Source: a virus
Length of the DNA: 64,000 nt
Virus record (IMG/VR): IMGVR_UViG_3300025131_000014
Coordinates: 1-64,000 of that record
Reading direction: 5' to 3' (one strand)
Shown: positions 1 to 64,000 of the stretch, piece after piece
How the letters are laid out: the number at the start of each line of letters is the position of its first letter
Position numbering within the stretch: position 1 is the first letter of the stretch
The notes under the pieces: generated by a model
Database searches by the model: none
Told to the model about the DNA's origin: nothing
Seen by the model: only the letters and a program-made list of their open reading frames with translations
Program-made: the position numbers and the translations under genes

Positions 1-76
1 TGGCACGGTGCTCTTAAGACAAAAGACCTATAACCAATAGGCATCGTGTTATATATTATAGCACAATCATTAAATT

Positions 77-403
77 AGCACAAGCAAAGTCGTTACGAAA
101 GAATCTCGAGTTTGTTACCATCTCAAGACCCAACGGGCCAAAGGACTAGTGTGTGAGGGAAAGTTAGTATTAAATATGATGTACATTGTATTTAATCACC
201 TAGACGAGCAACCTACAAGAGATTGTAGTGATGCCATGACTCGCTGCTATAATAAGAGCAATCTTTAGCGGGACAAGTACTATGTTAGTCACACGAAGGG
301 AAACCATAAGTCGTAATTATGAGAGTGAGTAAACAGATAGCAAATGTTTTTTTGTTGGTCAGTGTTCTGAAAGGATACTGTAGGCTTTGCTGTGCTTCTT
401 TTT
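77..403 (+). ncRNA. Candidate structured ncRNA, ~320 nt, family unknown
   Basis: No ORF of 60 aa or more. Closing stem AGCACAAGCAAAGTC (77-91) / GGCTTTGCTGTGCT (383-396) followed by a T-tract. Internal hairpins include CTACAA-GAGA-TTGTAG and AGTGTTCT-GAA-AGGATACT. Confidence 0.55.
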
Positions 404-470
404 GATATTAACAGAAAACAATCGCTTTGTAATCCTGTTAATATGTATACATTAACAGCAAATAGGTGAG

Positions 471-495
471 ATATAAGGCTAGACTAGCCTTATAT
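471..495. repeat. Perfect 12-bp inverted repeat
   Basis: ATATAAGGCTAG-A-CTAGCCTTATAT in non-coding DNA. Confidence 0.8.
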
Positions 496-735
496 TCTTT
501 ACCTTTATAATATTGTAGTAAGTTAGGCATAAGAGTAAGGAGTAGATAGTAGGCTTTTTATATAGATATTCTGATTTATTATCAGTAGTATTTATTTGGA
601 GGCGTAACCTTAGAGGCGGTTTTAACGAATTCTGTTCTCTTATTGTGATTAGCAATAACTGCAATAAGATGCAAGTTTATAATTGTGTCTTTCTTATTAC
701 ATTTTTTTATTTCTTTACCTTTTAAATCTTTAATT

Positions 736-975
736 ATGAAAAACCGATCATTTAAAGAAGCAATTGTAGTTATGTTTATTATAATTTCTACACCTTTTAG
801 TGTAGTACTTGTAACTAAACTATTTGCATTGTTTGTAGGAGTATTATTCGGTTGGCATCACTATCAAGTGATAGTAGGACAACCAGGTGTGTGGGTTCTT
901 GCAACATTTGCAGGGTTATTTGCACATATTTTATTAGTAACAGCCTATCTAGAAGATAGGTATAATTCAAACTAA
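736..975 (+). CDS. Small membrane protein (2 TM), hypothetical
   Basis: ORF 685-975; ATG at 736 after an AT-rich leader is the more likely start; two hydrophobic segments. Confidence 0.6.
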   Translation: MKNRSFKEAIVVMFIIISTPFSVVLVTKLFALFVGVLFGWHHYQVIVGQPGVWVLATFAGLFAHILLVTAYLEDRYNSN

Positions 976-1145
976 TGGAACGTTATATTAAAACATATTA
1001 TGTTCCTTCTTTTGATAAGATACATAAGTTTACAAACAAACTTGTAGCACTAAAGTATCTTAGAACACACGATCTAGACCGAAGTAGTTTATATATTCAT
1101 AAACAACCTGCACCACCTGTAGGATTTATGTTTCCTTCTAGATAA
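975..1145 (+). CDS. Hypothetical protein, 56 aa (below track cutoff)
   Basis: TAATG coupling; MERYIKTYYVPSFDK... Confidence 0.55.
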   Translation: MERYIKTYYVPSFDKIHKFTNKLVALKYLRTHDLDRSSLYIHKQPAPPVGFMFPSR

Positions 1146-1179
1146 TTTTTATATTTTTCACCTTTAAAAACCGATAATT

Positions 1180-1374
1180 ATGAGTAAAACAACAGTAATA
1201 GATCTGTCTATTAATCGTAGACAAATTACTCTCAAAAGAGAGTGGTATAAAGGACTTGCTTTTGGATTTGTAATTCAAAATGATTACAGAGATGTTGAAA
1301 TAATTTTCATACTTCCTTTTATAGCTATACAGCTAGAAATTGAGAAGTCACCATCAAATGGTAAGTATTTATGA
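1180..1374 (+). CDS. Hypothetical early protein
   Basis: ORF preceded by the TTTAAAAACCGAT motif. Confidence 0.7.
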   Translation: MSKTTVIDLSINRRQITLKREWYKGLAFGFVIQNDYRDVEIIFILPFIAIQLEIEKSPSNGKYL

Positions 1375-1487
1375 TTACGATCAAGAATAAGTATTTGTAT
1401 TGGGTAGTAGTTATTACATTATTTGTGATAGCTAACCCAATAACGATACTTGCTTTATTTTTATATGGAGCAAGTCAAGGAATGTAA
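1371..1487 (+). CDS. Small hydrophobic peptide, 38 aa
   Basis: ATGA overlap with the previous ORF; YWVVVITLFVIANPITILALFLY. Confidence 0.5.
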   Translation: MITIKNKYLYWVVVITLFVIANPITILALFLYGASQGM

Positions 1488-1523
1488 GTTATAATATCGT
1501 AACTTTATAAATTATAAATAACT

Positions 1524-2260
1524 TTAGGTTCTGTGAAGATACAGGACACTGAGGGGATGAAATATGCGGTTTAGCGCGATAACTCTAGCAATAGAGTATA
1601 AAGACACTGCGAGGGTTATAGAGCTCTTTCTTTGTTGCCATAGCAATATGGTCAATCTAAACACATGAGTATACAGGAACAATGGGGAAATCCTTAGCGT
1701 TTCTATTTTGATGCCCAATCAGAATTGAGTCAGCGATGACAATAGATATACTTGTAGGGGTGGTTTCGATCAGATTTTATCAGTCTAGGAGGAGTACACT
1801 TCAGTACAACGATATGCTCTTGAGTATAACTCTGTACCGTGATGTTGATAGCATTACAAATAACAGTTAAGTATTTTGTTCTTCAAAAGAGAATGAAGCT
1901 TATCCAAAGGAGCTGTTATTCAATTGGGAAGTCTTTCAAAAGAAAGCAAAATTACTTTGGCGTTATTCATCGAAAGATGGCTAATACTATGCACTTCGGT
2001 GAACATAGTGCTTCAGTTACTCGCAAGGTAGCTGTTGTTTGGATCAGAAAGGTCAAATATGAGGTGGCCGCCTTATAATTGAACTAATTATGATTTGAGT
2101 AGGTGATGACGTTAAGAATGATTGGCTTTACCAATCGCCATTGGCAGTTACTTTGTGCAAACAGAGTGGATATGTTAGTAACCACCTTGACAGGATGGAA
2201 TAAGCTAATTAAAGACTGACCAGATAGGGCTGTAATCTCAGGCTATACCTATCACTTTTT
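1524..2260 (+). ncRNA. Large structured ncRNA, probably GOLLD-type (~730 nt)
   Basis: GC-elevated gap between genes. Hairpins CATC-GAAA-GATG (1968-1979), CAC-TTCG-GTG, CAGTTAC...GCAA...GTAGCTG (2014-2034) and GATTGG-CTTTA-CCAATC (2120-2136). 3' GTAATCTCAG (2232-2241) before a T-tract resembles my recollection of the GOLLD 3' half. Confidence 0.65.
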
Positions 2261-2286
2261 TATTATTTACCTTTAAAACCGATCAA

Positions 2287-2412
2287 ATGAAAAAATTATT
2301 AAACAAAGTATGGACATGGGTAGATGCAAATGATACTAGAAAGTATAATACATTTACCATATTTGTAATATCTTTAACAATTGCCTTAATCTATACAACT
2401 ATAGTATTATGA
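2287..2412 (+). CDS. Small membrane peptide, 41 aa
   Basis: Preceded by TTTAAAACCGAT; ATGA overlap with the next gene; hydrophobic C-terminus. Confidence 0.55.
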   Translation: MKKLLNKVWTWVDANDTRKYNTFTIFVISLTIALIYTTIVL

Positions 2413-2666
2413 AGGAGTATAAAGATATAAATCCGTTATCAGTTGTTGATAATGTGCTTAAAGAAGCATCTGAATGGAATTTAACAGCTGAAGTAGTGTT
2501 ATTTGCACTTAAAATAATAAAAGATAACCCTGAATTAGATCCTTTAACAGCTTTGTTCATTTCAAGAGATGAGTGGGATGTAGCTTCACAAATGCAAGCT
2601 GAAAGAACACATGAACAAGAAACAGAGCTTACTAATCCAATAACTAAAATAGTTAATAAGTTTTGA
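2409..2666 (+). CDS. Hypothetical protein
   Basis: ORF track, coupled to neighbours. Confidence 0.7.
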   Translation: MKEYKDINPLSVVDNVLKEASEWNLTAEVVLFALKIIKDNPELDPLTALFISRDEWDVASQMQAERTHEQETELTNPITKIVNKF

Positions 2667-2944
2667 GTAGATATACTATATATAAGGGCAATTTAGAATT
2701 TGTATATGGATATGATTTTCCATTACAAGAATATTTTTATCAAATATTTGATCACGATATTGATGACGCTGACCAACAGCTAATTGAATGGAAGTCTAAT
2801 AGAACAGACTATATGGCGAGAGACTACTATGCTAAAGGATTAACTTTAGCAGAAATAGCATTGAAGTTTCACCAATTTGGTGTACCGAAAAATGTAGTAG
2901 ACTGTGTATCGTTAGGCATTCCTATTCCAGATAGTAGTTATTAA
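2663..2944 (+). CDS. Hypothetical protein
   Basis: ORF track, TTG start overlapping the upstream stop. Confidence 0.7.
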   Translation: MSRYTIYKGNLEFVYGYDFPLQEYFYQIFDHDIDDADQQLIEWKSNRTDYMARDYYAKGLTLAEIALKFHQFGVPKNVVDCVSLGIPIPDSSY

Positions 2945-2954
2945 AAATTTAACG

Positions 2955-3062
2955 TTTGGATTTGGTTGAAATTCCAAGAGAGAGTCTCATAACCTCTTTC
3001 TAAAATGCACTCATGGAGAAACCTTCACGTGGTGAGTGTGATAGATGCATTTTTATGCATTG
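2955..3062 (+). promoter_or_regulatory. Structured leader upstream of the 179-aa gene
   Basis: AAAATGCA.../...TGCATTTT enclosing CACTCA...TGAGTG, plus an upstream TTGGA/TCCAA hairpin. Confidence 0.4.
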
Positions 3063-3106
3063 ACTAATTCTTCTTTTTATATTTTTTAATTTTTAAATCT
3101 TTAACT

Positions 3107-3646
3107 ATGAATGCAGAATTCGTAAATGAGGGCCAACAAATTAAGTTGGTAGGGATTGCTCTTTCGAGTAATCCAAATGCTACAGTACTTGATGACGAGG
3201 GTACTAACGGTATTAAAGGTCTTGGTGGTAAAATCAATGAGACCAGTGATGGAAGGAAATATTACCTTGCAATTTTTCAAGATTTGGATAATCCGTTCCA
3301 AGCAACTAGATTCAGAGTGATCAGTCAACAATTTGACAGCTCTGGAAATTCTATTTGGAAAGGCGGAGATCCTAGTCAGATCAAAAATTATGTTGGTAAA
3401 GCACTTCCAGGTGCAATTGTAACTAAACAGGTAGAACCTTATCCAGTTACATCACAGGATGGAACAACTAGAACAGTTGATTCATATACTGCGGTTGCAC
3501 TTAAAGGTGAGAACATCGTCCAGTTGTTCAGCAGAGCAGGTCATGAACTAGCGGGAGCTAGTGCTGATACCAGTTCTGAAACATCTACTCCTGATATTGA
3601 GTTAAGCCCTGAAGCTACGGCTGAATTGGGTGCGACTAATATCTAG
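3107..3646 (+). CDS. Hypothetical protein with acidic tail (possible nucleic-acid-binding protein)
   Basis: 179-aa ORF, beta-rich core, acidic low-complexity C-terminus, followed by its own terminator. Confidence 0.8.
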   Translation: MNAEFVNEGQQIKLVGIALSSNPNATVLDDEGTNGIKGLGGKINETSDGRKYYLAIFQDLDNPFQATRFRVISQQFDSSGNSIWKGGDPSQIKNYVGKALPGAIVTKQVEPYPVTSQDGTTRTVDSYTAVALKGENIVQLFSRAGHELAGASADTSSETSTPDIELSPEATAELGATNI

Positions 3647-3662
3647 TAGTTGTTGAGAGATA

Positions 3663-3722
3663 TATAGAGCTAGGTTAGTACTTCGTTACAGTTAAACTAA
3701 CCTAGGCTCTATAATCTTTTTA
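3663..3722 (+). terminator. Intrinsic terminator-like hairpin
   Basis: TATAGAGCTAGGTTAGT...ACTAACCTAGGCTCTATA followed by a T-tract. Confidence 0.7.
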
Positions 3723-3744
3723 TTTTTTAATCTTTAAAACCGAT

Positions 3745-4383
3745 ATGATTATGAAAAAGTGGATAATAGAATTTTTAATATCTCCTGTAGTATTTAGCAT
3801 ATTAGCTACAATATTTATACTATGGGTATTATCATTTACAGCTTGTGGCTGTAAGAAAAGACCTGCTACTCCAATATTAACTTCTACTGTTAAGATGGAT
3901 CAGGCATTAACCTACGCAAAGGAAAATAAAATGGATACTACGGTAGCTATTTTTGTAGATTTTAGTCAACCTGCTTGGATGCAGAGAATGTCATTAGTGG
4001 ACTTACAGGCTAAAACAGTTTTAAGTAAAACTCAAGTTTCTCATGGAATGGGATTAGAGTTTAGTATTAAACCTCGTTTTAGTAATGTAAAAGAAAGTCA
4101 TTTATCTTCATTAGGTAAGTATAAAATAGGTGACAGAGGATGGAGTGTATGGGGTATCAATATAAAATATGTACTTCATGGACTTGAAAGTACTAATGAC
4201 AATGCTTTTGATAGGAATATAGTATTACACTCATGGGAAGTAATTCCTGATAATCAGAGAGTAAGAAAACCTAGGTCTGCTGCTCAAGGTTATGGATGTC
4301 CTGCTGTATCAAATGCATATATGCAGACATTAGATAAAGTATTAAGAGGTAGGAAGAGTGTGCTTTTGTGGATCTATAAATAG
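3745..4383 (+). CDS. Membrane-anchored murein L,D-transpeptidase (YkuD_2-like)
   Basis: N-terminal TM segment; VSHG, FSN...SSLG, LHGLE..NDNA..RNIVLH and catalytic GYGCPAV motifs. Confidence 0.85.
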   Translation: MIMKKWIIEFLISPVVFSILATIFILWVLSFTACGCKKRPATPILTSTVKMDQALTYAKENKMDTTVAIFVDFSQPAWMQRMSLVDLQAKTVLSKTQVSHGMGLEFSIKPRFSNVKESHLSSLGKYKIGDRGWSVWGINIKYVLHGLESTNDNAFDRNIVLHSWEVIPDNQRVRKPRSAAQGYGCPAVSNAYMQTLDKVLRGRKSVLLWIYK

Positions 4384-4386
4384 ACA

Positions 4387-4438
4387 AGAAAGAAAAGATT
4401 TGGAACATTTAATAGTGAATGTTCTTATCTTTTTTTTT
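4387..4438 (+). terminator. Intrinsic terminator
   Basis: AAGA...GAACATTT/GAATGTTC...TCTT stem followed by T9. Confidence 0.65.
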
Positions 4439-4482
4439 AATTATTTAACATTTTAATTATTTAACATTTTAATTGGTTTAAC
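4437..4482. repeat. 16-bp tandem repeat, ~2.8 copies
   Basis: TTAATTATTTAACATT twice, then degenerate TTAATTGGTTTAACAT running into the ATG at 4483. Confidence 0.7.
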
Positions 4483-4653
4483 ATGAATATGGATTGGACA
4501 TTTTATAATGATAAGGGACAAAATTTTAATGTTTGGATGAATCGTCCTAATGCTGATGTATTACTTGAAGCTTTAAATAAGACAGAAGCAAGGTCTTCAA
4601 ATCAATTTTGGTCACTTGTTACTACTGAGGAATATATAAACAAAATAATATGA
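4483..4653 (+). CDS. Hypothetical protein, 56 aa
   Basis: Open frame MNMDWTFYNDKG...; ATGA overlap with the next gene. Confidence 0.55.
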   Translation: MNMDWTFYNDKGQNFNVWMNRPNADVLLEALNKTEARSSNQFWSLVTTEEYINKII

Positions 4654-4925
4654 TAGGTAAATATAGTATGGCGGACTTTAAAACAGTCCATAATGCCCTT
4701 CATTCAGACAGAACGTTTGTAGTAATTGGAGGGAAGAAGTATGAAATAATGAAACGTTCTAACAACTGTAGAGCTGTCAAATTAGATGGTGGTCCTATGG
4801 TTATGGAACAAAACAAGACAAAGAACTCGAGTTATGCGGAAAGAGCCAGAAATGGAGAGCATATTAGTTGGATTATGAAAGGTCCGTCCTGGGGTTATAT
4901 TGATGACAAAATAATACGATTATGA
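4650..4925 (+). CDS. Hypothetical protein
   Basis: ORF track. Confidence 0.75.
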   Translation: MIGKYSMADFKTVHNALHSDRTFVVIGGKKYEIMKRSNNCRAVKLDGGPMVMEQNKTKNSSYAERARNGEHISWIMKGPSWGYIDDKIIRL

Positions 4926-5026
4926 AACAATTAATAGAATGGTTTGAAATAGGTTCTACATTGTTTGTAGTTATGATGGCTATCTTTACGATAGTTGTTA
5001 TACTAGATCATGCAGGATTGTTTTAA
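4922..5026 (+). CDS. Small membrane peptide, 34 aa
   Basis: ATGA overlap; one hydrophobic stretch. Confidence 0.45.
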   Translation: MKQLIEWFEIGSTLFVVMMAIFTIVVILDHAGLF

Positions 5027-5042
5027 AAAAAATTAGTAAATT

Positions 5043-5240
5043 ACATGTGAACGATTATCTCTTAAGACGACATAGGCACTCAAGCAGTCATATATGTTTA
5101 TAGTTTCCATGGGTAACTGGGTTACCTACTGTATGGATGATAAGTCCAACAGTCTGTGTAAGCTTCTTAAACATCTATATCACTCAAAGGGATCTCTAAA
5201 CCGCTTTTAAGTGTAAAGGATAATCTTCATGTGTTTTTTT
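5043..5240 (+). ncRNA. Candidate ~190-nt rod-shaped ncRNA (6S-like architecture)
   Basis: ACATGTGAACGATTATCT / GGATAATCTTCATGT closing stem, CTTAAGA/TTTTAAG, a central bubble, ATATATGTTTA/TAAACATCTATAT, then T7. Confidence 0.55.
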
Positions 5241-5248
5241 AAAATGAA

Positions 5249-5554
5249 ATGAATATGATAAAGTTTAATCATAAAGATGACTCTTATTTTGGGGCTTTAG
5301 GGGTCTCAATAAAAAGATTTGAAGAAATTCAAGATATATTCAAGAAAAATATTACTTCTGTATCCAGAATAGGAACTAAATCTATGGGAGTAGAGAAACT
5401 TCTTGAAATAATTAATCCTAAAAATGCGTCTGAAATCTTTGTAATAGGAATATTAATGGGAGGATATGATGCACATGCTGTAATGTACCGAAAAATGGTA
5501 GATGATATGCGAGATAAATTTAAAATAAAAGGTGATAATATTGATGATTTTTAA
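5249..5554 (+). CDS. Hypothetical protein
   Basis: ORF track. Confidence 0.75.
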   Translation: MNMIKFNHKDDSYFGALGVSIKRFEEIQDIFKKNITSVSRIGTKSMGVEKLLEIINPKNASEIFVIGILMGGYDAHAVMYRKMVDDMRDKFKIKGDNIDDF

Positions 5555-5604
5555 TTGTTAATGTTATTATTTATTAAGTAACTTATAAAACTAAAACTAT
5601 AAAA

Positions 5605-6102
5605 ATGAAGAATTTAGTCAATAGATTGGAAAAACTTAAATCATTTTCTGATAATCTTAGAAGTAAGATTGAAGATCTTAATGATCAAAATGGTTATTTA
5701 GAAAGTATAGATGAGATTGCAAAACTTGCATTAGAGAATAAAGATGCACAAGTAAAGATTAAGGTAATGTTTGAAGTAGAATATCCTGAAGCTATTAGAG
5801 AAAATATAGACCCTGAAGGAGGAACAGCTCAATCTTTATTAGAAACTTTATGTGGGTCTCAAGATCCTGAAGCATTTACTAAAAACCTAGGTATGTTAAG
5901 ACATAAGATAGGAGGAGGTGATGTAGGAAAAGGACAAAAGGTTAATTTATCTAAAACTGTAAGATTAGATAATCTAGACAATATTGTGTTTTTAAGTATA
6001 TTAACTAATGTTTATCAAGAAGTTAAGAAACATAATACTACTGAACAGATTAAAATTATGAAAATTATTGAACGTCAAGAAAGTAAATTAAAAGTAGAAT
6101 AA
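5605..6102 (+). CDS. Hypothetical coiled-coil protein
   Basis: ORF track; heptad-rich N-terminus. Confidence 0.75.
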   Translation: MKNLVNRLEKLKSFSDNLRSKIEDLNDQNGYLESIDEIAKLALENKDAQVKIKVMFEVEYPEAIRENIDPEGGTAQSLLETLCGSQDPEAFTKNLGMLRHKIGGGDVGKGQKVNLSKTVRLDNLDNIVFLSILTNVYQEVKKHNTTEQIKIMKIIERQESKLKVE

Positions 6103-6734
6103 TGGGTATGGATATATATGGTATTAAACCAATTAAACTTATTGCAGATAGTATAGAACCAATTCGGCCTTTAGATGAGGCAAATGATAAAGAGTGGAGT
6201 ATCTATCTGAAAGCTCAGGATAAATATAGAGAAGAAGTAGAACCTGGGCAATATTTTAGAGCTAATGTATGGGCATGGAGGCCTATACATGCTATGTGTG
6301 TTGTAGTTAATTCTGCATGTGACTTAAAGCTTAATATGCATAATTGGGAAAATAATAGTGGAGCAGGACTTGATACTCAAGAAGAGTGTACTAAACTAGC
6401 TGATGGGATTGAAGATGAAATGAAAATCTTTGAAGCTCAAGGAATCGGTAAAGTATATTTAGATGGAGGAATGTATTGTAAAATAAAAGGTGTAGATAGT
6501 ACAGCTTTAGGAATTGGAGATAGTGAATTTGTAACTAAAGAAGAAGAGGTGGGTAAATATAAAGAAGCAATACAGTATCTAAAGAGTCAAGGAGCATATG
6601 CAACAAAGCCTTATTTAATAGAAGATTCTAAAGATGAGTATGTTCTTATTGAACCTGCGTATTCAGTCTATCTTTCACATATTAGGGATTTTGTTAGATT
6701 TTTGCGAAATTGTGGTGGCTTTGAGATTTGGTAA
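6102..6734 (+). CDS. Conserved phage hypothetical protein
   Basis: MGMDIYG...YFRANVWAWRP...FLRNCGGFEIW pattern typical of a widespread uncharacterised phage family. Confidence 0.8.
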   Translation: MGMDIYGIKPIKLIADSIEPIRPLDEANDKEWSIYLKAQDKYREEVEPGQYFRANVWAWRPIHAMCVVVNSACDLKLNMHNWENNSGAGLDTQEECTKLADGIEDEMKIFEAQGIGKVYLDGGMYCKIKGVDSTALGIGDSEFVTKEEEVGKYKEAIQYLKSQGAYATKPYLIEDSKDEYVLIEPAYSVYLSHIRDFVRFLRNCGGFEIW

Positions 6735-6737
6735 GGG

Positions 6738-6995
6738 ATGGCACGGAAGGGAAAAAAGCAAGTATTCTATTTAGATCACATGGATAAAATTATTCATATA
6801 TCAGTTAAAGACGGAATGGCTACAGTAGACAAATGTCCAAAGGGATGTGTTATACTTATTAAAGATTATGATACTCAAGATACTGACGGATCTGTACATA
6901 AAAAGTATAAAGATGCAGATGGAGAGTATACTCTTGAAATAGTTGATTATGTTAATGTTAATTTTATAGAAAAGGAAGATGAAAAAAGTAAGTAA
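6738..6995 (+). CDS. Hypothetical protein
   Basis: ORF track. Confidence 0.7.
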   Translation: MARKGKKQVFYLDHMDKIIHISVKDGMATVDKCPKGCVILIKDYDTQDTDGSVHKKYKDADGEYTLEIVDYVNVNFIEKEDEKSK

Positions 6996-7072
6996 TGTTT
7001 ATTATAAATTCGAAACTTGGTTTAATAGAAAGTTTTGGATGTATTTAGTGAGTCCTAATAAAATGGAAGAGT

Positions 7073-7297
7073 ATGTCAAAAGGAATGTCAGCAAATAAAA
7101 ATTTAGGAGGACTTCATAATCTTACTATTACTAAGAAAAGTGTAGTAGATCTTAAAGAAGCTTTAGATAAAGCTTTATTACTTGGAGAGACTAAGTTTAA
7201 ATTCCAAAATTTACAAGTTACAACAGTTTATGCTCAATATATTATAAGATATTATGGAGAAGAAGGGAAACAAAAAAGGAATATTAGGTACCGTTAA
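7073..7297 (+). CDS. Hypothetical protein
   Basis: ORF track. Confidence 0.6.
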   Translation: MSKGMSANKNLGGLHNLTITKKSVVDLKEALDKALLLGETKFKFQNLQVTTVYAQYIIRYYGEEGKQKRNIRYR

Positions 7298-7406
7298 ACA
7301 AGTTATTGTTTTTTCGTGGTATACTTTTTTAATTTTTGTTACTCTGCTCTTTATGTTATTTTTTTTATTAGGTAGTGGATTAGTCGCCCTAGTGCGGCGA
7401 AAGTGA
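7254..7406 (+). CDS. Small membrane peptide, 50 aa
   Basis: MEKKGNKK...VIVFSWYTFLIFVTLLFMLFFLLGSGLVALVRRK. Confidence 0.5.
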   Translation: MEKKGNKKGILGTVKQVIVFSWYTFLIFVTLLFMLFFLLGSGLVALVRRK

Positions 7407-7510
7407 TAATCTTTATTGTTTGTTAATGTTACGAGATTCTTTCTAAACAATAAAGAAGGAGGATGTCTTCTATGCTGTTAGGCATCCTCCGCACTTTCTA
7501 AATTTAAATT

Positions 7511-7684
7511 ATGTACGGTAAAAAAGAAAAATTATTTAAAATGAAGAAGTATAGATTAATCTATGTTCCTATAGGAAAGGAAGATAGAGAATGGATATAT
7601 ATTTATGCCGCTAGTAAAGAGGCTGCGATCAGGAAAGCTGATAAATATGGAATTATTATTGACTTAAATGAAGAAACAGAATGA
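7511..7684 (+). CDS. Hypothetical protein, 57 aa
   Basis: Open frame after an AT-rich leader; ATGA overlap with the next ORF. Confidence 0.5.
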   Translation: MYGKKEKLFKMKKYRLIYVPIGKEDREWIYIYAASKEAAIRKADKYGIIIDLNEETE

Positions 7685-7848
7685 GTTATATTAAAAGAGC
7701 AATAGAAGAAATACAGGCTAGAGGATGGCCTGTAAATGATGAGTCTTTAAAAAGACTAGTGGATACAATCCATAAAGAACAAGAACAATTAGTTCGTGAT
7801 TCAGTAAAAGCTAAAAAGAATGAAAATAGAGGAAAGACTAAAAAATAA
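7681..7848 (+). CDS. Hypothetical protein, 55 aa
   Basis: MSYIKRAIEEIQARGWPVN... Confidence 0.5.
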   Translation: MSYIKRAIEEIQARGWPVNDESLKRLVDTIHKEQEQLVRDSVKAKKNENRGKTKK

Positions 7849-8146
7849 AGATCTAAAAATGGCACAATTTGTTGATAAAATTATTAGAGATTACTTTTGG
7901 GAAAACGGTCCTAGATTTATCCAAGGTTTTGATGACTTGACTGATAAAGAGTCAGATCATATTATAAATATGGGGAAAACATTATTATTAGCTCGAGATG
8001 GAGTGTTTATGTTTCCTGGACATTTTATAGATGCTGTATTAAAGAATGATTTACTGGAAGCTTTCAGTAGAGCAGATAATACTAATGTGAAGGCAATTCA
8101 TTGGTATTTGTTAATTAAACTTAATATTGCCAAGTTAAATACATGA
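7820..8146 (+). CDS. Hypothetical protein
   Basis: ORF track; PGHFIDAVLKNDL..AFSRAD motif. Confidence 0.75.
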   Translation: MKIEERLKNKDLKMAQFVDKIIRDYFWENGPRFIQGFDDLTDKESDHIINMGKTLLLARDGVFMFPGHFIDAVLKNDLLEAFSRADNTNVKAIHWYLLIKLNIAKLNT

Positions 8147-8150
8147 TGTT

Positions 8151-9365
8151 ATGGTAGAATTCAAAAAGACCAAGTTTGATCTTGGTACAATGGAGAAAAC
8201 ACTAGAACAAAAAAGGCATTTAAATTCATGGGTACAGAGTGGAGGAACAGGTAGTTGTATTGCTGCAACAGGTCTTGGTAAAACTAGGATCGGATTAATG
8301 GCAATAGAACATGTCTTTAAAGATAAACCTACACGAAGTGCTCTTATTATTGTTCCTAATGAGAACTTAAGAGATAATGAATGGCCCAAAGAGTTTACTA
8401 AATGGAAAATGAAACCTTATCTTAAGGATGTAGAAATAATGTGTATTCATTCAGCTTATAAGCTGGCAAATAATCATTATGATATTGTTGTTGTTGATGA
8501 AGCTCATACTACTCTTTCAGGAGAGTATGGTAAGTTTTATGATAACAATTCTTGGGATAATTTAATGTGCTTAACAGCTACCCCTCCAGAAAATGTAGAA
8601 TATAGGAAGTTTCTAAAAGAAATAGCTCCTGTATGTTCTCAAACTGATCTGAAATCAGCTGTTAGGATGGGACTTGTATCACCTTATATTATTTATAATT
8701 TAGGTGTTTCTTTAACTCCTACAGAAAAAGTAGAGTATGATAGAGTGGATAATTTGTTCAAATTGTGCACAGTAAAATTAGGTGGTCAATGGACTGCATT
8801 TACTAATGCTACTAAGTGGAAGAATTCTTCTGATAGGGAGCAAGCTAAGTGGGCAAATATGTTTTATGCTATGATGCAAAAACGTAAGAAATTATGCTAT
8901 AATGCATCCAGTAAATTAGTGATTACTGATGAAATTTTACGTAAATTTGTAGATAGAAAAGCCCTAGTATTTAGTGAATCAATTGAGTTTGCTCAAAAAC
9001 TCCAAGACAGAATAGGAGATGAATGTGTTACATTTCATTCTAAGATGTCTAAAAAGCAGAGAGAGGAAACTTTACAGAGATTTGGAGACAACAGAACGAA
9101 AGCGAGGGTAATCAGTTCTGTAAAAGCCTTAAATCAAGGTTTAAATGTGCCAGAGTGTTCTCTTGGCATATGTGCAGCTGGAAGTTCTATGAAGTTGGAT
9201 AATATCCAACGAACAGGTAGAACATTAAGGTTGCAAGAAGGGAAGATCTCCTTATATATAAATCTCTTTGTAAAAGGTTCACAAGAAGTCAAGTGGGTTA
9301 GAAAACGTTGTAAAGATGATCCCAATGTACATTGGGTTGACTCATTAGATGATATAGTTGTATGA
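8151..9365 (+). CDS. SF2 DExH helicase (ResIII/UvsW-like)
   Basis: ATGLGKT Walker A, DEAH, TAT motif III, GLNVP, QRTGRTLR motif VI. Confidence 0.92.
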   Translation: MVEFKKTKFDLGTMEKTLEQKRHLNSWVQSGGTGSCIAATGLGKTRIGLMAIEHVFKDKPTRSALIIVPNENLRDNEWPKEFTKWKMKPYLKDVEIMCIHSAYKLANNHYDIVVVDEAHTTLSGEYGKFYDNNSWDNLMCLTATPPENVEYRKFLKEIAPVCSQTDLKSAVRMGLVSPYIIYNLGVSLTPTEKVEYDRVDNLFKLCTVKLGGQWTAFTNATKWKNSSDREQAKWANMFYAMMQKRKKLCYNASSKLVITDEILRKFVDRKALVFSESIEFAQKLQDRIGDECVTFHSKMSKKQREETLQRFGDNRTKARVISSVKALNQGLNVPECSLGICAAGSSMKLDNIQRTGRTLRLQEGKISLYINLFVKGSQEVKWVRKRCKDDPNVHWVDSLDDIVV

Positions 9366-9401
9366 ACTTGAATGTATTTTTAAAAGTGTGTGTGTTTTAA
9401 G

Positions 9402-9438
9402 TATATCTGTCCTGTAATGGGACAGGTATATATTTTTT
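9402..9438 (+). terminator. Intrinsic terminator
   Basis: TATATCTGTCC-TGTAATG-GGACAGGTATA followed by a T-tract. Confidence 0.7.
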
Positions 9439-9460
9439 AATTTTATAAATAGTAAGCCCT

Positions 9461-9667
9461 ATGAGTAAGCAAACTGTCCGAGGACAGCCTGGTAAGTATG
9501 TTATTAAAGCTACAAAAACAGCAAAGCCAAAACTTCCTGAAGATTATCATATTCCGTTAGATCCTGAGAAATTCATTATTGAAGCGGATAAATATGAAGC
9601 AGAAAGAAAGATAGTTAATGAGATTAATCATTACGAATTTAAAGAACAACTGGAAAATAATAAATAA
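9461..9667 (+). CDS. Hypothetical protein
   Basis: ORF track, TAATG coupling. Confidence 0.7.
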   Translation: MSKQTVRGQPGKYVIKATKTAKPKLPEDYHIPLDPEKFIIEADKYEAERKIVNEINHYEFKEQLENNK

Positions 9668-10305
9668 TGATAGCATTTGGAAAACCTTTTATTGAAATGT
9701 TAATAGAGCATAGAATGAATCTTGCCCAATATTTTATCCTGTATAGTTTAGTACATGACAGAACCCTTTTGAAGGAATATCAAAAGGTTGGTAATGTTAT
9801 GGATTGGACTGATTATCAGGCATTACTTAAGCGTCAACATATAGCTTATAATAATGCTGAAGAATATACAGCAACTGATAAAGGAAAAGATTTTATTCAT
9901 GCCCTAGTAGACAATTTTGATGTAGCAAAGGCAAATAATCCCTTCATTGATATTGATGATATGGAGGATTTAATGAACGATGTTCAAGGAAAAGACTTCA
10001 ATGAGTTTCAGAAAGTTTATCCTGTTAAAGTTACACGACCTAATGGTAAGGAAATGTTTCTTAAACAGGGAGCTAAAGACTCTAAAATCACTTATCTTAA
10101 ACTTTTAAAGAAAGGCTATAAAGCTGGAGATATTCTTCGTGCTTTAAAGTATGAACTTAAGATGAGAGATAGTAATGGAGATATGAAATGGATGAAAAGC
10201 ATGAAGAACTGGCTAGGTGAAGAATGTTTTGTTCCATATCTTGAAGATTTGAAATCTAATAATAAGACTGATAATACTGTAGATTATGGAGGAAAGGTTT
10301 TATAA
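9667..10305 (+). CDS. Putative replication initiator/helicase loader-like protein
   Basis: Directly upstream of DnaB; FNEFQKVYP...K..KNWL C-terminal pattern of phage replisome-organizer-like proteins. Confidence 0.55.
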   Translation: MIAFGKPFIEMLIEHRMNLAQYFILYSLVHDRTLLKEYQKVGNVMDWTDYQALLKRQHIAYNNAEEYTATDKGKDFIHALVDNFDVAKANNPFIDIDDMEDLMNDVQGKDFNEFQKVYPVKVTRPNGKEMFLKQGAKDSKITYLKLLKKGYKAGDILRALKYELKMRDSNGDMKWMKSMKNWLGEECFVPYLEDLKSNNKTDNTVDYGGKVL

Positions 10306-11320
10306 CAATCGAGTTTTACAATATAAACATATACAAGATCCTACAAAGGAGCTTATGAGGTATATGGATGATAGAAGGCATGGACTTCAACGATCATTAA
10401 TGACTAGATGGTCTAAATTTAATAACTCTGCGATGGGAGGAATTGATTGGAACACTATCATTACGATAGCTGGTATGTCAGGATGTGGAAAATCATCAAT
10501 TGGAAACGAACTTGAAACAAGTTTATTTGATAAGAATCCTACTGAAAAGTTTTCGGTTCTTAGTTTTAATTTTGAGATGCTTGCTCCAAAGCAAGTAGGA
10601 AGGAAAATTTCTTCCAAAATGAATATGACAGTTCAAGATCTGTACTCGGCGAGAGAAGCTTTAAGTGATGAGCATTACGCTAAAGCCCAAAAACTTGCAA
10701 GGGAAATATCTTCAAAATATGATATATTTTATGTAGATACTCCTGGAACAGTTGAAGAGATGTATAATACTATAATGAAATTCCATAAAGGTCAATTAAC
10801 TAAAAAAGGACTTGGTTATGGAACAGTTATTATGTTAGATCATACTCTTTTAACTAAAGGAAGACAAAGTCAGTCTGAAAGAGAGATATTGGTAAGTTTA
10901 TATAAGATGTGTATGACTGTAAAAAAGCATATCAAATGCATCTTTGTAATATTAAGTCAATTGAATAGGGATATTGAAAGTAATGAACGAGTGAGTAATC
11001 CTCAAGTTCATTATCCTATGAAGAAAGATCTCTTTGGTAGTGACTCAGTATTTCATGGCTCTGATTATGTACTTATATCACATAAACCATGTATGCTGAA
11101 TCTTCAGGTCTATGGACCTAAGAAACTTCCTGTGCTTAATCCACTTAATAAGAACATTGCTATGATCTATTGGCATTTAATTAAAAATAGAGACGGTGAA
11201 GGTGGTCTTATTATGAGTATGGTGGATAATTTAAAGTACAACAGGGTCGATGAGTATTTTGTCCCTGGTGAATTACAATTTGTTAATAAAGAAAAAGAAC
11301 GACTAAATGGACAAGAATAA
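10286..11320 (+). CDS. dnaB: DnaB-like replicative helicase
   Basis: AGMSGCGKS Walker A, FEM, MLDH, LSQLNR, KNRDG. Confidence 0.92.
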   Translation: MEERFYNNRVLQYKHIQDPTKELMRYMDDRRHGLQRSLMTRWSKFNNSAMGGIDWNTIITIAGMSGCGKSSIGNELETSLFDKNPTEKFSVLSFNFEMLAPKQVGRKISSKMNMTVQDLYSAREALSDEHYAKAQKLAREISSKYDIFYVDTPGTVEEMYNTIMKFHKGQLTKKGLGYGTVIMLDHTLLTKGRQSQSEREILVSLYKMCMTVKKHIKCIFVILSQLNRDIESNERVSNPQVHYPMKKDLFGSDSVFHGSDYVLISHKPCMLNLQVYGPKKLPVLNPLNKNIAMIYWHLIKNRDGEGGLIMSMVDNLKYNRVDEYFVPGELQFVNKEKERLNGQE

Positions 11321-11915
11321 ATTAGCTGTAAAAGAAGAAAGAGTAGCTAAATTCAATGACTTCAATGATATTGGAGATATGATGGGTTTTGCTGAAACTC
11401 TTATTAAAAGTAAAATGTTACCGCCAGCCTATAATACACCTGAAAAGGTAGTTGCAGCTGTAACTCAAGGAAAAGAATTAGGATTTGATCCTATGACTTC
11501 TCTTAGTAATCTGCATGTCATTCAAGGCAAGCCTACATTATCAGTTCATGCAATAGCTGCACTTTTAGCAAGAGCAGGAATTGTATGGAAGATAGTAAAG
11601 GATTGTGAAAGTATTGAAAAGGATGGTAAAGTAGTAGACAAGATAACTACTATACGTTTCCTTAAGAAATGGCATGGAGAAACTATCGAAAATGATATTA
11701 GCTTTACGTGGAAAGAGGCCCAAGCACAAGGACTCACGGTTAAAGATAATTGGAAAAGAATGCCTCAAATCATGTTGAGGAACCGAGCTTTAGCGATAGG
11801 AGCTCGATTTGTTGCCCCTGATGCATTATTGGGTATCTATGAAACTACTGAAATGGCTGAAGTTATGAAGGTAGAGCATACTGTAGATGCGGAAGGAGCT
11901 GTTGTAATTAATTAA
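11307..11915 (+). CDS. RecT-like single-strand annealing protein
   Basis: GKELGFDPM..L..LHVIQGKP, NWKRMPQIMLRNRA, GIYETTEM. Confidence 0.75.
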   Translation: MDKNKLAVKEERVAKFNDFNDIGDMMGFAETLIKSKMLPPAYNTPEKVVAAVTQGKELGFDPMTSLSNLHVIQGKPTLSVHAIAALLARAGIVWKIVKDCESIEKDGKVVDKITTIRFLKKWHGETIENDISFTWKEAQAQGLTVKDNWKRMPQIMLRNRALAIGARFVAPDALLGIYETTEMAEVMKVEHTVDAEGAVVIN

Positions 11916-11934
11916 TCATTATAAAACTTATTAA

Positions 11935-12483
11935 ATGAAACTATTAGGTAAACGAGTAGAAAGAGGGAATGCCCATGGTAATTCTCTTTGTTTGACCATA
12001 CAGGAGACTGGTCATATAAAATTATCTCCTGCATTAGTATCCGCATTAGGTATAAAAGCTGGTGTAGTAGGTGCTAATAAAATTGGTTTTGCTTATTCTG
12101 AGGCAGGTGAAGCTGTTCAATGTTGTATTTATGCAGCTATTGATGGTGATGGCGTGTCTGTGAATAAACAAGGAAGGTTATTTAATATGCCTCACAATAG
12201 GGATATTAGAAACTTATTAGGATTTCCTTTAACAGAGGAACATGTTATAATGGTAGATCCTGAAGCAATTACTGATGCTTTTGAAGGCTACCAGTTATTT
12301 GAATTGGATAACAATTCAGCAAATGATGAAGTAGCAATAGTGCAAGATGATGCTCAGCAATTTGTAGCTGGTACTGATGAAGAATTAGAAAAAGAGGTGG
12401 AAGTAGTTGCACCTGAATTTAAACCTCAACCTGTCGTAGATGGAATAGCCCAAGACGATGAGGAGGAACTTGACATGTTTTAA
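11935..12483 (+). CDS. Hypothetical protein with acidic tail
   Basis: Ends DDEEELDMF; lies in the replication module. Confidence 0.75.
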   Translation: MKLLGKRVERGNAHGNSLCLTIQETGHIKLSPALVSALGIKAGVVGANKIGFAYSEAGEAVQCCIYAAIDGDGVSVNKQGRLFNMPHNRDIRNLLGFPLTEEHVIMVDPEAITDAFEGYQLFELDNNSANDEVAIVQDDAQQFVAGTDEELEKEVEVVAPEFKPQPVVDGIAQDDEEELDMF

Positions 12484-12513
12484 TATTAATTAACTTTAAA
12501 AATTTTAAAAATT

Positions 12514-13110
12514 ATGAATTATTCAATTAATCAAAATACCGTAGTCCAAGAAGGAAATGGTTCAAGCATTATTCCTATTGGTATTAATGAAGATTGTCAC
12601 TTAACTGGATGGGAAGTGAAAGAAGCTAGTAATGGTAGTACTTATCTTTGGTTTGGATTTACAGATTCTAAGAAAGCTACATTAAGCCATACTGAATGGG
12701 ATGTAGATCCTGATAGAGTAACACCTAAAGCAGGTGAAACTCAGGAAGAAGCTTCTGATCGTAAGCTTAGTAATCTTCTTCAAAGGATTAAACATATTTG
12801 TACTAAATTTGTTGATCCTAATAATTTTGTTATTACTGCAACAGATTGGAAGTCTTTATGTGAATCTGTATGTAAAACTTTAGATGTTCATAAAGATCAA
12901 GTTATTGCTACAGCTGTACGACTAAAGGTAACTTATTCTTGGAATGACTATGCGTCTCTTCCAAATTATTGTCCTTTTGTTGAGTGTATAGATGATGTGC
13001 CTTTAGCTGAGTCTAAATTAAAGATGAATAACATTGATAAGTTAGAAAAAGCTTCATCATTGGCAACAGCAGAAGTAGAAGGTAGTGATGATACTGCCTT
13101 ACCATTTTAG
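12514..13110 (+). CDS. Putative ssDNA-binding protein
   Basis: SSB-like C-terminal DDTALPF; located between the SSAP and the primase. Confidence 0.65.
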   Translation: MNYSINQNTVVQEGNGSSIIPIGINEDCHLTGWEVKEASNGSTYLWFGFTDSKKATLSHTEWDVDPDRVTPKAGETQEEASDRKLSNLLQRIKHICTKFVDPNNFVITATDWKSLCESVCKTLDVHKDQVIATAVRLKVTYSWNDYASLPNYCPFVECIDDVPLAESKLKMNNIDKLEKASSLATAEVEGSDDTALPF

Positions 13111-13130
13111 ATTTTAGGTTGTTAATAAGT

Positions 13131-13230
13131 TAAGGAACAAAGATAATTTGTCATCACGGGCATTGCTGGCACCATTAGCTAAAGTGTCGTAATGGTTTAG
13201 GTTGATAGATATATCTTTTTCCTTATCTTT
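13131..13230 (+). ncRNA. Intergenic hairpin RNA/leader with a segment antisense to the RNAP gene
   Basis: Stem TAAGGAA-C-AAAGATA-ATTTGTCA / TGATAGAT-ATATCTTT-TTCCTTA; the enclosed 13171-13200 matches 39319-39348 at 28/30. Confidence 0.6.
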
Positions 13231-13241
13231 ATTACAAAGTT

Positions 13242-14282
13242 ATGGGTAAATATGATTTTAATAACATAAAAGAGTTTGTACCAATAACTAAAGTTAATAT
13301 CCTAAATGCTATTTCTCCAGAAGAGATTTTTAGACATTACCTTGGTTTTGATTTTGCATGTAAGAAGTTATATCTGAGTCCTTTGAGGGATGATAAGAAG
13401 CCTACATTTGGGCTTTATTATAATTCCAGAGGAGAACTTTGTTATAAAGACTTTAATGGCAGTCAAGGTAGTTGTTTTGATCTTGTTATGAATATGTATC
13501 GAGTGGGTTTTTATGAAGGGCTTCAAATTATTAATAGAGATTTTTCTCTGGGATTTGGAAGTTTTGCAGAAAGAAAAGGAAATGTATATACAATTTTAGC
13601 TAAACGTGAAAAGTTAGATTATACTGAGTTTAAAGAAAAGTTTAAGAGTAAGAATACTTTAATACAATTCAAGCCTCAGTTATTTACTTCTCATGATATA
13701 GGCTATTGGATGCAATACGGTGTCACTAAAGACACTTTAGTTAAATTCAATATCTATTCAGCTAAGTATGTATTTCTTCGTAAACAATTGGTTATGTATT
13801 ATAATAGACATTGTCCTGTTTATTGTTATGTTTTTCCTAATAATAGAGTAAAGGTGTATAGACCATTAGCTTTTAAATTTAAATGGTTGTCTAATACTAC
13901 ATCCGATACTATTCAAGGGAGATTACCATGGTTTAAAGAGGAAAATGAACTAATCATTACTAAATCGATGAAAGATGTAATGTGTTTATATGAAATGGGT
14001 TATAAAGCTGTTGCTCCACAAGGAGAAACACAACATTTGAGTGAGGCGATCATAGAAGATTTTTTTGTAAAATTCAAGAAAATTTATATATTGTTTGATA
14101 ATGATGATGCAGGTACTAGAGGAGCAGCTAATTTATATAGTCAATTATCACCTTATTATAATAAAGATAATTTGATTAATGTAGTAGTTCCATTGGAGAC
14201 TGAATGTAAGGATATTAGTGATTTCTACGCTATGTATGGAAAAGAGGAAACTCTTAATCTTTTAACACGTAAAATCAAATAA
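13242..14282 (+). CDS. dnaG: DnaG-type primase
   Basis: N-terminal SPLRDDKKP degenerate Zn-ribbon; TOPRIM motifs IITKSMKDVM and LFDNDDAG. Confidence 0.9.
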   Translation: MGKYDFNNIKEFVPITKVNILNAISPEEIFRHYLGFDFACKKLYLSPLRDDKKPTFGLYYNSRGELCYKDFNGSQGSCFDLVMNMYRVGFYEGLQIINRDFSLGFGSFAERKGNVYTILAKREKLDYTEFKEKFKSKNTLIQFKPQLFTSHDIGYWMQYGVTKDTLVKFNIYSAKYVFLRKQLVMYYNRHCPVYCYVFPNNRVKVYRPLAFKFKWLSNTTSDTIQGRLPWFKEENELIITKSMKDVMCLYEMGYKAVAPQGETQHLSEAIIEDFFVKFKKIYILFDNDDAGTRGAANLYSQLSPYYNKDNLINVVVPLETECKDISDFYAMYGKEETLNLLTRKIK

Positions 14283-14283
14283 T

Positions 14284-14904
14284 ATGAAAGAATGGACAGT
14301 TGAAATTTCTGACTATACTGATAAAGTACCTTTATCTTTTAAAAGAAGGGCTAAGTATATTCAAAAGGATAAGCATCCTTTGAGTAAACGTAACCAAACT
14401 AATATAGATGCGGGTCGTTATAAATGGAGTGCAGATAATGTTTTAATAGATGAGCAGGGAAATAGGCTTTTAGCTAATCCACGATCAGCAGGTACACCTA
14501 AGTATTGGACTATTAATGGTCAAAGGTTGTATGATGGAACATTACATTATACAGCACGATCAAAGGTAACAAGATGGGTACATGAATATTTATCTAAGTA
14601 TGTCAAAAGACTACCTAAGATAGTTATTCCTAAGAATCATTATGTACATGTATGTCTTGATTTGCATAGACCTATTGGAGAAGCGAATTGGGATTTGGAT
14701 AATCTATGGCCATGGACAAAGTGGTTTATGGATACTTTAGTTGAGTATAAAAAGATTCCAGATGATAGCATAAACTACGTAAGAAGCGTAGGCCAAGTAA
14801 ATTATGTTGAATCGGATGACAGAAAATTAATTTTTAAAATAAAGCTTACAAAATATGAAAGTAATGGAGTCAATACCACAGCCGAAAACGCTGTTGAATC
14901 ATAG
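14284..14904 (+). CDS. RusA-like Holliday junction resolvase/nuclease
   Basis: DLDN...K..MD.L.....IPDD motif. Confidence 0.7.
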   Translation: MKEWTVEISDYTDKVPLSFKRRAKYIQKDKHPLSKRNQTNIDAGRYKWSADNVLIDEQGNRLLANPRSAGTPKYWTINGQRLYDGTLHYTARSKVTRWVHEYLSKYVKRLPKIVIPKNHYVHVCLDLHRPIGEANWDLDNLWPWTKWFMDTLVEYKKIPDDSINYVRSVGQVNYVESDDRKLIFKIKLTKYESNGVNTTAENAVES

Positions 14905-15934
14905 AATAAGTATAAGCGGGCTAAATCTTCTTGCCTGGAATCCTATTGATTATAAAAGAAGAATTGAAGATCCCGAGCAGATTGATGCTCGGCACTTCAG
15001 AATAGGATCTGCGGTAGATTATATTCTGACTGGAAGCGAAAGCTTCTATAATAGGTACAGGCTTGTTAATCATACAAGACCTGCGGGAATGATGGGAGAT
15101 TTTGTAGATCATTTGCTAGAATTAGTAAAGGATAAAGATACTACAAATATTCCTGTAGCTGATTGGGAAATCATGCTTTTAGATGCACATGTTCGAGCTG
15201 GGTATAAGACTAAAGCAGAAACTGTCATCAAGAACTTTGAAACTAAACCTGAAATTCAGGGTTATTTTAATGAGCAATTGGAAGCAGATGAAAGATTACC
15301 TATTTCTGCTGAAGAAGATCAGATTGTATCACGGATAGTAGAATCTCTTCAACAAGGCGATGCTACTAAGAAATGGATTGTAGAAATGTCTACTGATCCT
15401 AATATTGATACATATGATCAACTTGAAATAGAGTGGAAGTATCGTGGATATAATGCTGTATCTCATTTAGATAAGGTATTAGTAAATCATATTACAAAAA
15501 TGATACATCCTATGGATTTGAAAACAACAGGTAAATCTGCGTATTCTTTTCCTCAAAGTGTACTTAAATATGGGTATTTCAGACAAGCGGCTTTCTATAT
15601 GAGAGCTTTAGAAAGTTGGAAGCTAAAAGACAAAAGAATTAAAGACTATAAAATAGATAGTTTTAGGTTTATTGTAGCTGAAACTGCTTGTTATACTCCG
15701 CCGTTAGTATATAAATGTACTGATAATGATATAGTTGTAGGCTTACATGGAGGATATCTTCATGGAAGTAATAGGTATATTAAAGGAGTGAATGATCTTA
15801 TTTCTGATCTTAAATGGCATCAACATCATAATAAATGGAACATGCGTAAAGAGGTTGCATTAACAAAAGTAGATGGTGTAGAGTTAAATATGTTCTCTGA
15901 TCGTGATATTTATGTTAATCAAGAAGATAAATAG
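14855..15934 (+). CDS. PD-(D/E)XK exonuclease (RecE/ExoVIII-like)
   Basis: IGSAVD, LD, DLKTTG, YFRQAAFY. Confidence 0.85.
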   Translation: MKVMESIPQPKTLLNHRISISGLNLLAWNPIDYKRRIEDPEQIDARHFRIGSAVDYILTGSESFYNRYRLVNHTRPAGMMGDFVDHLLELVKDKDTTNIPVADWEIMLLDAHVRAGYKTKAETVIKNFETKPEIQGYFNEQLEADERLPISAEEDQIVSRIVESLQQGDATKKWIVEMSTDPNIDTYDQLEIEWKYRGYNAVSHLDKVLVNHITKMIHPMDLKTTGKSAYSFPQSVLKYGYFRQAAFYMRALESWKLKDKRIKDYKIDSFRFIVAETACYTPPLVYKCTDNDIVVGLHGGYLHGSNRYIKGVNDLISDLKWHQHHNKWNMRKEVALTKVDGVELNMFSDRDIYVNQEDK

Positions 15935-15937
15935 GTT

Positions 15938-16480
15938 ATGGCTGATGATTTGAACAACTGGACAAAATCCACATTATTTCTTCTTCCTATGATAGAAGAT
16001 GTACTGGGGCCTTATTATAAGTCTTATGGATTTCAAAATGTTTACCTTAGTGATCATCAATATGAGACCATTCATGAAAATTGTTTGTATGTATTATATA
16101 AACCTAGATTTACCCAAGCATATATAGCATATGAAACTAAATTAGAAGAACACGTTTTATGTACTGATATATATGATGTGGGTGATAAGCGAGGACGGGT
16201 TATGTTTGTATTTAAAATTCCTAGTAAATTTAAAAATGACTTTTTACTTTTTAAGACTGGAAAGTATTCTAAATTCAGTAAAGAATATAAAAGTCTGTTT
16301 AAAAAAGGTTCTAATATCCATAAAGTTGTATGGAGAAGTTTAGAATTAAAAAGTTATTGGGAAAAACGATTGAATACAAAATTGCCTAAAGAGAATGAAG
16401 TATGGGATCTGCCGTATCCAAAAGATGAGATTTATAGGTATGATAGGGAAGTACACCAAGTGCTTAAAAAGCAAGATTAA
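15938..16480 (+). CDS. Conserved crAss-like hypothetical protein
   Basis: TKSTLFLLPM...GKYSKFS pattern; follows the nuclease gene. Confidence 0.75.
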   Translation: MADDLNNWTKSTLFLLPMIEDVLGPYYKSYGFQNVYLSDHQYETIHENCLYVLYKPRFTQAYIAYETKLEEHVLCTDIYDVGDKRGRVMFVFKIPSKFKNDFLLFKTGKYSKFSKEYKSLFKKGSNIHKVVWRSLELKSYWEKRLNTKLPKENEVWDLPYPKDEIYRYDREVHQVLKKQD

Positions 16481-16506
16481 TTAATTAACATTTTAAAACT
16501 ATTTAA

Positions 16507-17547
16507 ATGCAAGAGAGAATTGTAAAAACCAAAATGTATGGCAAAGATGAAATCTTTAAAGTACTAGCTTTAGGAGAAGCTTTAAAACTTCCTGTATTAT
16601 TATTAGGCCCTCCAGGTGTTGGTAAAACCCAAGCTTTGTTGGACTATGCAACTGCCATTTATGGTGATAAAGAAGAAGCTTTACAAAAGAGCTTTATAAT
16701 TGAATTGGACGAAGGAACTAAAACTTCTGAAGTTAAAGGTAGAGTAAATATGAAGACTCTTCTGGAAGATAAGAAATATGAAGTAGAGGCTCCTATAGCT
16801 GATGCTGAATATATTTTATTAAATGAAGTTGATAAATGTAATTCTGGAATCAGAAATACTATGTTGTCATTAATGAGGGAAAAAACTCTTTTCTTTGGAG
16901 ATAAAGTAATTCCATGTAAATGGAAAGTTTTAGCTGCAAGTTGTAATGAGATTCCTGATGATGAATCAGATAGTCCTTTTTGGGATAGATTTGTGCTTAC
17001 CTATAAGGTAGAACGTGTTGGTATAGATGGTATTGTTAACTATTGGAAAGATATGAAGATGAAAGATGTGAGTATTAATATTCCTTCAGGTAGAGAAATT
17101 ATAGGAACTCAAATTCATAAATCTAAAGTAGAAACCATGTTAAATGTTGTCTATGATGCTACTTCTGATAGAACTGCTTCTTATTTACCGACTGTTGCTA
17201 AAGCAGTTAAAGCAATATATGGTTTAGAAGATGTTGAAGCTCTTATGAAGACATGCGAATTTGTATGTCCTACTAAAGTAGCTGATCTTTCTGGTAAACT
17301 AGAGACTGCACGGGTTGCATCTTTAAGAAGTCAAATTAAATCTTTAGGTACTGTTATAAATGGTAATGATAAGTCTTATGCTCAAATGTATTTAACTCAG
17401 TTAATTACAGATATCAAAGAATTAGGTGAAATGACTACCTATAAAAAGAAATCTGGTGAATTAATGGTTGAATTACAGGACTATATAGGTGAAAACTATG
17501 CAGGAACAGAGCATGAAGAAATTTTTGATAAAGAAAATACTGAATAA
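16507..17547 (+). CDS. MoxR/RavA-type AAA+ ATPase
   Basis: LLLGPPGVGKT, LLNEVDK, ASCNE, FWDRF. Confidence 0.88.
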   Translation: MQERIVKTKMYGKDEIFKVLALGEALKLPVLLLGPPGVGKTQALLDYATAIYGDKEEALQKSFIIELDEGTKTSEVKGRVNMKTLLEDKKYEVEAPIADAEYILLNEVDKCNSGIRNTMLSLMREKTLFFGDKVIPCKWKVLAASCNEIPDDESDSPFWDRFVLTYKVERVGIDGIVNYWKDMKMKDVSINIPSGREIIGTQIHKSKVETMLNVVYDATSDRTASYLPTVAKAVKAIYGLEDVEALMKTCEFVCPTKVADLSGKLETARVASLRSQIKSLGTVINGNDKSYAQMYLTQLITDIKELGEMTTYKKKSGELMVELQDYIGENYAGTEHEEIFDKENTE

Positions 17548-19029
17548 ATGGATAAAAATTATACAACATATAGTTATGAAGATGGCTATGGCTATGGGGA
17601 TTATGTAGATCCCTATAGCAGCCAAGCTAATTCAAATTCGTATGAGTATCAAGCAAGTTTGTTTGATGTAAATACAATATTTCGGGATATGAAACAAGAT
17701 GATTGTATCATTGATCCTTCTATACGTAGTTATTTATCTGATAAAGTACTACGTTTAGTAAAAAAGAGTATTAAGGGAGATTGCTTTATGGAAGATAAGC
17801 ATATACTTGATATATTTAAGTATTTCTATAAAGCATATAGTCATATAGTAAATGTAACTCCTAATGATTATCACTGGCATTATTTGTTAAGTAAGATGGA
17901 TAATTGGTTATTGAAGACTATAACTGATTCTAGAGTACTTTATAGTGTCCTTACAACTATTGCAATATGTAAAAAGTTTAACACTATATTGCAGAAGTTT
18001 CAGACTGATGTTTGTCAAACACAATGGGCTTTAAGAGATTTTGTGAGTAAAGAAGGATTGTGGGAAGCAGTTAAAGACTCTTTTGATGGTAAATCTTTTA
18101 TGCCATATTATTGTGGAGGAGATGATGAAAAGAATGAAAGAGATACTATTAAGAACTTAACTTTACAGCTCAAAGATAAACTTGAGAAAGGTATTCAAAG
18201 TGGAATTCGTCAGGCTAAAAAGGATATTGATAAATATCGTGAGTTTATGGGAAATTCTGTAGGTGATACTATAGCTGAATTGGATTACATAGATGTATAT
18301 CTTGATCCTGCTATTATGAAAGCTGTAGCTGTAAGTGGTAAGTCTATTAATAAGTTTGTTGATAAAGTAATTGATTCTTCTACTGAATCTTTGGGAGGTG
18401 TTCCTAAGGTTTATCAGGAGAGTATCTTTGAAGCAGAGGAGATTGATGAGATAGAAGGGATAGAGAATTTGATTCATCCTGCTCTTTATAGAGATCTGTT
18501 TGTTAAGACTACTAAGTATCATATGAACTTTGATGTTTATCTTGATGATAGTGCTTCTATGACAGGTACGTGTTCTTTAGGAAACAATAAGAGTATTAGA
18601 CAAAGACTTTTAGTACGTTTTATTGCTCTTAAATTGCATAAATTAGGAATGCTTAGAGATATTTATCTTTTTGATCAATCTTTGAGAAAAATTAATTTTG
18701 CTAATCTGCTTACTGCTCGTTTAGGCGGTGGAACTGATTTTACGCAAATAATTAAAAATATCAAAAAGATAGGAAGACCTGGAATTATCATTACAGATGG
18801 TCATGCAAGTATGAATGAATTTTCTGAAAAAGCTTATATGATAAATATATCAGGAGTTGGAGGATATTGTAGTTCTCTTTATAATAAGAGTGTTCCTTTA
18901 GCTAAAATGGTTGCTAAAAATAAGTATGTGTATTGGGATGATGGTAAGTTTTATCATTCTAAAATTGTAGAACACAATGGTAGTTATGATAGCAAGTATT
19001 ATTATATAGAACAAGGAAGAAAATTTTAA
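17548..19029 (+). CDS. vWA-domain protein (ViaA-like MoxR partner)
   Basis: MIDAS-like DDSASM, GGTDF, ITDG. Confidence 0.85.
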   Translation: MDKNYTTYSYEDGYGYGDYVDPYSSQANSNSYEYQASLFDVNTIFRDMKQDDCIIDPSIRSYLSDKVLRLVKKSIKGDCFMEDKHILDIFKYFYKAYSHIVNVTPNDYHWHYLLSKMDNWLLKTITDSRVLYSVLTTIAICKKFNTILQKFQTDVCQTQWALRDFVSKEGLWEAVKDSFDGKSFMPYYCGGDDEKNERDTIKNLTLQLKDKLEKGIQSGIRQAKKDIDKYREFMGNSVGDTIAELDYIDVYLDPAIMKAVAVSGKSINKFVDKVIDSSTESLGGVPKVYQESIFEAEEIDEIEGIENLIHPALYRDLFVKTTKYHMNFDVYLDDSASMTGTCSLGNNKSIRQRLLVRFIALKLHKLGMLRDIYLFDQSLRKINFANLLTARLGGGTDFTQIIKNIKKIGRPGIIITDGHASMNEFSEKAYMINISGVGGYCSSLYNKSVPLAKMVAKNKYVYWDDGKFYHSKIVEHNGSYDSKYYYIEQGRKF

Positions 19030-19031
19030 TT

Positions 19032-19253
19032 ATGACCAAGTATGAACAAATTATGTATGAGAGAGATCTGCCTGGGATTAGAAGATCCCTTGAAAGTATA
19101 GCAGAAACTCTAAAAGCAATAGTAGTAATTATCTCCGATCCAGGAGATGAAGTAGAACATATTGTTGATTACCCTGCAGAAATGAGCAAGGTATGGGGTG
19201 ATAAAACTACAAATTCAACAGGTAAGTTACCTGATGATTATACAATGGATTGA
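19032..19253 (+). CDS. Hypothetical protein
   Basis: ORF track. Confidence 0.65.
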   Translation: MTKYEQIMYERDLPGIRRSLESIAETLKAIVVIISDPGDEVEHIVDYPAEMSKVWGDKTTNSTGKLPDDYTMD

Positions 19254-19395
19254 GAAACTCCAATGGGAGACTATATAGAGATTAGCATAGCAGGTAAGTA
19301 CTGCATAGCTAAGTCTCATATATAGCTCCCTATACGGAGAGTTCGTAGGATTCATTGCGGGCATAAAATAGAGCTAACAATTCTTTAACCTCTCA
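19251..19395 (+). ncRNA. Candidate structured RNA, ~145 nt
   Basis: Long bulged hairpin GGGAG-ACTATATA-GAGATTAGC...GCTAAGTCTC-ATATATAG-CTCCC, closed by TGAGA/TCTCA. Confidence 0.5.
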
Positions 19396-19458
19396 GTAGT
19401 GCTTAATTAATTGGTATCTATTTATGTCTGTTATTTTTTAATTATTAAAAATTTAATT

Positions 19459-20013
19459 ATGAGTACAATAACAGAAATTGAACAAGAGGCTCTTATTGAG
19501 CTTATTTTAAAAGTATTGCGTCTTTCACAGAATGGGCATGTAAGTCCTTTTGAAAATAAAATTGCTGAAGAGCTAATAGCAATTGATAAAACTTTACAAG
19601 CTACTTACTTAAGGATAAATGGTATTGAAACTTTTCTTGGTTCTTTAAATACGAGATTATCTAATCTTGAAAAGAAGAACTTTGAAATACTTCCTGCAAA
19701 GGAAGGATCTGATTTTGATATAGATAAGGAAAAACTTCCAGTTCAAGGTAAAAAGAGAGGTCCTTATACTACTACTAAAAAGATAGCTAAGAAAATTGAG
19801 CAGATATTAACATCTGCTAAACATTTTACTAAACAACAGATTTTGGATGAAGTAGCACGTAAGAGACCAGATTTAAATACTTTAAGTGGAAAGAGCATGC
19901 TGGAAAATATCAGAAAGGCTAAATGGAGACTTGATGGAATTAGACGTAGAGACCTTAAATTAGGAATTTATGGAACTGAAGGCTATTGGAAGAAGAGAAA
20001 GACGAAGAAATGA
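19459..20013 (+). CDS. Basic hypothetical protein (possible DNA-binding)
   Basis: ORF 19411-20013; ATG at 19459 is the more likely start; K/R-rich C-terminus. Confidence 0.75.
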   Translation: MSTITEIEQEALIELILKVLRLSQNGHVSPFENKIAEELIAIDKTLQATYLRINGIETFLGSLNTRLSNLEKKNFEILPAKEGSDFDIDKEKLPVQGKKRGPYTTTKKIAKKIEQILTSAKHFTKQQILDEVARKRPDLNTLSGKSMLENIRKAKWRLDGIRRRDLKLGIYGTEGYWKKRKTKK

Positions 20014-20052
20014 AATTTGAATCTTTTTTTACATTTTTAAATACAATGATAA

Positions 20053-20397
20053 ATGAAAAAGAAATTAAATAGCGGAGTCCTTTTTGGAAAGGACTTAAAT
20101 AAAAGGGTTACAACGTATCTTCTGAATAATCCTGATCTTCGTGATAGCGATAGTAAGCTTATGGCAAGGATTTGGTATGATGAAGTGCAATCAACTTTAG
20201 GTCTTATAGAAACAGCAGAGGAATTACTCATTGCTGTTTCTAAAGGACAGTTGACTAACTGGGAGAGTGCGACCAGGTGTCGTAGGAAAATACAGGAAGA
20301 GATTCCTGAACTACGAGGGAAAGGTCATAGTTTACGGAAAGCTAAAGCTAAGCGTGTAAAAGATGGATTTAATACTCCTTATAATAGGATATTATGA
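20053..20397 (+). CDS. Conserved phage hypothetical protein
   Basis: LRDSDSKL...ESATRCRRKIQE..P.LRG. Confidence 0.75.
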   Translation: MKKKLNSGVLFGKDLNKRVTTYLLNNPDLRDSDSKLMARIWYDEVQSTLGLIETAEELLIAVSKGQLTNWESATRCRRKIQEEIPELRGKGHSLRKAKAKRVKDGFNTPYNRIL

Positions 20398-20588
20398 CTC
20401 AAAAGAAAGTATGTAAAACTTTAAAGAATAGTAATGGTACTGTATGGATTTCTGATGAATTTCGTACTGAAATAATTAAATACTATTGTTCTACTGGAGA
20501 CAGCTTAAAGAATATAGCAAAAATATTTGGTATAAGTGTGGGGTGTGTTTCTAATATTATTACAAAGTATTTTAAAGATAAAGCGTAG
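20394..20588 (+). CDS. Small HTH DNA-binding protein
   Basis: SLKNIAKIFGISVGCVSNII helix-turn-helix. Confidence 0.75.
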   Translation: MTQKKVCKTLKNSNGTVWISDEFRTEIIKYYCSTGDSLKNIAKIFGISVGCVSNIITKYFKDKA

Positions 20589-20590
20589 AG

Positions 20591-20646
20591 AGGATACGCC
20601 TTCTTCCTGGGGTCTAGATCGGTTTGGCTCCAGGGGAGGGCATCCT
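20591..20646. promoter_or_regulatory. GC-rich intergenic hairpin
   Basis: AGGAT-AC-GCCTTCTTCCTGGGGTC / GGCTCCAGGGGAGGGC-ATCCT. Confidence 0.55.
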
Positions 20647-20662
20647 ATTAAAAAAGAAAATA

Positions 20663-20995
20663 ATGAAGAATGAATATAATGAAAATAAGAAGATGTATCA
20701 GGAAGCACGTGATACTGATAAAGCCTTTTTAATTGGGCATAACAATGTGCTTGAAGAGATTGATTCTAAAAAGAAGTACGATCTTCAGGAACTGAAGTCT
20801 TTAGTAGGCGGTTATATTGAAATTGTTTATAACTTACCTATGAATAAAATGATGGTTATAAATGAAGAAGGGAAACTATCAAAGTTACCTTATAATTTTT
20901 ATGCAACAAATCTTGCTTTATTTGATCACAGTATTGCTACTGATGATTATATTGCAGGAAATGCTGTAATTTTAAACAATAGTCAAATTGATTAA
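20663..20995 (+). CDS. DUF3846-like protein
   Basis: LQELKSLVGGYIEIV...INEEGKL..LPYN..AT; start at MKNEY preferred because the track's TTG start lies inside the hairpin. Confidence 0.8.
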   Translation: MKNEYNENKKMYQEARDTDKAFLIGHNNVLEEIDSKKKYDLQELKSLVGGYIEIVYNLPMNKMMVINEEGKLSKLPYNFYATNLALFDHSIATDDYIAGNAVILNNSQID

Positions 20996-20997
20996 TT

Positions 20998-21168
20998 ATG
21001 GAAGAAGTAACAGAAGAACAATTTAAAGCATATGTAAGTCTTCAAGAAGAAGGAACATATAATATGTTAGATTCTATGGTTAGGGAAATATGTGATTTAA
21101 CCAGAGAGGAACATGCAGCAATTATAATAAATTATGATAAACTTAAAAAAAAGTATGTAAAAAAATAA
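20998..21168 (+). CDS. DUF5049-like small protein, 56 aa
   Basis: Unannotated frame MEEVTEEQFKAYVSLQEEGTYNMLD...IINYDKL. Confidence 0.6.
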   Translation: MEEVTEEQFKAYVSLQEEGTYNMLDSMVREICDLTREEHAAIIINYDKLKKKYVKK

Positions 21169-21170
21169 TT

Positions 21171-21680
21171 ATGAAAAATGAAGAATTTGATAATCTTAAT
21201 AGTGAAGATTCTGAGTTTCAGAAGAAGGTAGTTAAGTTTGTACTTGCTACTTATGAGAAACATAAAAAACATTTACCTCCTTCTTTATTTGTTAAATCTG
21301 GAGATGGTGTTTATAAAATACATCCTATTCCTCCTCATTTATTTGAGCAACAGAATGGTGAACAGATCATAGCAGACGGTGTTAATACTATTATTACTGA
21401 TTATGATGCAAGCCATGCTTGTTTTGCTTCAGAGTGTTGTTATGCTAAAGTAAAGGCAAATAATGCTGATGCTATTAAAAAAGCTGTTGAAGAAGGTATA
21501 GATAATGTTGAAGGAGCACAGCAATGTGTAGTTCTTTCTTTTGAAAGTAAAAAAGCAGAAGAAAAATATTTTTATAGGTTTCTGATAACAGAAGAACAAA
21601 AGCTTCAGATAGAAGAACTTAAAGAGTATACAAATAAGGATGGAGAGAATAATTTAATAATAAATTTATTCAGAAAATGA
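21171..21680 (+). CDS. Hypothetical protein
   Basis: ORF track. Confidence 0.75.
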   Translation: MKNEEFDNLNSEDSEFQKKVVKFVLATYEKHKKHLPPSLFVKSGDGVYKIHPIPPHLFEQQNGEQIIADGVNTIITDYDASHACFASECCYAKVKANNADAIKKAVEEGIDNVEGAQQCVVLSFESKKAEEKYFYRFLITEEQKLQIEELKEYTNKDGENNLIINLFRK

Positions 21681-23578
21681 TATATTTTATTGGAAATCAG
21701 GGAATACTACCTTGTTGTGAAACAGCAACTATAGAAGATGTAGTAATTTGGTGTTATGACACACCTAATAAAGTCATGGGAGTAGATACTGAAACTGAAG
21801 GTCTTAATTGGCTTTCAAAGAAGGTAATTATGCTTCAATTAGGAGATGAGAAGGACCAGTTTGTGATAGACACACGGTTTATAGATATCTCCTTACTTAA
21901 GGCTCCTTTAGAGGATCCTAGTATTACAAAGATTTTGCATAATGCGAAGTTTGATTATAAGTTCATGCTTTCTAACTTCGATATCCGTATAGATAATATA
22001 TATGATACTTTGTTAGCTGAATGTGTGCTTAATTGTGGGCGTCAAGGAGTTTCTAAAGGACTAGCTGATTTAGTAGGTAGATATTTAGATATTAAGTTAA
22101 GCAAGGAAACTAGAGACCAATTCCACACAATGCGGGATGGCGTACCGTTTACTGAGTCCCAGATTATTTACGGGGCTAAAGATGTGGAATACTTGCCGAT
22201 GATCAAGGGATTTCAGGACTATGCAGTGTCATCCTGGGATTTGGAATATGTGCTTGATATTGAGAACAGAGCAACTATAGCATTTGCTGAAATAGAGAAC
22301 AATGGGATCAAGTTAGATCGTGATAAGTGGCTTGGTTTAGCTATTAATGCAGAAGGCCGTTTAGAGGGCAAAGAAGATGAGTTAGATGATATAGTATTGA
22401 AAGACAACGACTTACGTAAGTATAAGAGTCCAGGAGTTCAGCTTGGGATGTTCGGCGTCAAAGAAAAACATACTACGGTCCTGTGGTCTTCACCGTCACA
22501 GGTGCAGAATGTACTTCAAACACTTGATCCTAGTATACAATCAACTGGTGTAAGAGAGCTCTTTAAAAGACAGAACTTTCATAAGCTCTTTAAGAGCCTT
22601 ATAGATTATCGTAAAGAGGCTAAATTAGTGACTACTTATGGGAGAGAGTTTGTTAAGTATATAAAGAAGGAAACAGGTAGGGTACATACTATTTTTTGGC
22701 AGATCTTAAACACGGGGCGTGTCTCGAGTGGGTCTAAAGGTGGTCGTTACTTTGAAGACTATCCTAATATGCAGAATATTCCTGCTTTGAGCGAATATAG
22801 AAATTGTTTTATAGCTGAAGAAGGTTGTAAAATCGTAAGCTTTGATTTTAGTGGTCAAGAGTTACGCCTTATCGCAGAGGGTGCCCAGGATCCGTTGTGG
22901 ATTAAAACCTTTAATGAAGGTGGAGATGTACATGGGGAGGTTGCTGCAATGGTCTTTGATATAGAGGTGGCTGATGTGAGAAATAAACCAGACTTTTTAC
23001 GAGGAAAATCATATAGGGATGTAGCTAAGACCATTAATTTCGGGCTTGCGTATGGAATGTCAGAGCATAAGCTTGCTGATACTCTTGATATTCCTGTAGA
23101 AGATGCGAAAGCTTTTATTGATAAGTATTTTATAGCGTTGCCTAAGATCAAGAAGTTCTTAGAAGCTTTAGGTAATTATGGTAAGAAGAATAAGCATATA
23201 CGGACTTTTAAACCATCAAGAAGAATAAGATTCTTTCCTGATGATGTCTATCTAAGTCAGATGGATAGGAAAGAGATGTTTAGAACTCTTGGTGAAATAG
23301 AGCGACAATCTAAAAATACTCCTATTCAGGGAACTGGAGCGGATATGATTAAGCTTGCTTTAGCTAAGATTGTAGAGTATATTAGGGAGAATGATCTATG
23401 GGACAAAGTAAAGCTTATTACACAGGTTCATGATGAGATAGGTTGTGAGGTGAAAGAAGAGTATGTAGAACAATGGTTACCTGTACAGCAACGTTTAATG
23501 GAGGAAGCAGGTGCTGAATTTGTTAAATCAATGAAAATGACCGTTGATGCGTCTGTTTCTGATGTTTGGAAAAAATAG
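21677..23578 (+). CDS. polA: Family A DNA polymerase with 3'-5' exonuclease
   Basis: DTETEG, HNAKFD, YGAKD exonuclease motifs; DFSGQELR (A), RDVAKTINFGLAYG (B), QVHDE (C). Confidence 0.96.
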   Translation: MIYFIGNQGILPCCETATIEDVVIWCYDTPNKVMGVDTETEGLNWLSKKVIMLQLGDEKDQFVIDTRFIDISLLKAPLEDPSITKILHNAKFDYKFMLSNFDIRIDNIYDTLLAECVLNCGRQGVSKGLADLVGRYLDIKLSKETRDQFHTMRDGVPFTESQIIYGAKDVEYLPMIKGFQDYAVSSWDLEYVLDIENRATIAFAEIENNGIKLDRDKWLGLAINAEGRLEGKEDELDDIVLKDNDLRKYKSPGVQLGMFGVKEKHTTVLWSSPSQVQNVLQTLDPSIQSTGVRELFKRQNFHKLFKSLIDYRKEAKLVTTYGREFVKYIKKETGRVHTIFWQILNTGRVSSGSKGGRYFEDYPNMQNIPALSEYRNCFIAEEGCKIVSFDFSGQELRLIAEGAQDPLWIKTFNEGGDVHGEVAAMVFDIEVADVRNKPDFLRGKSYRDVAKTINFGLAYGMSEHKLADTLDIPVEDAKAFIDKYFIALPKIKKFLEALGNYGKKNKHIRTFKPSRRIRFFPDDVYLSQMDRKEMFRTLGEIERQSKNTPIQGTGADMIKLALAKIVEYIRENDLWDKVKLITQVHDEIGCEVKEEYVEQWLPVQQRLMEEAGAEFVKSMKMTVDASVSDVWKK

Positions 23579-23582
23579 TTTT

Positions 23583-23848
23583 CCGAAATAGGAGTAGGAT
23601 GGGTCGACATAAAAAGGAGAATAAAGGTGGCCTTGTAAGTCCTTAAGGCTTGTAATTTCACATGAGCATGCAGAGCCGAGAGATTCTCCTTCTCTTATAG
23701 AATGAGACTATTCGGGCAGCTGAGTGGCTTAGAGGCGATTTCGTTGTAAAAAGAAACAGAATGATGAATGTGCGACTTCCCGTAACGAGGGTCATGGCCT
23801 GTCATCCTATACCTTATCGGTTGATCACGAATGGCTCATTCTTTTTTT
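23583..23848 (+). ncRNA. Candidate structured RNA after polA (element A)
   Basis: 23583-23608 pairs with 23791-23820; AAGGAGAAT/ATTCTCCTT; GAATGAGACTATTCG (23700) / CGAATGGCTCATTC (23828-23841) followed by a T-tract. Confidence 0.55.
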
Positions 23849-24090
23849 TAGTAATGTAAGTGACGCTGGTGTACACAGTTCTGGATTTAGGTTACCTGCA
23901 AAATGTTTGTCTGTGCTACGGCATGAAGATGATTAGATGTAAAATGAAAGCCCTAAGCGGAGTAGTGTGGAGAACGGAGGGAAGACTCCTGTATCTTGTA
24001 AGACCCACGGGTCAATATGAACTATATAGGTATACTGTTATATAGAGAAGACGGTCCATAAAGTTAAGTTACTGCATTACTAATTTTTTA
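23848..24090 (+). ncRNA. Candidate structured RNA after polA (element B)
   Basis: Closing TTAGTAATGTAAGTGAC / GTTACTGCATTACTAA plus T-tract; TGC-TACG-GCA and GACC-CACG-GGTC tetraloop hairpins. Confidence 0.55.
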
Positions 24091-24145
24091 GCACTTAGGA
24101 GGACAATATTGTCTGTAATTATGAGGATAAGGACTAAGTGTTATT

Positions 24146-24187
24146 GGGGAATAAGGTTAGTGTCTACGCTTTATTCCCCTTTTTTTT
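24146..24187 (+). terminator. Terminator at the convergence of the early/middle and late blocks
   Basis: GGGGAATAAGG...CTTTATTCCCC followed by T8. Confidence 0.85.
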
Positions 24188-24198
24188 AATTGCTTCAG

Positions 24199-27100
24199 CT
24201 AGTTTGCCATTTTTGTGTGGGTCATGTAATGGAACTTGTAATACTGGTTTCCTAAAGGAATTAGTTCAAGTGTTTCTTTAAGTAACTTGTTATGACCTTT
24301 TCTTACTCCTGCTTTATATTGTCCTTCTCCCATTAATTGCTGTATTATTGCTTTAGGCATATCTACAAGAATATCTGATAATGTTCCAATAGCAGGAGCT
24401 GGATTTCCTTTTGTCATTTGTAACATAGCATCAGGATTAATAAAGAAGGTTACTTCTGTATTTACTCTAGTGAATGTATTAAGCAGTAAAGTCATTCCCA
24501 TATTCATATAAAGTTGTTCTTCTTCATCTTCATCTTCAAATTCGATTTGTCCTAATAAGAATAAAGCAATGGCTAAAGCTGCTACAAAGTAGATCTCCGC
24601 CATATTTTTTCTCATATTGATTTTATCTACCTCATCAAGATTTTCAAATTCAGAAGCATCTTTTCCTATTAACTGTAGGCCAAACTGTTTAGCCATAAGT
24701 GTTGCAAATCCCATAGCTCCTGATTTTTCAAGAGCTGTTCCATAACTTCTCCAAGTTCCTTTAGTATATCTTTCTAAAGCTTCATCCCATCTCTGGTCTT
24801 CCCATCTATCAAACCATAATTCAGGAACCCAAGATCTGAACTGAAATAACATTCTTCCCAGAACATGTTTTTTACCAAGTATAGGTGATTTTCTGTCATA
24901 GTTACCATGTATTCTTCTAGCTGTTACATCAAATTTCATTTTAAATTTAAGCCATGCGGCACTTCCTTCTTCTGTATCAGAGAATTTATCCCATCCTTCA
25001 TTATTCTGAAGAGGAAATTCTTTAGCATTCCATTCTCCATTTTCATCAAAAGCATCCCATAATGGTTTTTCTTCTCCTTGGTTATTTTTTACTTTATTAA
25101 AGTGCATCATTGCTACTAGTATCTGTCCATATACAAAGAATTCTGATCTTTCCTGTAAGAGATATAACCAATTTCCACTTCTGGAGTCTTCGGATCCATA
25201 CATTGATTCTACTACCTGAGCAAGACCATCAAAGTTTGCCATAAGAGCTCTTACTTTCTTTCCTAGCTGTGTAGGAGCATATTTACCACCATTTATAGTT
25301 GACCCCATCATTGTAGTAAAAGCTTTTCTTGCATTACCAGGTGTGAATTCTGATTTACCTGCGGCATGTCTGAATACTGCAGATGTACCAAATACTAAGT
25401 TAGCTGTAGCTGAAAACCAGTTAAAGCCCATACCAAGAGCTTGTGTATAGGTTATTAATGCATTACCTATACTTTGTCCTGTTACTGGTCTTTGAAAGAA
25501 AGTTTTTAATGCATCTTCATATGCTTCTCTATTTTCATCTGTTATATCAAGCATTGGATCACCCTTCTTATTTGTTTTCCTAAACTTTTCTTCTTTGTTT
25601 AGTTCTGCATAGATGAAACTTTTTACCTTTTTTGGAAGAGGTTTAAGTGAGTTCTTATAGTTATCATAAGCTTCAGTATACGGTATATCATTAGCTAAGT
25701 CTTTTTGAAAGGTTTCAACAGCATCTTTTATTACTTCAAATTGCTGTTTAGCTTCATTTCCCATAAATCCTTTTTGTTTACCTAATATTTTTACAGGAGT
25801 CCCAGGTTCTTTAGTCATTCCATATAGAAGAGCTTCTATTGTATATTGTAGTTGTGCTTTAGCTCTTACGAGTCCTTTTTCTGCCTGCATAAGATCTCCT
25901 TCAGTTCCTTGTTTTTGTTTTTTACCTGATTGAGTTTTAGTCGCTGCTTTAATAGTTCCAAGTAATCTATTAGCTAAAAGAACTTGTGGTTCTACTCTTG
26001 CTTTATGTCTATAATTTGTAGCCATAGCTGCAAAAGCTTTAAGAATCTTACCAAGATCATAACTTTTTTGGTTAGGCATTAAAGTTTCTCCTGTCATCCA
26101 TAAAGGAATAGAAGGCATAGCTTGTCCTGTTGCAGTTTCTATAGTTCCGTATTCTATTTCAGCTTCTACACTATCTGTAAGAAGTGATACCATACTATTA
26201 TTAGCACCTGAAATAATTCCTCGGAGAGCAGAATCACTATATTTTTCTGTGAGATCTTTTACAAGATCAGGAATTCTATTCTTTTTTATATCGCTGTTAT
26301 CTGGAAGATACGCCCAAAACTTTTCCATACTATTTACATAGAAATCATAGAATTCTTTTAGCTCTGGAACTTTCATTACTTCTTCAAACTCTTTGTTCCA
26401 ATGTTTGGCTGCAGGTACTGATGGAACATAGCGACTAGCAAAATTGTATTTAAGGACAGCCCCACTTGGAATTTTTCCTCCTGATGTAAGGCTATTAAAA
26501 AGTTCATTATAGATAAAAGGACTGTTTTGAACATCCCATTTATCTCTAGCTGCTTCATATGCTCTTAGATCAAAATTACCGTCTTTATCTACAGATATTA
26601 CTTTTAAATCTTCTATTATTTCTGTTCTATTTTCAACAAACTTATTGAAAAGAGTTTTTTGTTCTGTTAATAGAGCATCTATCATTTCAGTAGCTACTTC
26701 TCTTCTTTCTTCATTTCCATCTACAAGCTTTTCTATAAGCTGTTCTCTATATTCTTTTCTTTGCTGAGCTGTAGTTGGTGCTTGTTCAATTCCTAAGTCT
26801 GTTTTTCGTGGATCATATATTTCTTTACCATCTATAAGCATACCAATATCGATAGCTACAATATTTTCTTTTTGCCATAGCATATGCTTTTTATAAGCAG
26901 CATTAGAAGGTCCTACTCCTTTTACACTATTGATATGATTTCTTTTTTCCCATAATTTTTGAAAATAAGAACGGTTGATTCTACTAAGTAAATTTCCTGT
27001 AAGTTCTCCATTTTCATCTTTTTGGGCAAGCTTGTCAAATTTTTCTTTTATATTGCCTGGTCCTATATTAAGTTTTTCAATTGCTACGTTTATATCTTTA

Positions 27101-30100
27101 ACATGACCTTCAAATTCATTACTAGCTTTTATAATAGCCTGTTGTAACCATTTATCTACAATTCTTACTATTGGAACTTGAGAAGAGAAAGCACCTCTTG
27201 TTTGAGCTGCAAATGCTCCTGTATCAAACTGAGGTCCAAATATATCTTTCATGGCTAAGTCTAATCCTGCAGATGAATTAACCATTTTTCCTATTATTTC
27301 TCTAGCACCATGTGTCCATCTTGTTTCTAAATCTTGAAGTTGACTAGCAATATCTCCAAAGTTATATCCATGAAATTGTGTTTCTCTGGTTACTCTGTTC
27401 ATAACCCCTTTCCAGGATTTAATTATTTTAATTACTGAGTCAAGTTCAGAAAGATTTCCTCCTTTATGCAAAACTTTATCTGCCCAGTCTAGCTGTTCTT
27501 TTGCTATTTTAAGTGTTTCAACTGAAGTTTGTTCTCGTAAAAGATCATCTCTTTGTTCTTTTATTTTAGCTATTCTTGCTTCTAAAGGAGCAACTGGATC
27601 TTCTCCTTTGTTTTCTAAAGAACTTGCTCTAGTAATACTTCTTTCAAGATTTTTTATTTGATTGTTAAGCGAATTAATAATGATCTGTGTAGCTGAGTCA
27701 AGTTCTCTTTTCTTTTTTCTTTGTTTTTGCGGCATCGCATCAGTACTGTAATCGCCTTCAGGTCTTTCATCAGTTACTACTATAATGTAACCTCTGTTTG
27801 AATCTGGAAATACTTTAGCAGTTACACCAGGATTTTCAGCTTCGATCTGTTCAGCTCGGCTATTTGCTGTTGTAATAAGAGTAAATAGTTTCTTTCCTCC
27901 GTGTCTATTAAGTAAGCCATAGCCTTTTTCTATATTATATAAAGAAAGATTTCTTATAGGAACTTCTTTTGCTTTAGGTTTTTGAGCATAGAATACTTCA
28001 CCTTTTTTAGTAGCTATTCCTATTTTTCCTGTTACTACAATAGGAGTTGCAAGTTTATTAACAGTTCCTTCTTTTATAGCTTTCTTTATAAGTTCATTAG
28101 AATACTTAGGACCTACTCCTTCAATTGTTGATACAGTAATATGAGGATGTTTAACTTTAGATTGTGGATTTTCTATAATAAGTGCCTGACCTTTTTCATC
28201 TTCTACAGTTGCTATTACAGTTAAAGGTATTTCTTGTGTATAAGGTAATGAGTTTATAAGATCTTGATCGGGCATAAATTGAATTGTAGAATGATGCATA
28301 TGAACATTCTTATGTTTTGCTGGAAAAGTTTCTAAGAGAGTCTTATGTACTTTTTTAGAAATAAAGACAGCAGCATAAAGAGCATCTTTTTTAAGTTCTC
28401 CTAATGATATAGGTGCTTCTTTTTTAGGCATATCATCCTTTCCCCAAGCTGCATCTAAGAAATCATCTCCCATCATATTTCCATCGATACCTGCATCTGA
28501 AATAGGATCATCTGCTTTGAGTTCTTTAAAAGGTAATATACCTTGATCTAAATTTTTATATGTAACGTTTTTATTTAGTTCTTTAGTTGCCCATTGCTCT
28601 AAAGTTATAGGGTTTTTTATAGTCTCTCCTGCTTCTCTTTCTCTGTCTAGATATTCTGCCAATACTGCATCCATATAGTCAAAAGCATCACTTACTGCTC
28701 CTACTTCAGGCCATTCCAGTATATCTACTATCTGTTTATTAACAGGTGTTTTATTTGCACGTCCTAGTGAGCTAAAAGTTCTCATATATGTATACATACC
28801 CTCACCGTAAAACTCATCAATATGTGTTAGCAGAGCCTCCCATTCTGTTGGCCATTTTTCTTTAGGTTCTTTATATATAGGTAATGCACTTATAATATTA
28901 CCTACATTCAATTGGAATTTGTTTTTGTTTTCTGCTGCTATTAGTACATACTCTGTTTTTAGAGTAATTTTTTCGCCATACTTGTCTGTTACTTCTATTT
29001 CTTTAGGAAGTCTTTCTTCTATTCTTTGTCCTTCTGCATTTGTATAAGTTTTGTTAAGTAATGTATCTTTTGGAGTAGGATCATAAACAGAATCCCATTC
29101 TTCTGCTCTTTTAGTCATATCCAAATATTTATTCAATCTGGATATTGGTTTTTCTATATCTTCTGAGGATTTATATTTTGGAGCCAATTCTGTATAATGA
29201 ATCCAACTCCCACTTGGTATATAAGCATTTTGGAAATATTCGCCAGGAATAAATTTACCATCATATTCAGTACCTTTTGTTTTAAGATATTCTTCCAATT
29301 TCTTGTTGTCTGAATCAAATTCTTCTTTAAACTTCTTGGCTATTAAGGCATCAATTATAATTCTCCCAACACTAAGGTCTGGTTGTCCTCCAAACTCTTC
29401 AACTATCATTTGAGATGCGCCAGGTGCTGCACGACCAACTCCTTCATCCCATGTCCCTCTATGTTCTATTATTTCCCCTTGTGCCTCATTATTAAATTTA
29501 GCAGCTATAAGAGATTCAATAGACATATCTTTATATTCTTTTAATTTCCCTTTTACATAATCTCCTATAACACGTTCATATTGTACTAAATCTTTATCTT
29601 TTTCATATTTATATTCCTTAATGGTATATTTACCTTTTTTAATCTTAATCTCTTTTTTAGATACTATTTCATCCCATGCTTCGAATTTTAACTGTTTGAT
29701 TATTTCTTCATCTGTTATCTCAATTATTTTACCTTTATCTGCAACTCTTTTACTAGTGCCTGATTTGCTTCTTGTAGCATAATCCAATGCTGTGTCTAAA
29801 TAAGGAGTCAAAGAAACCCCTGTTGTTTTGCCTCCAAAATTATCTTGTGCAAAAATTGTTAAGTCTCCGTTCTTATCTATTTTATATTGAGATTCAAGAG
29901 ATACGCCCCTATATACCTTTTTCTGTTTCTGAGCAATTTCTTTAGGATTCTGATTATATCTTACTTGTTTTTCTTCTTCAGTAATCGCAGGCACTTCTTC
30001 AATATCCCCTTTTTTTATGTTTTCTGTTTTTTTGACTTTAACACCTTTAACCCCACTACTTTGTTGTGTTGGTTGAGTGGATTCTAATTCTTGTTGAGCT

Positions 30101-33100
30101 AATATTAAACCTTCCAAGAATGCTTGGTCTATTAATTGATTTGTGTTATGAGTAAAGCTCTCATACTGCATTAACTTTTTAGCAGCTTCTGAATTAGAGT
30201 TTTGTTTAAAAGACTCAACTACAAGTTGTTTCATTAAACCTAAACTATCTGTTTTTTTCATTTGTGCAACAGTACCTTTACCTCTTATTTTTTTCCCATA
30301 TCCTCCAATCCCAACATATTTGTTATAAGTAGCTTGATCAAAAGTACCAGACTTATTAGATTGATAAGCATGTTCTACACTGCCGTATTCTCTACCTTTC
30401 CAAGTAAACTCTCTTGGAGCTAGATTAGATAAAATTTTGGTAGAATATTCAGACTCAGCTTGTCCCCAGTATACATTAATAGTTCCTTTCTTTTCAACCT
30501 CACTAGTTTGTTGTGCTGGTCCAATATTTAATTTACCAGTATTAAACCATTCTTTACTAAATATAATATTAGAAGGAATAGGTCCAGCAGCATTAAACAT
30601 ATCAATCATTTCTAATCCTGTGTAGCCATTTAAAGATGCTTTAGTAGTATTTCTGTACGCTACTTTAAATTGTTTATTAGGATTAGCTCTGGCAGTCTCA
30701 TATAAAGATTTAATAGATTCTGTAATTTGTTGAGGAGAAATAGATTTAAGACCTTTATTTTCTTTTACTCTTAAATCTTTCGTAGGTAAAGCATAAGCAT
30801 TTCCTTGTAATCCTTCTCCTTGTCCATACTTAGCACCAAATTTATCTTTAGCTTTTTTAGCTGCCCCTGCACCATGCCTACCTTCTGGATTACTTCCAAA
30901 TACAAATATTGTATTTTCTTCAGGAGTTATATCGCCCTCATAATATTGAGCGACCTCTTCTTTTACCTCTATATCACTGTCTTCTGGTACTATTGTAGGG
31001 TCATTAAATCCATATTCTTTATTAAGTCTATCAGCTATAGCTCTTTGGAACTCAATCATTCTTTCTTTAAACTCTTTTTCTCCTCCTTGATATCCAGTGT
31101 CTCTTAAAATGTTATTATATGCCTCAAGTTCTTCTAGAGTAAGTGGAATAGCGTCATAAAACTTTCCTGTTCTTCCTGTACCTCCCACAGCTCCAACACC
31201 TCCGTCTCTTTCAGCTTGGCCATATCGCTCAATTCTTGCTTTTCCGTGTAGTCCTGATCGTAAATTTATTTTTAATTGGTAAGTATTATCCCAAATATTC
31301 TTTATAGTCTTTTCAGGATACGTACCTAAGTAAAGATCAGGAGTTACAACACGATCAACAAATTCACTATCTTCTACAATATCGGCTGCATCCTTATAAA
31401 ATTCTTTTTGGGCTCCTACTAAGTTAAGTGTTTGATTAAGAGCAGCTTCATAAAGACTTTTATCTTCAAATGTTTCAGCTAAAGGATTATCCTTTTTTAA
31501 GGATCCAACTAAGTCAGCAAGTAAGCTTAATAGTTTTTCCCATATATTTTTACCTTCTTCATATCCTTTAGGTATTTTATGGGATAACATAAATGTTCTT
31601 AATCCTTTAGAGGCTGAAATTCCTGCTGTAAATTCATTTACTGGATGATTAATAGAAACAAGAGGGTATATATATGTTGATTCTGCCCATGTTAATGTTT
31701 GATTATTAATAGATTTTTCTTTAACTCTTATAAAGTCTGCTTCAGTAACTCCGTCTTTACCAAATAGCTGGGCCAATGTAACAACTTCTTCTGTTGTATC
31801 CTCACCTTGTAAAACTCGTGTATCTGGTGATGCTGCTATTAGAGCGTCTTTAGTATGTGTAGCTAATTTAATAAGTTGATTAACAATTTTCTTTGTTTCT
31901 GGTGAGGCAATGCCTTTCCTGACTTGATTTATAGCTGCTAAAGTTAAGAAGTGTGTTAATTCATGTATAATAATAGTTTCTTCTAAATATCTTTGATTTT
32001 CAGGAGCAAGTTCACTTGTCCATCCTGTATCTTCTCTTTTAAAACTAACCTCTGCTAGTGTGTATTCTCCTTGGTCATTAAAGCTGCTTCGAAACACTCC
32101 GCTTGATATTGGACCTTTTGTTCCATTAATCTTAATAGTTACTTTAATATTTTGAGGAAGTGTTTCTATAACTTCTTTATAAGCAGTGGCCATTTTTTTA
32201 TGATAGTCACTATTAGAGTTAAATCTAATATCCTCTAACATTTCAATAATTTGTTCTTTTTGATTTTTTATACCTTTGGTTACTTCTGTAATTGAGGGGT
32301 CTTCTGACGGGTCTTTGCCTAAATTATCTCCTACTAACTTTAATCCACTATTGAAAGTATTGGGTGGAGGTATAGTGTTTTCTCCAGAAAGTTCTACTAT
32401 TTCTTCTGGAAGATTTTCTGTATTAAGACTTATTGCTATAGGATCGTTAGGATTGTACTCACTTTCTTGTCTGGTTCCTAATGTGCTTATTCTTCTATAT
32501 ACAGTATATCCTAGAGTACCTTCTTCTTTTTCTTCTCCCATTTTTTCATAAAGTTCCCATCTGTTGGTCTCGTTATTTCTAAAAGAAAGAAAGTGAGCAT
32601 AAAACTTTCCTGGGCCTAAATTACCTAATCCTTCAATTGTTGTTATAAATTTTTCATTTTCTGTAGGAATTTCTCCATCAATACTTTGTCCTGCAGTAGT
32701 ACCTTTAAGTTTTATATACTCTTTTCCTTTTATTTGATTTTTTTTATCAAATGAACTGATTTTTGTAGTTCGGTAAGGTTTATGCTGAAAGTACTGTCTG
32801 GTAAAATTAGTAGGATTTTTATAATAGAAAGGATTTGTTAATGGTTGTCCTAATATAAAAGTATCAAGAAGTGCAACATTAGAAGCTACACTTCTTATTG
32901 CTTCAGGATAACCAAGGTCCATCATTACAGGATATGGAATTAGTCTAAAGAAGTTTCTTGGACTTTGTGTGCCTCCTGTTGCATATGTATATTTTATAAG
33001 GTCATAGGCTAGCTTTTTTAAAGAAACGGTAGCTTCAGCACCATCTGTATAAGGGACTTTTTGATCAGTTTGAGACCATGCAAAGAATTCTCTTACCAGA

Positions 33101-36100
33101 TCAGGCTCCTCTATTTTTTCATTTCCACTTGCCATATATTCAAGACGGGAGGGTGTATTTCCGATATCTTCTGATAAACGAGGGTAAAGTCTTTTTAATA
33201 GTTTACTTCTTTTCCCCCATTCTGTTTGTTGAAGAGCTTTTACTCTTCTGGCTAATGAATTTCTGGCTAAAACTATTGTCGTTTTGCCTTCTTCTTCTTT
33301 TCTTTCTTTTACTTCATCATATAAAAGTCTTTTTCTAAGGTCTTCAAGAGATTCATCAGGAAAGAGCTGGTCAAATACTAGGGAATTTAGGTATTGTTTT
33401 AGATCTGTAAATATTTCTGCTTTTCTATCAATATTCATAGAAGCTATTCCTCCTAATTCTCCTATACTATTAGTAGCTTGCATGAAAACAGGAGATTCAT
33501 AGGGATATAATTCTTTAAATAATTGAGTAGCAAGTACTTCTCCATACATTGCAGATGCTCCTATTAGTCCATTAGGATTGAAAATAAACACATCACCATT
33601 TGGCTGTTGATTTAGTTCTCCTATTATCTGTTCAGTTCCTTTTAGATAGGTTATCCCTTCTCCATCCATAACATCAACTAGTTTTTGTTTTAGCTCTAAT
33701 GCATTTAACATTGTTTTTCCTGGATGTCTTAAAGGTTGGTTAGTATTAGTTACATTTTGGGCGGCTGAAATATCTTCTCCCATTGTTTGGATTACATTTA
33801 ATGCTTCTAGTATCTTTAATTGGTCGTTCCAATAGTTATCTCCTTTATTTTCAGGAGCTGTACCAATCATTTCTTTCATTTCTTTTAAACTAAAAGTATC
33901 ATCAAGATAGTCTTGAGGATAAAGTTTATCTGTGTCTTCTGTTATTTGACCATTTTTTTTGATCATTTCTTTTACTTCATTAAATGCTTCTTCACTAGCT
34001 TTTACCCTGCCCATTATTATATCTTCTGTAACTTTACTTATTTTAGTAGTGTAAGCTTTTACCCACATATGAACTGCCTCTTGATTTGCAAAAGTTCCCA
34101 CATATCTTTCATCAAAGCCTTGAGAAATCATGGCTAAAGCTATTCCAAATGTAGAACCGCTCATATTTAGCTTATGAAGATCCTGATCATTACCATTATC
34201 CATACTGGCAGACTGGAATCCTGATGATACATCATTTTTTGTACCTTTTCTAGATACTAGTTTGACATCGGATACTTTATTTCCTTCATATATTTCTTTA
34301 CCATCATCAGATTTAAACTTTATTTGAAGTGGTACTAAAAGTTTTCTTTTGGAATTTTCAGGATCTGTTATTACTTGCTTAAATTGTGTATCTACTGTTT
34401 GAGCTAATGCAAGATAAGTATTGAATAAAGAGAAAACACCCATTCCAGTTTGTCCGTCTTTGTTAATAAAGAAGAAGTCTCTTTGAGCTTTTGGTGTAAT
34501 AAAGTTAGGTAAAGCTTCATTTTTATTTTTGAGGGCTTCAAGTTCTAATCCTATTTCTCCTATTCTTATTTTTCCTTCATCTAATGGGGTTAATCCTTTT
34601 ATTACTGCTTCAGGAGTTGACATTACTTCATTATAGATCTCTATTACCTGATTTTGAAGGCCTTTCATAGATTCTCGTAGTTCTGCTTCTAACTCATCAA
34701 TATTTTTAATTGCCTCATCTATTGTTTTTCCTTCTTCTTCAGCTTTCTTTCTCTTTTCTTCTTTCTTAATTAAGAGATCTTCAGCATGTTCTTTTGAAGC
34801 ATATTTAACGATTCTACCGTCTTTAGTGACCCATGTCCAGTATTTATAGGTCCTTAGTTTATCTACATCAAAGTCAGATCCCATTTGAGTTACTATCTCA
34901 TCAGGTACTATTGCAAGATCTCCCATATATTCAGGTAAGAATCCCACTATTTCGAAGCCTGCCATACTACTATGACCTTGAAAAGGTATTCTAAATCCAA
35001 ATAGATCAAGAACATCACCACTAACTTTATCGCTATCAAATACTACTTTACCGTTTTCATCTTTTTTAGTATAGTCACTTATTCTTAATATTTTTCCATT
35101 CCCATCTTTAACGGTCCATGGTACTAATATTTGTGCTTTTTGGACTTTATTGTCTTTAGTTAGCATATAATTTAGTCCATCTTCTGGATTATATCCTGGA
35201 GTCCATACAATATCAGATTTATGAGAATTAGAAAGTTCATTAAACCCTCTAACTCCTTTAAAACCTACATTTGATCCTTGTATATAAGCATTTCCAGGTA
35301 AAGTAGATTTAAGTATTTTATTCTTTATAAGAGAAAGAACTAAAGGTTCCATTCTAAAAGATGACATATGAAATCCTAATGGTAATTCAAATTGTGTATA
35401 ACCATCAGTTAATCCTAATGCCATAAGATCATTAAGAGGATACCCTCTATCCATTGCCTCTTCTACTAGTATTTTCCTAAGTTTTCGTAAATCTGTTATT
35501 TGAATTGTTTCTACTTCTTTCCATACATCAGGTTCAACTTCTATTTCCTTTTTTACCTTTACAGCTTTTACTGATGTTAGAAATTCATTATATTTTTTCT
35601 CTAAGATTTTTATTTGGACTTCGCCAAATTTAGTTCGTAAGTAATCAAAGTCAGTACCATTTTTAGATTTTCCAAAAAGGTTTTCAAATAGCATTTTTTG
35701 TCCTTGAGTAGCCTCTCTTATAACTTCTTTAGCTCCCTTATATGGATTTTCTTGTTGTATTTTATAACCAGATCGATCTAGACTTAGAACATTTTTAAAT
35801 TTTAAATCAGAGAGCATATTGCCTTCTTTATCAAATATTGTTTCTACACCTTGGGCTCCTGTTTTTACACCACTTACATATATTAATGCATCACCACCAG
35901 CATCTTCTAACCCTAATAAAACATTTTCTATTTCTAACCCTTCAACTACTTGAGGAACTAAAGGAAAAGCAGATGTTTTTAAGTACATAGTAATAGCTGC
36001 TCTTGTAGTTTGTTCCATTTTAAAACCTGTGTATACAGGTTTAAGAGGTTGTAAAATAACATCTTTCATCTCCATATCAGTGTACTTGGATTTTTCAAGT

Positions 36101-39100
36101 TCACCTCTTGCTTGGGTTTCTGCTGTTTTGTCTCCTGCTTTTTTAGCGGCTATAATTTTTTTAAGAGCCGCTAATTGCTTTTCATACTTGTCAGTAAGTA
36201 CTTGAAAGTCTGTATCAGATATTTTACCATAAGCCATCAAATCTGTCAGATATTCTCCCATTGTTGTTAGCATCTGAGCATCTGTTGATTCAAATCCAGT
36301 ATTAGCTCCATAAGCTTTTCCAAGTTTTTTTGACATTGCTGTCATTTGAGCAAGATTTTTACTTGCTACGTCTCTATCATTTGCTATTACTATATTAAAA
36401 TGATTAGCTCTTCTGTGGTGTACTGAACTATTAATAATAGCTGGATTATGCCAATATCCTTTTGTTCCGCTTGCTCTTACTTCACTTAATCTTTTATTAA
36501 GATTGGCAAATGTATTGATAAGAGTATCTTGGAATGTTCCTTTCTTAGCTTTCTTATAATAAAAAGCAGGATCACCACTCATTACTTGGAACATTTCTTT
36601 ATGAGCAAACATATAATTAACTACATAATCAGCTGCTGCTGCTTTTATCTTACGTCTATTAATTGTATCAACAGTAAATCCTGGAGTATTTGTGTTTCCT
36701 CCAAGTGTTTCTCTGTTATTAAGGCTATTCATATATTTCTCACTAAAACCTGTCATCTCCCATATATATGTGATTTGTCCATTTTTTTCTTTAGAAGTTC
36801 TTTTGAACATACCCATTGTTTGCCAGTCTTTTACTTGTTCATTTATTGCAGCAATAATATTTCTTGCTATAACACTTTTTATACTAGCTTTTTGTTCTTC
36901 TCCTAAAGGGATTATTATATTTCCTTCGCCATCCCAAATAGAAGTGGTTATATCACTTTGATTTTCTTCTAATTGTTCTTTATTAAGAAAAGGAAACATT
37001 ATAAATTTATCTCCTCCATCTTTATAACTGTTAACTTTATTTCTTTCTTTTTCAGAAAGTGTTTGGAAAGACTTTATTCTTAGCATTTCTGCTTCATATA
37101 TGTCATAAAGTGCATCTAAAGCTTCTTCTTCAAGTCCTGCAATTTCTTCTACGTCTTTAACTTCATTCCAGGCTATTTTAACTTGTTTTCTTAATGCATG
37201 GATTATAGGAATAACAGTATGTTCTGATGGGGTCATATATAGATACTTGGCTCTTGTTTGATTTCCATGATTTTGAAATAAACCTATTTTGTATATCTCC
37301 ATTTCTTTTGGAGTCATCTGTTCGAGGGCCGCAGCAGTACCTCTTCTTATACCGTGAGATATCCCATCTGCTATTTCTACTCTGAATGTATTTCTTAAAG
37401 ACTGTCCATTTATATATCTACCTTGTCTTTTATTGTATATATCTGTAATTATCTGTTTTTCTTGTTCATTAAGCCCTGGTGGAAGCATATCAGGAGTTAT
37501 TTTTTCTCCTAATGTTAACCTATTAAAAGCTCCTAGCCATTCTGAATTCCATTGAAAAGCCATTTTAGATAAAGTATTAACATATTGTGCAGCTCTTTCA
37601 ATTTCTTGAGGTTGAGATTCTTTTTCTTTAGGCTCATAAGAATCTGCTAAAAGAAGAACTTTTGCTTGTTCTGTAAATTTAGACAGATCAGAATATTTAT
37701 ATAGAAGCTGATTAGTAACATCTCGTGTTCCTGTACCCATACTGACACCTCCTATTTTAACATCTGCTTTTGCTAATGCACGGATCCTTGCAATCTGTCC
37801 TTCTGTAAGATCTCTAAATGGATTTTTAGACTCAAAACTTATAACAGGTTCTACATTTTTTTTAGCAATCCAATGACTTACTAATTTTACTTTATCTCCT
37901 TTTACTTCTTTAACAGTATATTCTTGTCCTTTATAAAGAACAAGACTTCCTCTTATAACAGTTGGTTTAACAAGTAAAGTTTCAAATAAGTGTTTTATAA
38001 ATCTTCCTTGTCCTCCTGAATGTAATAGTGCTGTAGGGCTATCAATGGTTCCACCTATTTGGTTTAATCGCCCTAAAGTAGTTTTAGGACTCATCACTAA
38101 TTTTAAAGCTGTTTTTGCACTAAGTTCTATACCAAGTAATTGTAAAATTTCTTGTGTTTTAGCAGCTACTTCAATTTGAGCTTTTTGGGCATCATATTCT
38201 TCTCCTTTCTTTTGTCGTAAACTTTGAAGAGCCTCATTAGACAGTCTTACATATTCATCATAAATAGCTTTAGCTTTATCTTTTGATATGTATGCTTTTC
38301 CTCCTATTAGATCTATTAGACCATTTTCTTCCATATTAGAAAGAAGGTTTTGTTGCCATTTCTCTACTAAAAGATTTACATCGTTTTGTGTGTCTCCACT
38401 AAAAGTTAAGATCTTTGATCCCTTATTTGATCCATCTACATTTCTATTAGGAGTAAATTGTGCTACTACCCTAGTTACTTCTGCTTTTGAAGGGAAAGCT
38501 ATTACAAATTGAGATTTTAGTTGATTGGGATTTTTAACATTTTTATCTTTATCTAGATGCATTAAATAATTAACAAGTGCTCCTATTTGAGCATTACCTG
38601 TATCTAATGCATATTCTTTTAGTACTCTTACTATACTATTGAAATCTTCAGGAGTTCCTACTAATATGTTTAATAGGTTATTATAAAGATCTTCATAATT
38701 TACAAAAGTATCTAGTCCTAGATAATTCTTTTCTTTTATATACTTAACCTTACCATTTACTTTTTCTACACCTGTAATTTTAGAGAGTCTTGATAAGATA
38801 AGCCTAATTTGCCAAGGAGCGGTCTTTTTGGAATCTGTACGAAGTTTTGCTTTTGAACTGTAGTTTTCTGTAATTCCGTCCTCTATATAGGTTTCATCTT
38901 TTTCCTCTTGGACCCCTTCTTCTAAATCATAGAGATACTCAACAACTCCACTGTCTTGTATTTTTATTCCAATTCTTCCAAGCTTTTCATTTACTACCTT
39001 TTGTATTGCATCAAAATTATTAATCAAAGCTCTAAACTTTTTAGCTCTTTCTTGATTTGCTTCTATATCTGTTGCACCTGCAACATTTTTAATGAGTTTA

Positions 39101-42100
39101 CTTTGAAATCGGTTTATAATATTTCTTATTCTTATTTCTTTTCGTTTTTTAGTTTCACCAGGTCTTTCTTTTGCTGCTTCTAGTTCTTGTTTCATCCCTT
39201 CAAGGCTGAAGGTTTTTCCATTTTTAAGGCCTTTAACTATTTTTTTATAAAGTCCTTCATCTTCTTTAAGTCTTTGTAAAGCATAATCATATAACTGACT
39301 TGCTTTAATGTTTTTGTTACTATTAGCTAAAGTGTCGTAATGATTTAGTACATAAGCATATACACTATCTGATCCTGCAATAAGTTCATCACCTGTAAGG
39401 TCTTTATTTTTTATTCCTGGTAATAGTTTTTCTATAAGTTCATCTAGTTTTTTTGTAGGTTCTTGCTTTGCAGGCATTTCGTCTACATTTTCTAGACTAT
39501 CTCCCCAAATATCAAGTGGAGTAATATCATCATTACCTTCTATTCCATCAAGTATACCTCCATCGCCACTTTCTTGACCATAGTCATCTTCATCTTCTTC
39601 TTCTTCTTCTTCTTTTGTTTTTTCTAGATCTTCCATGAAGTCTGGTTGTGGCCCAAATAGTTCATTAAGAATATCCTCTTCTACTCCGAGTTCGTCACTT
39701 CTTTCTTGATTAGTTTCTTGTTCTACTACTCCTATTTGTTGATATTCTACAGTTGGTTGATCAAAATAGATCCATTCTTTTGTTCCATCAGATAAGGTTA
39801 CTTCTTCTCCACGGAATTTAGATAAAAGGTTCTTTTTTACAAAGGTTTCATATCCTGTGGTTTCATTATTATTACTTGCTTTTCCTTCTATTGAATCTAT
39901 AACATACTCTCCATTCTCTTTTTGAGTTAATATAGGAACGGTAATATTTTTATCTTCTCCTAATTTCTTATAGTTAACAGCAAATTGACTGTTATTTAAA
40001 GCTTCTACTAGCTTATCTTTCTTTTCATGAAAGTGTTCAAGGCTTAAAAAATTCATTGGTTTTGCCCATACATCTTTAATAGTAAACCTAACAGTTAATA
40101 AATTTCCTTCATTATCTGTTCTTATATGAAATTGTCCATAGCCTGTTTTAGCTCTTTCTCCTCTTTCTGCATTTCCATCTTCTGTTGTAAATGCGTGATC
40201 AACTACATATAACTGAACAAACTCTTTTAAAGCATCAGGACTATTAAGAATATCAATTTGTGTCATTGCTTTTATGCCTTTGACTATTTTTTCATTTTCT
40301 TCTCCAATATTTTCAGCTCCCATATGTCCTGCCAACATGAAAATTTCTATTGCTTTGGCAATAGTATTAGCATAAGCTGTTCCATCTACTGCAACTTTTC
40401 CTTTAGTTATAAGATTTTGTATTTCATTAAGTTGTGGAGCCCGTACATAAGCTGCAAAGCTTTGCTTGTCTTGTGGTGTGGGAAGAACAATATATACTGC
40501 TCCGTTAGCTAAATCTTTTCCATTTTTTACATATTCTAAAGAATTCTGTTCAAAGGGAGATTCTCCTCTCATTAATATTCCATTAACTGATACACCTAGT
40601 TTAGCACTTGGTCCTACTACATCTCCTAATTGGGTTTCTTTATATCTACCTGTATGCTCATCTTTTTTATTAAAGATCAGATGTCCTATTCCTTTCTTAC
40701 GTATTTCAATTTCAACTCCTTCCTTTTTTTCAAAGGCATCGAAAGCAGCATTTCTAAAGTCTTGTAATCTTTTAGTTTGTATGGCCCAATTATCTATATC
40801 TAGTTTACGTCCAGTCCAATTAACTACTCTTCTAAATACAAAGTTTGCTAAGGGCACTCCATTGGAGTCAACTTCTACTTTTAGTTTTCCGTCTTTGAGT
40901 GTATATGCAGTACCTGCATCATGGATATACGCAACAGGTTCTCCATTCTTGTTTTTTATAACAAGAGGAGTTCTCATTCTTATTTCTTCTTCTGTAGGAT
41001 TTTCTTTTGCTTTCCACTCACCAAAGGTCATTTCTTCTCTTTGGCCTTTATCATTTATTATAGTACTGGTAATTGGGACTGAATCTGCTGCGGGATCTAC
41101 TTCTACTGTAAAAGTATCTCCTACTTGAAATCTTGTATGTGATTCAATATCATTATGAAGCGTACTACTCTTCTGATCTCCTGTAGATACTGTTCTAATC
41201 GTTCTAACATCCCCATTATCGTCTACTACTTCTTTAAACTCTCTAGCAAGATAAGCCATAGAAAGAGAACTTACTTTTAAGGTTCCTGTTTGTTCTTGTC
41301 CTGTTTCTGCTTTTGTTAATTGATTTATCTCTTCACTTTCATTAAGGTTATTTGTTTCATGATTATCTATATCTTCTTTTGTCAGATTACCATCTCCAGT
41401 ACTTCCTTTCTCAGCATCTTTATAGTCTGTTTTTTCTTTAGGTGTAAATTTAGGGGTAACATTTGGATTATCTTTAGGATCTGGAGTATTGTCAGCGGCT
41501 GCTTTATTAGTTTTTTGGACTTTATTAGCTGTATCTTTAGCTGTTTGAGCTCCTTCTTTTTTTGCTGATTCAAGTTTTTCTTTTCTTTGTTTTTCCAGGT
41601 ATTTTTCCATGGCACCAGGAACAGTCATTTCATCATATTCTTTTTGAAGTACTTCTATTCCTAATTTCTGTGCTTTAACTAAAGCTTTACCATGTACTAT
41701 CCCTGTATATTCTTCCCCTGTAAGTTGAGCAAATTCTTTAAAGCCTTTCATTGCATCAAGAAGTTGTTTACTTTCTCCTTTTTCCCATCCTTCAGTTTTA
41801 GACTGGAAAATCTTATAGAGTTTATGAACAGCTCCAAGAGATTCAGGATCTAACTCTTTTAATAGAGCATCAGCTTCAACTGGATCTTTTTCAGCTTCTA
41901 GTATTTTTGCGGCATAATTTTTAAATACATCCATTATTACACCAGCATGCTTTTCAGCATTTTCAGTACCTTTATCTATCTTATCTTGGATGTGTTTAAG
42001 AGTTTTAGCTCCTGATTCATTTATACGAAGTCCATGTTTTATTCTAACATCTTTTCTAGCTTTTCCTCCATCTTTACGATATGTAGAACCATCTTCAGAT

Positions 42101-44142
42101 CTAGTTTCTTCATGAGCTGTTAAATCTTTTCGTAACTCAACAAGAGCTTCTTCATTAGAATCCCATTCTGTAAAAACATCCATTAATTCAGAAGAAGTTC
42201 CTTCATATCCAGCATTATCTAGTCTTTCGCGAAGTTCATGCTCAAACTTAGTTATCTGTTCTTCTATGTCTACTATACTATCTTTAGAACTTCGTATTTG
42301 TACTTTTTTCCCAAAAACTAAATGAGCATAGCTCATTGTTTCTTGATCTCCCATCCAGTATCTATCTATTGCCTGGTCATAGTCTCCTTGAAGAGTCTTT
42401 AAGTCATTTATTTTTTGTCTGGCTACCTTTTTATAATAAAGCGGGGAATCTTTATTTGTTTCCATTCCTTCTCTTCCTGCATCTGTTTCTCCATCTTCTC
42501 CTACATTTGTATCATCTATACCTTCTATAGCTTCTAGCATAGTAAGATAAACATCAGGAGTTCCATTTTGAAATGCTGAAAAGACTGCTATATTAGAAAG
42601 TGCTTGCTGTGCTTTGGTTATTTTATCCTGATTTCCTTCTGCTACGCCTTCTTCAAGATTAGTATATACTGTACTCAGCTCTTCTCCTTTCTCAATAAGT
42701 TGTCCCAATTCTTTTTGATATGCTTCAGCGATCAGTTCATTTTTAGACTTTAAAGGTTCTAGTCCTTGTTTAGCTCTTTTTATATTCTTATATGTGTGTG
42801 CTACATTATCTATTCCTCCTAAAACCATTGTATTACCCACTCCCCCTAAAAAGCCTAAAGTCATAGCTAAGGTTCCTTCGGGAGATGTAAATGCTTCTGC
42901 TATTCTATCTCCAAATCCAGTATCTTTTTCCCATGCTTGTAAAGTTCCTAAGTTTTTTCTTCCTGTAAATTCTCCTTCTTTTTGAGATATTTCATTTACT
43001 AACTCCTCAGCTGACTCAAATCCTCCTTCTTTTACAAGTCTTCCCATTTGTTTCCAACCTCCTTGCTTTAGAACTTTAGGTTCAAGTTTTAATCTTTTAT
43101 ACCAGTCTGTAAATGTTTCTTTGGTTCCGTTATCTAATGTTTTTAAATTAAACTGTTTAAACATCCCACCTTTCATTGCTTTAGTGGATTTAAAAAGTGC
43201 TCCTACTGCTGTATAGTTCAAAGCAGTATTAAACATGTTCATTCTTACTGTAGTAGCAGCAGCATTAGACGCTTCTTTTTGAGCTGTTTCTTTGTCTTTG
43301 CCAATTTGAATTCCTTCCTTATATACAGTGTCATATACATTTACACCTACCATTATTCCTTCTGTATAGGCTAAACTAGCTGCTGTCATTAATTGGGCAC
43401 CTTGATCGAGTCTTCTTCCCACAAGACCTGCATTTGCTGCAGCTTTAACTCCAAGTTTTCCTTTAGATACAGCACTAGCTAGATGTTTTGCTCCTGCTTT
43501 TAAGCCTGTGCCTACCCCAAAACCTGTTATACCAAACTCTACAATACTTTCTACAAGTCCTCCAAAGTTATTTATCCACCATGCAGAGTCTGAAGGATCC
43601 CACACTTGACTTGGGGAAGTTCTATATATTGGATCCCAAGCTTTCATTCCTTCGCTTCCTTTTCTCATTGACTCTGATAACCAGTTATCGTAATCTGTGT
43701 CGATAATATTCATCATTCCTAGGTAGTTCTGATAATCTCCTATATAACCTACTGTTTCAAGAAGCCCCATAGCTATATTAGGGAGTAATTGATAAGTAAA
43801 CTTTCCTAGTTGTGCTCCACCGCTTTGCCTTTCTGCCCTTAATCTATTAACTGCTGCTACATCTGGATTTCTAAGGTCTGTTCTAATTGTAGTCATGTAA
43901 TCTTCATAACTTTCAAAGTTATCAAGACCTACCATCTTTAAAGTTGTGAGATCATGTCCTTCTGCAGGAGCAGGCAGACCTTTTCTTTTATCATCTCCTA
44001 TTTGTTTTACTTCACTAAGAATTGAAGATAGGTTAGACTTTCTTGGACTTTCTGGGGGATTAACTGTTTTTACATTTCCCTGCTTTGGAGTTTCACTTGA
44101 TAGTCCTGTTTGGACATCAATTATTTCTGCGAGTTTAGCCAT
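24199..44142 (-). CDS. Giant virion RNA polymerase/ejection polyprotein (6647 aa) with accessory enzymatic domains
   Basis: GFRIPFQGHSSM and GSDFDVDKL (DFDxD at 34861-34875) as in crAss-like/phi14:2 gp66 RNAP; HELTH zincin; FVFGSN; NADAR; ART-like and 2H motifs. Confidence 0.92.
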   Translation of the reverse strand: MAKLAEIIDVQTGLSSETPKQGNVKTVNPPESPRKSNLSSILSEVKQIGDDKRKGLPAPAEGHDLTTLKMVGLDNFESYEDYMTTIRTDLRNPDVAAVNRLRAERQSGGAQLGKFTYQLLPNIAMGLLETVGYIGDYQNYLGMMNIIDTDYDNWLSESMRKGSEGMKAWDPIYRTSPSQVWDPSDSAWWINNFGGLVESIVEFGITGFGVGTGLKAGAKHLASAVSKGKLGVKAAANAGLVGRRLDQGAQLMTAASLAYTEGIMVGVNVYDTVYKEGIQIGKDKETAQKEASNAAATTVRMNMFNTALNYTAVGALFKSTKAMKGGMFKQFNLKTLDNGTKETFTDWYKRLKLEPKVLKQGGWKQMGRLVKEGGFESAEELVNEISQKEGEFTGRKNLGTLQAWEKDTGFGDRIAEAFTSPEGTLAMTLGFLGGVGNTMVLGGIDNVAHTYKNIKRAKQGLEPLKSKNELIAEAYQKELGQLIEKGEELSTVYTNLEEGVAEGNQDKITKAQQALSNIAVFSAFQNGTPDVYLTMLEAIEGIDDTNVGEDGETDAGREGMETNKDSPLYYKKVARQKINDLKTLQGDYDQAIDRYWMGDQETMSYAHLVFGKKVQIRSSKDSIVDIEEQITKFEHELRERLDNAGYEGTSSELMDVFTEWDSNEEALVELRKDLTAHEETRSEDGSTYRKDGGKARKDVRIKHGLRINESGAKTLKHIQDKIDKGTENAEKHAGVIMDVFKNYAAKILEAEKDPVEADALLKELDPESLGAVHKLYKIFQSKTEGWEKGESKQLLDAMKGFKEFAQLTGEEYTGIVHGKALVKAQKLGIEVLQKEYDEMTVPGAMEKYLEKQRKEKLESAKKEGAQTAKDTANKVQKTNKAAADNTPDPKDNPNVTPKFTPKEKTDYKDAEKGSTGDGNLTKEDIDNHETNNLNESEEINQLTKAETGQEQTGTLKVSSLSMAYLAREFKEVVDDNGDVRTIRTVSTGDQKSSTLHNDIESHTRFQVGDTFTVEVDPAADSVPITSTIINDKGQREEMTFGEWKAKENPTEEEIRMRTPLVIKNKNGEPVAYIHDAGTAYTLKDGKLKVEVDSNGVPLANFVFRRVVNWTGRKLDIDNWAIQTKRLQDFRNAAFDAFEKKEGVEIEIRKKGIGHLIFNKKDEHTGRYKETQLGDVVGPSAKLGVSVNGILMRGESPFEQNSLEYVKNGKDLANGAVYIVLPTPQDKQSFAAYVRAPQLNEIQNLITKGKVAVDGTAYANTIAKAIEIFMLAGHMGAENIGEENEKIVKGIKAMTQIDILNSPDALKEFVQLYVVDHAFTTEDGNAERGERAKTGYGQFHIRTDNEGNLLTVRFTIKDVWAKPMNFLSLEHFHEKKDKLVEALNNSQFAVNYKKLGEDKNITVPILTQKENGEYVIDSIEGKASNNNETTGYETFVKKNLLSKFRGEEVTLSDGTKEWIYFDQPTVEYQQIGVVEQETNQERSDELGVEEDILNELFGPQPDFMEDLEKTKEEEEEEDEDDYGQESGDGGILDGIEGNDDITPLDIWGDSLENVDEMPAKQEPTKKLDELIEKLLPGIKNKDLTGDELIAGSDSVYAYVLNHYDTLANSNKNIKASQLYDYALQRLKEDEGLYKKIVKGLKNGKTFSLEGMKQELEAAKERPGETKKRKEIRIRNIINRFQSKLIKNVAGATDIEANQERAKKFRALINNFDAIQKVVNEKLGRIGIKIQDSGVVEYLYDLEEGVQEEKDETYIEDGITENYSSKAKLRTDSKKTAPWQIRLILSRLSKITGVEKVNGKVKYIKEKNYLGLDTFVNYEDLYNNLLNILVGTPEDFNSIVRVLKEYALDTGNAQIGALVNYLMHLDKDKNVKNPNQLKSQFVIAFPSKAEVTRVVAQFTPNRNVDGSNKGSKILTFSGDTQNDVNLLVEKWQQNLLSNMEENGLIDLIGGKAYISKDKAKAIYDEYVRLSNEALQSLRQKKGEEYDAQKAQIEVAAKTQEILQLLGIELSAKTALKLVMSPKTTLGRLNQIGGTIDSPTALLHSGGQGRFIKHLFETLLVKPTVIRGSLVLYKGQEYTVKEVKGDKVKLVSHWIAKKNVEPVISFESKNPFRDLTEGQIARIRALAKADVKIGGVSMGTGTRDVTNQLLYKYSDLSKFTEQAKVLLLADSYEPKEKESQPQEIERAAQYVNTLSKMAFQWNSEWLGAFNRLTLGEKITPDMLPPGLNEQEKQIITDIYNKRQGRYINGQSLRNTFRVEIADGISHGIRRGTAAALEQMTPKEMEIYKIGLFQNHGNQTRAKYLYMTPSEHTVIPIIHALRKQVKIAWNEVKDVEEIAGLEEEALDALYDIYEAEMLRIKSFQTLSEKERNKVNSYKDGGDKFIMFPFLNKEQLEENQSDITTSIWDGEGNIIIPLGEEQKASIKSVIARNIIAAINEQVKDWQTMGMFKRTSKEKNGQITYIWEMTGFSEKYMNSLNNRETLGGNTNTPGFTVDTINRRKIKAAAADYVVNYMFAHKEMFQVMSGDPAFYYKKAKKGTFQDTLINTFANLNKRLSEVRASGTKGYWHNPAIINSSVHHRRANHFNIVIANDRDVASKNLAQMTAMSKKLGKAYGANTGFESTDAQMLTTMGEYLTDLMAYGKISDTDFQVLTDKYEKQLAALKKIIAAKKAGDKTAETQARGELEKSKYTDMEMKDVILQPLKPVYTGFKMEQTTRAAITMYLKTSAFPLVPQVVEGLEIENVLLGLEDAGGDALIYVSGVKTGAQGVETIFDKEGNMLSDLKFKNVLSLDRSGYKIQQENPYKGAKEVIREATQGQKMLFENLFGKSKNGTDFDYLRTKFGEVQIKILEKKYNEFLTSVKAVKVKKEIEVEPDVWKEVETIQITDLRKLRKILVEEAMDRGYPLNDLMALGLTDGYTQFELPLGFHMSSFRMEPLVLSLIKNKILKSTLPGNAYIQGSNVGFKGVRGFNELSNSHKSDIVWTPGYNPEDGLNYMLTKDNKVQKAQILVPWTVKDGNGKILRISDYTKKDENGKVVFDSDKVSGDVLDLFGFRIPFQGHSSMAGFEIVGFLPEYMGDLAIVPDEIVTQMGSDFDVDKLRTYKYWTWVTKDGRIVKYASKEHAEDLLIKKEEKRKKAEEEGKTIDEAIKNIDELEAELRESMKGLQNQVIEIYNEVMSTPEAVIKGLTPLDEGKIRIGEIGLELEALKNKNEALPNFITPKAQRDFFFINKDGQTGMGVFSLFNTYLALAQTVDTQFKQVITDPENSKRKLLVPLQIKFKSDDGKEIYEGNKVSDVKLVSRKGTKNDVSSGFQSASMDNGNDQDLHKLNMSGSTFGIALAMISQGFDERYVGTFANQEAVHMWVKAYTTKISKVTEDIIMGRVKASEEAFNEVKEMIKKNGQITEDTDKLYPQDYLDDTFSLKEMKEMIGTAPENKGDNYWNDQLKILEALNVIQTMGEDISAAQNVTNTNQPLRHPGKTMLNALELKQKLVDVMDGEGITYLKGTEQIIGELNQQPNGDVFIFNPNGLIGASAMYGEVLATQLFKELYPYESPVFMQATNSIGELGGIASMNIDRKAEIFTDLKQYLNSLVFDQLFPDESLEDLRKRLLYDEVKERKEEEGKTTIVLARNSLARRVKALQQTEWGKRSKLLKRLYPRLSEDIGNTPSRLEYMASGNEKIEEPDLVREFFAWSQTDQKVPYTDGAEATVSLKKLAYDLIKYTYATGGTQSPRNFFRLIPYPVMMDLGYPEAIRSVASNVALLDTFILGQPLTNPFYYKNPTNFTRQYFQHKPYRTTKISSFDKKNQIKGKEYIKLKGTTAGQSIDGEIPTENEKFITTIEGLGNLGPGKFYAHFLSFRNNETNRWELYEKMGEEKEEGTLGYTVYRRISTLGTRQESEYNPNDPIAISLNTENLPEEIVELSGENTIPPPNTFNSGLKLVGDNLGKDPSEDPSITEVTKGIKNQKEQIIEMLEDIRFNSNSDYHKKMATAYKEVIETLPQNIKVTIKINGTKGPISSGVFRSSFNDQGEYTLAEVSFKREDTGWTSELAPENQRYLEETIIIHELTHFLTLAAINQVRKGIASPETKKIVNQLIKLATHTKDALIAASPDTRVLQGEDTTEEVVTLAQLFGKDGVTEADFIRVKEKSINNQTLTWAESTYIYPLVSINHPVNEFTAGISASKGLRTFMLSHKIPKGYEEGKNIWEKLLSLLADLVGSLKKDNPLAETFEDKSLYEAALNQTLNLVGAQKEFYKDAADIVEDSEFVDRVVTPDLYLGTYPEKTIKNIWDNTYQLKINLRSGLHGKARIERYGQAERDGGVGAVGGTGRTGKFYDAIPLTLEELEAYNNILRDTGYQGGEKEFKERMIEFQRAIADRLNKEYGFNDPTIVPEDSDIEVKEEVAQYYEGDITPEENTIFVFGSNPEGRHGAGAAKKAKDKFGAKYGQGEGLQGNAYALPTKDLRVKENKGLKSISPQQITESIKSLYETARANPNKQFKVAYRNTTKASLNGYTGLEMIDMFNAAGPIPSNIIFSKEWFNTGKLNIGPAQQTSEVEKKGTINVYWGQAESEYSTKILSNLAPREFTWKGREYGSVEHAYQSNKSGTFDQATYNKYVGIGGYGKKIRGKGTVAQMKKTDSLGLMKQLVVESFKQNSNSEAAKKLMQYESFTHNTNQLIDQAFLEGLILAQQELESTQPTQQSSGVKGVKVKKTENIKKGDIEEVPAITEEEKQVRYNQNPKEIAQKQKKVYRGVSLESQYKIDKNGDLTIFAQDNFGGKTTGVSLTPYLDTALDYATRSKSGTSKRVADKGKIIEITDEEIIKQLKFEAWDEIVSKKEIKIKKGKYTIKEYKYEKDKDLVQYERVIGDYVKGKLKEYKDMSIESLIAAKFNNEAQGEIIEHRGTWDEGVGRAAPGASQMIVEEFGGQPDLSVGRIIIDALIAKKFKEEFDSDNKKLEEYLKTKGTEYDGKFIPGEYFQNAYIPSGSWIHYTELAPKYKSSEDIEKPISRLNKYLDMTKRAEEWDSVYDPTPKDTLLNKTYTNAEGQRIEERLPKEIEVTDKYGEKITLKTEYVLIAAENKNKFQLNVGNIISALPIYKEPKEKWPTEWEALLTHIDEFYGEGMYTYMRTFSSLGRANKTPVNKQIVDILEWPEVGAVSDAFDYMDAVLAEYLDREREAGETIKNPITLEQWATKELNKNVTYKNLDQGILPFKELKADDPISDAGIDGNMMGDDFLDAAWGKDDMPKKEAPISLGELKKDALYAAVFISKKVHKTLLETFPAKHKNVHMHHSTIQFMPDQDLINSLPYTQEIPLTVIATVEDEKGQALIIENPQSKVKHPHITVSTIEGVGPKYSNELIKKAIKEGTVNKLATPIVVTGKIGIATKKGEVFYAQKPKAKEVPIRNLSLYNIEKGYGLLNRHGGKKLFTLITTANSRAEQIEAENPGVTAKVFPDSNRGYIIVVTDERPEGDYSTDAMPQKQRKKKRELDSATQIIINSLNNQIKNLERSITRASSLENKGEDPVAPLEARIAKIKEQRDDLLREQTSVETLKIAKEQLDWADKVLHKGGNLSELDSVIKIIKSWKGVMNRVTRETQFHGYNFGDIASQLQDLETRWTHGAREIIGKMVNSSAGLDLAMKDIFGPQFDTGAFAAQTRGAFSSQVPIVRIVDKWLQQAIIKASNEFEGHVKDINVAIEKLNIGPGNIKEKFDKLAQKDENGELTGNLLSRINRSYFQKLWEKRNHINSVKGVGPSNAAYKKHMLWQKENIVAIDIGMLIDGKEIYDPRKTDLGIEQAPTTAQQRKEYREQLIEKLVDGNEERREVATEMIDALLTEQKTLFNKFVENRTEIIEDLKVISVDKDGNFDLRAYEAARDKWDVQNSPFIYNELFNSLTSGGKIPSGAVLKYNFASRYVPSVPAAKHWNKEFEEVMKVPELKEFYDFYVNSMEKFWAYLPDNSDIKKNRIPDLVKDLTEKYSDSALRGIISGANNSMVSLLTDSVEAEIEYGTIETATGQAMPSIPLWMTGETLMPNQKSYDLGKILKAFAAMATNYRHKARVEPQVLLANRLLGTIKAATKTQSGKKQKQGTEGDLMQAEKGLVRAKAQLQYTIEALLYGMTKEPGTPVKILGKQKGFMGNEAKQQFEVIKDAVETFQKDLANDIPYTEAYDNYKNSLKPLPKKVKSFIYAELNKEEKFRKTNKKGDPMLDITDENREAYEDALKTFFQRPVTGQSIGNALITYTQALGMGFNWFSATANLVFGTSAVFRHAAGKSEFTPGNARKAFTTMMGSTINGGKYAPTQLGKKVRALMANFDGLAQVVESMYGSEDSRSGNWLYLLQERSEFFVYGQILVAMMHFNKVKNNQGEEKPLWDAFDENGEWNAKEFPLQNNEGWDKFSDTEEGSAAWLKFKMKFDVTARRIHGNYDRKSPILGKKHVLGRMLFQFRSWVPELWFDRWEDQRWDEALERYTKGTWRSYGTALEKSGAMGFATLMAKQFGLQLIGKDASEFENLDEVDKINMRKNMAEIYFVAALAIALFLLGQIEFEDEDEEEQLYMNMGMTLLLNTFTRVNTEVTFFINPDAMLQMTKGNPAPAIGTLSDILVDMPKAIIQQLMGEGQYKAGVRKGHNKLLKETLELIPLGNQYYKFHYMTHTKMAN

Positions 44143-44151
44143 TTAGTTCTA

Positions 44152-46476
44152 TTATTGTATTTTTATAAAGCGATCACTAATAGGATCATATCCTGTTCCT
44201 GTTTGAGCTGCTCTTTGCTCTTTCCACATTAACCAAGCTATTTTAGTTAATCCATCTGCATCTAAATCATCTTCTTGGGTTTCATCTGTTATCAGTTGTC
44301 CTTCTGGAGTAACTGTTGTTAGTTTTACAGGTTCCCAGTTACCTGGAGAAGCTTCATGCAATAATGTATAGTGGATCTTTCTGTTAGGTGCTATTGCATG
44401 TAGTCTTAATTTTTGTTCATACCCTGGAACAGTATTTACAATTCCTTCATTTCCTGCACTTTTTATTCTTGCCACTACACTTGGAGTTTGTAGTAGTCCT
44501 GTTGCTTCTAAGTTTTTCTTTATGGGATTAGCAGCAACTCTTTCTCCAAGTCTTATTTGTGATGAATTTTTATTCATTTGTCCAGCAGTTATTACTGATT
44601 CTGAAAGTAATCTGGATTCTTCATCTGTTTCAGCAAGATATTCAAAAGGTTTGCTTATTACTTCTTTTCCATCTTTATCATAAGCACTTATCCACATTAC
44701 AGGATTACCATTTGCACTTGCTCCATCTGTAAAGTCTACTCTTATCTTACTTCGATCAACCTTAGTACCTCCATCGGTTTTAGCTTCTAAGAAATCTCCT
44801 AATGTTTCTCCCCCTTCCAATGATTTGAATATAGTTGCACTACTTTGTGCATTATCTTGAATCAAGTCTCTCATTCTTCCTAGTTTAGAGGCAGATGAAG
44901 GATTTATAATTGTTACATTAGAAGCAAGTCCTTCTTCTTCCATTGCAAAATCTCCAAAGTCTGAAACTACTTCATCATATAGCATTTGCATTTGGAAACG
45001 AGCATCTGCGTGTCCAAATTGTCCTTCTCCTGTGCCTTCTCCAGGATATACTTGTTTTCTTCCCCATGGAGTTGCAATTCCTCCTGTAGGATTTCTAAAG
45101 CCTAAAAAGTCAGTAACTGTGTCCCATACAGATCCTGCGGCACTTGAAGGATCGATTTTAAATTTATTTTGAACTATTGCCTCTTCTAAATCTCTAGCAT
45201 TATTGATCTGTATTACTTGTTTCTTTCCATTTTCATCTTCAAAAGTCATTTGTCCATCATTTCCTATCCATTTATCAACTTTAAGATCAGCATACTTATC
45301 ATACCAGTAATCAGGATTTTTAGCTCTTTGGGCTTCACTTACTCCCTGTAAAAATTGGTCAGTTTGTTGTAATTGTTGTATTAGTCCTTCATACTCATTA
45401 TAGAGTTCTCTTGCTCCTATATTATCTTGATTATCTCTTTTCCATTTTGCGATATCAGCACTCTTATTATCTAAATCAAGTCCCGCTTCTTTTAACTTGT
45501 TTTTTGTTTGTCTTAATAGAAGGTCATTTGATCTTCTTGTATTAAAAGCTGTTGATACATCTGTTCCTGATATTTTATGTATGGGTGAAGTAGCCATAGT
45601 CATCTCACCTGCTCCTTTTATTCTTTCTGCATAATCTGGATCTGCACCTACATTTCCTATTTCTCTATCATTTCTTGTAAAAGGAGCTGCAATATCCTGA
45701 GATCTTCCTACTACATATTCTTCAAATGTGTCAAGACTTTCAGGCATTTCTTTTCCTGCTCGAGCATGTTGATCTTTTGCAACTAAGTACTCATCTTCAA
45801 GTGCAGCTCTTGCCATTGAAGACATTCCTGAATACATTGCGTCTCTTACTCTTGCAAGACTTGTATCAGTTTTCTTTATAGTATATCTGTATTTACCGTC
45901 TTCTTGTATTTCTCCTGTTCTTATATAAGGTTTTATTTTATCTCCTATATCTCTTAGTTCTTTTTGATAGTCATAATAGCCTGATACTCCTGACCAGGTA
46001 GCATCTCTATCATATTCACCTTTTTTATTATAATCTCTTATACTATGATCGAAGAAATAGCTTTGTTCAGGAGTAATTTTTCCATTCTTTTTCTTCATTT
46101 CTTTAAGCTCTTTCAATGCTGATTGGTATTGTCCATATCTTTGAGTAATGGCTTGTACGTCTTCGTCTCTTGCAAATCCAGTTATATAATTATTGATATC
46201 GTTAATAGCATCTCCTTTAGTAAGATCTTCTTGGGACATTGTTTGGACAAATTTATTAAATTCTTCCATTTTTTCTGCTCTTAACTTTTCATCTGGTCCA
46301 GCTCCAGGAGTAGCTTGGAACATTTCATCCATTTTTGCTTCAGAATCTCTTAAGGTCTTTATAGATTGTGCTTGTCGTTGCTCTTTCATTTGCATAGCCT
46401 GAAAAAGCTCCTGGAAAGGGAGCTTGTAACTATAGTCAATGATAGGTGCTACTGGATGTCTGTAATATCTTCCCAT
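44152..46476 (-). CDS. Virion cargo/ejection protein
   Basis: Immediately upstream of the RNAP gene; helical N-terminus MGRY...YKLPFQEL typical of this crAss-like position. Confidence 0.65.
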   Translation of the reverse strand: MGRYYRHPVAPIIDYSYKLPFQELFQAMQMKEQRQAQSIKTLRDSEAKMDEMFQATPGAGPDEKLRAEKMEEFNKFVQTMSQEDLTKGDAINDINNYITGFARDEDVQAITQRYGQYQSALKELKEMKKKNGKITPEQSYFFDHSIRDYNKKGEYDRDATWSGVSGYYDYQKELRDIGDKIKPYIRTGEIQEDGKYRYTIKKTDTSLARVRDAMYSGMSSMARAALEDEYLVAKDQHARAGKEMPESLDTFEEYVVGRSQDIAAPFTRNDREIGNVGADPDYAERIKGAGEMTMATSPIHKISGTDVSTAFNTRRSNDLLLRQTKNKLKEAGLDLDNKSADIAKWKRDNQDNIGARELYNEYEGLIQQLQQTDQFLQGVSEAQRAKNPDYWYDKYADLKVDKWIGNDGQMTFEDENGKKQVIQINNARDLEEAIVQNKFKIDPSSAAGSVWDTVTDFLGFRNPTGGIATPWGRKQVYPGEGTGEGQFGHADARFQMQMLYDEVVSDFGDFAMEEEGLASNVTIINPSSASKLGRMRDLIQDNAQSSATIFKSLEGGETLGDFLEAKTDGGTKVDRSKIRVDFTDGASANGNPVMWISAYDKDGKEVISKPFEYLAETDEESRLLSESVITAGQMNKNSSQIRLGERVAANPIKKNLEATGLLQTPSVVARIKSAGNEGIVNTVPGYEQKLRLHAIAPNRKIHYTLLHEASPGNWEPVKLTTVTPEGQLITDETQEDDLDADGLTKIAWLMWKEQRAAQTGTGYDPISDRFIKIQ

Positions 46477-48389
46477 TATGGTCCTGTTTTCTTTTTTGCT
46501 TCTTTTTCCTTTTTCTTTTTATAAGCTTCCCATTTACTTTCAAGAAATAGATTCATTGTTCCTTCGTCATTTTCTAGGAACTTAAAGTAAGAACCCATAT
46601 CTCTAAGAGCAGCTAATTGTTGGTCTCTGAATTTTTTCATATTAGCTCCTTGGGAAATACTAGCTCCATAGTTAGTTAAATTTTGACCCTCTTGGGCAAG
46701 ACCTGTAAGATAAGAATCTTTATCTCTTTGATACCAATCTTGAACTTGCATTGCTCCTTGAGCATCTGCCATATCTCCTCTTAAAGCTAATTGAGCTTGT
46801 TTTCCTTTTATATCCCCATAGAGTCTTTCCCACATGTTTCTATTTTTGATTAAGCCCTCATCAGTTAGTCTTTGGGCTCCTAGAGAAGCTGCATATCTTT
46901 GTGCCCAAGAGTTTGAAGTGTCTCTAGCTACTTTTCGTGCTAAGTTCCCTTGTGCTTTAATCTGTGCAGCTGTTTGTTCTATGCCTGATCTAGAAGTTTT
47001 TAGTTGCTCTCTTAAGTGTTCATCTGCTCTGTTTCCTATTCCTGAGAAAGCATTAGTGGCATTTTGTGGTTTATTAGACAGGGCGGCAGCTATTCCGCCA
47101 AGTCTACCTGCGGCTCCTGTCGCCAAACCAATTTTTTCTCCTGAAGTCATTTTTGAGTTTACATCTTGTAAACCTCCAAATATATTTTCATCGTCTTCTG
47201 GAATTTCTTCGTCTGTAATTACTTCTTCTTCTCCTCCTTCATCTATAACTTCTTCAGCAATTTCTTCTTCTCCTTCTTCAGGAAGTGCTATTTCTTCTTC
47301 TATAGCTTCTTCTTGGATTGCTGGCCAATTATCAGATTGCCCTTGTTCATCCCATAGAGTAAAATTGTCTTTGTCTATGAGTGCTATAGCTTTTTCATGT
47401 TGTTTACCATATTTTTTATCATATCCGCCTCCTGCTTTTATTATCTTATCTAGTTGAGGATGTTGTTTTATATAGTTATAGAGTTCATTCCATTCTATCT
47501 TTTTTCCTGCTAGAGCCATTTCATTATTTGCAGCTTTTAGGTAATTTAATAGAAACTGAGATGCGTCATCACCAGAGTTATTCCATATTTCTTCTGCTTT
47601 CCTACCTGAAGCATCATTTGTAAACTTTATATCTCCTGATGCTACATCAAATTTTTCTATCCCTTTCATTGTTTTAATAATAGGGTTTCCTCCTTTATCT
47701 TTCTCATAAGACAAAACAGGTTCTACCCATGTTCCTGTACTTGGAACAATTGTTCCGTCAGGCATTAATCTAAATGAAGTTACATCTTTATTATATCCTG
47801 GTTTTTTCTTGCCGCTCTTCTCTACTATATTTAGTGGAACATTTCTTCGACCTCTTGCTCTTTCAGCATCTGTAAATCCTCTATTATCAATAGGAGCTTC
47901 GGTATTAGTCTGATTATTACTTCCTGGAAAATTGAGGAGTGGAGACAATAAGATGGGATTTGGATCATAAGTTCCTCCTTGATTAGTCTGCTCTGGATCT
48001 GGCTGTCCTGAAAAATCTGTATAATTTTGATTTAATACTGGAGGAAGCATATTGTTCTGAAAAGTACTATCTGGATCTCCTACTGGATTAGACTGTTGGT
48101 ACGTTTTTATTAAACTTCTAGCAATAGCTCCTTTTCCATAATTCTTTTTGTACATATCCATTTGTCTGGAAGATAGTTTTTTAACCTTTCCTCCCATTCT
48201 GTACTCTCCTTTCTTATTGATCTTTCGTTTGCTCTTTACAACTTCATGTAATTCAGCAGGTTCTGTAATATCGCGCATAGCATTTCTGGTCTTAATGTTC
48301 ATTTTAAGAGCTTCTTTAGCTATCTTGAGTTTTTCAAGATCTCTTATGAGTGTTTGAACCTTTGTTCCCATTCTTGATTTACTATCCAT
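46476..48389 (-). CDS. Virion cargo/internal protein
   Basis: Position; acidic linker and Ala/Gln-rich helical C-terminus. Confidence 0.6.
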   Translation of the reverse strand: MDSKSRMGTKVQTLIRDLEKLKIAKEALKMNIKTRNAMRDITEPAELHEVVKSKRKINKKGEYRMGGKVKKLSSRQMDMYKKNYGKGAIARSLIKTYQQSNPVGDPDSTFQNNMLPPVLNQNYTDFSGQPDPEQTNQGGTYDPNPILLSPLLNFPGSNNQTNTEAPIDNRGFTDAERARGRRNVPLNIVEKSGKKKPGYNKDVTSFRLMPDGTIVPSTGTWVEPVLSYEKDKGGNPIIKTMKGIEKFDVASGDIKFTNDASGRKAEEIWNNSGDDASQFLLNYLKAANNEMALAGKKIEWNELYNYIKQHPQLDKIIKAGGGYDKKYGKQHEKAIALIDKDNFTLWDEQGQSDNWPAIQEEAIEEEIALPEEGEEEIAEEVIDEGGEEEVITDEEIPEDDENIFGGLQDVNSKMTSGEKIGLATGAAGRLGGIAAALSNKPQNATNAFSGIGNRADEHLREQLKTSRSGIEQTAAQIKAQGNLARKVARDTSNSWAQRYAASLGAQRLTDEGLIKNRNMWERLYGDIKGKQAQLALRGDMADAQGAMQVQDWYQRDKDSYLTGLAQEGQNLTNYGASISQGANMKKFRDQQLAALRDMGSYFKFLENDEGTMNLFLESKWEAYKKKKEKEAKKKTGP

Positions 48390-50299
48390 TATGTTAAAGC
48401 TTTTTTAATTTCTTTTAAATATTCAGGATTCATTTCTCCTAGTACCTCTAACTCTTTTGCAATTTTATCATATTCTTTCTGTATTCTTGCATAAATGTCG
48501 GCATCTTTATCTCCTTCATGGTTATTGAAGGCGAATGTTTCCATTCCTCCTACTCCTACAGTTGTTTCTAGAAACTCTTTATCATCGAACTCTGCTTTTT
48601 CTGGTCCTTTTAAAGTAGGGACTGTTTCCATAGTACCCCCTTCTTCATGTGTAGGTCCGTTTACTTGATAAACACCAGGTTCTGTTATTTCTCTATTGGG
48701 GCCTAGTTGTTGAGCAAATTGGTTTTCTTTTTGTCTCTTTTTATTAGGAATGTATCCTTGGGATATATTATTTAAAGCATTAGTATATTCATCTTCTATA
48801 TTACCACCTGCTTCATATCCTTGAGGACATGTCATACATTGACCATCTTCTCCTATTAAATGTCCTCTATGGTGACTTACATTACCTCCTTTATTAAAAT
48901 TTTCAGGTTGTTCTTGTATTAAGGAATCGCTTAAAATAGGTTCAGTAGTTGTAATACTATCTTCTTCAAGTACTCTAGAGTTCATATCAATATTAGGAGC
49001 TGAAACGAACATGTTAGAATTTGGTGATTCTCCCATACTTATTTGTCTTAAGTATTCCATCATTTTTGCCTTAGTATCATCTTGAGTCACATTATCGCTG
49101 CGCTGATATTGTCCTGGGGTCCATTTTACTCCAATGCTTGGTCTTACTTGTGGTGTACTTGCTCCTCCTTGGCCTATATATCCTCCTGTCCCTACACCTG
49201 CATTTAATTGAAGATTAGGATTTGGATTATAGGTAGCTTTTGCTCCTCCACCATAATTTACTCCAGATACTCCTTGAGGACCAAAAGAAGGACTTCCTCC
49301 TCCTCCTATATTCATTCCAAATTTACCTGAATTTACACTTGCTCCACCTCCTATATTTGCTCCATAGGGATTTCCCATAGGTGTACGACTTACTTCCATT
49401 CCTCCTCCTCCTGAAGAGGATAGGCTTTGTGAAAAACCTCTTATTTTGCTTCGTAGATCTTGATTTGCTTTTATTATCTCTGACTTGTAGTTAGATAGGG
49501 CTAATATTTTTCCACTGTTTTCATATTTACCTTCTTGGCCCATAAGAGTTGGTGAATCCATACCTGGAAAAGGATTTTCAGCAAAAGCATTGTATGTAAG
49601 AACATCGCCTTGATTTGAATTAGCATCTCTTGTTTGTTGATTCTGTTGTTGTTCTTGTGCAAATTGATTCTCTTGTTGTGCTAGAAAGTTCTGTCCTCCT
49701 CCTATATTTGATTGTGCCCATGCTACATTTCCTTCCTTAGATTCTTTTTTGGCTTTAAAGAAACTGCTTAATCCTCCTACAATTGCTCCTCCAACTGCTC
49801 CTATTCCTGCGGCAGGTACTGAAAAAACTCCTCCTCCTACTACTGCTCCTAAAGCAGCTCCTGTAGCAGCTCCTTTACCCGCTCCAGCTAAAGTTTTACC
49901 TCCTACATTTCCTTTACTTAATTTTCCTCGTTTTCCTTGTTCTGGTGATACGTTTACAATTCCTTCTCCTACTAGCTCTGCTGCTTTACCTGCTGCAGCA
50001 TAAGGATTTACTCCTGTTCCTTCAGCAGCAGCTCCAGCTTCTAAATTTGAAATATTTTGAGCAGTCATTTCTGTATCTACAGCTCCTGCAGCATCATAAG
50101 CTATACCAGAAGGTACTGAATATCCACCTCCTCCTGATACACTAGTATCTAAAGTTTCAGGTGGTGTTATAGGATTTCCTGTTGTTCCCCACGGATTACC
50201 TACATTCTGAGAGTGTTGATATTTCTTCTTCATCATAGCTCGATAAAGAAGCGATTCATTTAGACCAGTTTTAGTTATTTTTTTCTTCCTTTTTGCCAT
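48389..50299 (-). CDS. Virion cargo protein with glycine zipper
   Basis: GAATGAALG...GAVGGAIVGG zipper; NGPTHEEGG motif. Confidence 0.65.
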   Translation of the reverse strand: MAKRKKKITKTGLNESLLYRAMMKKKYQHSQNVGNPWGTTGNPITPPETLDTSVSGGGGYSVPSGIAYDAAGAVDTEMTAQNISNLEAGAAAEGTGVNPYAAAGKAAELVGEGIVNVSPEQGKRGKLSKGNVGGKTLAGAGKGAATGAALGAVVGGGVFSVPAAGIGAVGGAIVGGLSSFFKAKKESKEGNVAWAQSNIGGGQNFLAQQENQFAQEQQQNQQTRDANSNQGDVLTYNAFAENPFPGMDSPTLMGQEGKYENSGKILALSNYKSEIIKANQDLRSKIRGFSQSLSSSGGGGMEVSRTPMGNPYGANIGGGASVNSGKFGMNIGGGGSPSFGPQGVSGVNYGGGAKATYNPNPNLQLNAGVGTGGYIGQGGASTPQVRPSIGVKWTPGQYQRSDNVTQDDTKAKMMEYLRQISMGESPNSNMFVSAPNIDMNSRVLEEDSITTTEPILSDSLIQEQPENFNKGGNVSHHRGHLIGEDGQCMTCPQGYEAGGNIEDEYTNALNNISQGYIPNKKRQKENQFAQQLGPNREITEPGVYQVNGPTHEEGGTMETVPTLKGPEKAEFDDKEFLETTVGVGGMETFAFNNHEGDKDADIYARIQKEYDKIAKELEVLGEMNPEYLKEIKKALT

Positions 50300-50316
50300 A
50301 GCACATATATATAGAC

Positions 50317-53300
50317 TTATCTTGGGCTGATCGTAGTAGTAGGGTATATGTAGTTTGTTACAAGTTTATAATTTTGTAAATCTATACCCTCTTCTCCGAA
50401 GTTACCGAAAAAGAGCCTGATTGTCAAATATTTATCTCTGAATCTCTGTTGTTCAAGTGGTGTTAATAACGGACTTCCTGTTATAGGGTCCACAAAAGCT
50501 GGAGGATTTATAACTTTGTCTATGTATCCTCCTAGTACTGTTCCAAATAATGGATCTAAATTTTTATCTAATTGATTCTTTGAAAAGATTGGAATTGTTC
50601 TATTCTGTAAAAGGTCACGAAAACCATCAAATGCCCAACTTCTTTCATCTCTTGATAAAGTAATCTCTCCTACTCTATTAATAACAGAGTTTTGTTGCAT
50701 AGTTATTTGGTCTCTATTCTTATTAGTTAGATTAAGCATATTGGTACACTGATGCTCATTATAAAGAAGTGCTTTATTAAATGTTACTTCTCTTAGATCA
50801 AAGCTTTGATTTTTTGTACCGTCATAGTCTGTTGCCTCACTTAAGAAATGATAATTGTCATATACCATTGTTTGTAGAGGATTCTTAACATTAACAAGTT
50901 CTATTACATGTGGGAATTCATTGCCATAGAAAGTATGATAAGGAGCTTCATTATGTTTATAAATTTTAGTGCTTTCAGCTGTATCATTTTTCCACATTGA
51001 GTAGAATTGATTCTTTCCTATTATATAGATAAGAGGTCTATATGAATGAAATGACACCCATTTGCTATTAAGGCCTGAATAACTTATAGTCCATGACTTA
51101 TCTTCAAACCATACAGGATTAAGTTCTGGTAACCCAAGATCTGTTGCTAATCCTGCAGCAGTTACATGTCTCCATCTTAGTGTTGGATAAATGTCTATTA
51201 GTTGTATTTGATCTGCTCCTCCTATACCTTCTATCCAGTTTTTAACTAATATAGCTCCAGCTTCTGTAAAAGTATAATCTCTCTTCGTGAGAATATATCT
51301 GGAATGTCTAGTATCATAAGCTGCTGTATAACCTATTCCAACATAGCTAGTTGGAGCATCTTCATAAGGGAAATCTCCTTCATAACCTAAAGATTTTAAT
51401 TGGGCTGAAAGTTCATATCTCATATTATTTTCAAACCAATTCCTCATTCCTATATTATAGATAGGAGTTAAACCTTCAGAACCTAAAAGAAATACTTTTT
51501 GGGCCCTTTCGTCTACTACAAATACTCCTAATTCAGTTTTTAAACTTGCCCATTGTGATACAGATCCGCCGTATCCAACTTGTGTATTTCCCATTTTTTG
51601 AGGAGGAAGACTTAAGAAATCTCCTGTTCCTACATATAAAATGGTAGTATCAGTTTTAAGAGTTTGTTGAGATGTCTGAAGAATCCAAGAAGCTTCTTCT
51701 GTAGTTGTATAAAGTCTATTTCCTTGAGTAAAGAGTCTTGTTATAGATCCTGATTCCCCAGGAATATCTTTATAATTATTAGCTAAAAAGCTTCTATAAT
51801 GATCAGCCCTTTCTTCTTGAAATGATTTTTGTGAATATGCTATTCTAGTACTAAAGTTAAAATAACATGTATTACAATTTGTATATGGGGCTATAAATGT
51901 TCCTACATATTTATATGCTTGGCTTAAAGGAAAGTATTTTTTTAAAACATTCTGTGCCCCAAAGTCAGGATTATAACTATAGTAGTTAGTACAAAGCGGT
52001 AAACATCCAGCTCTAAATGGAGTTTTACTTAAAGATCCAGCAAAAGTAAGACCTGTAAAAGGTTCACAACCTAAATAAGCTCCTTGATAGTCTCCTCCTT
52101 GAGATCCAAATCCATGACCCCTTTCAATTCCATAACTAGTTGGTCCATATGGAGCATATCTTTTATCAGCTGCATCATCTGGAGCATCTCTTAATGTAGG
52201 ATTATAGTCACATTCTACATAATGTTGTATTCCTCTTACACTTTTATATGTGTGAAGCTTATGATTAGCTGTTCCTCCTCCTTCTATTGAACATGCTCCT
52301 CCATAAAATGTTTTTCTAAATACAAATTGATCTACAAATGAATCTCCTCCAAATATTTTTATAGAGTTTTGATTTCCTTCTGTAAAGTTTCCTGTCCATA
52401 TTTCTGCATCTGTTTCTACATAAATAATATCATCTATAGGACCATATTGATTTAGGTTAGTTCTTTTCAGTGACACATAATAAGCAGTTGTTGTTCTGTT
52501 CTCATTAGCACGATCAACGGTATTATGTACAGAAGAATCACAGGGTGTTCTTTTAAAGCCATTTCCTGAAGGATGATCAAGTCCAAACCAATTATTAAAT
52601 ACATAGGGAATTCCACATATATTTTTTTTACTATTAGCTATAGTGTCATCATCTACAAATCTAGTCTTTCCTTGAAATATATATGTTTCTTGTTGTCGTG
52701 TATTTCTAAAATCAAATTTTCCAAGTCCTTGAGTTACACCAGTATCTGCAGGAACAAATCCTCCACTATCTGATACGGGAAAGTTATAAAAAGGAAAACT
52801 TGTAAATCTCCAAAACCAGTTTATATCTCCATAAGTATATGGAAGAACTACACTGGGATCAGGGTCCATTGAAACCTGACTTTGATATATTGATTGTTCT
52901 ATATTAAAAGGAGGGGTTCCATAATGATTATAACTAGTTCCTGTAGATTCATAAGCTGCATGTCTTTCATCTGGTGGATCATCGCCTTCTTTTACTACTT
53001 CAGATGCGGGATATGTTCCATATAAAGGTTCAGTAGCAAAGATTATCTTTTCTATTTTAATATGATCAAATAATTGATTTTTATCTTTAGCTCCATCTAC
53101 CTTAGATTTGAAGCCATGAAAAGACATGTGTCCAAAATTGTCATAAGGTTCAAAATTTGCCAGAGCAACCCCTAATCCAATTAGGATACTTTGTCTTGTA
53201 GCATAAGGACTTCCTGTTTTTCGGCAACCATAATTTGTATATCCTCCACTTGTAGTTGTACAATCTTGATTACATTGCCAACAGTTATATCCGCCACTCC

Positions 53301-55806
53301 CTATGGGACCAGAACCACCACTATCAGAAGTGACTGCTATTCCTGGTCTACATATGCAGTTATTAGGATCATTGCCTTCACATTTAAAACAATTAGCTCT
53401 CCCTGGCGCTGGAGCTTCATCAGTTCCCGCTTCAGCTGCTGCTCCGTATCCTATATATGAGGTTTTATCATAACATCCATCTCCACCCATAGCTGGATAA
53501 GTTTCTAGATGAGCGGCCCATCCTTTAGGACCTACAGGTGTAATTCCATATCCTTGTGGATCACTCCCATCTCCTACTGGTTTTGTAGCACTTTCTCCTT
53601 CCTTTTCAACTTGATAATAGTTATAAGTAGGAGTTTGCACAAATTGGGTACAGTCACTACAATTAAAACAGTCTCCATTTTTATTAAATTCATCTTCTGG
53701 AGATGAAAATGCAAGATAGTTCCAATACATTAAACCTTTATCTACTACTGTTTTATTTTCATCAGTTCTATGTGCTTTAACTATTTTAAAGCCTTGTACT
53801 AAATCTTCCATAGATGCAGGACATACTATATTCTCTACATTGATGCCAACATGTGATATAAGTTGGGTTCCATTACCAACTGCAGCACCTGCATTACTAA
53901 GAGATTCTACACAAGGAACTCCTGGAGCAGGACCTCCATCATCGTTGTCACTTATAGGATATCTGAAATCAGGAGAGTAGAAGTGGGGTTCTAAGGTAGT
54001 ATCAGGCATTCTATGATGTCTGACTTTGTCCATTATAAATGGATCACCTTCTCCTCCTGTTCCTGTATAAGGATAAATAGGTTTACCGTCACATCCTATT
54101 GTGGGAGGATATTCATAGTCTTTAGCTTCCCAATATCCCATTTGTCCTTTAGTGGATAGATCTTGGGTTCCTGAATTATAGGAAAAATCTTCTCTTAAAG
54201 CTGTATTGTATATTTGCCATCTTTCAGGAGCTGTATCTTCTAGGTGTAATCCATTATAGCCTGTTGTTCCATCACAAGGACTATCAAAATCTGTTGTATA
54301 CCCAAAGGAATCCCAACCATTTACTGCAGGAGTTGTAGGTAGTATACCTCTATGTGTTTCTGTGTATCGGGATAAAGCAGGACTTGAAAAGGTCATTCCT
54401 ACTTCATAGTTTGTAGCAGCAGGACTATTTGGATCACCATCTGTTGGCATATCATCTAAAGCTAATCCATTAGCAACTCTTGCTTTTTTGTCTTTAGCTC
54501 TTCCTGGTATATGGTATACAGGAGATTCTGTTCCATCTTTTAAGATCCATATTATACCTAGCGCATATACTTCATCACGCATATAGGTTCTTTTGGAAAA
54601 GTAGTTCTCTCCGCTCGGCGCTGAACAATCTTTAAATGTACTATGAGCTTCATCTCCTTTTTGAGCACTTGTATGATAAGTTACACCTATATTACTTGCA
54701 GCTCTTTGAAGTTCTTCATGATCAATGTAAGGAGAAGTAAGATTTCCCAGAACAAGTCTTTGGTCTATTTGCTCTATAGTTTTAGCTGTATCATAAGGTA
54801 CTCTTGGAATAACCAGATCATTAAGATCTACTGGAATAGAACTACTTATTTTTCCTCTGAGGGTATATTCTATTGAAACTCCTTCTATTGGAAGAGAATC
54901 CATAATATATGCGTCAGAAACTTCTCCATTTCCACTTACTGTTCTGATCATAGCAATATCAAGATATTCAAAACTTTGATCAAGATTATTTATAGTATAC
55001 TCTATAGATTTTGTAGTTAGTTGGTGATCTTCATTATATCCCCCACTTATTTTTGTAGCTCGTTCAGGAATTCCTATTGGCCCATATGTATCAGCTGTAA
55101 TAGGAATTGGATTAGAAATAGCACACCAATTAGTAGGATTTAAATCGACATCTAAATATCTTAGTGCTAATTGATACATTCCTAAAGACATGTCAAATCC
55201 TCCAGTATCGTGTATTTGTATAAAGTCAACTACAGGTACTTGATAGTCAGGAATTAGTTTAAATTGAACACAATCCCATATATTAGTAGCAGAACTACTA
55301 TAAGATTGTCCAGGTATAAGATATTGGTCTAGACTACTTATGTTTATCTCTCTTATTGGATTAAAGTTATCAGTAAAGTAAAGAACATGTTCACATCCAT
55401 TTCTTATTCTATGTGTAGCTTCAATAGGGTGTCCTGCATTAAATTCCAGACAGTCGGATCTTAGAATATCTTCATAATCACATCCATTAGTTATTTTTCC
55501 TATTATTCCTGTAGCAGCGAGACCTGCGGCATTGATCGGTGCTAGGAATACTATTATTTCATCATCTGAGATATAGATGCTTCCTATAACAGTATAATTT
55601 TCAAGAACTTCTATACACTCTTTATTACCTAATTCATTAATAATAAATCCTAGGTTACCATCTTTGGATTCATTGACTGCGTTTAGTGCAAAACGATATG
55701 TTCCAGGTGGTTGTGCATGCGCACTAGTATCTGTATGAAGACCTTGTTGAGGTTGTGATATCTCAACTTGGTGTAAACCATCTCCTGTTTTTTTCTTTTC
55801 TACCAT
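50317..55806 (-). CDS. Tail stabilization/muzzle protein (P22 gp10-like, crAss type)
   Basis: 1829 aa; GLHTD..YRFALN, LYFTDNFNP, RLVLGN, TYMRDEVY, WVSFHSY, RFRDKY; synteny. Confidence 0.85.
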   Translation of the reverse strand: MVEKKKTGDGLHQVEISQPQQGLHTDTSAHAQPPGTYRFALNAVNESKDGNLGFIINELGNKECIEVLENYTVIGSIYISDDEIIVFLAPINAAGLAATGIIGKITNGCDYEDILRSDCLEFNAGHPIEATHRIRNGCEHVLYFTDNFNPIREINISSLDQYLIPGQSYSSSATNIWDCVQFKLIPDYQVPVVDFIQIHDTGGFDMSLGMYQLALRYLDVDLNPTNWCAISNPIPITADTYGPIGIPERATKISGGYNEDHQLTTKSIEYTINNLDQSFEYLDIAMIRTVSGNGEVSDAYIMDSLPIEGVSIEYTLRGKISSSIPVDLNDLVIPRVPYDTAKTIEQIDQRLVLGNLTSPYIDHEELQRAASNIGVTYHTSAQKGDEAHSTFKDCSAPSGENYFSKRTYMRDEVYALGIIWILKDGTESPVYHIPGRAKDKKARVANGLALDDMPTDGDPNSPAATNYEVGMTFSSPALSRYTETHRGILPTTPAVNGWDSFGYTTDFDSPCDGTTGYNGLHLEDTAPERWQIYNTALREDFSYNSGTQDLSTKGQMGYWEAKDYEYPPTIGCDGKPIYPYTGTGGEGDPFIMDKVRHHRMPDTTLEPHFYSPDFRYPISDNDDGGPAPGVPCVESLSNAGAAVGNGTQLISHVGINVENIVCPASMEDLVQGFKIVKAHRTDENKTVVDKGLMYWNYLAFSSPEDEFNKNGDCFNCSDCTQFVQTPTYNYYQVEKEGESATKPVGDGSDPQGYGITPVGPKGWAAHLETYPAMGGDGCYDKTSYIGYGAAAEAGTDEAPAPGRANCFKCEGNDPNNCICRPGIAVTSDSGGSGPIGSGGYNCWQCNQDCTTTSGGYTNYGCRKTGSPYATRQSILIGLGVALANFEPYDNFGHMSFHGFKSKVDGAKDKNQLFDHIKIEKIIFATEPLYGTYPASEVVKEGDDPPDERHAAYESTGTSYNHYGTPPFNIEQSIYQSQVSMDPDPSVVLPYTYGDINWFWRFTSFPFYNFPVSDSGGFVPADTGVTQGLGKFDFRNTRQQETYIFQGKTRFVDDDTIANSKKNICGIPYVFNNWFGLDHPSGNGFKRTPCDSSVHNTVDRANENRTTTAYYVSLKRTNLNQYGPIDDIIYVETDAEIWTGNFTEGNQNSIKIFGGDSFVDQFVFRKTFYGGACSIEGGGTANHKLHTYKSVRGIQHYVECDYNPTLRDAPDDAADKRYAPYGPTSYGIERGHGFGSQGGDYQGAYLGCEPFTGLTFAGSLSKTPFRAGCLPLCTNYYSYNPDFGAQNVLKKYFPLSQAYKYVGTFIAPYTNCNTCYFNFSTRIAYSQKSFQEERADHYRSFLANNYKDIPGESGSITRLFTQGNRLYTTTEEASWILQTSQQTLKTDTTILYVGTGDFLSLPPQKMGNTQVGYGGSVSQWASLKTELGVFVVDERAQKVFLLGSEGLTPIYNIGMRNWFENNMRYELSAQLKSLGYEGDFPYEDAPTSYVGIGYTAAYDTRHSRYILTKRDYTFTEAGAILVKNWIEGIGGADQIQLIDIYPTLRWRHVTAAGLATDLGLPELNPVWFEDKSWTISYSGLNSKWVSFHSYRPLIYIIGKNQFYSMWKNDTAESTKIYKHNEAPYHTFYGNEFPHVIELVNVKNPLQTMVYDNYHFLSEATDYDGTKNQSFDLREVTFNKALLYNEHQCTNMLNLTNKNRDQITMQQNSVINRVGEITLSRDERSWAFDGFRDLLQNRTIPIFSKNQLDKNLDPLFGTVLGGYIDKVINPPAFVDPITGSPLLTPLEQQRFRDKYLTIRLFFGNFGEEGIDLQNYKLVTNYIYPTTTISPR

Positions 55807-56768
55807 CTTACTCTACGTCTTGTTTGATAGAAAGAAAGATGCTCAGGACTAGATAGGTTTCCAAAGAATCCATAGTATCTTTTTTCTTGGGGAATAAGTC
55901 TTTTCCATGAATCTTTCAGATTTTCCATCTCATCTATTGTACTTGGCATAAGCATTGTATTTCGTGCTTGTCTACAGTACCAATGCCAATCTTGTTCTAA
56001 TTTAGCATAGATGTTGGGATTTAGAGCTCCTTGAAGAAATTCAGAATATTTTATTTTATATACAAGATATTTTTTTATTGCCTCTACATAGTGCACTGTA
56101 TCTGGTATCATTGGCCATCCATTATCATCTAAAGGCTGTCTTATAAATGCTATACAGATATGTCCTTCTTTAAAGTTAGTTTTGAGATAAGGATGATCTA
56201 TTTTATATGTTAATTTAGAGGCTGATTTTAAATTAGCACAGCCGTCACAATGCATATCAGCATCTCTGAAACTTCCTGTTGCTAGTCTTATTGGAACCCA
56301 TTCATTATGATATGCAGGTGTTGTTAAAAAAGGATTTCCATAATATTCTGTCCAAAGTTCTGCTAATGCTATAGTGCTCTTGTCGGTACAAGCTCCATCT
56401 GCAAAAACGAGACCTGATTCATCACAAGGTACAGCTGGAGGACATTCACATGGATCATCAGGATGTTCTGCACAATCAGGAGGATTTCCAAACTTATCAA
56501 CATATATAGGACAGCCTTTAGGTGCTCCCTCACTTATCTTTAGTCCTATCTGGAGAATCTTATGTAATCCACAAGGTATCAACACTTTGTGTTGTTCTAC
56601 TACAAGGTTTTCCACAGCTTCTTCATATTGTGGATAAGCGCCTATAAATTCTAAAGCTTCAGCTGCCCATTCTATAAGATCAGCTTCACTAAGTTCCATA
56701 GCTGGCTTAAGATCTCTATAAAGACCTGAGAATACTCTACCTAAACTTATAAGTTGTGTACTTGCCAT
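55800..56768 (-). CDS. Tail tubular/ring protein (P22 gp4-like)
   Basis: EWAAEAL..IG, GWPMIPD..EAI, WHWYC.QA; upstream of the muzzle gene. Confidence 0.8.
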   Translation of the reverse strand: MASTQLISLGRVFSGLYRDLKPAMELSEADLIEWAAEALEFIGAYPQYEEAVENLVVEQHKVLIPCGLHKILQIGLKISEGAPKGCPIYVDKFGNPPDCAEHPDDPCECPPAVPCDESGLVFADGACTDKSTIALAELWTEYYGNPFLTTPAYHNEWVPIRLATGSFRDADMHCDGCANLKSASKLTYKIDHPYLKTNFKEGHICIAFIRQPLDDNGWPMIPDTVHYVEAIKKYLVYKIKYSEFLQGALNPNIYAKLEQDWHWYCRQARNTMLMPSTIDEMENLKDSWKRLIPQEKRYYGFFGNLSSPEHLSFYQTRRRVRW

Positions 56769-57205
56769 TATTCAAAAAATTCAACTTTGTCTTCTTTTAA
56801 TAGTTTTGCTAATATTCTTTTATTTGTCCTATTAGGTTTAAAAGAATATACTGATTTGTTTTTAAAGATAGCATTTGCTTTAGACCAATACCATTTATAA
56901 TAATATCCGTCTGTATGCATATTAAGATGGTATATCTTCTTATTATGCTTCTTCGTTTGCTCCCAATCTACTCTCATTGAGTTATTACGAGTAGGAAATT
57001 TCTTTATTTTAATTAATCCTAATCTTCCTGGAACATTAAACTCATCAGCTTTTTCAATGATACTATCACTTAATTTCTGGTTGAAAGATATACATATATT
57101 CCTATAATCAAGTTTAGATAAAGCAAATCCTGAATTTTCAGGATATTCTTTTCTATACTCTTTATAAGAATCAACTAATGTATATGACTTTCTATTTTTT
57201 CTCAT
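56768..57205 (-). CDS. IHF/HU-like protein of the crAss tail module
   Basis: F.VPGRLG.IKIKK; basic; conserved position between ring genes. Confidence 0.7.
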   Translation of the reverse strand: MRKNRKSYTLVDSYKEYRKEYPENSGFALSKLDYRNICISFNQKLSDSIIEKADEFNVPGRLGLIKIKKFPTRNNSMRVDWEQTKKHNKKIYHLNMHTDGYYYKWYWSKANAIFKNKSVYSFKPNRTNKRILAKLLKEDKVEFFE

Positions 57206-57933
57206 TGTGGCTGTCTTTGTGGTTGTGGAGAAGCTAGTACTTTATCTGAAGCATTGTTAGTAGTATCTTCAGGAATAGCTTTAAATAACTGAACAAGTTC
57301 TTGAGCAGACATTTGTACTATTGCATCCACTAAGTTACTATCTATCGGAAATTCAAGATCTGGTGGATAAGGACAGCAATCTGTTTCTTTACAAGCACAA
57401 CTACATGTTGCATTATAGGGTAAAAGTTCAACATCAACAGGATCTTCAAATATTCCTGAAATAGTTACCCATTCTAGGAGCTTATTATGAGTTATCCATA
57501 AATACTCATCTCTAATGAAATAGTCAGCTACTTCAGATGTATACTTATCACCACTTTTATAACGTTTTCTTATCCAATTAGTCTTTCCAAATAATGTTGA
57601 TCCATCCACTGTGGTTATTGATGAAATAGCAGATCCAAATACTGTTTGAAGAGGTTTTGGTATTTTACAAAGTGATTTTAGCATCTTACAACCTTGTGGA
57701 ACTACACATGGGCACTCATTGGGAGGCACAAGTGCAAGTTTCATACATTCTATAGTTTGTATGTTCCAATCGGACATTCTTCTCTTCTTATCTGCTTCTC
57801 TTCTAAGAAGTAGATTTCGAGAAGACTTTAACTTAGAATAGATATGTCGTGTTGAAAGTCTTGAGTCATTACTAGCGGGTCCTTTATTATATAAAGAACG
57901 TACTCTTGAAATAAGATCATTGACCGTCATCAT
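57202..57933 (-). CDS. Tail ring/structural protein
   Basis: Synteny; GIFEDP..V and D.TNNA patterns. Confidence 0.7.
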   Translation of the reverse strand: MMTVNDLISRVRSLYNKGPASNDSRLSTRHIYSKLKSSRNLLLRREADKKRRMSDWNIQTIECMKLALVPPNECPCVVPQGCKMLKSLCKIPKPLQTVFGSAISSITTVDGSTLFGKTNWIRKRYKSGDKYTSEVADYFIRDEYLWITHNKLLEWVTISGIFEDPVDVELLPYNATCSCACKETDCCPYPPDLEFPIDSNLVDAIVQMSAQELVQLFKAIPEDTTNNASDKVLASPQPQRQPQ

Positions 57934-58174
57934 CGTCTCCTACTTGAGTTGTAAAGCTTCTTTTCACATATTCTGCCATTACTTCTTTATCGAACTCTTC
58001 ATCACAATCAGCACATTCCTGATCATAGTCAAGCATGTCAATACGGGTAGGACTTTTCTTTTTCTTCTCCGTACTTACTTCACCTGACCAGGGATCTCCA
58101 AATTGTTCTGCGTCTCGATATATCTTACATGGCCAACAGTGAAAAGGATTATTTCCATGTTCACATTTTTCCAT
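57917..58174 (-). CDS. Small Cys/His-containing hypothetical protein
   Basis: CEH...HCWPC...CADC. Confidence 0.65.
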   Translation of the reverse strand: MEKCEHGNNPFHCWPCKIYRDAEQFGDPWSGEVSTEKKKKSPTRIDMLDYDQECADCDEEFDKEVMAEYVKRSFTTQVGDDDDGQ

Positions 58175-58184
58175 AGTAAATTAG

Positions 58185-58502
58185 TTATACGGGAGTAACA
58201 ATTTCTAAAGGACCTTTCCATTCACTATCATCACAATCGTAATAATATAATCCTGGAGCTTCATCTGTTGTACTCGTGTTATAAACTGTTTGTCCACAAC
58301 ATCCTTCACCAGGACCTCCTTGGTCTTTGTCTCCGCCTGAATATGCTGAATTTTCCCAATCCCATGCTTGGGCTTGTAAAGCTTCACAACAGCAGAAAAC
58401 CTGATGCTCTAATTGAGCAATTCTTTTTTCCAGACTAGCGATTCCGCTTTTGTAAAACTTAGGTGACTCACCTGATTTTACTCTTTTATCTAATACACTC
58501 AT
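58185..58502 (-). CDS. Small putative tail accessory protein
   Basis: Coiled coil + CCC; GQTVYN..GLYYY fibre-like motif. Confidence 0.65.
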   Translation of the reverse strand: MSVLDKRVKSGESPKFYKSGIASLEKRIAQLEHQVFCCCEALQAQAWDWENSAYSGGDKDQGGPGEGCCGQTVYNTSTTDEAPGLYYYDCDDSEWKGPLEIVTPV

Positions 58503-58541
58503 TTTTATTCAATTTTAGTTAATAATTAATATTTTGTCTTT

Positions 58542-59096
58542 TTATACTGGCCATTCTAATATTTCATACCATAGATATATATCTAAGGTTAAATCTGTTG
58601 CACCTCCTGGAGTTGGATCTCCTCCAACTATGAGTGCTTCTAAATTACAATCATCAGCTACTTGATTAGCATTTCCTAGAAAAGGAGATGATTGTGAAGT
58701 ACTAGAAATAGTTCTAGTTATACTTGCAGATATAAAGTTTCTCCATGCATAATAAGGAGTATCTACTGAAGCTCCTCCCAATTGAAATGCTAAGTCATCA
58801 AATGCTGGATTTGGTGCATATCCTGCTGTTGGTACAGTACAAGTTACAATAGCTTTTTGTGGCATTATTATTCTCCCACCTCCTGGATTTGGTACCAGTT
58901 CTACTGGTGAAGTATTTAAAGTGTCTATGTCTAGTTTAGGTATTTTTATATTTACAAATCCTTGTTCAACCAAAAGTGCTGGAGTTAAACAACATAAGCG
59001 TCTATATATTCTATTCAGCTTATTGTATAGAGTTTGTTTAGAACTCCATGACTCTACTCTCTGTACATTTGTTTTAGGGTTGTTTGTCCATCCCAT
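58542..59096 (-). CDS. Putative tail fibre/accessory structural protein
   Basis: N-terminal RRLCC; beta-rich domain. Confidence 0.65.
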   Translation of the reverse strand: MGWTNNPKTNVQRVESWSSKQTLYNKLNRIYRRLCCLTPALLVEQGFVNIKIPKLDIDTLNTSPVELVPNPGGGRIIMPQKAIVTCTVPTAGYAPNPAFDDLAFQLGGASVDTPYYAWRNFISASITRTISSTSQSSPFLGNANQVADDCNLEALIVGGDPTPGGATDLTLDIYLWYEILEWPV

Positions 59097-59100
59097 GATC

Positions 59101-59337
59101 TTATGCTTTAGCTAGTTCTTTTACTTTTTTTATACCATTTTCTTTAACTCGTACACCTGCTTCACCTGGTTCTCCTTTGGGCCCATTAGGTCCTGGAACA
59201 GTAAAAGCTTGTTCAAATTTATCTTGAAAGTATACTACTGTTTTAGCGATATTCATACCTTCAGTCTTTAAAGAAATGTTCAATAATGCTAAAAGATTGA
59301 TTGCTTCGTCTTGTGTGAATTCAATTTTCTTTTTCAT
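59101..59337 (-). CDS. Small protein, possible fibre chaperone
   Basis: ORF between fibre genes; short Gly-X-Y stretch. Confidence 0.55.
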   Translation of the reverse strand: MKKKIEFTQDEAINLLALLNISLKTEGMNIAKTVVYFQDKFEQAFTVPGPNGPKGEPGEAGVRVKENGIKKVKELAKA

Positions 59338-59362
59338 TTTTTTTGTTTTTGTTTATTTATAA

Positions 59363-60769
59363 TTAAGTTAATGTTCCTACTGTACCCTGACGAGTATTTC
59401 CGCTTATAGGGTCTTTATATTTTGCTATTAATGTAAAAGTTGGGTCTGTTCCTGTTGCATAAAAAGTTAAATCGCCAGGTTGAAAATCAATATCTGCAGG
59501 TTCAGATTGCGGTACTTTTTGATAAGTTTGGGCCTCATCTGCTGGTGTTGGTCCGCCTGGACCCGCTTTACCTCTTGCTCTGAAAGAATCATTAATACTT
59601 GTGTAATAGCTTTCTCCTGCTACTCCAGTAGTTCCTGTTGTAGGAGAATCAATAGATGCTCCTATAAGAACAGAATCTGTAACTCCTGTTGTGGCAGCTG
59701 TATTATTGTTTGCTACATTAAAACCAATCATTACAGAAGCTTGAAAAGCAACTGGGCCTAAATTTCCTCCACTTCCTACATGATGTCCTACCATAACAGA
59801 ACGTTCTCCTGCCTGTCCTCCTGTTGCTTGAGTTAAGACTTCATGTCCTATTAGTACATTTTCACCAGATTGAGTAACAACTCCTCTATTGATATTACTT
59901 CCAATAGCAATTGTATCATTTACAGCAGTGGCTGCTTGTAAAGCTTTATCTCCCATTATTATAGCACCTGTTCCACTAACATTTAATAAATCAGGTACAC
60001 AACTTGATCCCATTGCAATTAAACCTCCTTGAAGTCCAACAGATCCTCCTGAACTTAATATATCTTTTCCTATTAATATGGCAGGATTTCCTTCTAGTAG
60101 AGTACCTCCTGTTTGAAGTATTTCATTGCCTATTGCTATATTATGTTCGCCGCCTAAATCTAATCCTTTCATTACTTCAGTACCTATTGCAATATTAAAA
60201 TCAGTTGGGTAACTAGGAGATACAATAATATTTCCTAAGTTTTCCATAGCTGATACACCTATGGCAATATTATTGCTAATTGTTCTTGCTACAGTTCCTG
60301 CTCTATGTAACGCATTTATTCCCATAGCTATATTTTTATCCATAGCACTGGCAGTTGTTCCTTCGCCTACTCCCCATCCTACAAATGTATTTTGCTCTCC
60401 TTCAAGTGTTCTTCCTGTATCTTGTCCGATAAGAGTATTATAAGCGTTTGTGATAGAAGCAGGATTAGCTGCAATATCCATTGCATTACTTCCTAATACA
60501 ACATTGCCTACTCCTGTTACTCCTTGTAAACTATCATTTCCTATAATAATATTATTTGATCCTACAGGTTGTGTTGTTACAGTTTTGCTCCATATTTGAG
60601 TTAAATCAGGTGTAGAAAGGTTTGTTGAGAGTATTCCTCCTCCTGTTTCTTCATCACAGCAGTTTTCTTCTATACAACAGATACGTTGTTCTATTTCCTC
60701 AAATGCAGTAACTATTGCACTTTTAGGATAAAAAGGATCTTGTAGCCCTATTTTACTAGCTAAATCCAT
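59363..60769 (-). CDS. Tail fibre/spike with NxxIG beta-roll repeats
   Basis: Many N-I/V-A-I-G repeats (trimeric-adhesin-head-like). Confidence 0.75.
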   Translation of the reverse strand: MDLASKIGLQDPFYPKSAIVTAFEEIEQRICCIEENCCDEETGGGILSTNLSTPDLTQIWSKTVTTQPVGSNNIIIGNDSLQGVTGVGNVVLGSNAMDIAANPASITNAYNTLIGQDTGRTLEGEQNTFVGWGVGEGTTASAMDKNIAMGINALHRAGTVARTISNNIAIGVSAMENLGNIIVSPSYPTDFNIAIGTEVMKGLDLGGEHNIAIGNEILQTGGTLLEGNPAILIGKDILSSGGSVGLQGGLIAMGSSCVPDLLNVSGTGAIIMGDKALQAATAVNDTIAIGSNINRGVVTQSGENVLIGHEVLTQATGGQAGERSVMVGHHVGSGGNLGPVAFQASVMIGFNVANNNTAATTGVTDSVLIGASIDSPTTGTTGVAGESYYTSINDSFRARGKAGPGGPTPADEAQTYQKVPQSEPADIDFQPGDLTFYATGTDPTFTLIAKYKDPISGNTRQGTVGTLT

Positions 60770-61248
60770 GGTATAAATGTTTTAATTTGCTTTCTCAATG
60801 CTATTATTATAAATAGGGCAAGGAAGAATGTCAACCATCCCCAAAATCTTCGTGCTAGTCTTTTAATAATCATAATAGTACTCATATCTCTGATCACTAT
60901 CTTGTCTATTATTATATTTTTTTCTATAAAGATAGTATCTTCTTCGCACTTTCCCTCAATATATATAAGGCTATCTTTTTTATAGTACTTGATCGTTAGT
61001 CTATCTTTAGTTATTGTTATAGTATCAGTTAACTCCTTATCTATAAAGGAAGTATCTGTTTTTACTTCAGTACTTAAGAGAGTATCTCTATATACTACTG
61101 TGTCTTTTTTTAAGAGCTGAGGATACTTTTGTGTAAGCTTAAATATCTTTCGTTCTGCTCTTTCTAATTTAGTGCTATGGATACAAGATACTAAAAAACA
61201 TGCTATACTTATTAATATAAAACTGTTTTTAAGCGTCTTTCTTACCAT
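60760..61248 (-). CDS. Putative unimolecular spanin
   Basis: Lipobox FLVSC, DT-rich beta region, C-terminal TM FWGWLTFFLALFIIIAL; next to the holin. Confidence 0.65.
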   Translation of the reverse strand: MVRKTLKNSFILISIACFLVSCIHSTKLERAERKIFKLTQKYPQLLKKDTVVYRDTLLSTEVKTDTSFIDKELTDTITITKDRLTIKYYKKDSLIYIEGKCEEDTIFIEKNIIIDKIVIRDMSTIMIIKRLARRFWGWLTFFLALFIIIALRKQIKTFIPWI

Positions 61249-61468
61249 TGCTTGTGAACTTTTCTGCTGCAGTTACTCCTAACCCAACACATACTAAGTA
61301 CATCATTCCATTAAAAACAAATTCCTGAAGAGGGATTTCAAAAAAGATATTTGCTAAAAAAGCTATTGCTAATAATGAAAAGGCCATTAATGTAATAAAC
61401 CTTTTACTTGATTGTTGTCCATCTACATCACTGAGTATGCTGTTAAAAAATGTTTTTATACTTGTCAT
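61229..61468 (-). CDS. Putative holin (2 TM)
   Basis: SSKRF motif, two TM segments, charged C-terminus. Confidence 0.7.
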   Translation of the reverse strand: MTSIKTFFNSILSDVDGQQSSKRFITLMAFSLLAIAFLANIFFEIPLQEFVFNGMMYLVCVGLGVTAAEKFTSNGKKDA

Positions 61469-61469
61469 G

Positions 61470-61772
61470 TTATTCTCCTTTAATTATACATTTGATAGCC
61501 CATCCTACTACAGCTGTTATAACTCCTCCTACAGCTGTTAGGGCTTTGTTTATCTTTGATTGCCAAACCTTTATTTCTCTTATATCACCTGCAATACCTG
61601 TATCTGCATCATGTATCTTAGTATGGATCTCTTGAATCATTGCTTCGGTAGCAGCATGTGAATCTTCAAGTCTTTCTATTTTATCCTTCATTAAAGGAAG
61701 ACTTGACTGGATATCTAGTAATTTATCCATTATTTTGTCATGATTTGTCTTTTTTGTAGGCATTAGCAGCAA
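61470..61772 (-). CDS. Coiled-coil protein with C-terminal TM (XhlA-like lysis accessory)
   Basis: Heptad repeats followed by ALTAVGGVITAVVGWAI. Confidence 0.6.
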   Translation of the reverse strand: MLLMPTKKTNHDKIMDKLLDIQSSLPLMKDKIERLEDSHAATEAMIQEIHTKIHDADTGIAGDIREIKVWQSKINKALTAVGGVITAVVGWAIKCIIKGE

Positions 61773-62017
61773 TCTTTTAAAAGTTCATATAGTTTATCAA
61801 TTATTAAGCATGTCTCTTCGTGAGTTATGCATTTATCATTTAAGTTTATTCCACAAAGTATATCTACTAATACAGCTGCTAGAATAAGGTCATCTTTGAT
61901 CTCATCTTCACAAGCATTACCAATAGAAGCTCTATCAGAATAATACTCCATAAGTTTAGCCAATTGGCACCCGAAGTAACCTTGAGCATTTGTTAGATAT
62001 GTTTGTGTAAGTATCAT
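61763..62017 (-). CDS. Small Cys-rich hypothetical structural protein
   Basis: ORF track; 7 Cys in 84 aa. Confidence 0.65.
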   Translation of the reverse strand: MILTQTYLTNAQGYFGCQLAKLMEYYSDRASIGNACEDEIKDDLILAAVLVDILCGINLNDKCITHEETCLIIDKLYELLKDCC

Positions 62018-63159
62018 AATTTTATCATAAATGCTAGTGTAAAATATTCTGGTCTATTTTCGTGTCCAACAGAAGCTGGTGTACTATCAATTGTAACTGT
62101 TCCTGAAGCACCAGTTAAATCTACAGCTGCTGTTCCTGTTAATGTATGTGAGTGACCTGGAAGATGAACTACAGGAGCTCCTTCGGGTGGATCTACTGTA
62201 GGAGGATATTGTATTTGGGAGCCTTCTTCATAAGTATAAATTATTTTATCAGGCTGATCACTTGTACCTCCTGGATTATGAGGATTGGTACCATAATCAA
62301 GTGGGCCAGCTAAACCTCCACTAATAACATTAAATCCTTCATAATAACCTGATCCTGCATTAGTTCCTTGTACTCCATGTTTGTGCATTCCATCTCTAGC
62401 AGTTTGAGCAGCACTTAGATCTACTGTAGCTCCTGCTGCATCTAAACTAAGACTTGCAGTATGTGTATGTGCTCCTACTTCTGCTGTAGATAATGCTACA
62501 GTTGTGGCACCTCCTGTATCTCCAATAGCATTATAGTCTGGATTATTGAGACTATCTGGAGAAGAGTAAACTGCTATGAATTTTGATTCTATTGCAGGTA
62601 CTACTAAAGGAGCTCCGTTTCTGTCTGTAGTTGAACCAATACTATTCATACATAAGCACCATCCTTCTACGTCTGTTCCTGGTATTCCTTTTCCTAGTAA
62701 AGTAGGATCTGCTACTACTTCAGGATCTGTAGATTTATAAAAGTTATTAGCTGATCCTGAATACATTTGAATATATCCTATTCCATGAGCTTTATTTGCA
62801 TAAGCTAGACTATAGCTTGAACTACTTGGCATTGCTTGTAGCATTATTACCCAAGCAGCTCCATCATATATATAAACTGTATTAGTAGTTGTATTATAAT
62901 ATGCATCATTTTCTACAGGACTTCCAGGATCAGTTGCAGAGTCTCCTCTCCAGTTAATCGATATTCCATCAGCTCCAGCAGGACCAGTCGGTCCTATTGG
63001 ACCTATAGGACCATCTGCTCCCGTATCCCCTTTGGGTCCAGTTGGCCCCGTTAGTCCAAGTGGTCCAGGTAGACTAGTAGGTAAGACTATATCGCCACAT
63101 GAACAAGTGTTACATGCATCATTTGTGTCTCCTGTTAATACTCCTATTATATCTGCCAT
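62014..63159 (-). CDS. Tail fibre with collagen repeat and tail-collar-like domain
   Basis: G-X-Y repeat; GWCLC, TGG..TVALS..E..AHTH, HENRPEY..LAFMIK. Confidence 0.85.
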   Translation of the reverse strand: MADIIGVLTGDTNDACNTCSCGDIVLPTSLPGPLGLTGPTGPKGDTGADGPIGPIGPTGPAGADGISINWRGDSATDPGSPVENDAYYNTTTNTVYIYDGAAWVIMLQAMPSSSSYSLAYANKAHGIGYIQMYSGSANNFYKSTDPEVVADPTLLGKGIPGTDVEGWCLCMNSIGSTTDRNGAPLVVPAIESKFIAVYSSPDSLNNPDYNAIGDTGGATTVALSTAEVGAHTHTASLSLDAAGATVDLSAAQTARDGMHKHGVQGTNAGSGYYEGFNVISGGLAGPLDYGTNPHNPGGTSDQPDKIIYTYEEGSQIQYPPTVDPPEGAPVVHLPGHSHTLTGTAAVDLTGASGTVTIDSTPASVGHENRPEYFTLAFMIKL

Positions 63160-63172
63160 TCTTTATTCATTT

Positions 63173-64000
63173 TTATGGTGGTGATGAATCACAAGTCATC
63201 AAACACCAGTCGTTATTTATACCAATAGTTTTAATTTTTACATAAACACTTCCTGATCCATCTGTCATTATATCACCAGGATTACCAAAGTGATCTGTAA
63301 CTCTAGGATCAATTGCCGCTACTGTACTTACTGGTCCATACATAGTTGGATAAGGATTCCAATCACCTAAAACTGTAGTATTAGGACCTGTTTGGTTTAT
63401 AGTTAGTGACCCATCATAAGATATAGCTGCATATCCTACAGTACCAAAAGATGGATGAGTTCCATTTACATTTATCCTCATTGCTTTTTTGTAATCAGTC
63501 CAATGAAGAGGAGTTGGTGCTTCATTTTCATTTGTTACTCCAGTTACTGCCCAATTATTACATATTATTTGTAAACCACACTGCCCAGTTTGTGCTCCTG
63601 TTTTGTAAAATATTCCAAGAGGAGCATAGTCTTTCGCTGCGATGTCTGATTTTGTGAGAATCCATATATTAGAAAGTACAATTCTTGACCAAGCATACAT
63701 ACTTGTTACTTGTATAGGAGCTCCTAAATTTACACCAGTAGTTCCTTCTGCTTCATAATAATCATGTAATTCTTCTCCTACTATCCCTACAAATTCACAA
63801 TCCATAAGTAGTAGTCTGGAACAAATAATAGAATTTATTTCAATTGCTACTTGTGAATCTTCATTTGCTGTACCAAATTCTCTAGTTCCAGTAAAAAGAC
63901 AGTTAACAAATGTGGCTCTTTTAGAACCTGCACCTATTATTAATCTATATCGAGTTACTCCATTATACAGCTTAAAGCGATTTCCTCCCCCATATATTTC
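63173..64000 (-). CDS. Tail spike/fibre protein, 5'-truncated by the window edge
   Basis: The frame of ORF 63173-63805 stays open to base 64000 (EIYGGGNRFK...ATFVNCLFTG...RLLLMDCEF); beta-helix-like patterns. Confidence 0.7.
   Translation of the reverse strand, partial: EIYGGGNRFKLYNGVTRYRLIIGAGSKRATFVNCLFTGTREFGTANEDSQVAIEINSIICSRLLLMDCEFVGIVGEELHDYYEAEGTTGVNLGAPIQVTSMYAWSRIVLSNIWILTKSDIAAKDYAPLGIFYKTGAQTGQCGLQIICNNWAVTGVTNENEAPTPLHWTDYKKAMRINVNGTHPSFGTVGYAAISYDGSLTINQTGPNTTVLGDWNPYPTMYGPVSTVAAIDPRVTDHFGNPGDIMTDGSGSVYVKIKTIGINNDWCLMTCDSSPP

Follow-up and report, generated by a model that had tools for sequence, protein, structure and literature searches.

The gene-free gaps of the early arm are real folded-RNA elements of a mixed nature, namely a GOLLD RNA, terminator plus start-signal boundaries and a handful of uncatalogued RNAs, which confirms only in part the earlier note that had viewed them as a single repertoire of regulatory or decoy RNAs, several of the blocks being ordinary terminator/start-signal junctions. 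The sequence analysed here (64,000 nt, hereafter the window) belongs to a marine crAss-like phage of about 90 kb (crAss_MUZ and CrAss_Ring_1 domains), whose replication genes are encoded on the + strand, to which the window's spacer elements described below are also assigned. To judge from sequence comparison, the uncatalogued folded RNAs are gained, lost and swapped among near-identical phages. We favour, with moderate confidence, a reading of the early arm as many short transcription units, the spacers of which would hold three kinds of elements on the transcribed strand, i.e., (i) a non-coding RNA island round the record ends, finishing in GOLLD (1489-2261), (ii) boundary cassettes, where an RNA stem would be followed by a U-run, an A/T-rich start box (TTTTTTAATTTTTAAA or ACCTTTAAAACCGAT) and a nearby ATG, and (iii) expanded boundary stems, predicted as 17-25 bp around 60-300 nt of folded sequence at no fewer than six sites (514-701, 5043-5240, 13126-13235, 19261-19339, 23699-23849, and 23849-24089), beside which a putative three-way junction before the gene at 7511 is counted.

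The seven ORF-free blocks originally reported are present and devoid of credible genes. Substitutions relative to G001, the close relative used for this comparison, show no third-position bias, with codon-phase counts of 12/10/11 in 77-403, 12/11/9 in 5043-5240 and 9/9/3 in 23697-23850 against 21/8/86 in the helicase and 31/20/136 in the polymerase as coding controls, and frameshifting indels are present in the blocks. Their elevated GC content holds as a modest rise (0.35-0.44 versus 0.327 in the early arm). The claimed high density of spacers stands relative to the phage's own late arm, which has no gap of at least 90 nt, but not relative to related phages, since the non-coding share of the early arm (14.5%) lies inside the range of polymerase-centred loci in 38 of them (1.4% to 19%); Cellulophaga phage phi14:2 reaches 24% over its first 15 kb. 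As for the T-tracts said to end the blocks, T5-T8 runs follow five of the seven (77-403, GOLLD, 5043-5240, 23583-23848, and 23848-24090) but not those at 13131 and 19251, and T6 or longer runs on the + strand number 15 in 3.5 kb of spacer versus 3 in 20.7 kb of coding sequence. The block 23583-23848 had to be divided into two modules (23588-23698 and 23699-23849), while a stem-closed fold (514-701), a covarying three-way junction (7399-7498) and hairpin/T-run junctions at 3654-3728, 4392-4438, 9401-9438, and 24146-24187 had been overlooked.

The block 1524-2260 is a bona fide GOLLD RNA (1489-2261; Rfam RF02032, 206.5 bits for a cut-off of 150, E = 7e-57, model positions 1-416 of 416), with a conserved 3' domain at 1859-2244, a variable 5' domain upstream and T6 at 2256-2261. 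The G001 copy (211.6 bits) is 95-96% identical to that of the window, the flanks being 72-81% identical, and related long phage records gave a sub-threshold match in just 1 of 26. GOLLD was the one block with an Rfam family; 5043-5240 (zero matches at E <= 10), 23699-23849 (zero matches), and 23849-24089 matched none. Upstream, 77-403 is predicted to fold into a branched structure of about 325 nt, in which 77-90 pair with 385-398 to form a closing stem of about 14 bp, and T5 comes next. Across three copies (window, G000 at 89929-90290, and G001), its 99 predicted pairs include 3 compensatory and few broken ones, one copy having a sub-hairpin deleted; its folding z is just -1.5 to -1.7 and coding periodicity is lacking. 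It sits within a stretch repeated at the opposite record end, where 89870-90316 is an 88.5% copy of window 1-455, and at 88-89 kb G000 carries a Pistol ribozyme (49.3 bits, cut-off 34.5) and a Hatchet-like one (48.5 bits, below the cut-off of 51). The block 77-403 is part of an RNA island wrapping the record ends, with the Pistol and Hatchet-like ribozymes, up to GOLLD. Next come two hairpins at 405-504 (one at 405-444, the other a perfect palindrome, 464-504, trailed by T-rich sequence), including a terminator-like site at 470-496, then a stem-closed multibranch fold of about 190 nt (514-708) followed by T7 and a start box before the ATG at 737. The z-score of 405-715 is -4.3, and the pairing of 513-540 with 672-701, which closes the multibranch fold, has p = 0.005 versus shuffles; 514-708 is absent from G001, where 506-1163 finds no homology.

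Most blocks are, as proposed, RNA-level structures of the transcribed (+) strand, as indicated by compensatory and G-U-type changes; compensatory change maintains pairing and the blocks are non-coding. Pairing is kept through such changes in 77-403, 5043-5240, 7399-7498, 23699-23849, and 23849-24089, a covariation that rests on two or three haplotypes with structures predicted from the same sequences, and one-sided changes give G-U pairs on the + strand where the other strand would have mismatches. The putative fold at 5043-5240 (about 198 nt) is closed by about 25 bp of helix (9+8+8 bp, including a bulge and an internal loop), its U7 tail ending 8 nt before the ATG at 5249; between two haplotypes, its 60-62 predicted pairs include 5 compensatory and 7 one-sided G-U-type changes and none broken, with identities of about 98% in the closing stem, about 70% in the interior and 90-97% in the flanking genes (z = -3.9/-2.7). 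For the three-way junction RNA of about 100 nt (7399-7498), ending 12 nt upstream of the ATG at 7511, predictions made separately for the window, L089 and G001 agree (z = -5.8, -4.6, and -2.7), 95.5% of cells being paired versus 44-56% in slid controls, with 7 compensatory pairs, a number reached by 7 of 500 shuffles; in L089, the next gene is missing from precisely here. Folding energy was low for five blocks on the + strand (z = -2.7 to -5.4) but for neither 77-403 (-1.7) nor 23848-24090 (-1.1), and it did not separate blocks from genes, since matched 120-nt coding windows average -0.97, 15% of them at or below -2.5, and do not differ from non-coding ones (p = 0.40). On the + versus the - strand, z is -3.9 versus -2.5 at 5043, -4.8 versus -1.9 at 13131, and -2.7 versus -0.4 at 23583. 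The long closing stems that had been noted do contain compensatory changes, but individually gain only modestly over shuffles (p = 0.02-0.14).

Phages of about 90% identity differ in inserts and in whole modules, the breakpoints lying at stems, T-runs and boxes. The long A/U-rich hairpin at 13126-13235 (z = -4.8/-3.9) has an outer stem of about 20 bp that is invariant in G001 and a tip of about 65 nt that is wholly replaced there, while L089 has the window's version (97% identity). At 19261-19395 (z = -5.4/-5.8), a 17-bp hairpin, the tip of which (about 30 nt) is replaced in G001, is accompanied by a second conserved hairpin, the next T-run occurring first at the 19434 box; both tip replacements are seen in a relative 90% identical. 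Further downstream, four modules are clustered at 23588-24187. M1 (23588-23698, z = -2.1) is a small stem-closed fold, the core of which (23607-23696) G001 lacks, while one population contig has 41 other letters in its place; run X11 shows a joint 23599>23724. M2 (23699-23849, z = -3.0), a predicted 150-nt fold with a 24-bp closing helix interrupted by three 1-nt bulges and a U8 tail, has its 44 pairs 100% paired in both phages, versus 36-51% in slid controls, which contain no compensatory pairs; its 5 compensatory pairs were reached by 12 of 500 shuffles. M3 (23849-24089), a 240-nt stem-closed fold with a T6 end, is present or absent as a unit: it is absent from G001, of the contigs in run X11, one passes from the M2 tail straight to 24084 and another has M3, and in run X6 it is preceded by TCTAACCTTTAAA, i.e., a different context. 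Despite a z of just -0.8 to -1.1, of 16 population substitutions in M3, 10 are pair-keeping (e.g., G-C to A-U at 23915/23922), 3 pair-breaking, 1 has its partner deleted and 2 are unpaired. M4 (24090-24187, z = -2.9, 95-96% identical in G001), located where the early and late arms converge, consists of a small stem-loop (24090-24143) and a canonical G+C-based terminator with U8 (24146-24187). M2-M4 have no gene downstream to regulate, which counts against the boundary reading.

The smaller cassettes comprise spacer hairpins at 2945-3106 (z = -2.6), with T6 (3082), after which the A/T start box TTTTTTAATTTTTAAA precedes the ATG at 3107; a 24-bp hairpin at 3654-3744 (z = -3.0; duplex p = 0.005 versus shuffles), then a T-run, the box ATCTTTAAAACCGAT and an ATG; a hairpin with T9 at 4392-4482, with the duplicated box TTAATTATTTAACATTTTAA (repeat family D10) before the ATG at 4483; and a canonical 14-bp hairpin and T6 terminator at 9401-9438, a start box coming next. 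In a covariance model built from M2, other early-arm hairpin/T-run elements rank right after M2 itself, 3654-3744 being the second-best match (20.4 bits). The start box has 8 matches versus 1.6 expected, 6 of the 8 at + strand junctions; sigma-70-type promoter matches are not enriched, and the T-runs could be part of a downstream promoter instead of a terminator. The stems are A/U-rich at their bases and far longer than those of typical terminators. Breakpoints relative to G001 or L089 fall at 1163, 2295, 4377, 7500, 19449, 23850, and 24084, i.e., at boxes, T-runs and module ends. Stem and U-run would make the polymerase stop or pause and protect the 3' end, the long double-stranded stems may be RNase III-type substrates freeing the enclosed fold as a discrete RNA, and the repeated boundary signals may act as recombination joints, like the PeSL cassettes of T4-type phages. 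Given the long double-stranded stems and the nearby ribozymes, processing of RNAs from early transcripts appears plausible.

That the folds are instead dedicated early effector RNAs (anti-defence sponges, polymerase decoys or antisense RNAs), with termination incidental, as originally suggested, we regard as unlikely. GOLLD and self-cleaving ribozymes do share the arm, M3 elsewhere directly follows a start box, as expected of a self-contained unit, and in phi14:2 early intergenic RNAs outnumber most mRNAs and last until late infection (10.1101/2020.03.07.982082). Evidence for such roles is otherwise confined to the tip of the 13131 hairpin, where 13171-13200 copies 39319-39348, a site within the virion RNAP gene, at 28 of 30 positions and would be complementary to its mRNA, but the relative's hairpin lacks this match; for the other blocks, the phage offers no complementary site, the uncatalogued folds do not resemble 6S, tRNA or tmRNA or a member of any Rfam family, no partner protein gene (e.g., reverse transcriptase or nuclease) was found, and several blocks are plain terminators. 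It is more doubtful still that mobile DNA of the miniature inverted-repeat type makes up the stem-closed modules, their closing stems being terminal inverted repeats and not RNA helices. The clean presence or absence of M1 and M3 in near-identical genomes and within one metagenome, the second context of M3, the TTTTTTAG on either side of it and its near-terminal inverted repeats would fit; yet the modules are each single-copy and mutually dissimilar, no transposase gene turned up, compensatory changes are present both in closing stems and in interior helices, G-U pairs make sense only in + strand RNA, and T-runs double as terminator or box sequences, so that a target duplication is not required to account for the flanking repeat.

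Phage N4 uses hairpin promoters for its injected virion RNA polymerase, and part of the signal, mainly 1-736, might likewise act at the DNA level, as such promoters, a replication origin or packaging/terminal sequences, which seems improbable here. This stretch sits where the record closes on itself and has perfect palindromes (425-455 and 470-496), 77-403 folds equally on both strands (z = -1.7 and -1.75), and the virion polymerase of phi14:2 copies denatured DNA, with no early promoter motif known (10.1101/2020.03.07.982082); on the other side stand the many G-U pairs and three compensatory pairs of 77-403 and the adjoining known RNA genes (Pistol, Hatchet-like, and GOLLD). We give equally little credit to the idea that, GOLLD aside, the gaps amount to A/T-rich spacers in which hairpins arise by chance and terminators are ordinary. 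Coding and non-coding z-scores are alike in the control scan, the non-coding share is inside the family range, and no homologues of the modules were found beyond near relatives (in 1.7 Mb of related loci, among GenBank phages, or by pattern scans of IMG/VR), but the compensatory changes, the 95-100% pairing versus 36-56% in slid controls, interiors that diverge faster than flanking genes yet stay paired, and a three-way junction predicted alike in three phages argue against it.

Arrays of ribozyme-associated RNAs (Pistol, Hatchet, and twister) in phage and metagenomic DNA were reportedly described by Weinberg and colleagues in 2015, as GOLLD is said to have been in 2009. With the former, the window shares the contiguity of 77-403 with the Pistol and Hatchet-like stretch, although its own blocks matched no self-cleaving ribozyme family in Rfam. 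With GOLLD (RF02032), 1489-2261 shares the full conserved 3' domain, the variable 5' part, phage carriage and a terminator-like T-run, whereas tRNA genes are absent nearby and its neighbour, here in a crAss-like phage, is an RNA island with ribozymes; the structure of GOLLD is a 14-mer nanocage (Kretsch et al., 2025, PMC12286853). The stem and U-run at transcription-unit ends are shared with intrinsic terminators and T7 RNase III hairpins, but intrinsic terminators have loops of 3-8 nt, whereas the loops here are replaced by 60-300 nt of branched structure on much longer, more A/U-rich stems, for which termination or cleavage is predicted. Phage T7 has RNase III processing hairpins between its early genes, and long, near-continuous double-stranded stems (17-25 bp here) between early genes are common to both. 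Phage phi14:2, likewise marine and crAss-like, has long gene-free gaps near the start of its rightward early arm, from which intergenic RNAs are strongly expressed early on, as measured by Drobysheva et al. (bioRxiv 10.1101/2020.03.07.982082); no sequence similarity to the window was found, one of its gaps has a near-threshold tmRNA match that the window lacks, and its gaps are transcribed early and strongly, whereas RNAs from those of the window are predicted. There is also a likeness in organisation to PeSLs, i.e., promoter-early plus stem-loop terminator cassettes of T4-type phages (Arbiol et al., 2010, PMC2839356; Comeau et al., 2014, PMC4122927), where the same composite of stem-loop/T-run and A/T-rich start signal is repeated between small early genes, with the same insertions, deletions and replacements among close relatives and breakpoints at the signals. 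Here, the phage order and the motif are different, the latter without a sigma-70-type consensus, the promoter and terminator roles are putative, and large folded inserts lie within the stems, which PeSLs are not described as having.

The virus record measures 90,316 bp, is estimated to be 97% complete, and its first 64 kb constitute the window. It is assigned to the crAss-like phages on account of the crassvirus muzzle and tail-ring domains encoded in the leftward arm, together with an open frame of 6,647 aa occupying 24199-44142 on the - strand. The rightward arm (685-23578) codes for helicases, a primase, an exonuclease, a RecT-like protein, a MoxR-type ATPase and a family-A DNA polymerase; it also encodes a protein with a YkuD-type L,D-transpeptidase domain (3745-4383, +; E = 1e-34) and, at 16507-19029 (+), the MoxR-type AAA ATPase followed by a 493-aa protein without family match. 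The last 447 bases of the record (G000 89870-90316, i.e., L007 9870-10316) are an 88.5% copy of window positions 1-455, with flanks 97% and 92% identical and a divergent middle, and the single close relative, G001, is continuous across the end-to-start point of the record. Since the ends match and G001 runs straight through, the record closes on itself and its ends correspond to population variants of one locus. It looks as if the assembly of a circular molecule had continued into a second haplotype, even though the record is given as linear in IMG/VR. A metagenome scan for relatives returned two close ones, namely L089 and L090, and the intermediate relatives P0002 (85%) and P0003/P0004 (60%) were left out of the comparisons. 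In a sequencing-run look-up, the public runs holding DNA of the phage were marine and vent metagenomes, with no RNA run listed among the holders.

Based on a hand-curated gene list, 3,506 of the 24,198 bases of the early arm (14.5%) are non-coding, while the gaps of the late arm all stay below 90 nt, which bears out the almost complete lack of intergenic space described there in the earlier note. The same holds for its seven gene-free and GC-raised blocks (77-403, 1524-2260, 5043-5240, 13131-13230, 19251-19395, 23583-23848, and 23848-24090), the GC content of which is 0.35-0.44 versus 0.327 for the early arm. These blocks are non-coding, i.e., their substitutions relative to G001 follow no codon periodicity and frameshifting indels are present, whereas in the helicase and polymerase genes substitutions are concentrated at third codon positions, as expected. 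On the + strand, runs of at least six T number 15 in spacers versus 3 in coding sequence, and T-tracts, ascribed to the ends of most blocks, terminate five of the seven and are lacking from the remaining two. The density of such blocks, claimed to be unusually high, is so with respect to the late arm of the phage itself but not to related phages, where the non-coding share in comparable loci ranges from 1.4 to 19% and reaches 24% in the first 15 kb of phi14:2.

When folding energies were compared with those of shuffles, as the earlier note had suggested, the blocks did not come out as no better than shuffles, with z of -2.7 to -5.4 for five of them, -1.7 for 77-403 and -1.1 for 23848-24090, but this test is weak here. 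The 120-nt coding windows of the early arm have a mean z of -0.97, with 15% at or below -2.5, and single long-range closing stems gave p = 0.02-0.14 against shuffles. As the coding-window control scores comparably, the z-score was dropped as a discriminator of the blocks and it is the comparative evidence that carries the argument. The strongest local fold of the early arm actually lies in coding sequence, where three adjacent strong hairpins occupy 9110-9250 (+) of the helicase gene 8151-9365 (MFE -46.9 kcal/mol; z = -6.0, and -9 in a coarse scan).

One of the blocks belongs to a catalogued family. Block 1524-2260 is a GOLLD RNA, as positions 1859-2244 (+) match Rfam RF02032 with 206.5 bits (gathering cut-off 150) over model positions 1-416 of 416, and the copy in G001 scores 211.6 bits. 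GOLLD is the best-conserved stretch of its region (95-96% identity to G001 versus 72-81% in the flanks) and is followed on its 3' side by a T6 run at 2256. Upstream of this 3' domain, 1489-1858, the candidate variable 5' domain that would lengthen the RNA to about 800 nt, is likewise gene-free, with a GC content of 0.37-0.39 and 95-97% conservation in G001. GOLLD RNA assembles into a 14-mer cage and its linkage to tRNA genes is frequent, though not obligatory (PMC12286853); no tRNA or tmRNA was found in the 64-kb window. None of 26 related long phage records reaches the GOLLD cut-off and a single one has a sub-threshold match (L142, from the 179.9-kb related virus record G021, 58681-59091, -; 121 bits over the full model length), so GOLLD is sporadic in the group and its status as a family trait was dropped.

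At the other end of the record, contiguous with block 77-403, an RNA island includes a Pistol ribozyme, scored at 49.3 bits (cut-off 34.5), as well as a Hatchet-like match that, with 48.5 bits, is below the cut-off of 51. The window adds to a crAss-like phage a GOLLD RNA neighbouring self-cleaving ribozymes instead of tRNAs. The fold of 77-403 can be compared over three copies, where its 99 predicted pairs include 3 compensatory and few broken ones, one sub-hairpin being deleted in one copy. Next to it, 405-736 comprises two hairpins and a further stem-closed fold (514-701), the latter absent from G001 (z = -4.3 for 405-715). For 1-736, roles at the DNA level are an alternative of low probability, namely as genome ends, as a replication origin or as hairpin promoters for an injected polymerase.

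The clearest uncatalogued fold is block 5043-5240, with a closing stem of about 25 bp and a U7 tail that stops 8 nt short of the next ATG. The interior of this fold is only about 70% identical between the two haplotypes, while the flanking genes are 90-97% identical; among its 60-62 predicted pairs, 5 changed in a compensatory manner, 7 underwent G-U-type changes and none is broken. A three-way junction missed in the earlier note (7399-7498) folds identically in three phages (z = -5.8, -4.6, and -2.7), with one arm altered at most positions yet paired, 7 compensatory pairs and 95.5% of the cells paired. In the long hairpins of 13131-13230 and 19251-19395, the outer stems are invariant and the tips (about 65 nt and 30 nt, respectively) are replaced by unrelated sequence in G001.

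In none of the searches did these unclassified folds show a homologue outside near relatives. Against Rfam 15, positions 1-25000 gave only GOLLD and chance snoRNA-type matches at E <= 1, and nothing credible emerged at E <= 10 in 23560-24210 or 5000-5260, riboswitches, 6S, ribozymes, tRNA-like elements, ROOL and raiA included. Positions 1-12000, 1-2300, 4926-5248, and 23579-24198 had no megablast or blastn match to GenBank phages, nhmmer queries with ten blocks retrieved G001 only from 80 related phage loci centred on the polymerase, and pattern scans of IMG/VR with the cores of M3 (23849-24089), 5043-5240 and the three-way junction returned nothing beyond G001 and a single contig that is identical to L089. 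A covariance model of the three-way junction revealed no second copy over 1.67 Mb. A retron-like reading was discarded, as no reverse transcriptase is present among the early-arm proteins.

The junction where the two arms converge (23579-24198) is a row of five elements. The first module, M1 (23588-23698), misses its core in G001, and M2 (23699-23849) possesses a 24-bp closing stem and U8. M2 is 100% paired in both phages with 5 compensatory changes, against 36-51% paired and none compensatory in controls where the pairing was recounted after shifting. M3, ending in T6, is absent from G001; the small stem-loop M4 (24090-24143) and a canonical terminator (24146-24187) complete the row. In population contigs, i.e., Logan contigs of four DNA runs, fragmented over 23600-24080 and interpreted in their covered parts, M3 behaves as a discrete unit: one metagenome run contains a contig joining the tail of M2 directly to 24084 as well as another contig carrying M3, and in a different run M3 stands behind TCTAACCTTTAAA, that is, in another context. 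Ten of its 16 population substitutions keep the predicted pairs, including a G-C to A-U exchange at 23915/23922. In the early arm at large, at least five lineage-specific folded RNAs keep their pairing while sequence and even presence turn over between near-identical phages.

Boundary signals recur between these elements. In each of the spacers 2945-3106, 3647-3744, 4384-4482, and 9366-9460, a hairpin and a T-run are followed by an A/T-rich box directly in front of the ATG. The box TTTTTTAATTTTTAAA occurs 8 times versus 1.6 expected, 6 of these at + strand early junctions, four early genes have another box, ACCTTTAAAACCGAT, in front of them, and further related phages also carry AACCTTTAAA with an ATG 2-14 nt behind it. 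At the same distance ahead of an ATG, the box (A)ACCTTTAAA(ACCGAT) occurs at 717-745, 1146-1182, 2262-2289, and 3723-3747 of the window, as well as in several distant relatives (loci L024, L066, L068, L070, L085, and L103), and is a candidate shared expression signal, acting either as a promoter that yields near-leaderless mRNAs or at the start of translation; sigma-70-like promoter matches are not enriched. Predicted intrinsic terminators with a short G+C-containing stem, a 3-8-nt loop and a U-run are found at 470-496 and 9401-9431 by consensus scan and at 24146-24187 by folding. The stem-closed modules 5043-5240, 23699-23849, 23849-24089, and 77-403 were rejected as intrinsic terminators given their enclosed loop of 100-300 nt and stem of 14-25 bp, and the consensus scan reports none of them although a U-run is present. 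Besides M2 itself, the M2 covariance model retrieved only generic long-stem/T-run elements. Next in rank after M2 came these hairpin/T-run spacers together with the hairpins at 13131 and 19251, what they share being a generic layout in which a long stem is joined to a U-run. The points where homology with G001 or L089 is interrupted, namely 1163, 2295, 4377, 7500, 19449, 23850, and 24084, are boxes, T-runs or module ends. Small early genes (2287-2412, 4483-4653, 7511-7684, and 19459-20013), each bordered by T-run/box signals or a folded module, are missing or replaced in G001 or L089, relatives 90-98% identical.

The interpretation of the blocks as a regulatory repertoire of decoy and antisense RNAs was half right, the observation behind it being largely right: RNA elements they are, but not of one class, and decoys found no evidence. 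A dedicated decoy or antisense arsenal is unlikely. Its only direct support comes from the tip of the 13131 hairpin, where 13171-13200 is a 28/30 copy of 39319-39348 inside the virion-RNAP gene and, as + strand RNA, would be antisense to the RNAP mRNA, but the version of this hairpin in G001 has no match to the RNAP gene. Among antisense targets sought for all blocks, only this match (13174-13200) was found; a third partial copy of the tip lies at 52619-52652 in the muzzle-protein gene.

Were the stem-closed modules miniature inverted-repeat transposable elements, their clean indels would be explained, as would the TTTTTTAG on both sides of M3, which also has near-terminal inverted repeats, the same T-runs being also terminator or box sequence. 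Such elements are nonetheless expected as dispersed copies and the modules are single-copy: apart from the terminal repeat and one 27-nt match, the blocks resemble neither one another nor any other part of the 90-kb genome. As compensatory changes are not explained either, this origin appears very unlikely. That the blocks are nothing but chance hairpins agrees with the z-score control, yet is at odds with the covariation counts, and is just as improbable as the transposable elements. What the blocks and spacers contain is better described as a further GOLLD RNA, boundaries that resemble PeSL cassettes and several folds that are lineage-specific and uncatalogued, and not as a new system.

Modules are gained, lost and replaced at boundary signals, and pairing is conserved in a strand-specific manner. 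In the functional scheme considered most likely, stem and U-run would terminate or pause transcription and protect 3' ends, double-stranded stems of 17-25 bp, which are unusually long, would be substrates of RNase III-type enzymes whose cutting would free the enclosed folds, and the repeated boundary signals would serve as recombination joints. In phi14:2, transcription of the long intergenic regions of the early arm exceeds that of most genes, and their RNAs last throughout infection (10.1101/2020.03.07.982082), by analogy with which discrete abundant RNAs from the folds are plausible here. One of these published abundant early non-coding RNAs may itself be tmRNA-like, since phi14:2 (KC821624) has an Rfam tmRNA match at 4031-4502 (+; 46 bits, cut-off 47, E = 1e-15) within a long early gap whose only annotations are tiny ORFs on the reverse strand. 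A bolder and rather doubtful proposal is that the long boundary stems would be a conserved docking frame for folded RNA cargo swapped between phages, with stem and U-run acting as both termination and recombination joint and RNase III-type cutting releasing the cargo as stable small RNA at the start of infection. If true, the cargos would amount to an arsenal of RNAs aimed at the host that evolves fast and can be swapped, and crAss-like phages would possess mobile RNA cassettes of a new class.

In both gut and sea, crAss-like phages rank with the most abundant viruses, yet little is understood of how they transcribe their early genes. The present work is a careful inventory and not a demonstrated new mechanism, but should their expression resemble that of the early RNAs in phi14:2, the folds would offer a compact test bed for the roles of structured RNAs in phages and for the way in which boundaries of terminator and start signal drive cassette exchange outside the T4 group. 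A known counterpart is the PeSL (promoter-early/stem-loop) cassettes of T4-type phages, in which stem-loop terminator and promoter form a composite that is repeated between small early genes; the early arm has a repeated composite of stem, T-run and box, in which terminator and promoter are putative. As described for those cassettes (PMC2839356), the indels and replacements that set close relatives apart have their breakpoints at the boundary signals.

What the first reader, a model, noticed from the sequence alone, without database searches (positions are those of the whole stretch)
1524..2260. Probable giant ornate ncRNA (GOLLD-type) in the early region, with no tRNA nearby
Seen: ~730 nt without a credible gene, dense in GNRA/UUCG-capped hairpins, ending in GTAATCTCAG and a terminator. 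Established: GOLLD RNAs are large phage/prophage RNAs of unknown function, often near tRNA genes. The family assignment is from memory of 3'-half motifs. Here the element lies among small early membrane-peptide genes and I see no tRNA in the window.
Basis: partly seen in the sequence, partly recalled or inferred. Interest (0 to 1): 0.75.

Follow-up and report, generated by a model that had tools for sequence, protein, structure and literature searches.

The report
GOLLD giant RNA in marine phage
The gene-free stretch is a true member of the known GOLLD family of giant phage RNAs (shown elsewhere to build hollow RNA cages), here in an uncultured marine crAss-like phage with no tRNA genes; a correct call and a new member of a known family.

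Summary
Rfam's GOLLD model (RF02032) matches window 1859-2244 (+) over its full length at 206.5 bits (cut-off 150); it is the only Rfam hit in the window. The model covers only the conserved 3' half. For the upstream 298 nt (1561-1858) I found 16 distinct full-length homologues in marine viral and metagenome contigs. Their 5' domains align, and 42 of 64 predicted pairs show compensatory changes (94% of cells paired against about 40% in slid controls). No open frame is conserved.

The conserved RNA is about 1566-2246, followed by a weak stem and a T6 run. 1516-1559 is a separate 44-nt hairpin module.

The host record is a 90.3-kb, 97%-complete marine phage related to crAss-like phages and Flavobacterium FpV4, with no tRNA in the whole genome. 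Its relatives carry an 83-nt tmRNA-like minihelix, or a tRNA-Met, upstream of GOLLD; this phage has none. Contigs from four marine metatranscriptome runs lie only inside 1563-2242.

The clade lacks hairpin P21b (so does mycobacteriophage PegLeg) and keeps a GGCC palindrome in loop L21a. Cage formation is inferred from the published structure, not shown here.

This scan had already noted GOLLD on other phage DNA, and in this genome next to a Hatchet/Pistol ribozyme island, which I confirmed.

The parts
1478..1515 (+). 38-nt block kept at 97% identity in the nearest relative (G002), where more distal upstream sequence has diverged. Candidate promoter or leader of the GOLLD transcript; contains TATAAT at 1490-1495.
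   Evidence: Alignments. No good -35 element was found, and the block is not repeated elsewhere in the genome. Promoter function is inferred, not shown.
1516..1559 (+). Separate 44-nt hairpin module in the leader. It sits exactly where relatives G002 and L289 carry an 83-nt tmRNA-like tRNA-like domain.
   Evidence: Fold z = -3.7. It is 93-95% identical to a module in another ORF-free stretch of distant relatives L092, L284 and L256. Junctions are shown.
1566..1858 (+). GOLLD 5' domain, about 293-298 nt and at least 12 helices. It is specific to this marine phage clade at the sequence level.
   Evidence: Alignment A3 of 14 homologues. RNAalifold predicts 64 pairs, 42 with compensatory changes. 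94.2% of cells are paired against 38-46% in slid controls; 0 of 500 shuffles reach the observed score.
1859..1920 (+). First long hairpin of the conserved 3' region (Rfam model positions 1-62; UCAAAAG loop).
   Evidence: cmscan alignment.
1921..1950 (+). Short internal linker, the shortest in the clade, with no tRNA inserted. It corresponds to the variable linker that is disordered in the published structure.
   Evidence: About 34 model positions are deleted in the cmscan alignment. Clade comparison. Linker description from PMC12286853.
1951..2246 (+). Rest of the conserved GOLLD 3' domain: the AAAGCAAAA...CGAAAG...CUAAU pseudoknot region, UUCG and GCAA hairpins, the P21a hairpin with loop UGGCCG (about 2052-2067), and terminal loop GUAAUCUCAG (2232-2241). 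Hairpin P21b is absent.
   Evidence: pseudoknot strands 1962-1971 and 2102-2110 covary.
2223..2261 (+). Terminator-like end: a 6-bp stem GATAGG/CCTATC around the L27 hairpin, then T6.
   Evidence: Conserved in L119, L289, L309 and L014. Other clade members have a UUCG-capped hairpin or a classical terminator (L038) at this place. Not called by the scan.

Best explanation
Window about 1566-2246 (+) is the gene for a GOLLD RNA, a roughly 680-nt non-coding RNA of an uncultured marine phage related to crAss-like phages and Flavobacterium FpV4.

Shown here:
- It belongs to the family.
- It has two structured domains: a clade-specific 298-nt 5' domain and the universal 3' domain.
- It is inherited vertically in this phage lineage, always upstream of the replication genes and on their strand.

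Inferred:
- It is transcribed from just upstream (conserved block 1478-1515) together with, or ahead of, the early and replication genes, and ends at the stem and T-run at 2223-2261.
- By analogy with the solved GOLLD env-38 structure (a 14-chain D7 cage; Kretsch et al. 2025, PMC12286853), copies of the RNA join without protein into a hollow cage. The 5' domains would form the caps. The 3' domains would form the rings, joined across the equator by a self-complementary kissing loop, here L21a with GGCC.
- What the cage does is unknown in every phage. My best guess (about 35%) is that it holds or shields parts of the translation or tRNA machinery during infection. The reason is that GOLLD genes sit next to tRNA, tmRNA or tmRNA-like genes in most phages, including this phage's own relatives. 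This phage shows that a linked tRNA is not required.
For: Family membership:
- 206.5 bits against a cut-off of 150, full-length match. One search gives the same result on the whole genome, with no hits in the control genomes.

5' domain is a real structure:
- 42 of 64 pairs with compensatory changes; 94% of cells paired against about 40% in slid controls.

Not coding:
-.

Lineage and synteny:
- DNA polymerase is 44-93% identical in four other GOLLD-bearing contigs, and GOLLD lies 9-20 kb upstream of the polymerase gene on the same strand.

Phage type:
-.

Cage-relevant features kept:
- L21a loop NGGCCN in 12 of 16 clade members, with compensatory changes in the stem below it. This matches the published GC/CG-cored symmetric kissing loop B8.
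- L27 GUAAUCUCAG is nearly invariant.
- Pseudoknot covariation.

Presence in RNA libraries:
- Contigs of four marine metatranscriptome runs from four studies, 90-99% alike, lie only within 1563-2242. None lies in 1300-1562 or 2243-2500.

Link to tRNA-like genes:
-.
Against: - No experiment or structure exists for this RNA. Multimer formation is inferred from one solved homologue, whose 5' domain is 420 nt against 298 nt here.
- This clade lacks hairpin P21b, whose loop forms one of the three bridges between the half-shells (B9) in that structure.
- I could not map the 5'-domain helices onto the published P1-P15.
- A search for covariation between the 5' and 3' domains (bridge B7) gave only ambiguous signals.
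- No promoter could be assigned.
- The metatranscriptome contigs come from relatives, not this strain. Logan contigs show neither strand nor ends, and RNA libraries can contain DNA.
- The translation-related function is a guess from gene neighbourhood. This phage has neither a tRNA nor a tmRNA-like gene.
Confidence: 0.9

Rival explanations
1. GOLLD here is one module of a long non-coding transcript. The transcript would start in the ribozyme-bearing RNA island that adjoins it across the record's ends and be cut into pieces by self-cleaving ribozymes, or in relatives by tRNA-processing enzymes at the tmRNA-like domain. On this reading GOLLD has no promoter of its own. This concerns biogenesis and is compatible with the cage model.
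For: - The record's ends adjoin, and the order is colinear in G002.
- A Pistol ribozyme (49.3 bits, cut-off 34.5) and a Hatchet-like match (48.5 bits, cut-off 51) lie 2.5-3.6 kb upstream on the same strand.
- In G002 and L289 the tmRNA-like domain abuts the GOLLD 5' end within 3 nt, as expected for release by RNase P or RNase Z.
- No sigma-70-type promoter was found in front of GOLLD.
Against: - Four small ORFs (685-1487) lie between the island and GOLLD.
- The 38-nt block directly upstream is conserved while flanking DNA is not, which suggests a local signal.
- G001 and G002 show no ribozyme hit within 6 kb upstream.
- RNA contigs do not extend upstream of 1563 (weak evidence).
Confidence: 0.25
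2. The RNA acts as a monomer or in a protein complex, for example as a decoy or sponge for a host nuclease or defence sensor, or as a ribosome-binding RNA. On this reading the cage seen in vitro is not its working form in this compact variant.
For: - The variant lacks P21b and its bridge B9, and has a 5' domain about 120 nt shorter than env-38.
- The published paper cites pull-downs of GOLLD with ribosomes.
Against: - The self-complementary GGCC in loop L21a is kept in 12 of 16 clade members while the stem below it covaries. This is hard to explain without RNA-RNA self-contact.
- PegLeg-type GOLLDs also lack P21b, so its loss is tolerated in the family.
- The published cage forms at 12.5 nM.
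Confidence: 0.15
3. The stretch encodes small proteins: the 79-aa frame at 1839-2078, the 64-aa frame at 1524-1718 (-), and others.
For: Open frames of 34-79 aa exist.
Against: - The frames are not conserved in place, strand or length, even in copies 94-97% identical.
- Substitutions are compensatory in helices.
- There is a full-length match to an RNA covariance model.
Confidence: 0.01

Closest known systems
GOLLD RNA (Rfam RF02032; Weinberg et al. 2009, as cited in PMC12286853), with the solved member env-38 (PDB 9MEE; 14-chain D7 nanocage; Kretsch et al. 2025, PMC12286853)
   Same: - Full-length match to the 3'-domain model.
- L27 GUAAUCUCAG, the pseudoknot, and the GNRA and UUCG hairpins.
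- Two-domain layout with an internal linker.
- Self-complementary L21a loop.
- Phage-borne, from a marine source.
   Different: - About 680 nt against 833 nt; 5' domain 298 nt against 420 nt.
- Linker of about 30 nt, with no tRNA in or near it.
- P21b/L21b (bridge B9) is absent; the L21a palindrome is 4 nt (GGCC).
- The carrier is a crAss/FpV4-like phage without any tRNA.
- Cage formation has not been tested.
GOLLD genes of cultured phages: Caulobacter phiCbK, Roseobacter DSS3P8, Vibrio PG07, Mycobacterium PegLeg (listed in the supplement of PMC12286853; re-scanned)
   Same: - Same 3' domain (151-216 bits).
- PegLeg also lacks P21b.
- All lie in non-coding RNA-gene clusters.
   Different: - Those sit among tRNA and tmRNA genes, and phiCbK has tRNA-Gly inside the linker.
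- The 5'-domain profile of this clade finds nothing upstream of their 3' halves (sequence-only test).
ROOL RNA (Rfam RF03087), the other phage nanocage RNA (8 chains)
   Same: A large ornate phage RNA, often near tRNAs, that builds an RNA-only cage.
   Different: Unrelated sequence and fold. There is no ROOL match in the window.
Abundant early long non-coding RNAs of the cultured marine crAss-like phage phi14:2 (bioRxiv 10.1101/2020.03.07.982082)
   Same: They occupy the same kind of place, ORF-free stretches at the start of the rightward early block of a marine crAss-like phage. They were reported as transcribed from the earliest time point and staying abundant.
   Different: phi14:2 has no GOLLD. 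Its intergenic region gives a tmRNA-like match (46 bits, cut-off 47). The cultured relatives FpV4, FPSV-S29 and Lbo-JY46 have no GOLLD either.

Membership tests
GOLLD RNA (Rfam RF02032) | Score at or above the curated gathering cut-off of the family covariance model, over the whole model | tested here: met
   206.5 bits against 150; E = 6.8e-57; model positions 1-416 of 416; window 1859-2244 +.
GOLLD RNA (Rfam RF02032) | Conserved 3'-terminal hairpin with loop GUAAUCUCA(G) (L27) | tested here: met
   GTAATCTCAG at 2232-2241, closed by GGC/GCC. Nearly invariant in 16 homologues.
GOLLD RNA (Rfam RF02032) | Pseudoknot around the AAAGCAAAA...GAAAG...CUAAU core | tested here: met
   All pairs are formed in the cmscan alignment. 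Strands 1962-1971 and 2102-2110 covary in the clade.
GOLLD RNA (Rfam RF02032) | A second, less conserved but structured 5' region upstream of the 3' region, giving a total of about 700-800+ nt | tested here: met
   298-nt 5' domain; 64 predicted pairs, 42 with compensatory changes; controls. Total length is about 680 nt, at the short end of the range.
GOLLD RNA (Rfam RF02032) | Encoded by phages or prophages | tested here: met
   A 90.3-kb virus record, 97% complete, with phage replication and virion genes.
GOLLD RNA (Rfam RF02032) | Often next to or containing tRNA genes (frequent, not obligatory) | tested here: not met
   No tRNA in the window or the whole genome, and no tmRNA-like domain. 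Relatives have one.
GOLLD RNA (Rfam RF02032) | Both P21a and P21b hairpins, whose loops form symmetric kissing contacts (bridges B8 and B9 of the solved structure) | tested here: inconclusive
   P21a is present with the GGCC palindrome. P21b is absent in 15 of 16 clade members. P21b is also absent in the accepted member from phage PegLeg, so it is not obligatory for membership.
GOLLD RNA (Rfam RF02032) | Assembles into a protein-free homo-oligomeric nanocage | not testable with these tools
   Known for env-38 only (PMC12286853). It needs in-vitro transcription followed by mass photometry or cryo-EM.
   Only GOLLD reached a cut-off in the window.

The most novel reading that the evidence does not exclude
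This is a compact GOLLD lineage of marine crAss/FpV4-like phages of Bacteroidota, with these features: about 680 nt, its own 298-nt cap domain, no P21b bridge, a strengthened GGCC kissing loop, and a minimal linker. It may build a cage of different size or chain number than the solved 14-mer. It may also work without any linked tRNA, as one product of an RNA island that contains self-cleaving ribozymes. In that case the tRNA or tmRNA-like neighbour seen elsewhere would be a processing handle rather than cargo.
Probability: 0.2. Interest if true: 0.6.

Novelty: new member of a known kind. Interest (0 to 1): 0.35.

Why it matters
GOLLD is one of only two natural RNAs known to build closed cages, and its function is unknown. 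This phage lineage adds three things:
- A natural minimal version: shorter cap domain, shortest linker, one equatorial bridge missing.
- A natural test of the tRNA link. The sister phage (93% identical DNA polymerase) has a tmRNA-like domain fused to the GOLLD 5' end, and this phage has swapped it for an unrelated hairpin and has no tRNA at all.
- A 16-member alignment of a complete two-domain GOLLD, usable for covariation analysis and for choosing constructs.

It also extends GOLLD to marine crAss/FpV4-like phages, whose hosts are probably Flavobacteriia. None of this changes what is known about the family, so the finding is useful but not surprising.

Tried and rejected
- blastn of 1400-2400 against 50,697 GenBank phage records found no match.
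- The first pattern scan, AAAGACTG..GTAATCTCAG, gave 15 loci of which only one was a GOLLD. The broader patterns gave mostly chance hits and were triaged with nhmmer.
- The conserved upstream block is not repeated elsewhere in the genome, so it is not a recurrent phage promoter motif. The sigma-70 scan found no convincing promoter, and the number of sites was below the shuffle expectation.
- The idea that 1516-1565 is a decayed remnant of the tmRNA-like domain is rejected. It is a different, well-conserved 44-nt hairpin module found elsewhere in relatives.
- A search for covariation between 5'-domain and 3'-domain segments (published bridge B7) gave one candidate, 1722-1725 with 2093-2096. Both strands also pair locally, and there are only about six independent lineages, so this is not usable.
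- The cultured relatives FpV4, FPSV-S29, Lbo-JY46 and phi14:2 have no GOLLD, so there is no cultured model.
- Motif look-up in the published GOLLD alignment failed because the alignment is gapped.
- No covariance model of the 5' domain was built: at about 300 positions, calibration would exceed the time limit. Structure-level likeness to other GOLLD 5' domains is therefore untested.
- Metatranscriptome contigs give no cover outside 1563-2242. Because the contigs come from relatives whose flanks differ, this is not evidence that the flanks are silent.

Full report
**What is there.** An Rfam scan of all 64 kb at gathering thresholds returns one hit. GOLLD (RF02032) matches window 1859-2244 on the + strand at 206.5 bits against a cut-off of 150, E = 6.8e-57, over model positions 1-416 of 416. 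The same result comes from the whole genome, and the model hits none of 14 control genomes. The alignment shows the family's landmarks:
- the first long hairpin with its UCAAAAG loop;
- the AAAGCAAAA...CGAAAG...CUAAU pseudoknot core;
- the UUCG- and GCAA-capped hairpins;
- the terminal GUAAUCUCAG loop at 2232-2241.

**The 5' half.** The Rfam model covers only the universally conserved 3' region, and the published description says the 5' region is less conserved (PMC12286853). To test the 335 nt upstream I collected homologues. Pattern scans of IMG/VR and of metagenome contigs were followed by nhmmer triage. This gave 16 distinct full-length relatives, all from marine samples, and every one that was scanned with Rfam holds a GOLLD above the cut-off (202-293 bits).
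- Conservation starts at about 1563-1566 and ends at about 2246.
- The 5' domain is strikingly constant in length (288-302 nt in 14 of 16; 319 and 327 in the other two), at 47-67% identity in the more distant members.
- On an alignment of 14 of them (A3), RNAalifold predicts 64 pairs in 12 helices, 42 of them with changes on both sides.
- Counting with controls gives 94.2% of cells paired against 38-46% when the partners are slid by 1-3 columns. The covariation score is 0.61 against 0.18 or less, and no shuffle out of 500 reaches the observed value.

The 5' half is therefore a real, conserved structured domain.

Open frames are not conserved in place, strand or length, even in the copies that are 94-97% identical. 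The whole RNA also folds better than shuffles (z = -3.4).

**Ends.**
- 3' end. Downstream of L27 there is a 6-bp stem (2223-2228 with 2248-2253) that encloses the L27 hairpin and is followed by T6 (2256-2261). It is weak and was not called by the terminator scan. It is conserved in the nearest relatives. Other clade members have a UUCG hairpin or, in L038, a classical terminator at the same place.
- 5' side. A 38-nt block (1478-1515, containing TATAAT) is 97% identical in the sister contig G002, while the DNA further upstream has diverged. It is a candidate promoter, but it has no good -35 element and is not repeated elsewhere in the genome.
- Leader. Between the block and the RNA lies 1516-1559, a stable 44-nt hairpin (z = -3.7). 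It is not part of GOLLD. The same module, 93-95% identical, lies in a different ORF-free stretch 4.8 kb from GOLLD in phages whose DNA polymerase is only 47% identical. Its role is unexplained.

**Genome context.** The window is the first 64 kb of a 90,316-base IMG/VR virus record, 97% complete and 34% G+C.
- Replication genes (helicases, primase, family-A DNA polymerase) follow GOLLD on the + strand.
- The polymerase is closest (31%) to crAss-like phages.
- The 1829-aa virion protein is closest to those of Flavobacterium psychrophilum phages FpV4, Fpv3 and FPSV-S29.
- None of these cultured relatives, nor Cellulophaga phage phi14:2, has a GOLLD.
- Four other GOLLD-bearing contigs share the polymerase at 44-93% identity, and GOLLD always lies 9-20 kb upstream of it on the same strand. 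GOLLD identity tracks polymerase identity, so the RNA is inherited vertically in this lineage.
- The last 447 nt and the first 455 nt of the record are 88.5% identical, and the region is single-copy and colinear in G002. The ends therefore adjoin.
- This places GOLLD at the downstream side of an RNA-rich stretch holding a Pistol ribozyme (49.3 bits, cut-off 34.5) and a Hatchet-like match (48.5 bits, cut-off 51). This confirms what earlier notes of this scan reported for the same genome.

**tRNA link.** ARAGORN finds no tRNA in the window or in the whole genome. The relatives differ:
- L038 has tRNA-Met 160 nt upstream.
- G001, G002, G003, L289, L256, L258 and L027 carry a T-arm motif upstream.
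- In G001, G002 and G003 this is an 82-83-nt element that matches the Rfam tmRNA model end to end, with the 310-nt middle replaced by 18 nt. It has a G3:U70 acceptor stem, a T-arm and a conserved inner loop (44.6-51.8 bits, cut-off 47).
- In G002 and L289 it ends 3 nt before the GOLLD 5' end.
- The window's genome has no such element anywhere. It has the 44-nt hairpin in exactly that slot.
- Cultured-phage GOLLDs also sit beside tmRNA genes (phiCbK, DSS3P8, PegLeg), and phiCbK has a tRNA-Gly inside the linker.

**Expression.** The DNA occurs in at least 14 marine metagenome runs. Contigs from four marine metatranscriptome runs of four studies, 90-99% alike, lie only within 1563-2242. One contig begins at 1575. 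These contigs come from relatives. They show no strand or ends, and RNA libraries can carry DNA, so this is a hint only. In the cultured marine crAss-like phage phi14:2, ORF-free regions in the equivalent position are transcribed early and stay abundant (bioRxiv 10.1101/2020.03.07.982082). There the region gives a tmRNA-like match, not GOLLD.

**How it probably works.** The only mechanistic knowledge is the cryo-EM structure of GOLLD env-38. It is a protein-free 14-chain D7 cage. The 5' domains form the caps and the 3' domains the rings. The two half-shells are held by two self-kissing loops (B8 in L21a, B9 in L21b) and an A-minor contact.
- Here L21a is UGGCCG. The GGCC palindrome is kept in 12 of 16 clade members while the stem below it changes by compensation. 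This fits a conserved self-contact.
- P21b is missing in 15 of 16. It is also missing in mycobacteriophage PegLeg's accepted GOLLD, so the family tolerates its loss.
- The 5' domain is about 120 nt shorter than in env-38. Its sequence profile finds nothing upstream of other phages' GOLLD 3' halves.
- The linker is the shortest in the clade.

I therefore think it most likely forms a homo-oligomeric cage, but the number of chains could differ. Neither this nor the function is shown.

**Verdict.** This is a new member of a known family, a compact marine crAss/FpV4-like phage clade. Its main value is the natural variation it offers for testing the cage model and the link to tRNAs.

Noticed in passing
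L119:6714-6796 (-), L092:5274-5356 (+), L315:6193-6274 (+); absent from the window: An 82-83-nt 'mini-tmRNA' lies just upstream of GOLLD in related phages. It has a tmRNA-type acceptor stem with G3:U70 and a T-arm, and the 310-nt middle of the tmRNA model is replaced by an 18-nt conserved loop (GCAGGGCUUAUUAUGAGCAC). Rfam tmRNA scores are 44.6-51.8 bits (cut-off 47). ARAGORN does not see it.
   Followed up: partly
window 1516-1559; also L092:10991-11034, L256:1894-1937, L284:7417-7460: A 44-nt hairpin module is 93-95% identical between phages whose DNA polymerase is only 47% identical. In the window it replaces the tmRNA-like domain in front of GOLLD; in the others it lies in a different ORF-free stretch. 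Function unknown.
   Followed up: partly
genome 88011-88268 and 89034-89095 (L314:3012-3269 and 4035-4096), just 'before' window position 1 once the record is closed: A Hatchet-like match (48.5 bits, cut-off 51) and a Pistol ribozyme (49.3 bits, cut-off 34.5) lie on the + strand. The record's last 447 nt and first 455 nt are 88.5% identical copies of one region, so this RNA island is contiguous with the start of the window.
   Followed up: partly
window 24199-44142 (-): A single 6647-aa open reading frame, followed by further large virion genes. Earlier notes of this scan read it as the crAss-type virion RNA polymerase polyprotein. I did not examine it.
   Followed up: no
L317:4031-4502 (Cellulophaga phage phi14:2, NC_021806): A full-length tmRNA-like match (46 bits, cut-off 47, E = 6.8e-16) lies in the unannotated intergenic region that was reported as an abundant early non-coding transcript of this cultured crAss-like phage.
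   Followed up: no
L027 and L304 (about 15-60 nt downstream of GOLLD), L294: A tRNA-minihelix-like element (GAAGCA...ACATGAGTTCGATTCTCATGTGCTTCA: acceptor stem plus T-arm, no anticodon arm) lies directly downstream of GOLLD in another branch of the clade.
   Followed up: no
L318, L319, L321 (phiCbK, DSS3P8, PegLeg): tmRNA or permuted-tmRNA genes lie within 0.2-0.8 kb of GOLLD in three unrelated cultured phages. This suggests a recurrent GOLLD-tmRNA neighbourhood in addition to the known tRNA one.
   Followed up: no
window 685-1487 and 2287-2412: Small hydrophobic ORFs (96, 56, 64, 38 and 41 aa) flank GOLLD. The 41-aa ORF is missing in the sister contig G002, where the next gene follows the terminator directly.
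   Followed up: partly

Follow-up and report, generated by a model that had tools for sequence, protein, structure and literature searches.

Predicted NAD/ADP-ribose modules in a fused crAss-type virion RNA polymerase, and a 27-nt joint at which a NADAR cassette is exchanged

The closest described counterparts of the protein studied here are found in phi14:2 and crAss001, which encode the three proteins of their transcription block (phi14:2 gp66/gp65/gp67; crAss001 gp47/gp49/gp50) in separate genes. The structure and function of the phi14:2 virion RNA polymerase are proven in the literature, and the crAss001 orthologues gp47, gp49 and gp50 have been detected in virions by mass spectrometry, where they occur whole, at 155-277 kDa. 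The literature on crAss-like phages has already noted that the three proteins can be fused into a single polyprotein, and that the block contains a zincin-like protease.

A second body of work concerns the polyvalent proteins of Iyer, Burroughs, Anand, de Souza and Aravind 2017 (PMC5512222). These are giant multidomain proteins, coded beside virion genes, that combine several effector enzymes, among which ART, 2H and zincin-like peptidase domains are named; the prediction is that they are packaged, injected and active ahead of phage gene expression. A survey of NAD/ADPr systems (PMC9503650) belongs to the same literature. The concept of an injected toolkit, which an initial annotation put forward for the present locus, is the one already published as the polyvalent-protein model (PMC5512222, PMC9503650). 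The scaffold here is a crAss-type two-barrel virion RNA polymerase, whereas in PMC5512222 the terms 'crAss' and NADAR each occur 0 times.

The fused polyprotein and its polymerase core

The window, by which we mean the whole 64,000-nt stretch of DNA analysed, from a marine crAss-like phage, contains a single giant reading frame with the following features.

24199..44142, minus strand: giant ORF, 6647 aa and uninterrupted, a fused crAss-type virion RNA polymerase polyprotein
34504..36105, minus strand: RNA polymerase core, aa 2680-3213 (phmmer and phrog match)
34861-34875, minus strand: DFDVD motif, aa 3090, in the core
31543..32175, minus strand: candidate zincin-like region, aa 3990-4200 (motif only)
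31951-31965, minus strand: HELTH motif, aa 4060, of the HExxH type

A 4048-aa gene call from another contig (P0002) is 99.95% identical to aa 2600-6647 of the giant ORF, and the genes around the ORF are virion and tail genes. By phmmer the core matches PDB 6VR4 (phi14:2 gp66) with E 1.8e-22, the DFDVD aligning with DFDID, and it matches phrog_16227, a virion structural protein, with E 1.8e-41; the identity first proposed for the protein, a virion RNA polymerase, is borne out. The giant ORF has a homologous core and DFDxD in common with the phi14:2 and crAss001 proteins. However, phi14:2 gp66 has 2180-2194 aa and is without the modules described below, whereas the giant ORF is three times longer and carries four extra enzyme domains.

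A scripted search recovered every motif of the initial annotation at its reported position, all inside the one 6647-aa ORF. Four of the five lie within domains supported by sequence family, predicted fold or the two together, the exception being HELTH. The key residues of those four domains are kept in relatives, and their motifs are more than chance.

At least 10 distinct homologues also have an HExxH, set in comparable hydrophobic sequence 870-1250 aa past the DFDxD, with an EF-type motif downstream of it; family, PDB and phage searches returned no match for the zincin-like region. The zincin had been counted as payload with HExxH as its one basis. Because the literature describes a conserved zincin-like protease in the gp65/gp66/gp67 block, and so places it among the core genes, the region is probably not payload.

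Four modules downstream of the core

The remaining motifs fall in the following domains.

30526..30951, minus strand: A1S_2505-family domain with a macrodomain fold, aa 4398-4539 (NF049995 and AF2 model)
30859-30909, minus strand: IFVFGSNPEGRHGAGAA motif, aa 4412, in the A1S_2505-family domain
30049..30501, minus strand: NADAR domain, aa 4548-4698 (VIA, phrog_1017, SVEHAYQ signature)
30361-30432, minus strand: LSNLAPREF and YGSVEHAYQ, aa 4571 and 4586, in the NADAR domain
29596..29955, minus strand: ADP-ribosyltransferase (ART)-fold domain, aa 4730-4849 (VIA; R4745, S4777-x-T4779, E4821..D4824-E4825)
29668-29916, minus strand: VYRGVS, SLTPY and EAWDE, aa 4743, 4777 and 4821, in the ART-fold domain
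29263..29595, minus strand: helical extension of the ART-fold domain, aa 4850-4960, co-conserved with it
27961..28398, minus strand: 2H phosphoesterase domain, aa 5249-5394 (PF08302; H5284-x-T5286, H5334-x-T5336)
28276-28296 and 28129-28149, minus strand: HHSTIQF and HPHITVS, aa 5283 and 5332, in the 2H domain

The initial annotation had called these domains macro-like, NADAR, ART-like and 2H. When slices were checked by predicted fold, the macro-like, NADAR and ART-fold modules took the folds named for them.

The first module matches NF049995 at 106.5 bits (cut-off 45; E 8e-31) and phrog_2072 at E 8.5e-32; it has no Pfam Macro match. The AF2 model containing it has pLDDT >90 across most of residues 21-160. 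In VIA superpositions of the predicted fold on macrodomains, at rmsd ~3 A over 122-130 residues (Z 9.2-10.6), it reaches Z 10.6 to 2dx6, 10.2-10.4 to TARG1 and 9.2 to the DarG macrodomain. The whole model finds 114 chains at Z >=8, and among the matches listed all are macrodomains or designs built on one, except two NADAR entries. The macro-like assignment is thereby supported. As modelled, the domain has its fold in common with TARG1, the DarG2 macrodomain and viral nsP3 macrodomains; A1S_2505 (NF049995) is nonetheless an uncharacterised family, and catalytic residues of the TARG1/DarG type were not identified in the domain. Judged from the motif, its FGSN..G.HG.GAA loop would be placed like the N..GGG..GA phosphate-binding loop of macrodomains. 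Viral A1S_2505 loci lie in frames of <200 aa in 96 of 120 cases, mostly as free-standing genes.

For the NADAR domain, VIA gives Z 10.1, at rmsd 2.8 for 128 residues, to the NADAR-ADP-ribose structure 8bau and Z 10.0 to YbiA, which supports the assignment. Sequence searches give E 1.4e-6 for phrog_1017, together with E 0.005 for Pfam NADAR and E 0.009 for Phage_30_3, both under cut-off. The domain has the NADAR fold and an EHxxQ-type signature in common with T4 gp30.3 / AdfN (PMC11825919) and the NADAR of DarG1 (PMC11543638). Of these, T4 gp30.3 / AdfN is also phage-encoded and defeats DarTG1 experimentally (PMC11825919); the match to Phage_30_3 is weak. The early protein AdfN is small and stands alone, whereas the NADAR described here is, as judged from sequence, an in-frame cassette of a predicted virion protein.

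The third module adopts a compact ART fold in the VIA comparison of its model, which was built from 4 sequences only (pLDDT 73.9). Eleven Tpt1/KptA entries match at Z 7.3-8.7, with 8.2-8.7 to Tpt1/KptA NAD lobes, the best value being near the level where VIA warns of a common arrangement, and other ARTs match at <=6.2 (Arr 6.2, TreX 6.0, pertussis and cholera toxins 5.0-5.4). Only 4 relatives are known, and R4745, S4777-x-T4779 and E4821..D4824-E4825 do not vary among them. Fold and conserved R, S-x-T and E agree with the ART-like call. The domain has in common with the R-S-E toxins (T4 Alt, cholera, pertussis, scabin) an Arg in strand 1, S-x-T in strand 2 and a Glu opening a later strand, but it carries E-x-x-D-E in place of their canonical [QE]-x-E. 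In predicted shape it is nearest to the Tpt1/KptA NAD lobe. It is, however, without the N-terminal RNA-binding lobe of Tpt1, which holds most of that enzyme's catalytic Arg-His-Arg-Arg tetrad, and a search of the whole genome with PF01885 (Tpt1) gives no match, not even with the threshold relaxed to E<=1. The ART-fold domain matches no sequence family, ART-PolyVal included, unlike homologous giants. Its helical extension is co-conserved with it in P0122, P0123 and L013 and finds only unspecific helical hairpins by VIA. As a separate lead only, the language-model neighbours of the domain are R-S-E toxin clusters at 0.87-0.88.

The 2H domain matches PF08302 (tRNA_lig_CPD) at 25.8 bits, above the cut-off of 23, and has 613 relatives at E<=0.001; among the 150 listed, most match this stretch, have ~140 aa and are free-standing. 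Across a family of 41 sequences the two His never vary and the two Thr hardly do, and 34 of the 41 match PF08302. The 2H call therefore stands, as a domain of the tRNA-ligase CPD/CNPase type: it has two H-x-T motifs and PF08302 in common with tRNA ligase CPD and CNPase, with a short His-to-His spacing of ~50 residues in ~140 aa. Sequence comparison detects no relation to the structures of phage Acb1 or to an annotated PHROG. Since the domain is of the CPD/CNPase type with no link to Acb1, the anti-CBASS role first suggested for it finds no specific support.

A 27-nt joint and cassette exchange

The NADAR module is bracketed by two copies of a short direct repeat.

30494..30520, minus strand: joint copy A, encoding PAQQTSEVE, between the macro-like and NADAR modules (direct repeat D2)
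30047..30073, minus strand: joint copy B, encoding PTQQSSGVK, after NADAR (direct repeat)

The consensus of the joint is CCAACACAACAAACTAGTGAGGTTGAA, 27 nt in frame, encoding PTQQTSEVE. A search that permitted all synonymous codons found a near-identical 27-mer in 23 other viral contigs, to whose joint copy A has one mismatch; among 121 giants the joint peptide has 12 matches, spread over 9 proteins, where 0.1 would be expected. In those viral contigs the joint marks breakpoints of recombination, with mosaic switches in identity exactly there: L149 is 81% identical to L145 to its left and 57% to its right, and 56% identical to L138 to its left and 88% to its right. Furthermore, in one marine metagenome contig, from run X8, positions 30031 and 30528 are connected through a single extra letter. 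The net loss of 495 nt keeps the frame and takes out joint-NADAR-joint, while a second X8 contig retains the cassette; the NADAR-less variant is one low-depth contig with a short side of 46 nt and likeness >=80%. L013 also lacks NADAR at this place: its A1S_2505 domain runs straight into the ART-like unit. At least one module, NADAR, is thus a cassette gained, lost and exchanged by related phages at the 27-nt joint. The joint and the cassette polymorphism are new, and a text search finds them in neither PMC5512222 nor PMC9503650.

The payload as a whole is also variable. Among homologous crAss-type giants, 30 proteins have the A1S module upstream of the core and 53 have it downstream, and homologues carry ART-PolyVal and Kinase-PolyVal (Pfam families from PMC5512222), cpYpsA, PIF1 helicase, 2OG oxygenase and DUF1848. 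Because content and position both vary, the payload is accessory, as had been proposed. Identity in the core is 21-32% (median 25%), as against 48-84% (79%) for A1S_2505 and 34-87% (79%) for NADAR, medians that are biased upward because the matches were selected for similarity to this region. Within the same contig, identical residues use the same codon in 77-78% of cases in the modules and in 52% in the RNAP core. The higher codon sameness of the modules indicates that they were transferred recently.

Delivery and possible roles

On a modest balance of probability, we favour the reading that the giant ORF encodes a polyvalent virion cargo protein, a fused transcription block with a swappable train of NAD/ADP-ribose modules. 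Three proteins that are separate genes in phi14:2 and crAss001 would have fused into one polyprotein, with macro-fold A1S_2505, NADAR, compact ART-fold and CPD-type 2H modules following the core in that order. Homology to the virion cargo of phi14:2 and crAss001 suggests that the giant protein would be loaded into the capsid and ejected along with the DNA, so that its modules would be in the cell before any phage gene expression. The macro-like and NADAR modules may there strip ADP-ribose off nucleic-acid bases or destroy ADP-ribose-derived small molecules, against DarT-type and NAD/ADPr-based immunity; the ART domain may carry out an NAD+-dependent modification of a host or phage target; and the 2H domain may open ADP-ribose 1'',2''-cyclic phosphate or ends that carry a cyclic phosphate. 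All these modules would be free-standing phage genes captured in frame and exchanged between distant phages, partly via recombination at the joint.

The domains might instead form one pathway, the branch of NAD+-dependent RNA-end healing and by-product handling known from tRNA splicing and repair, whose purpose would be to mend, at the very start of infection, tRNAs that host anticodon nucleases have cleaved: a Tpt1/KptA-like ART would move a 2'-phosphate to NAD+, giving ADP-ribose 1'',2''-cyclic phosphate, the 2H would open RNA>p or Appr>p, the macro would remove the 1''-phosphate and NADAR would deal with a further ADPr derivative. The ranking of Tpt1/KptA entries above other ARTs agrees with this, as do the tRNA-ligase cyclic phosphodiesterase as the sole Pfam family of the 2H domain, the literature that names KptA with 2H, Macro and possibly NADAR (PMC9503650), and the succession of A1S_2505 and an ART-like unit again in the divergent L013. 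We nevertheless consider it unlikely. Besides the absent PF01885 match and N-terminal lobe, the invariant ART residues resemble R / S-x-T / E, the resemblance to Tpt1 may reflect only minimal ART folds in both, and the genome, which is 97% complete, has no RNA ligase PF09414, RtcB or AAA_33 kinase; a PF09511 search had no match in the genome, but neither did its control, which makes that one search uninformative. A writer-eraser unit, derived from a toxin-antitoxin-like or self-regulating pair, strikes us as distinctly unlikely. In it the ART would ADP-ribosylate a target such as host RNAP or DNA, in the manner of T4 Alt, an injected ART (PMC5512222), or else the phage's own polymerase, and macro/NADAR would protect or reset, mainly sparing the phage or producer cell rather than erasing host-made marks. 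The macro-like module adjoins the ART in the window and in L013, very divergent proteins (~25% and 35% identical), and in the NADAR-less X8 variant too, and DarTG2 pairs an ART with a macrodomain, as DarTG1 pairs one with NADAR (PMC11543638). However, ART activity is itself a prediction from the model, and since ~100 other giants carry A1S_2505 and NADAR modules but not this ART unit, and A1S_2505 is mostly a free-standing phage gene, the erasers' role would be independent of an ART writer.

Delivery itself would fail if the modules acted late in the producer cell, were cleaved off before packaging, or served as non-catalytic NAD/ADP-ribose sensors that tune the polymerase, which we hold to be very improbable. 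The literature expects fused polyproteins to be cleaved and has proposed SLOG and macro domains as phage sensors, and the presence of the modules in the virion is inferred. In addition, D-x-M-P occurs three times against 0.3 expected, brackets the 2H domain and could mark processing sites; in 120 homologues, however, it is not enriched (7 seen against 24 expected). Cleavage is compatible with co-packaging, the crAss001 orthologues are present whole in virions, and the catalytic-type residues of the 2H, NADAR and ART domains are conserved.

Polyprotein and genomic setting

The IMG/VR virus record that contains the window is 90,316 bp long and is judged 97% complete, and the sequencing runs that hold the window sequence are marine metagenomes. 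One open reading frame, running on the minus strand from 44142 down to 24199, encodes 6647 amino acids; every motif listed in the initial annotation was found in this frame, each at its coordinates. When the slice aa 2500-3900 is compared with the PDB, it matches 6VR4, the virion RNA polymerase gp66 of phage phi14:2 (E 1.8e-22, aligned over aa 2680-3213), and the DFDVD of the window aligns with the DFDID of 6VR4, that is, with the DFDxD metal-binding motif of the two-barrel core. The core stretch also matches a PHROG of virion structural proteins. Genes for virion structure and tail fibres lie beside the giant frame on the same strand, and a family-A DNA polymerase and a helicase are encoded on the opposite arm of the genome. 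On the basis of these core matches and gene neighbours, we assign the phage to the crAss-like group, with its transcription-block proteins predicted to be fused into a single polyprotein. The phi14:2 paper already mentions fused block polyproteins, as well as a zincin-like protease in gp65 orthologues, and mass spectrometry places the three orthologous proteins of crAss001 among the virion cargo. By analogy with these orthologues in phi14:2 and crAss001, the protein of the window would be packaged and ejected with the DNA.

The features of the frame analysed below are as follows.

aa 3900-4380, minus strand: region of the HELTH motif, candidate zincin
aa 4398-4539, minus strand: A1S_2505 domain, macro-like
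30493-30520, minus strand: joint copy A, encoding PAQQTSEVE
aa 4548-4698, minus strand: NADAR/YbiA-like domain
30046-30073, minus strand: joint copy B, encoding PTQQSSGVK
aa 4719-4970, minus strand: unit with a predicted ADP-ribosyltransferase (ART) fold
aa 5249-5394, minus strand: 2H phosphoesterase-like domain

Folds and families of the downstream modules

The macro-like domain is a full-length member of the NCBIfam family A1S_2505 (NF049995; 106.5 bits against a cut-off of 45), and it also matches phrog_2072. Its AlphaFold2 model, for which the input was an 85-sequence alignment of viral loci collected by motif, exceeds a pLDDT of 90 in most of this domain. The model matches 2dx6 (Z 10.6), TARG1 (10.2-10.4) and the macrodomain of DarG (9.2), with an rmsd of 2.9-3.7 over 122-130 residues, as well as alphavirus macrodomains (9.9); 114 chains reach Z 8 or more over the whole model. 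The modelled domain thus has the three-layer alpha/beta/alpha macrodomain fold, and ADP-ribose binding or hydrolysis is putative. The term 'macro-like' used in the initial annotation was right at the level of the fold, despite the lack of any Pfam match to the slice at E<=10, Macro included. A SLOG/YpsA-type Rossmannoid, which was our initial guess from the literature, was dropped because the fold matches are macrodomains. A motif scan of viral contigs gave at least 120 matches; all 120 of those listed are genuine A1S_2505 domains, 96 of them in frames shorter than 200 aa and 14 in giant ones. A hitherto uncharacterised family, present in at least 120 viral contigs, gains a predicted fold and a testable activity.

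One relative lies in a human-gut phage, cr112_1 of the Steigviridae (NC_055881.1, 2084-2518). Its A1S_2505 domain is 70% identical to that of the window and occupies aa 67-211 of a 'putative RNA polymerase', and the domain is absent from the annotation of the record. Among the A1S_2505 or NADAR stretches from viral contigs, 7 of 91 (loci L099, L100, L133, L119, L121, L112 and L038) contain an in-frame stop under table 11. Stop-codon recoding occurs in some crAss-like phages, and these stops could reflect either such recoding or broken genes.

The next module had been called NADAR from its motifs, and its model agrees: it matches 8bau, a Phytophthora NADAR-ADP-ribose complex, at Z 10.1 (19% identity, 128 residues, rmsd 2.8) and YbiA at Z 10.0. 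The sequence matches of the slice are weak but concordant. Pfam NADAR (PF08719) scores 17.6 bits against a cut-off of 35.1 (E 0.005), TIGR02464 (E 4.5e-4) and Phage_30_3 (E 0.009) likewise fall below their cut-offs, and phrog_1017 matches too. We take the modelled domain to be of the NADAR/YbiA fold. Single-sequence PDB searches with the macro-like, NADAR and 2H slices returned nothing useful. In two homologous giant proteins, P0003 (aa 3982-4272) and P0118 (aa 4284-4569), a complete second domain interrupts NADAR, namely A1S_2505 in P0003 and an unrelated domain of about 135 aa in P0118; the point of insertion corresponds to a low-confidence loop of the window's NADAR model (aa ~4609-4624).

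For the unit that follows, only four relatives are detectable: the giant proteins P0122, P0123 and P0264, and the locus L013. In an alignment of four sequences (the window protein, P0122, P0123 and L013, with P0264 left out), R4745, S4777-x-T4779, E4821, D4824 and E4825 are invariant; R4745, S4777-x-T4779 and E4825 fall on the expected strands of the model, whereas the -2 position carries no [QE]. The model has a pLDDT of 73.9 and is built on only these four sequences. Over its residues 16-135 every fold match is an ADP-ribosyltransferase: eleven NAD lobes of Tpt1/KptA (Z 7.3-8.7), then Arr (6.2), TreX (6.0) and the pertussis and cholera toxins (5.0-5.4). The unit is therefore predicted to carry an ART fold, as had been suggested from its motifs, with the caveat that the alignment holds four sequences and the best Z is near 8; its activity is putative. 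Its neighbours by language model, which we treat as a lead only, are R-S-E toxin clusters. The unit is not a Tpt1/KptA, since PF01885 has no match in the genome at E<=1 and the N-terminal RNA-binding lobe is missing; the part of the model ahead of the ART lobe amounts to just two short helices in about 28 residues. The slice matches no Pfam family at E<=10, ART-PolyVal (PF18760) included, a family that is present in the homologous giant P0027. A word-indexed search gave no shorter homologues. Searches of contigs gave no match among viral ones and one among metagenome ones; a profile of the unit found nothing in the PDB, and no Pfam domain was detected in P0122, P0123 or L013. A short conserved motif, LAG[FL]RTRTTR...VGD.I.H, adjoins ART-like or NADAR modules in unrelated giants (P0123, aa ~180-260; P0118, aa ~4455-4490), and may be another small mobile domain.

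The last module matches PF08302, the tRNA-ligase cyclic phosphodiesterase family, at 25.8 bits against a cut-off of 23, as do 34 of 41 relatives. Both histidines of H5284-x-T5286 and H5334-x-T5336 are invariant in the 41 sequences. The family is large: the searched slice is matched by 613 representatives at E<=0.001, and of the best 150 of the 613 the majority align to the 2H stretch and are free-standing proteins of about 140 aa. By sequence, then, the domain belongs to the 2H phosphoesterase superfamily, with putative catalysis. The initial annotation had also linked it to Acb1 and anti-CBASS activity, and for this part we find no support: a profile of the 41 relatives retrieved only weak tRNA-ligase and CNPase entries from the PDB, none of the matches listed is Acb1, and the domain matches none of the annotated PHROGs. 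Among partner domains of the 2H relatives there is only one HD domain.

The HELTH region had been counted as part of the same payload. The HExxH motif is present, and it recurs in a similar context, 870-1250 aa after DFDxD, in at least 10 distinct homologues; in a larger group of homologues HExxH lies ~1700 aa before DFDxD. The EF-type motif downstream of HExxH is clear in the homologues and weak in the window (EADF). No family in Pfam, NCBIfam or PHROGs matches aa 3900-4380, nor is there a PDB match by sequence, a shorter homologue, a phage match by tblastn or a phmmer match among 120 giants. Given the recurrence of HExxH in homologues and the zincin-like protease mentioned in the phi14:2 paper, the region is probably a core component of the block rather than payload, and the zincin is a candidate at the level of the motif.

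Exchange of modules and the joint

A search confined to aa 3950-5470 returned 201 giant proteins of 3.6-7.3 thousand residues. By local BLAST these giants share with the window the polymerase core and, separately, the A1S_2505 module, with the NADAR module in fewer of them. Core identity to the window is 21-32% (median 25%), as against 48-84% for A1S_2505 and 34-87% for NADAR (median 79% each). All these medians are inflated because the hits were chosen by similarity to the module region; the discordance between modules and core is real. In 30 proteins the A1S module precedes the core, and in 53 it follows it. At identical residues, the window shares 77-78% of codons with the loci L095 and L001 in the modules, and 52% with L095 in the polymerase core, which points to recent transfer of the modules rather than only strong constraint.

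The initial annotation had proposed a comparison of domain content across homologous polymerases, and in about 120 homologues both the Pfam content and the positions of the modules vary. Other giants carry ART-PolyVal, Kinase-PolyVal, cpYpsA, a PIF1-type helicase, a 2OG oxygenase, DUF1848, HD and RNase H. Since A1S_2505 genes are mostly free-standing and the content of the giants is variable, we read the modules as stand-alone phage genes that were taken up in frame, and their carrier as a polyvalent protein as defined by Iyer et al. 2017 (PMC5512222). Like the proteins described there, the frame combines at least two unrelated enzymatic domains (macro-fold, NADAR, ART-fold and 2H) with the RNA polymerase, lies beside virion and tail genes, and varies in domain content among relatives. 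The polyvalent concept is published; fusions of these modules to crAss-type polymerases are nowhere described in the searchable literature, as judged from searches of partial coverage on crAss with NADAR or ADP-ribose.

The NADAR module is flanked by a 28-nt direct repeat, whose two copies are 447 nt apart and identical at 24 of 28 positions. The peptide pattern P[TA]QQ[TS]SEVE has 12 matches, spread over 9 of 121 giants, where 0.1 are expected; it lies where A1S_2505 ends and on either side of NADAR. A DNA pattern that allows all synonymous codons for this joint is matched in 23 viral contigs, always within giant frames, and the polymerase core is near many of these loci. The joint DNA in viral contigs is a near-invariant 27-mer, CCAACACAACAAACTAGTGAGGTTGAA, encoding PTQQTSEVE; in all 23 contigs Pro is encoded by CCA, the first Thr by ACA and Ser by AGT. 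The sequences on either side vary from contig to contig, and partners switch exactly at the joint. For example, locus L149 resembles L145 more closely to the left of the joint (81% identity, against 57% to the right) and L138 more closely to the right (88%, against 56% to the left).

One contig of the marine run X8 joins 30031 to 30528 with one extra letter, a net change of -495 nt in frame that removes joint, NADAR and joint together; another X8 contig keeps the cassette. The variant without NADAR is a single low-depth contig, and its exact junction sequence has no match in the viral contigs searched. The same arrangement occurs at the divergent metagenome locus L013 (Ga0080013_1000238, 2500-3762), where A1S_2505 (phrog_2072, aa 834-989 of the frame) is followed directly by an ART-like unit, 35% identical to that of the window, with no NADAR in between; this adjacency suggests that the pairing of macro and ART domains is old. 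From the X8 contig, L013 and the flanking joints, we conclude that NADAR is a cassette inserted between an older macro-ART pair, with the X8 support needing confirmation.

Loose contig ends cluster near module borders (28378/28395, 29143-29178, 29915/29948 and 30517), and these are only suggestive because all runs consist of low-depth contigs; uncovered bins in runs X5, X6 and X8 do not count as absence. Another junction in an X8 contig skips 45 nt in frame (15 codons; window 30005-30051) in a Lys/Val-rich linker after joint copy B, which we read, weakly, as variation in linker length, the short side being only 26 nt.

It is conceivable, although we would put it somewhat below an even chance, that the joint is a dedicated plug-and-play recombination handle by which crAss-like phages with ~25%-identical polymerases swap ready-made injected effector domains, such that the polymerase serves as a modular carrier whose payload tracks local host defences. 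The same tentative estimate covers, as part of that reading as a whole, a NADAR cassette that is bracketed by joints and polymorphic in the sea.

Possible roles of the modules

crAss-like phages are among the most abundant gut viruses and are common in the sea, and to our knowledge almost nothing is known of how they handle host immunity. The best-supported reading of the modules is polyvalent virion cargo, with ejection extrapolated from homologues. If so, ejection itself would place the ADP-ribose erasers (macro-fold and NADAR), the ART writer and the CPD-type 2H enzyme inside the cell. A virion polymerase that enters with the DNA and carries such erasers, a writer and a cyclic phosphodiesterase would arm the phage, before its first transcript, against defences that use NAD or ADP-ribose (DarTG and others) and possibly against those that cleave RNA. 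A phage NADAR, AdfN of T4, is proven to defeat DarTG1 (PMC11825919), and the two types of DarG are NADAR and macrodomains (PMC11543638).

The main rival holds that ART, 2H, macro and NADAR act in one pathway, the KptA-2H-Macro branch of RNA repair. That branch is named in the literature (PMC9503650), and both the Tpt1-like shape of the ART domain and the 2H match to tRNA-ligase-CPD favour it; against it, neither the sequence nor the architecture of the ART domain is that of a Tpt1, and a search of the 97%-complete genome for RNA_ligase, AAA_33, PTS_2-RNA and RtcB found no RNA ligase, RtcB or kinase. It is also possible that writer and erasers form a self-protection unit, or that the modules are not delivered or act as sensors. 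The polyvalent-cargo reading is made testable by the conserved joint and the cassette polymorphism, which supply exact module borders for cloning and natural variants with and without the cassette for comparison. Together they suggest a general route by which phages shuffle injected effectors.

Some observations concern the remainder of the polyprotein. The N-terminal ~600 aa (aa ~50-650, window 42190-44000) are common to about a dozen giants at 25-29% identity. For the next ~1500 aa (aa 650-2200) no relative or family was detected, and a long acidic run, EEEEEEDEDD, lies at about aa 1500. The motif D-x-M-P-x-K follows an acidic run at each of its three copies, at aa 1554 (39472-39483), 5236 (28426-28437) and 5468 (27730-27741); D-x-M-P is seen 3 times where 0.3 are expected (p about 0.003), and the 2H module lies between two of the copies. 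The idea of a conserved processing site was dropped because 120 homologues contain fewer copies than chance predicts (7, against 24 expected); a role in processing, if there is one, would be lineage-specific. The C-terminal ~1180 aa (aa 5462-6638, window 24229-27759) are kept in the C-termini of other giants, with 23% identity to P0014 over the full stretch and shorter matches to P0038 and P0116; a hydrophobic segment followed by an acidic run lies near aa 6520-6560. Within the fused block, this C-terminal stretch may represent the gp67/gp50-type part.
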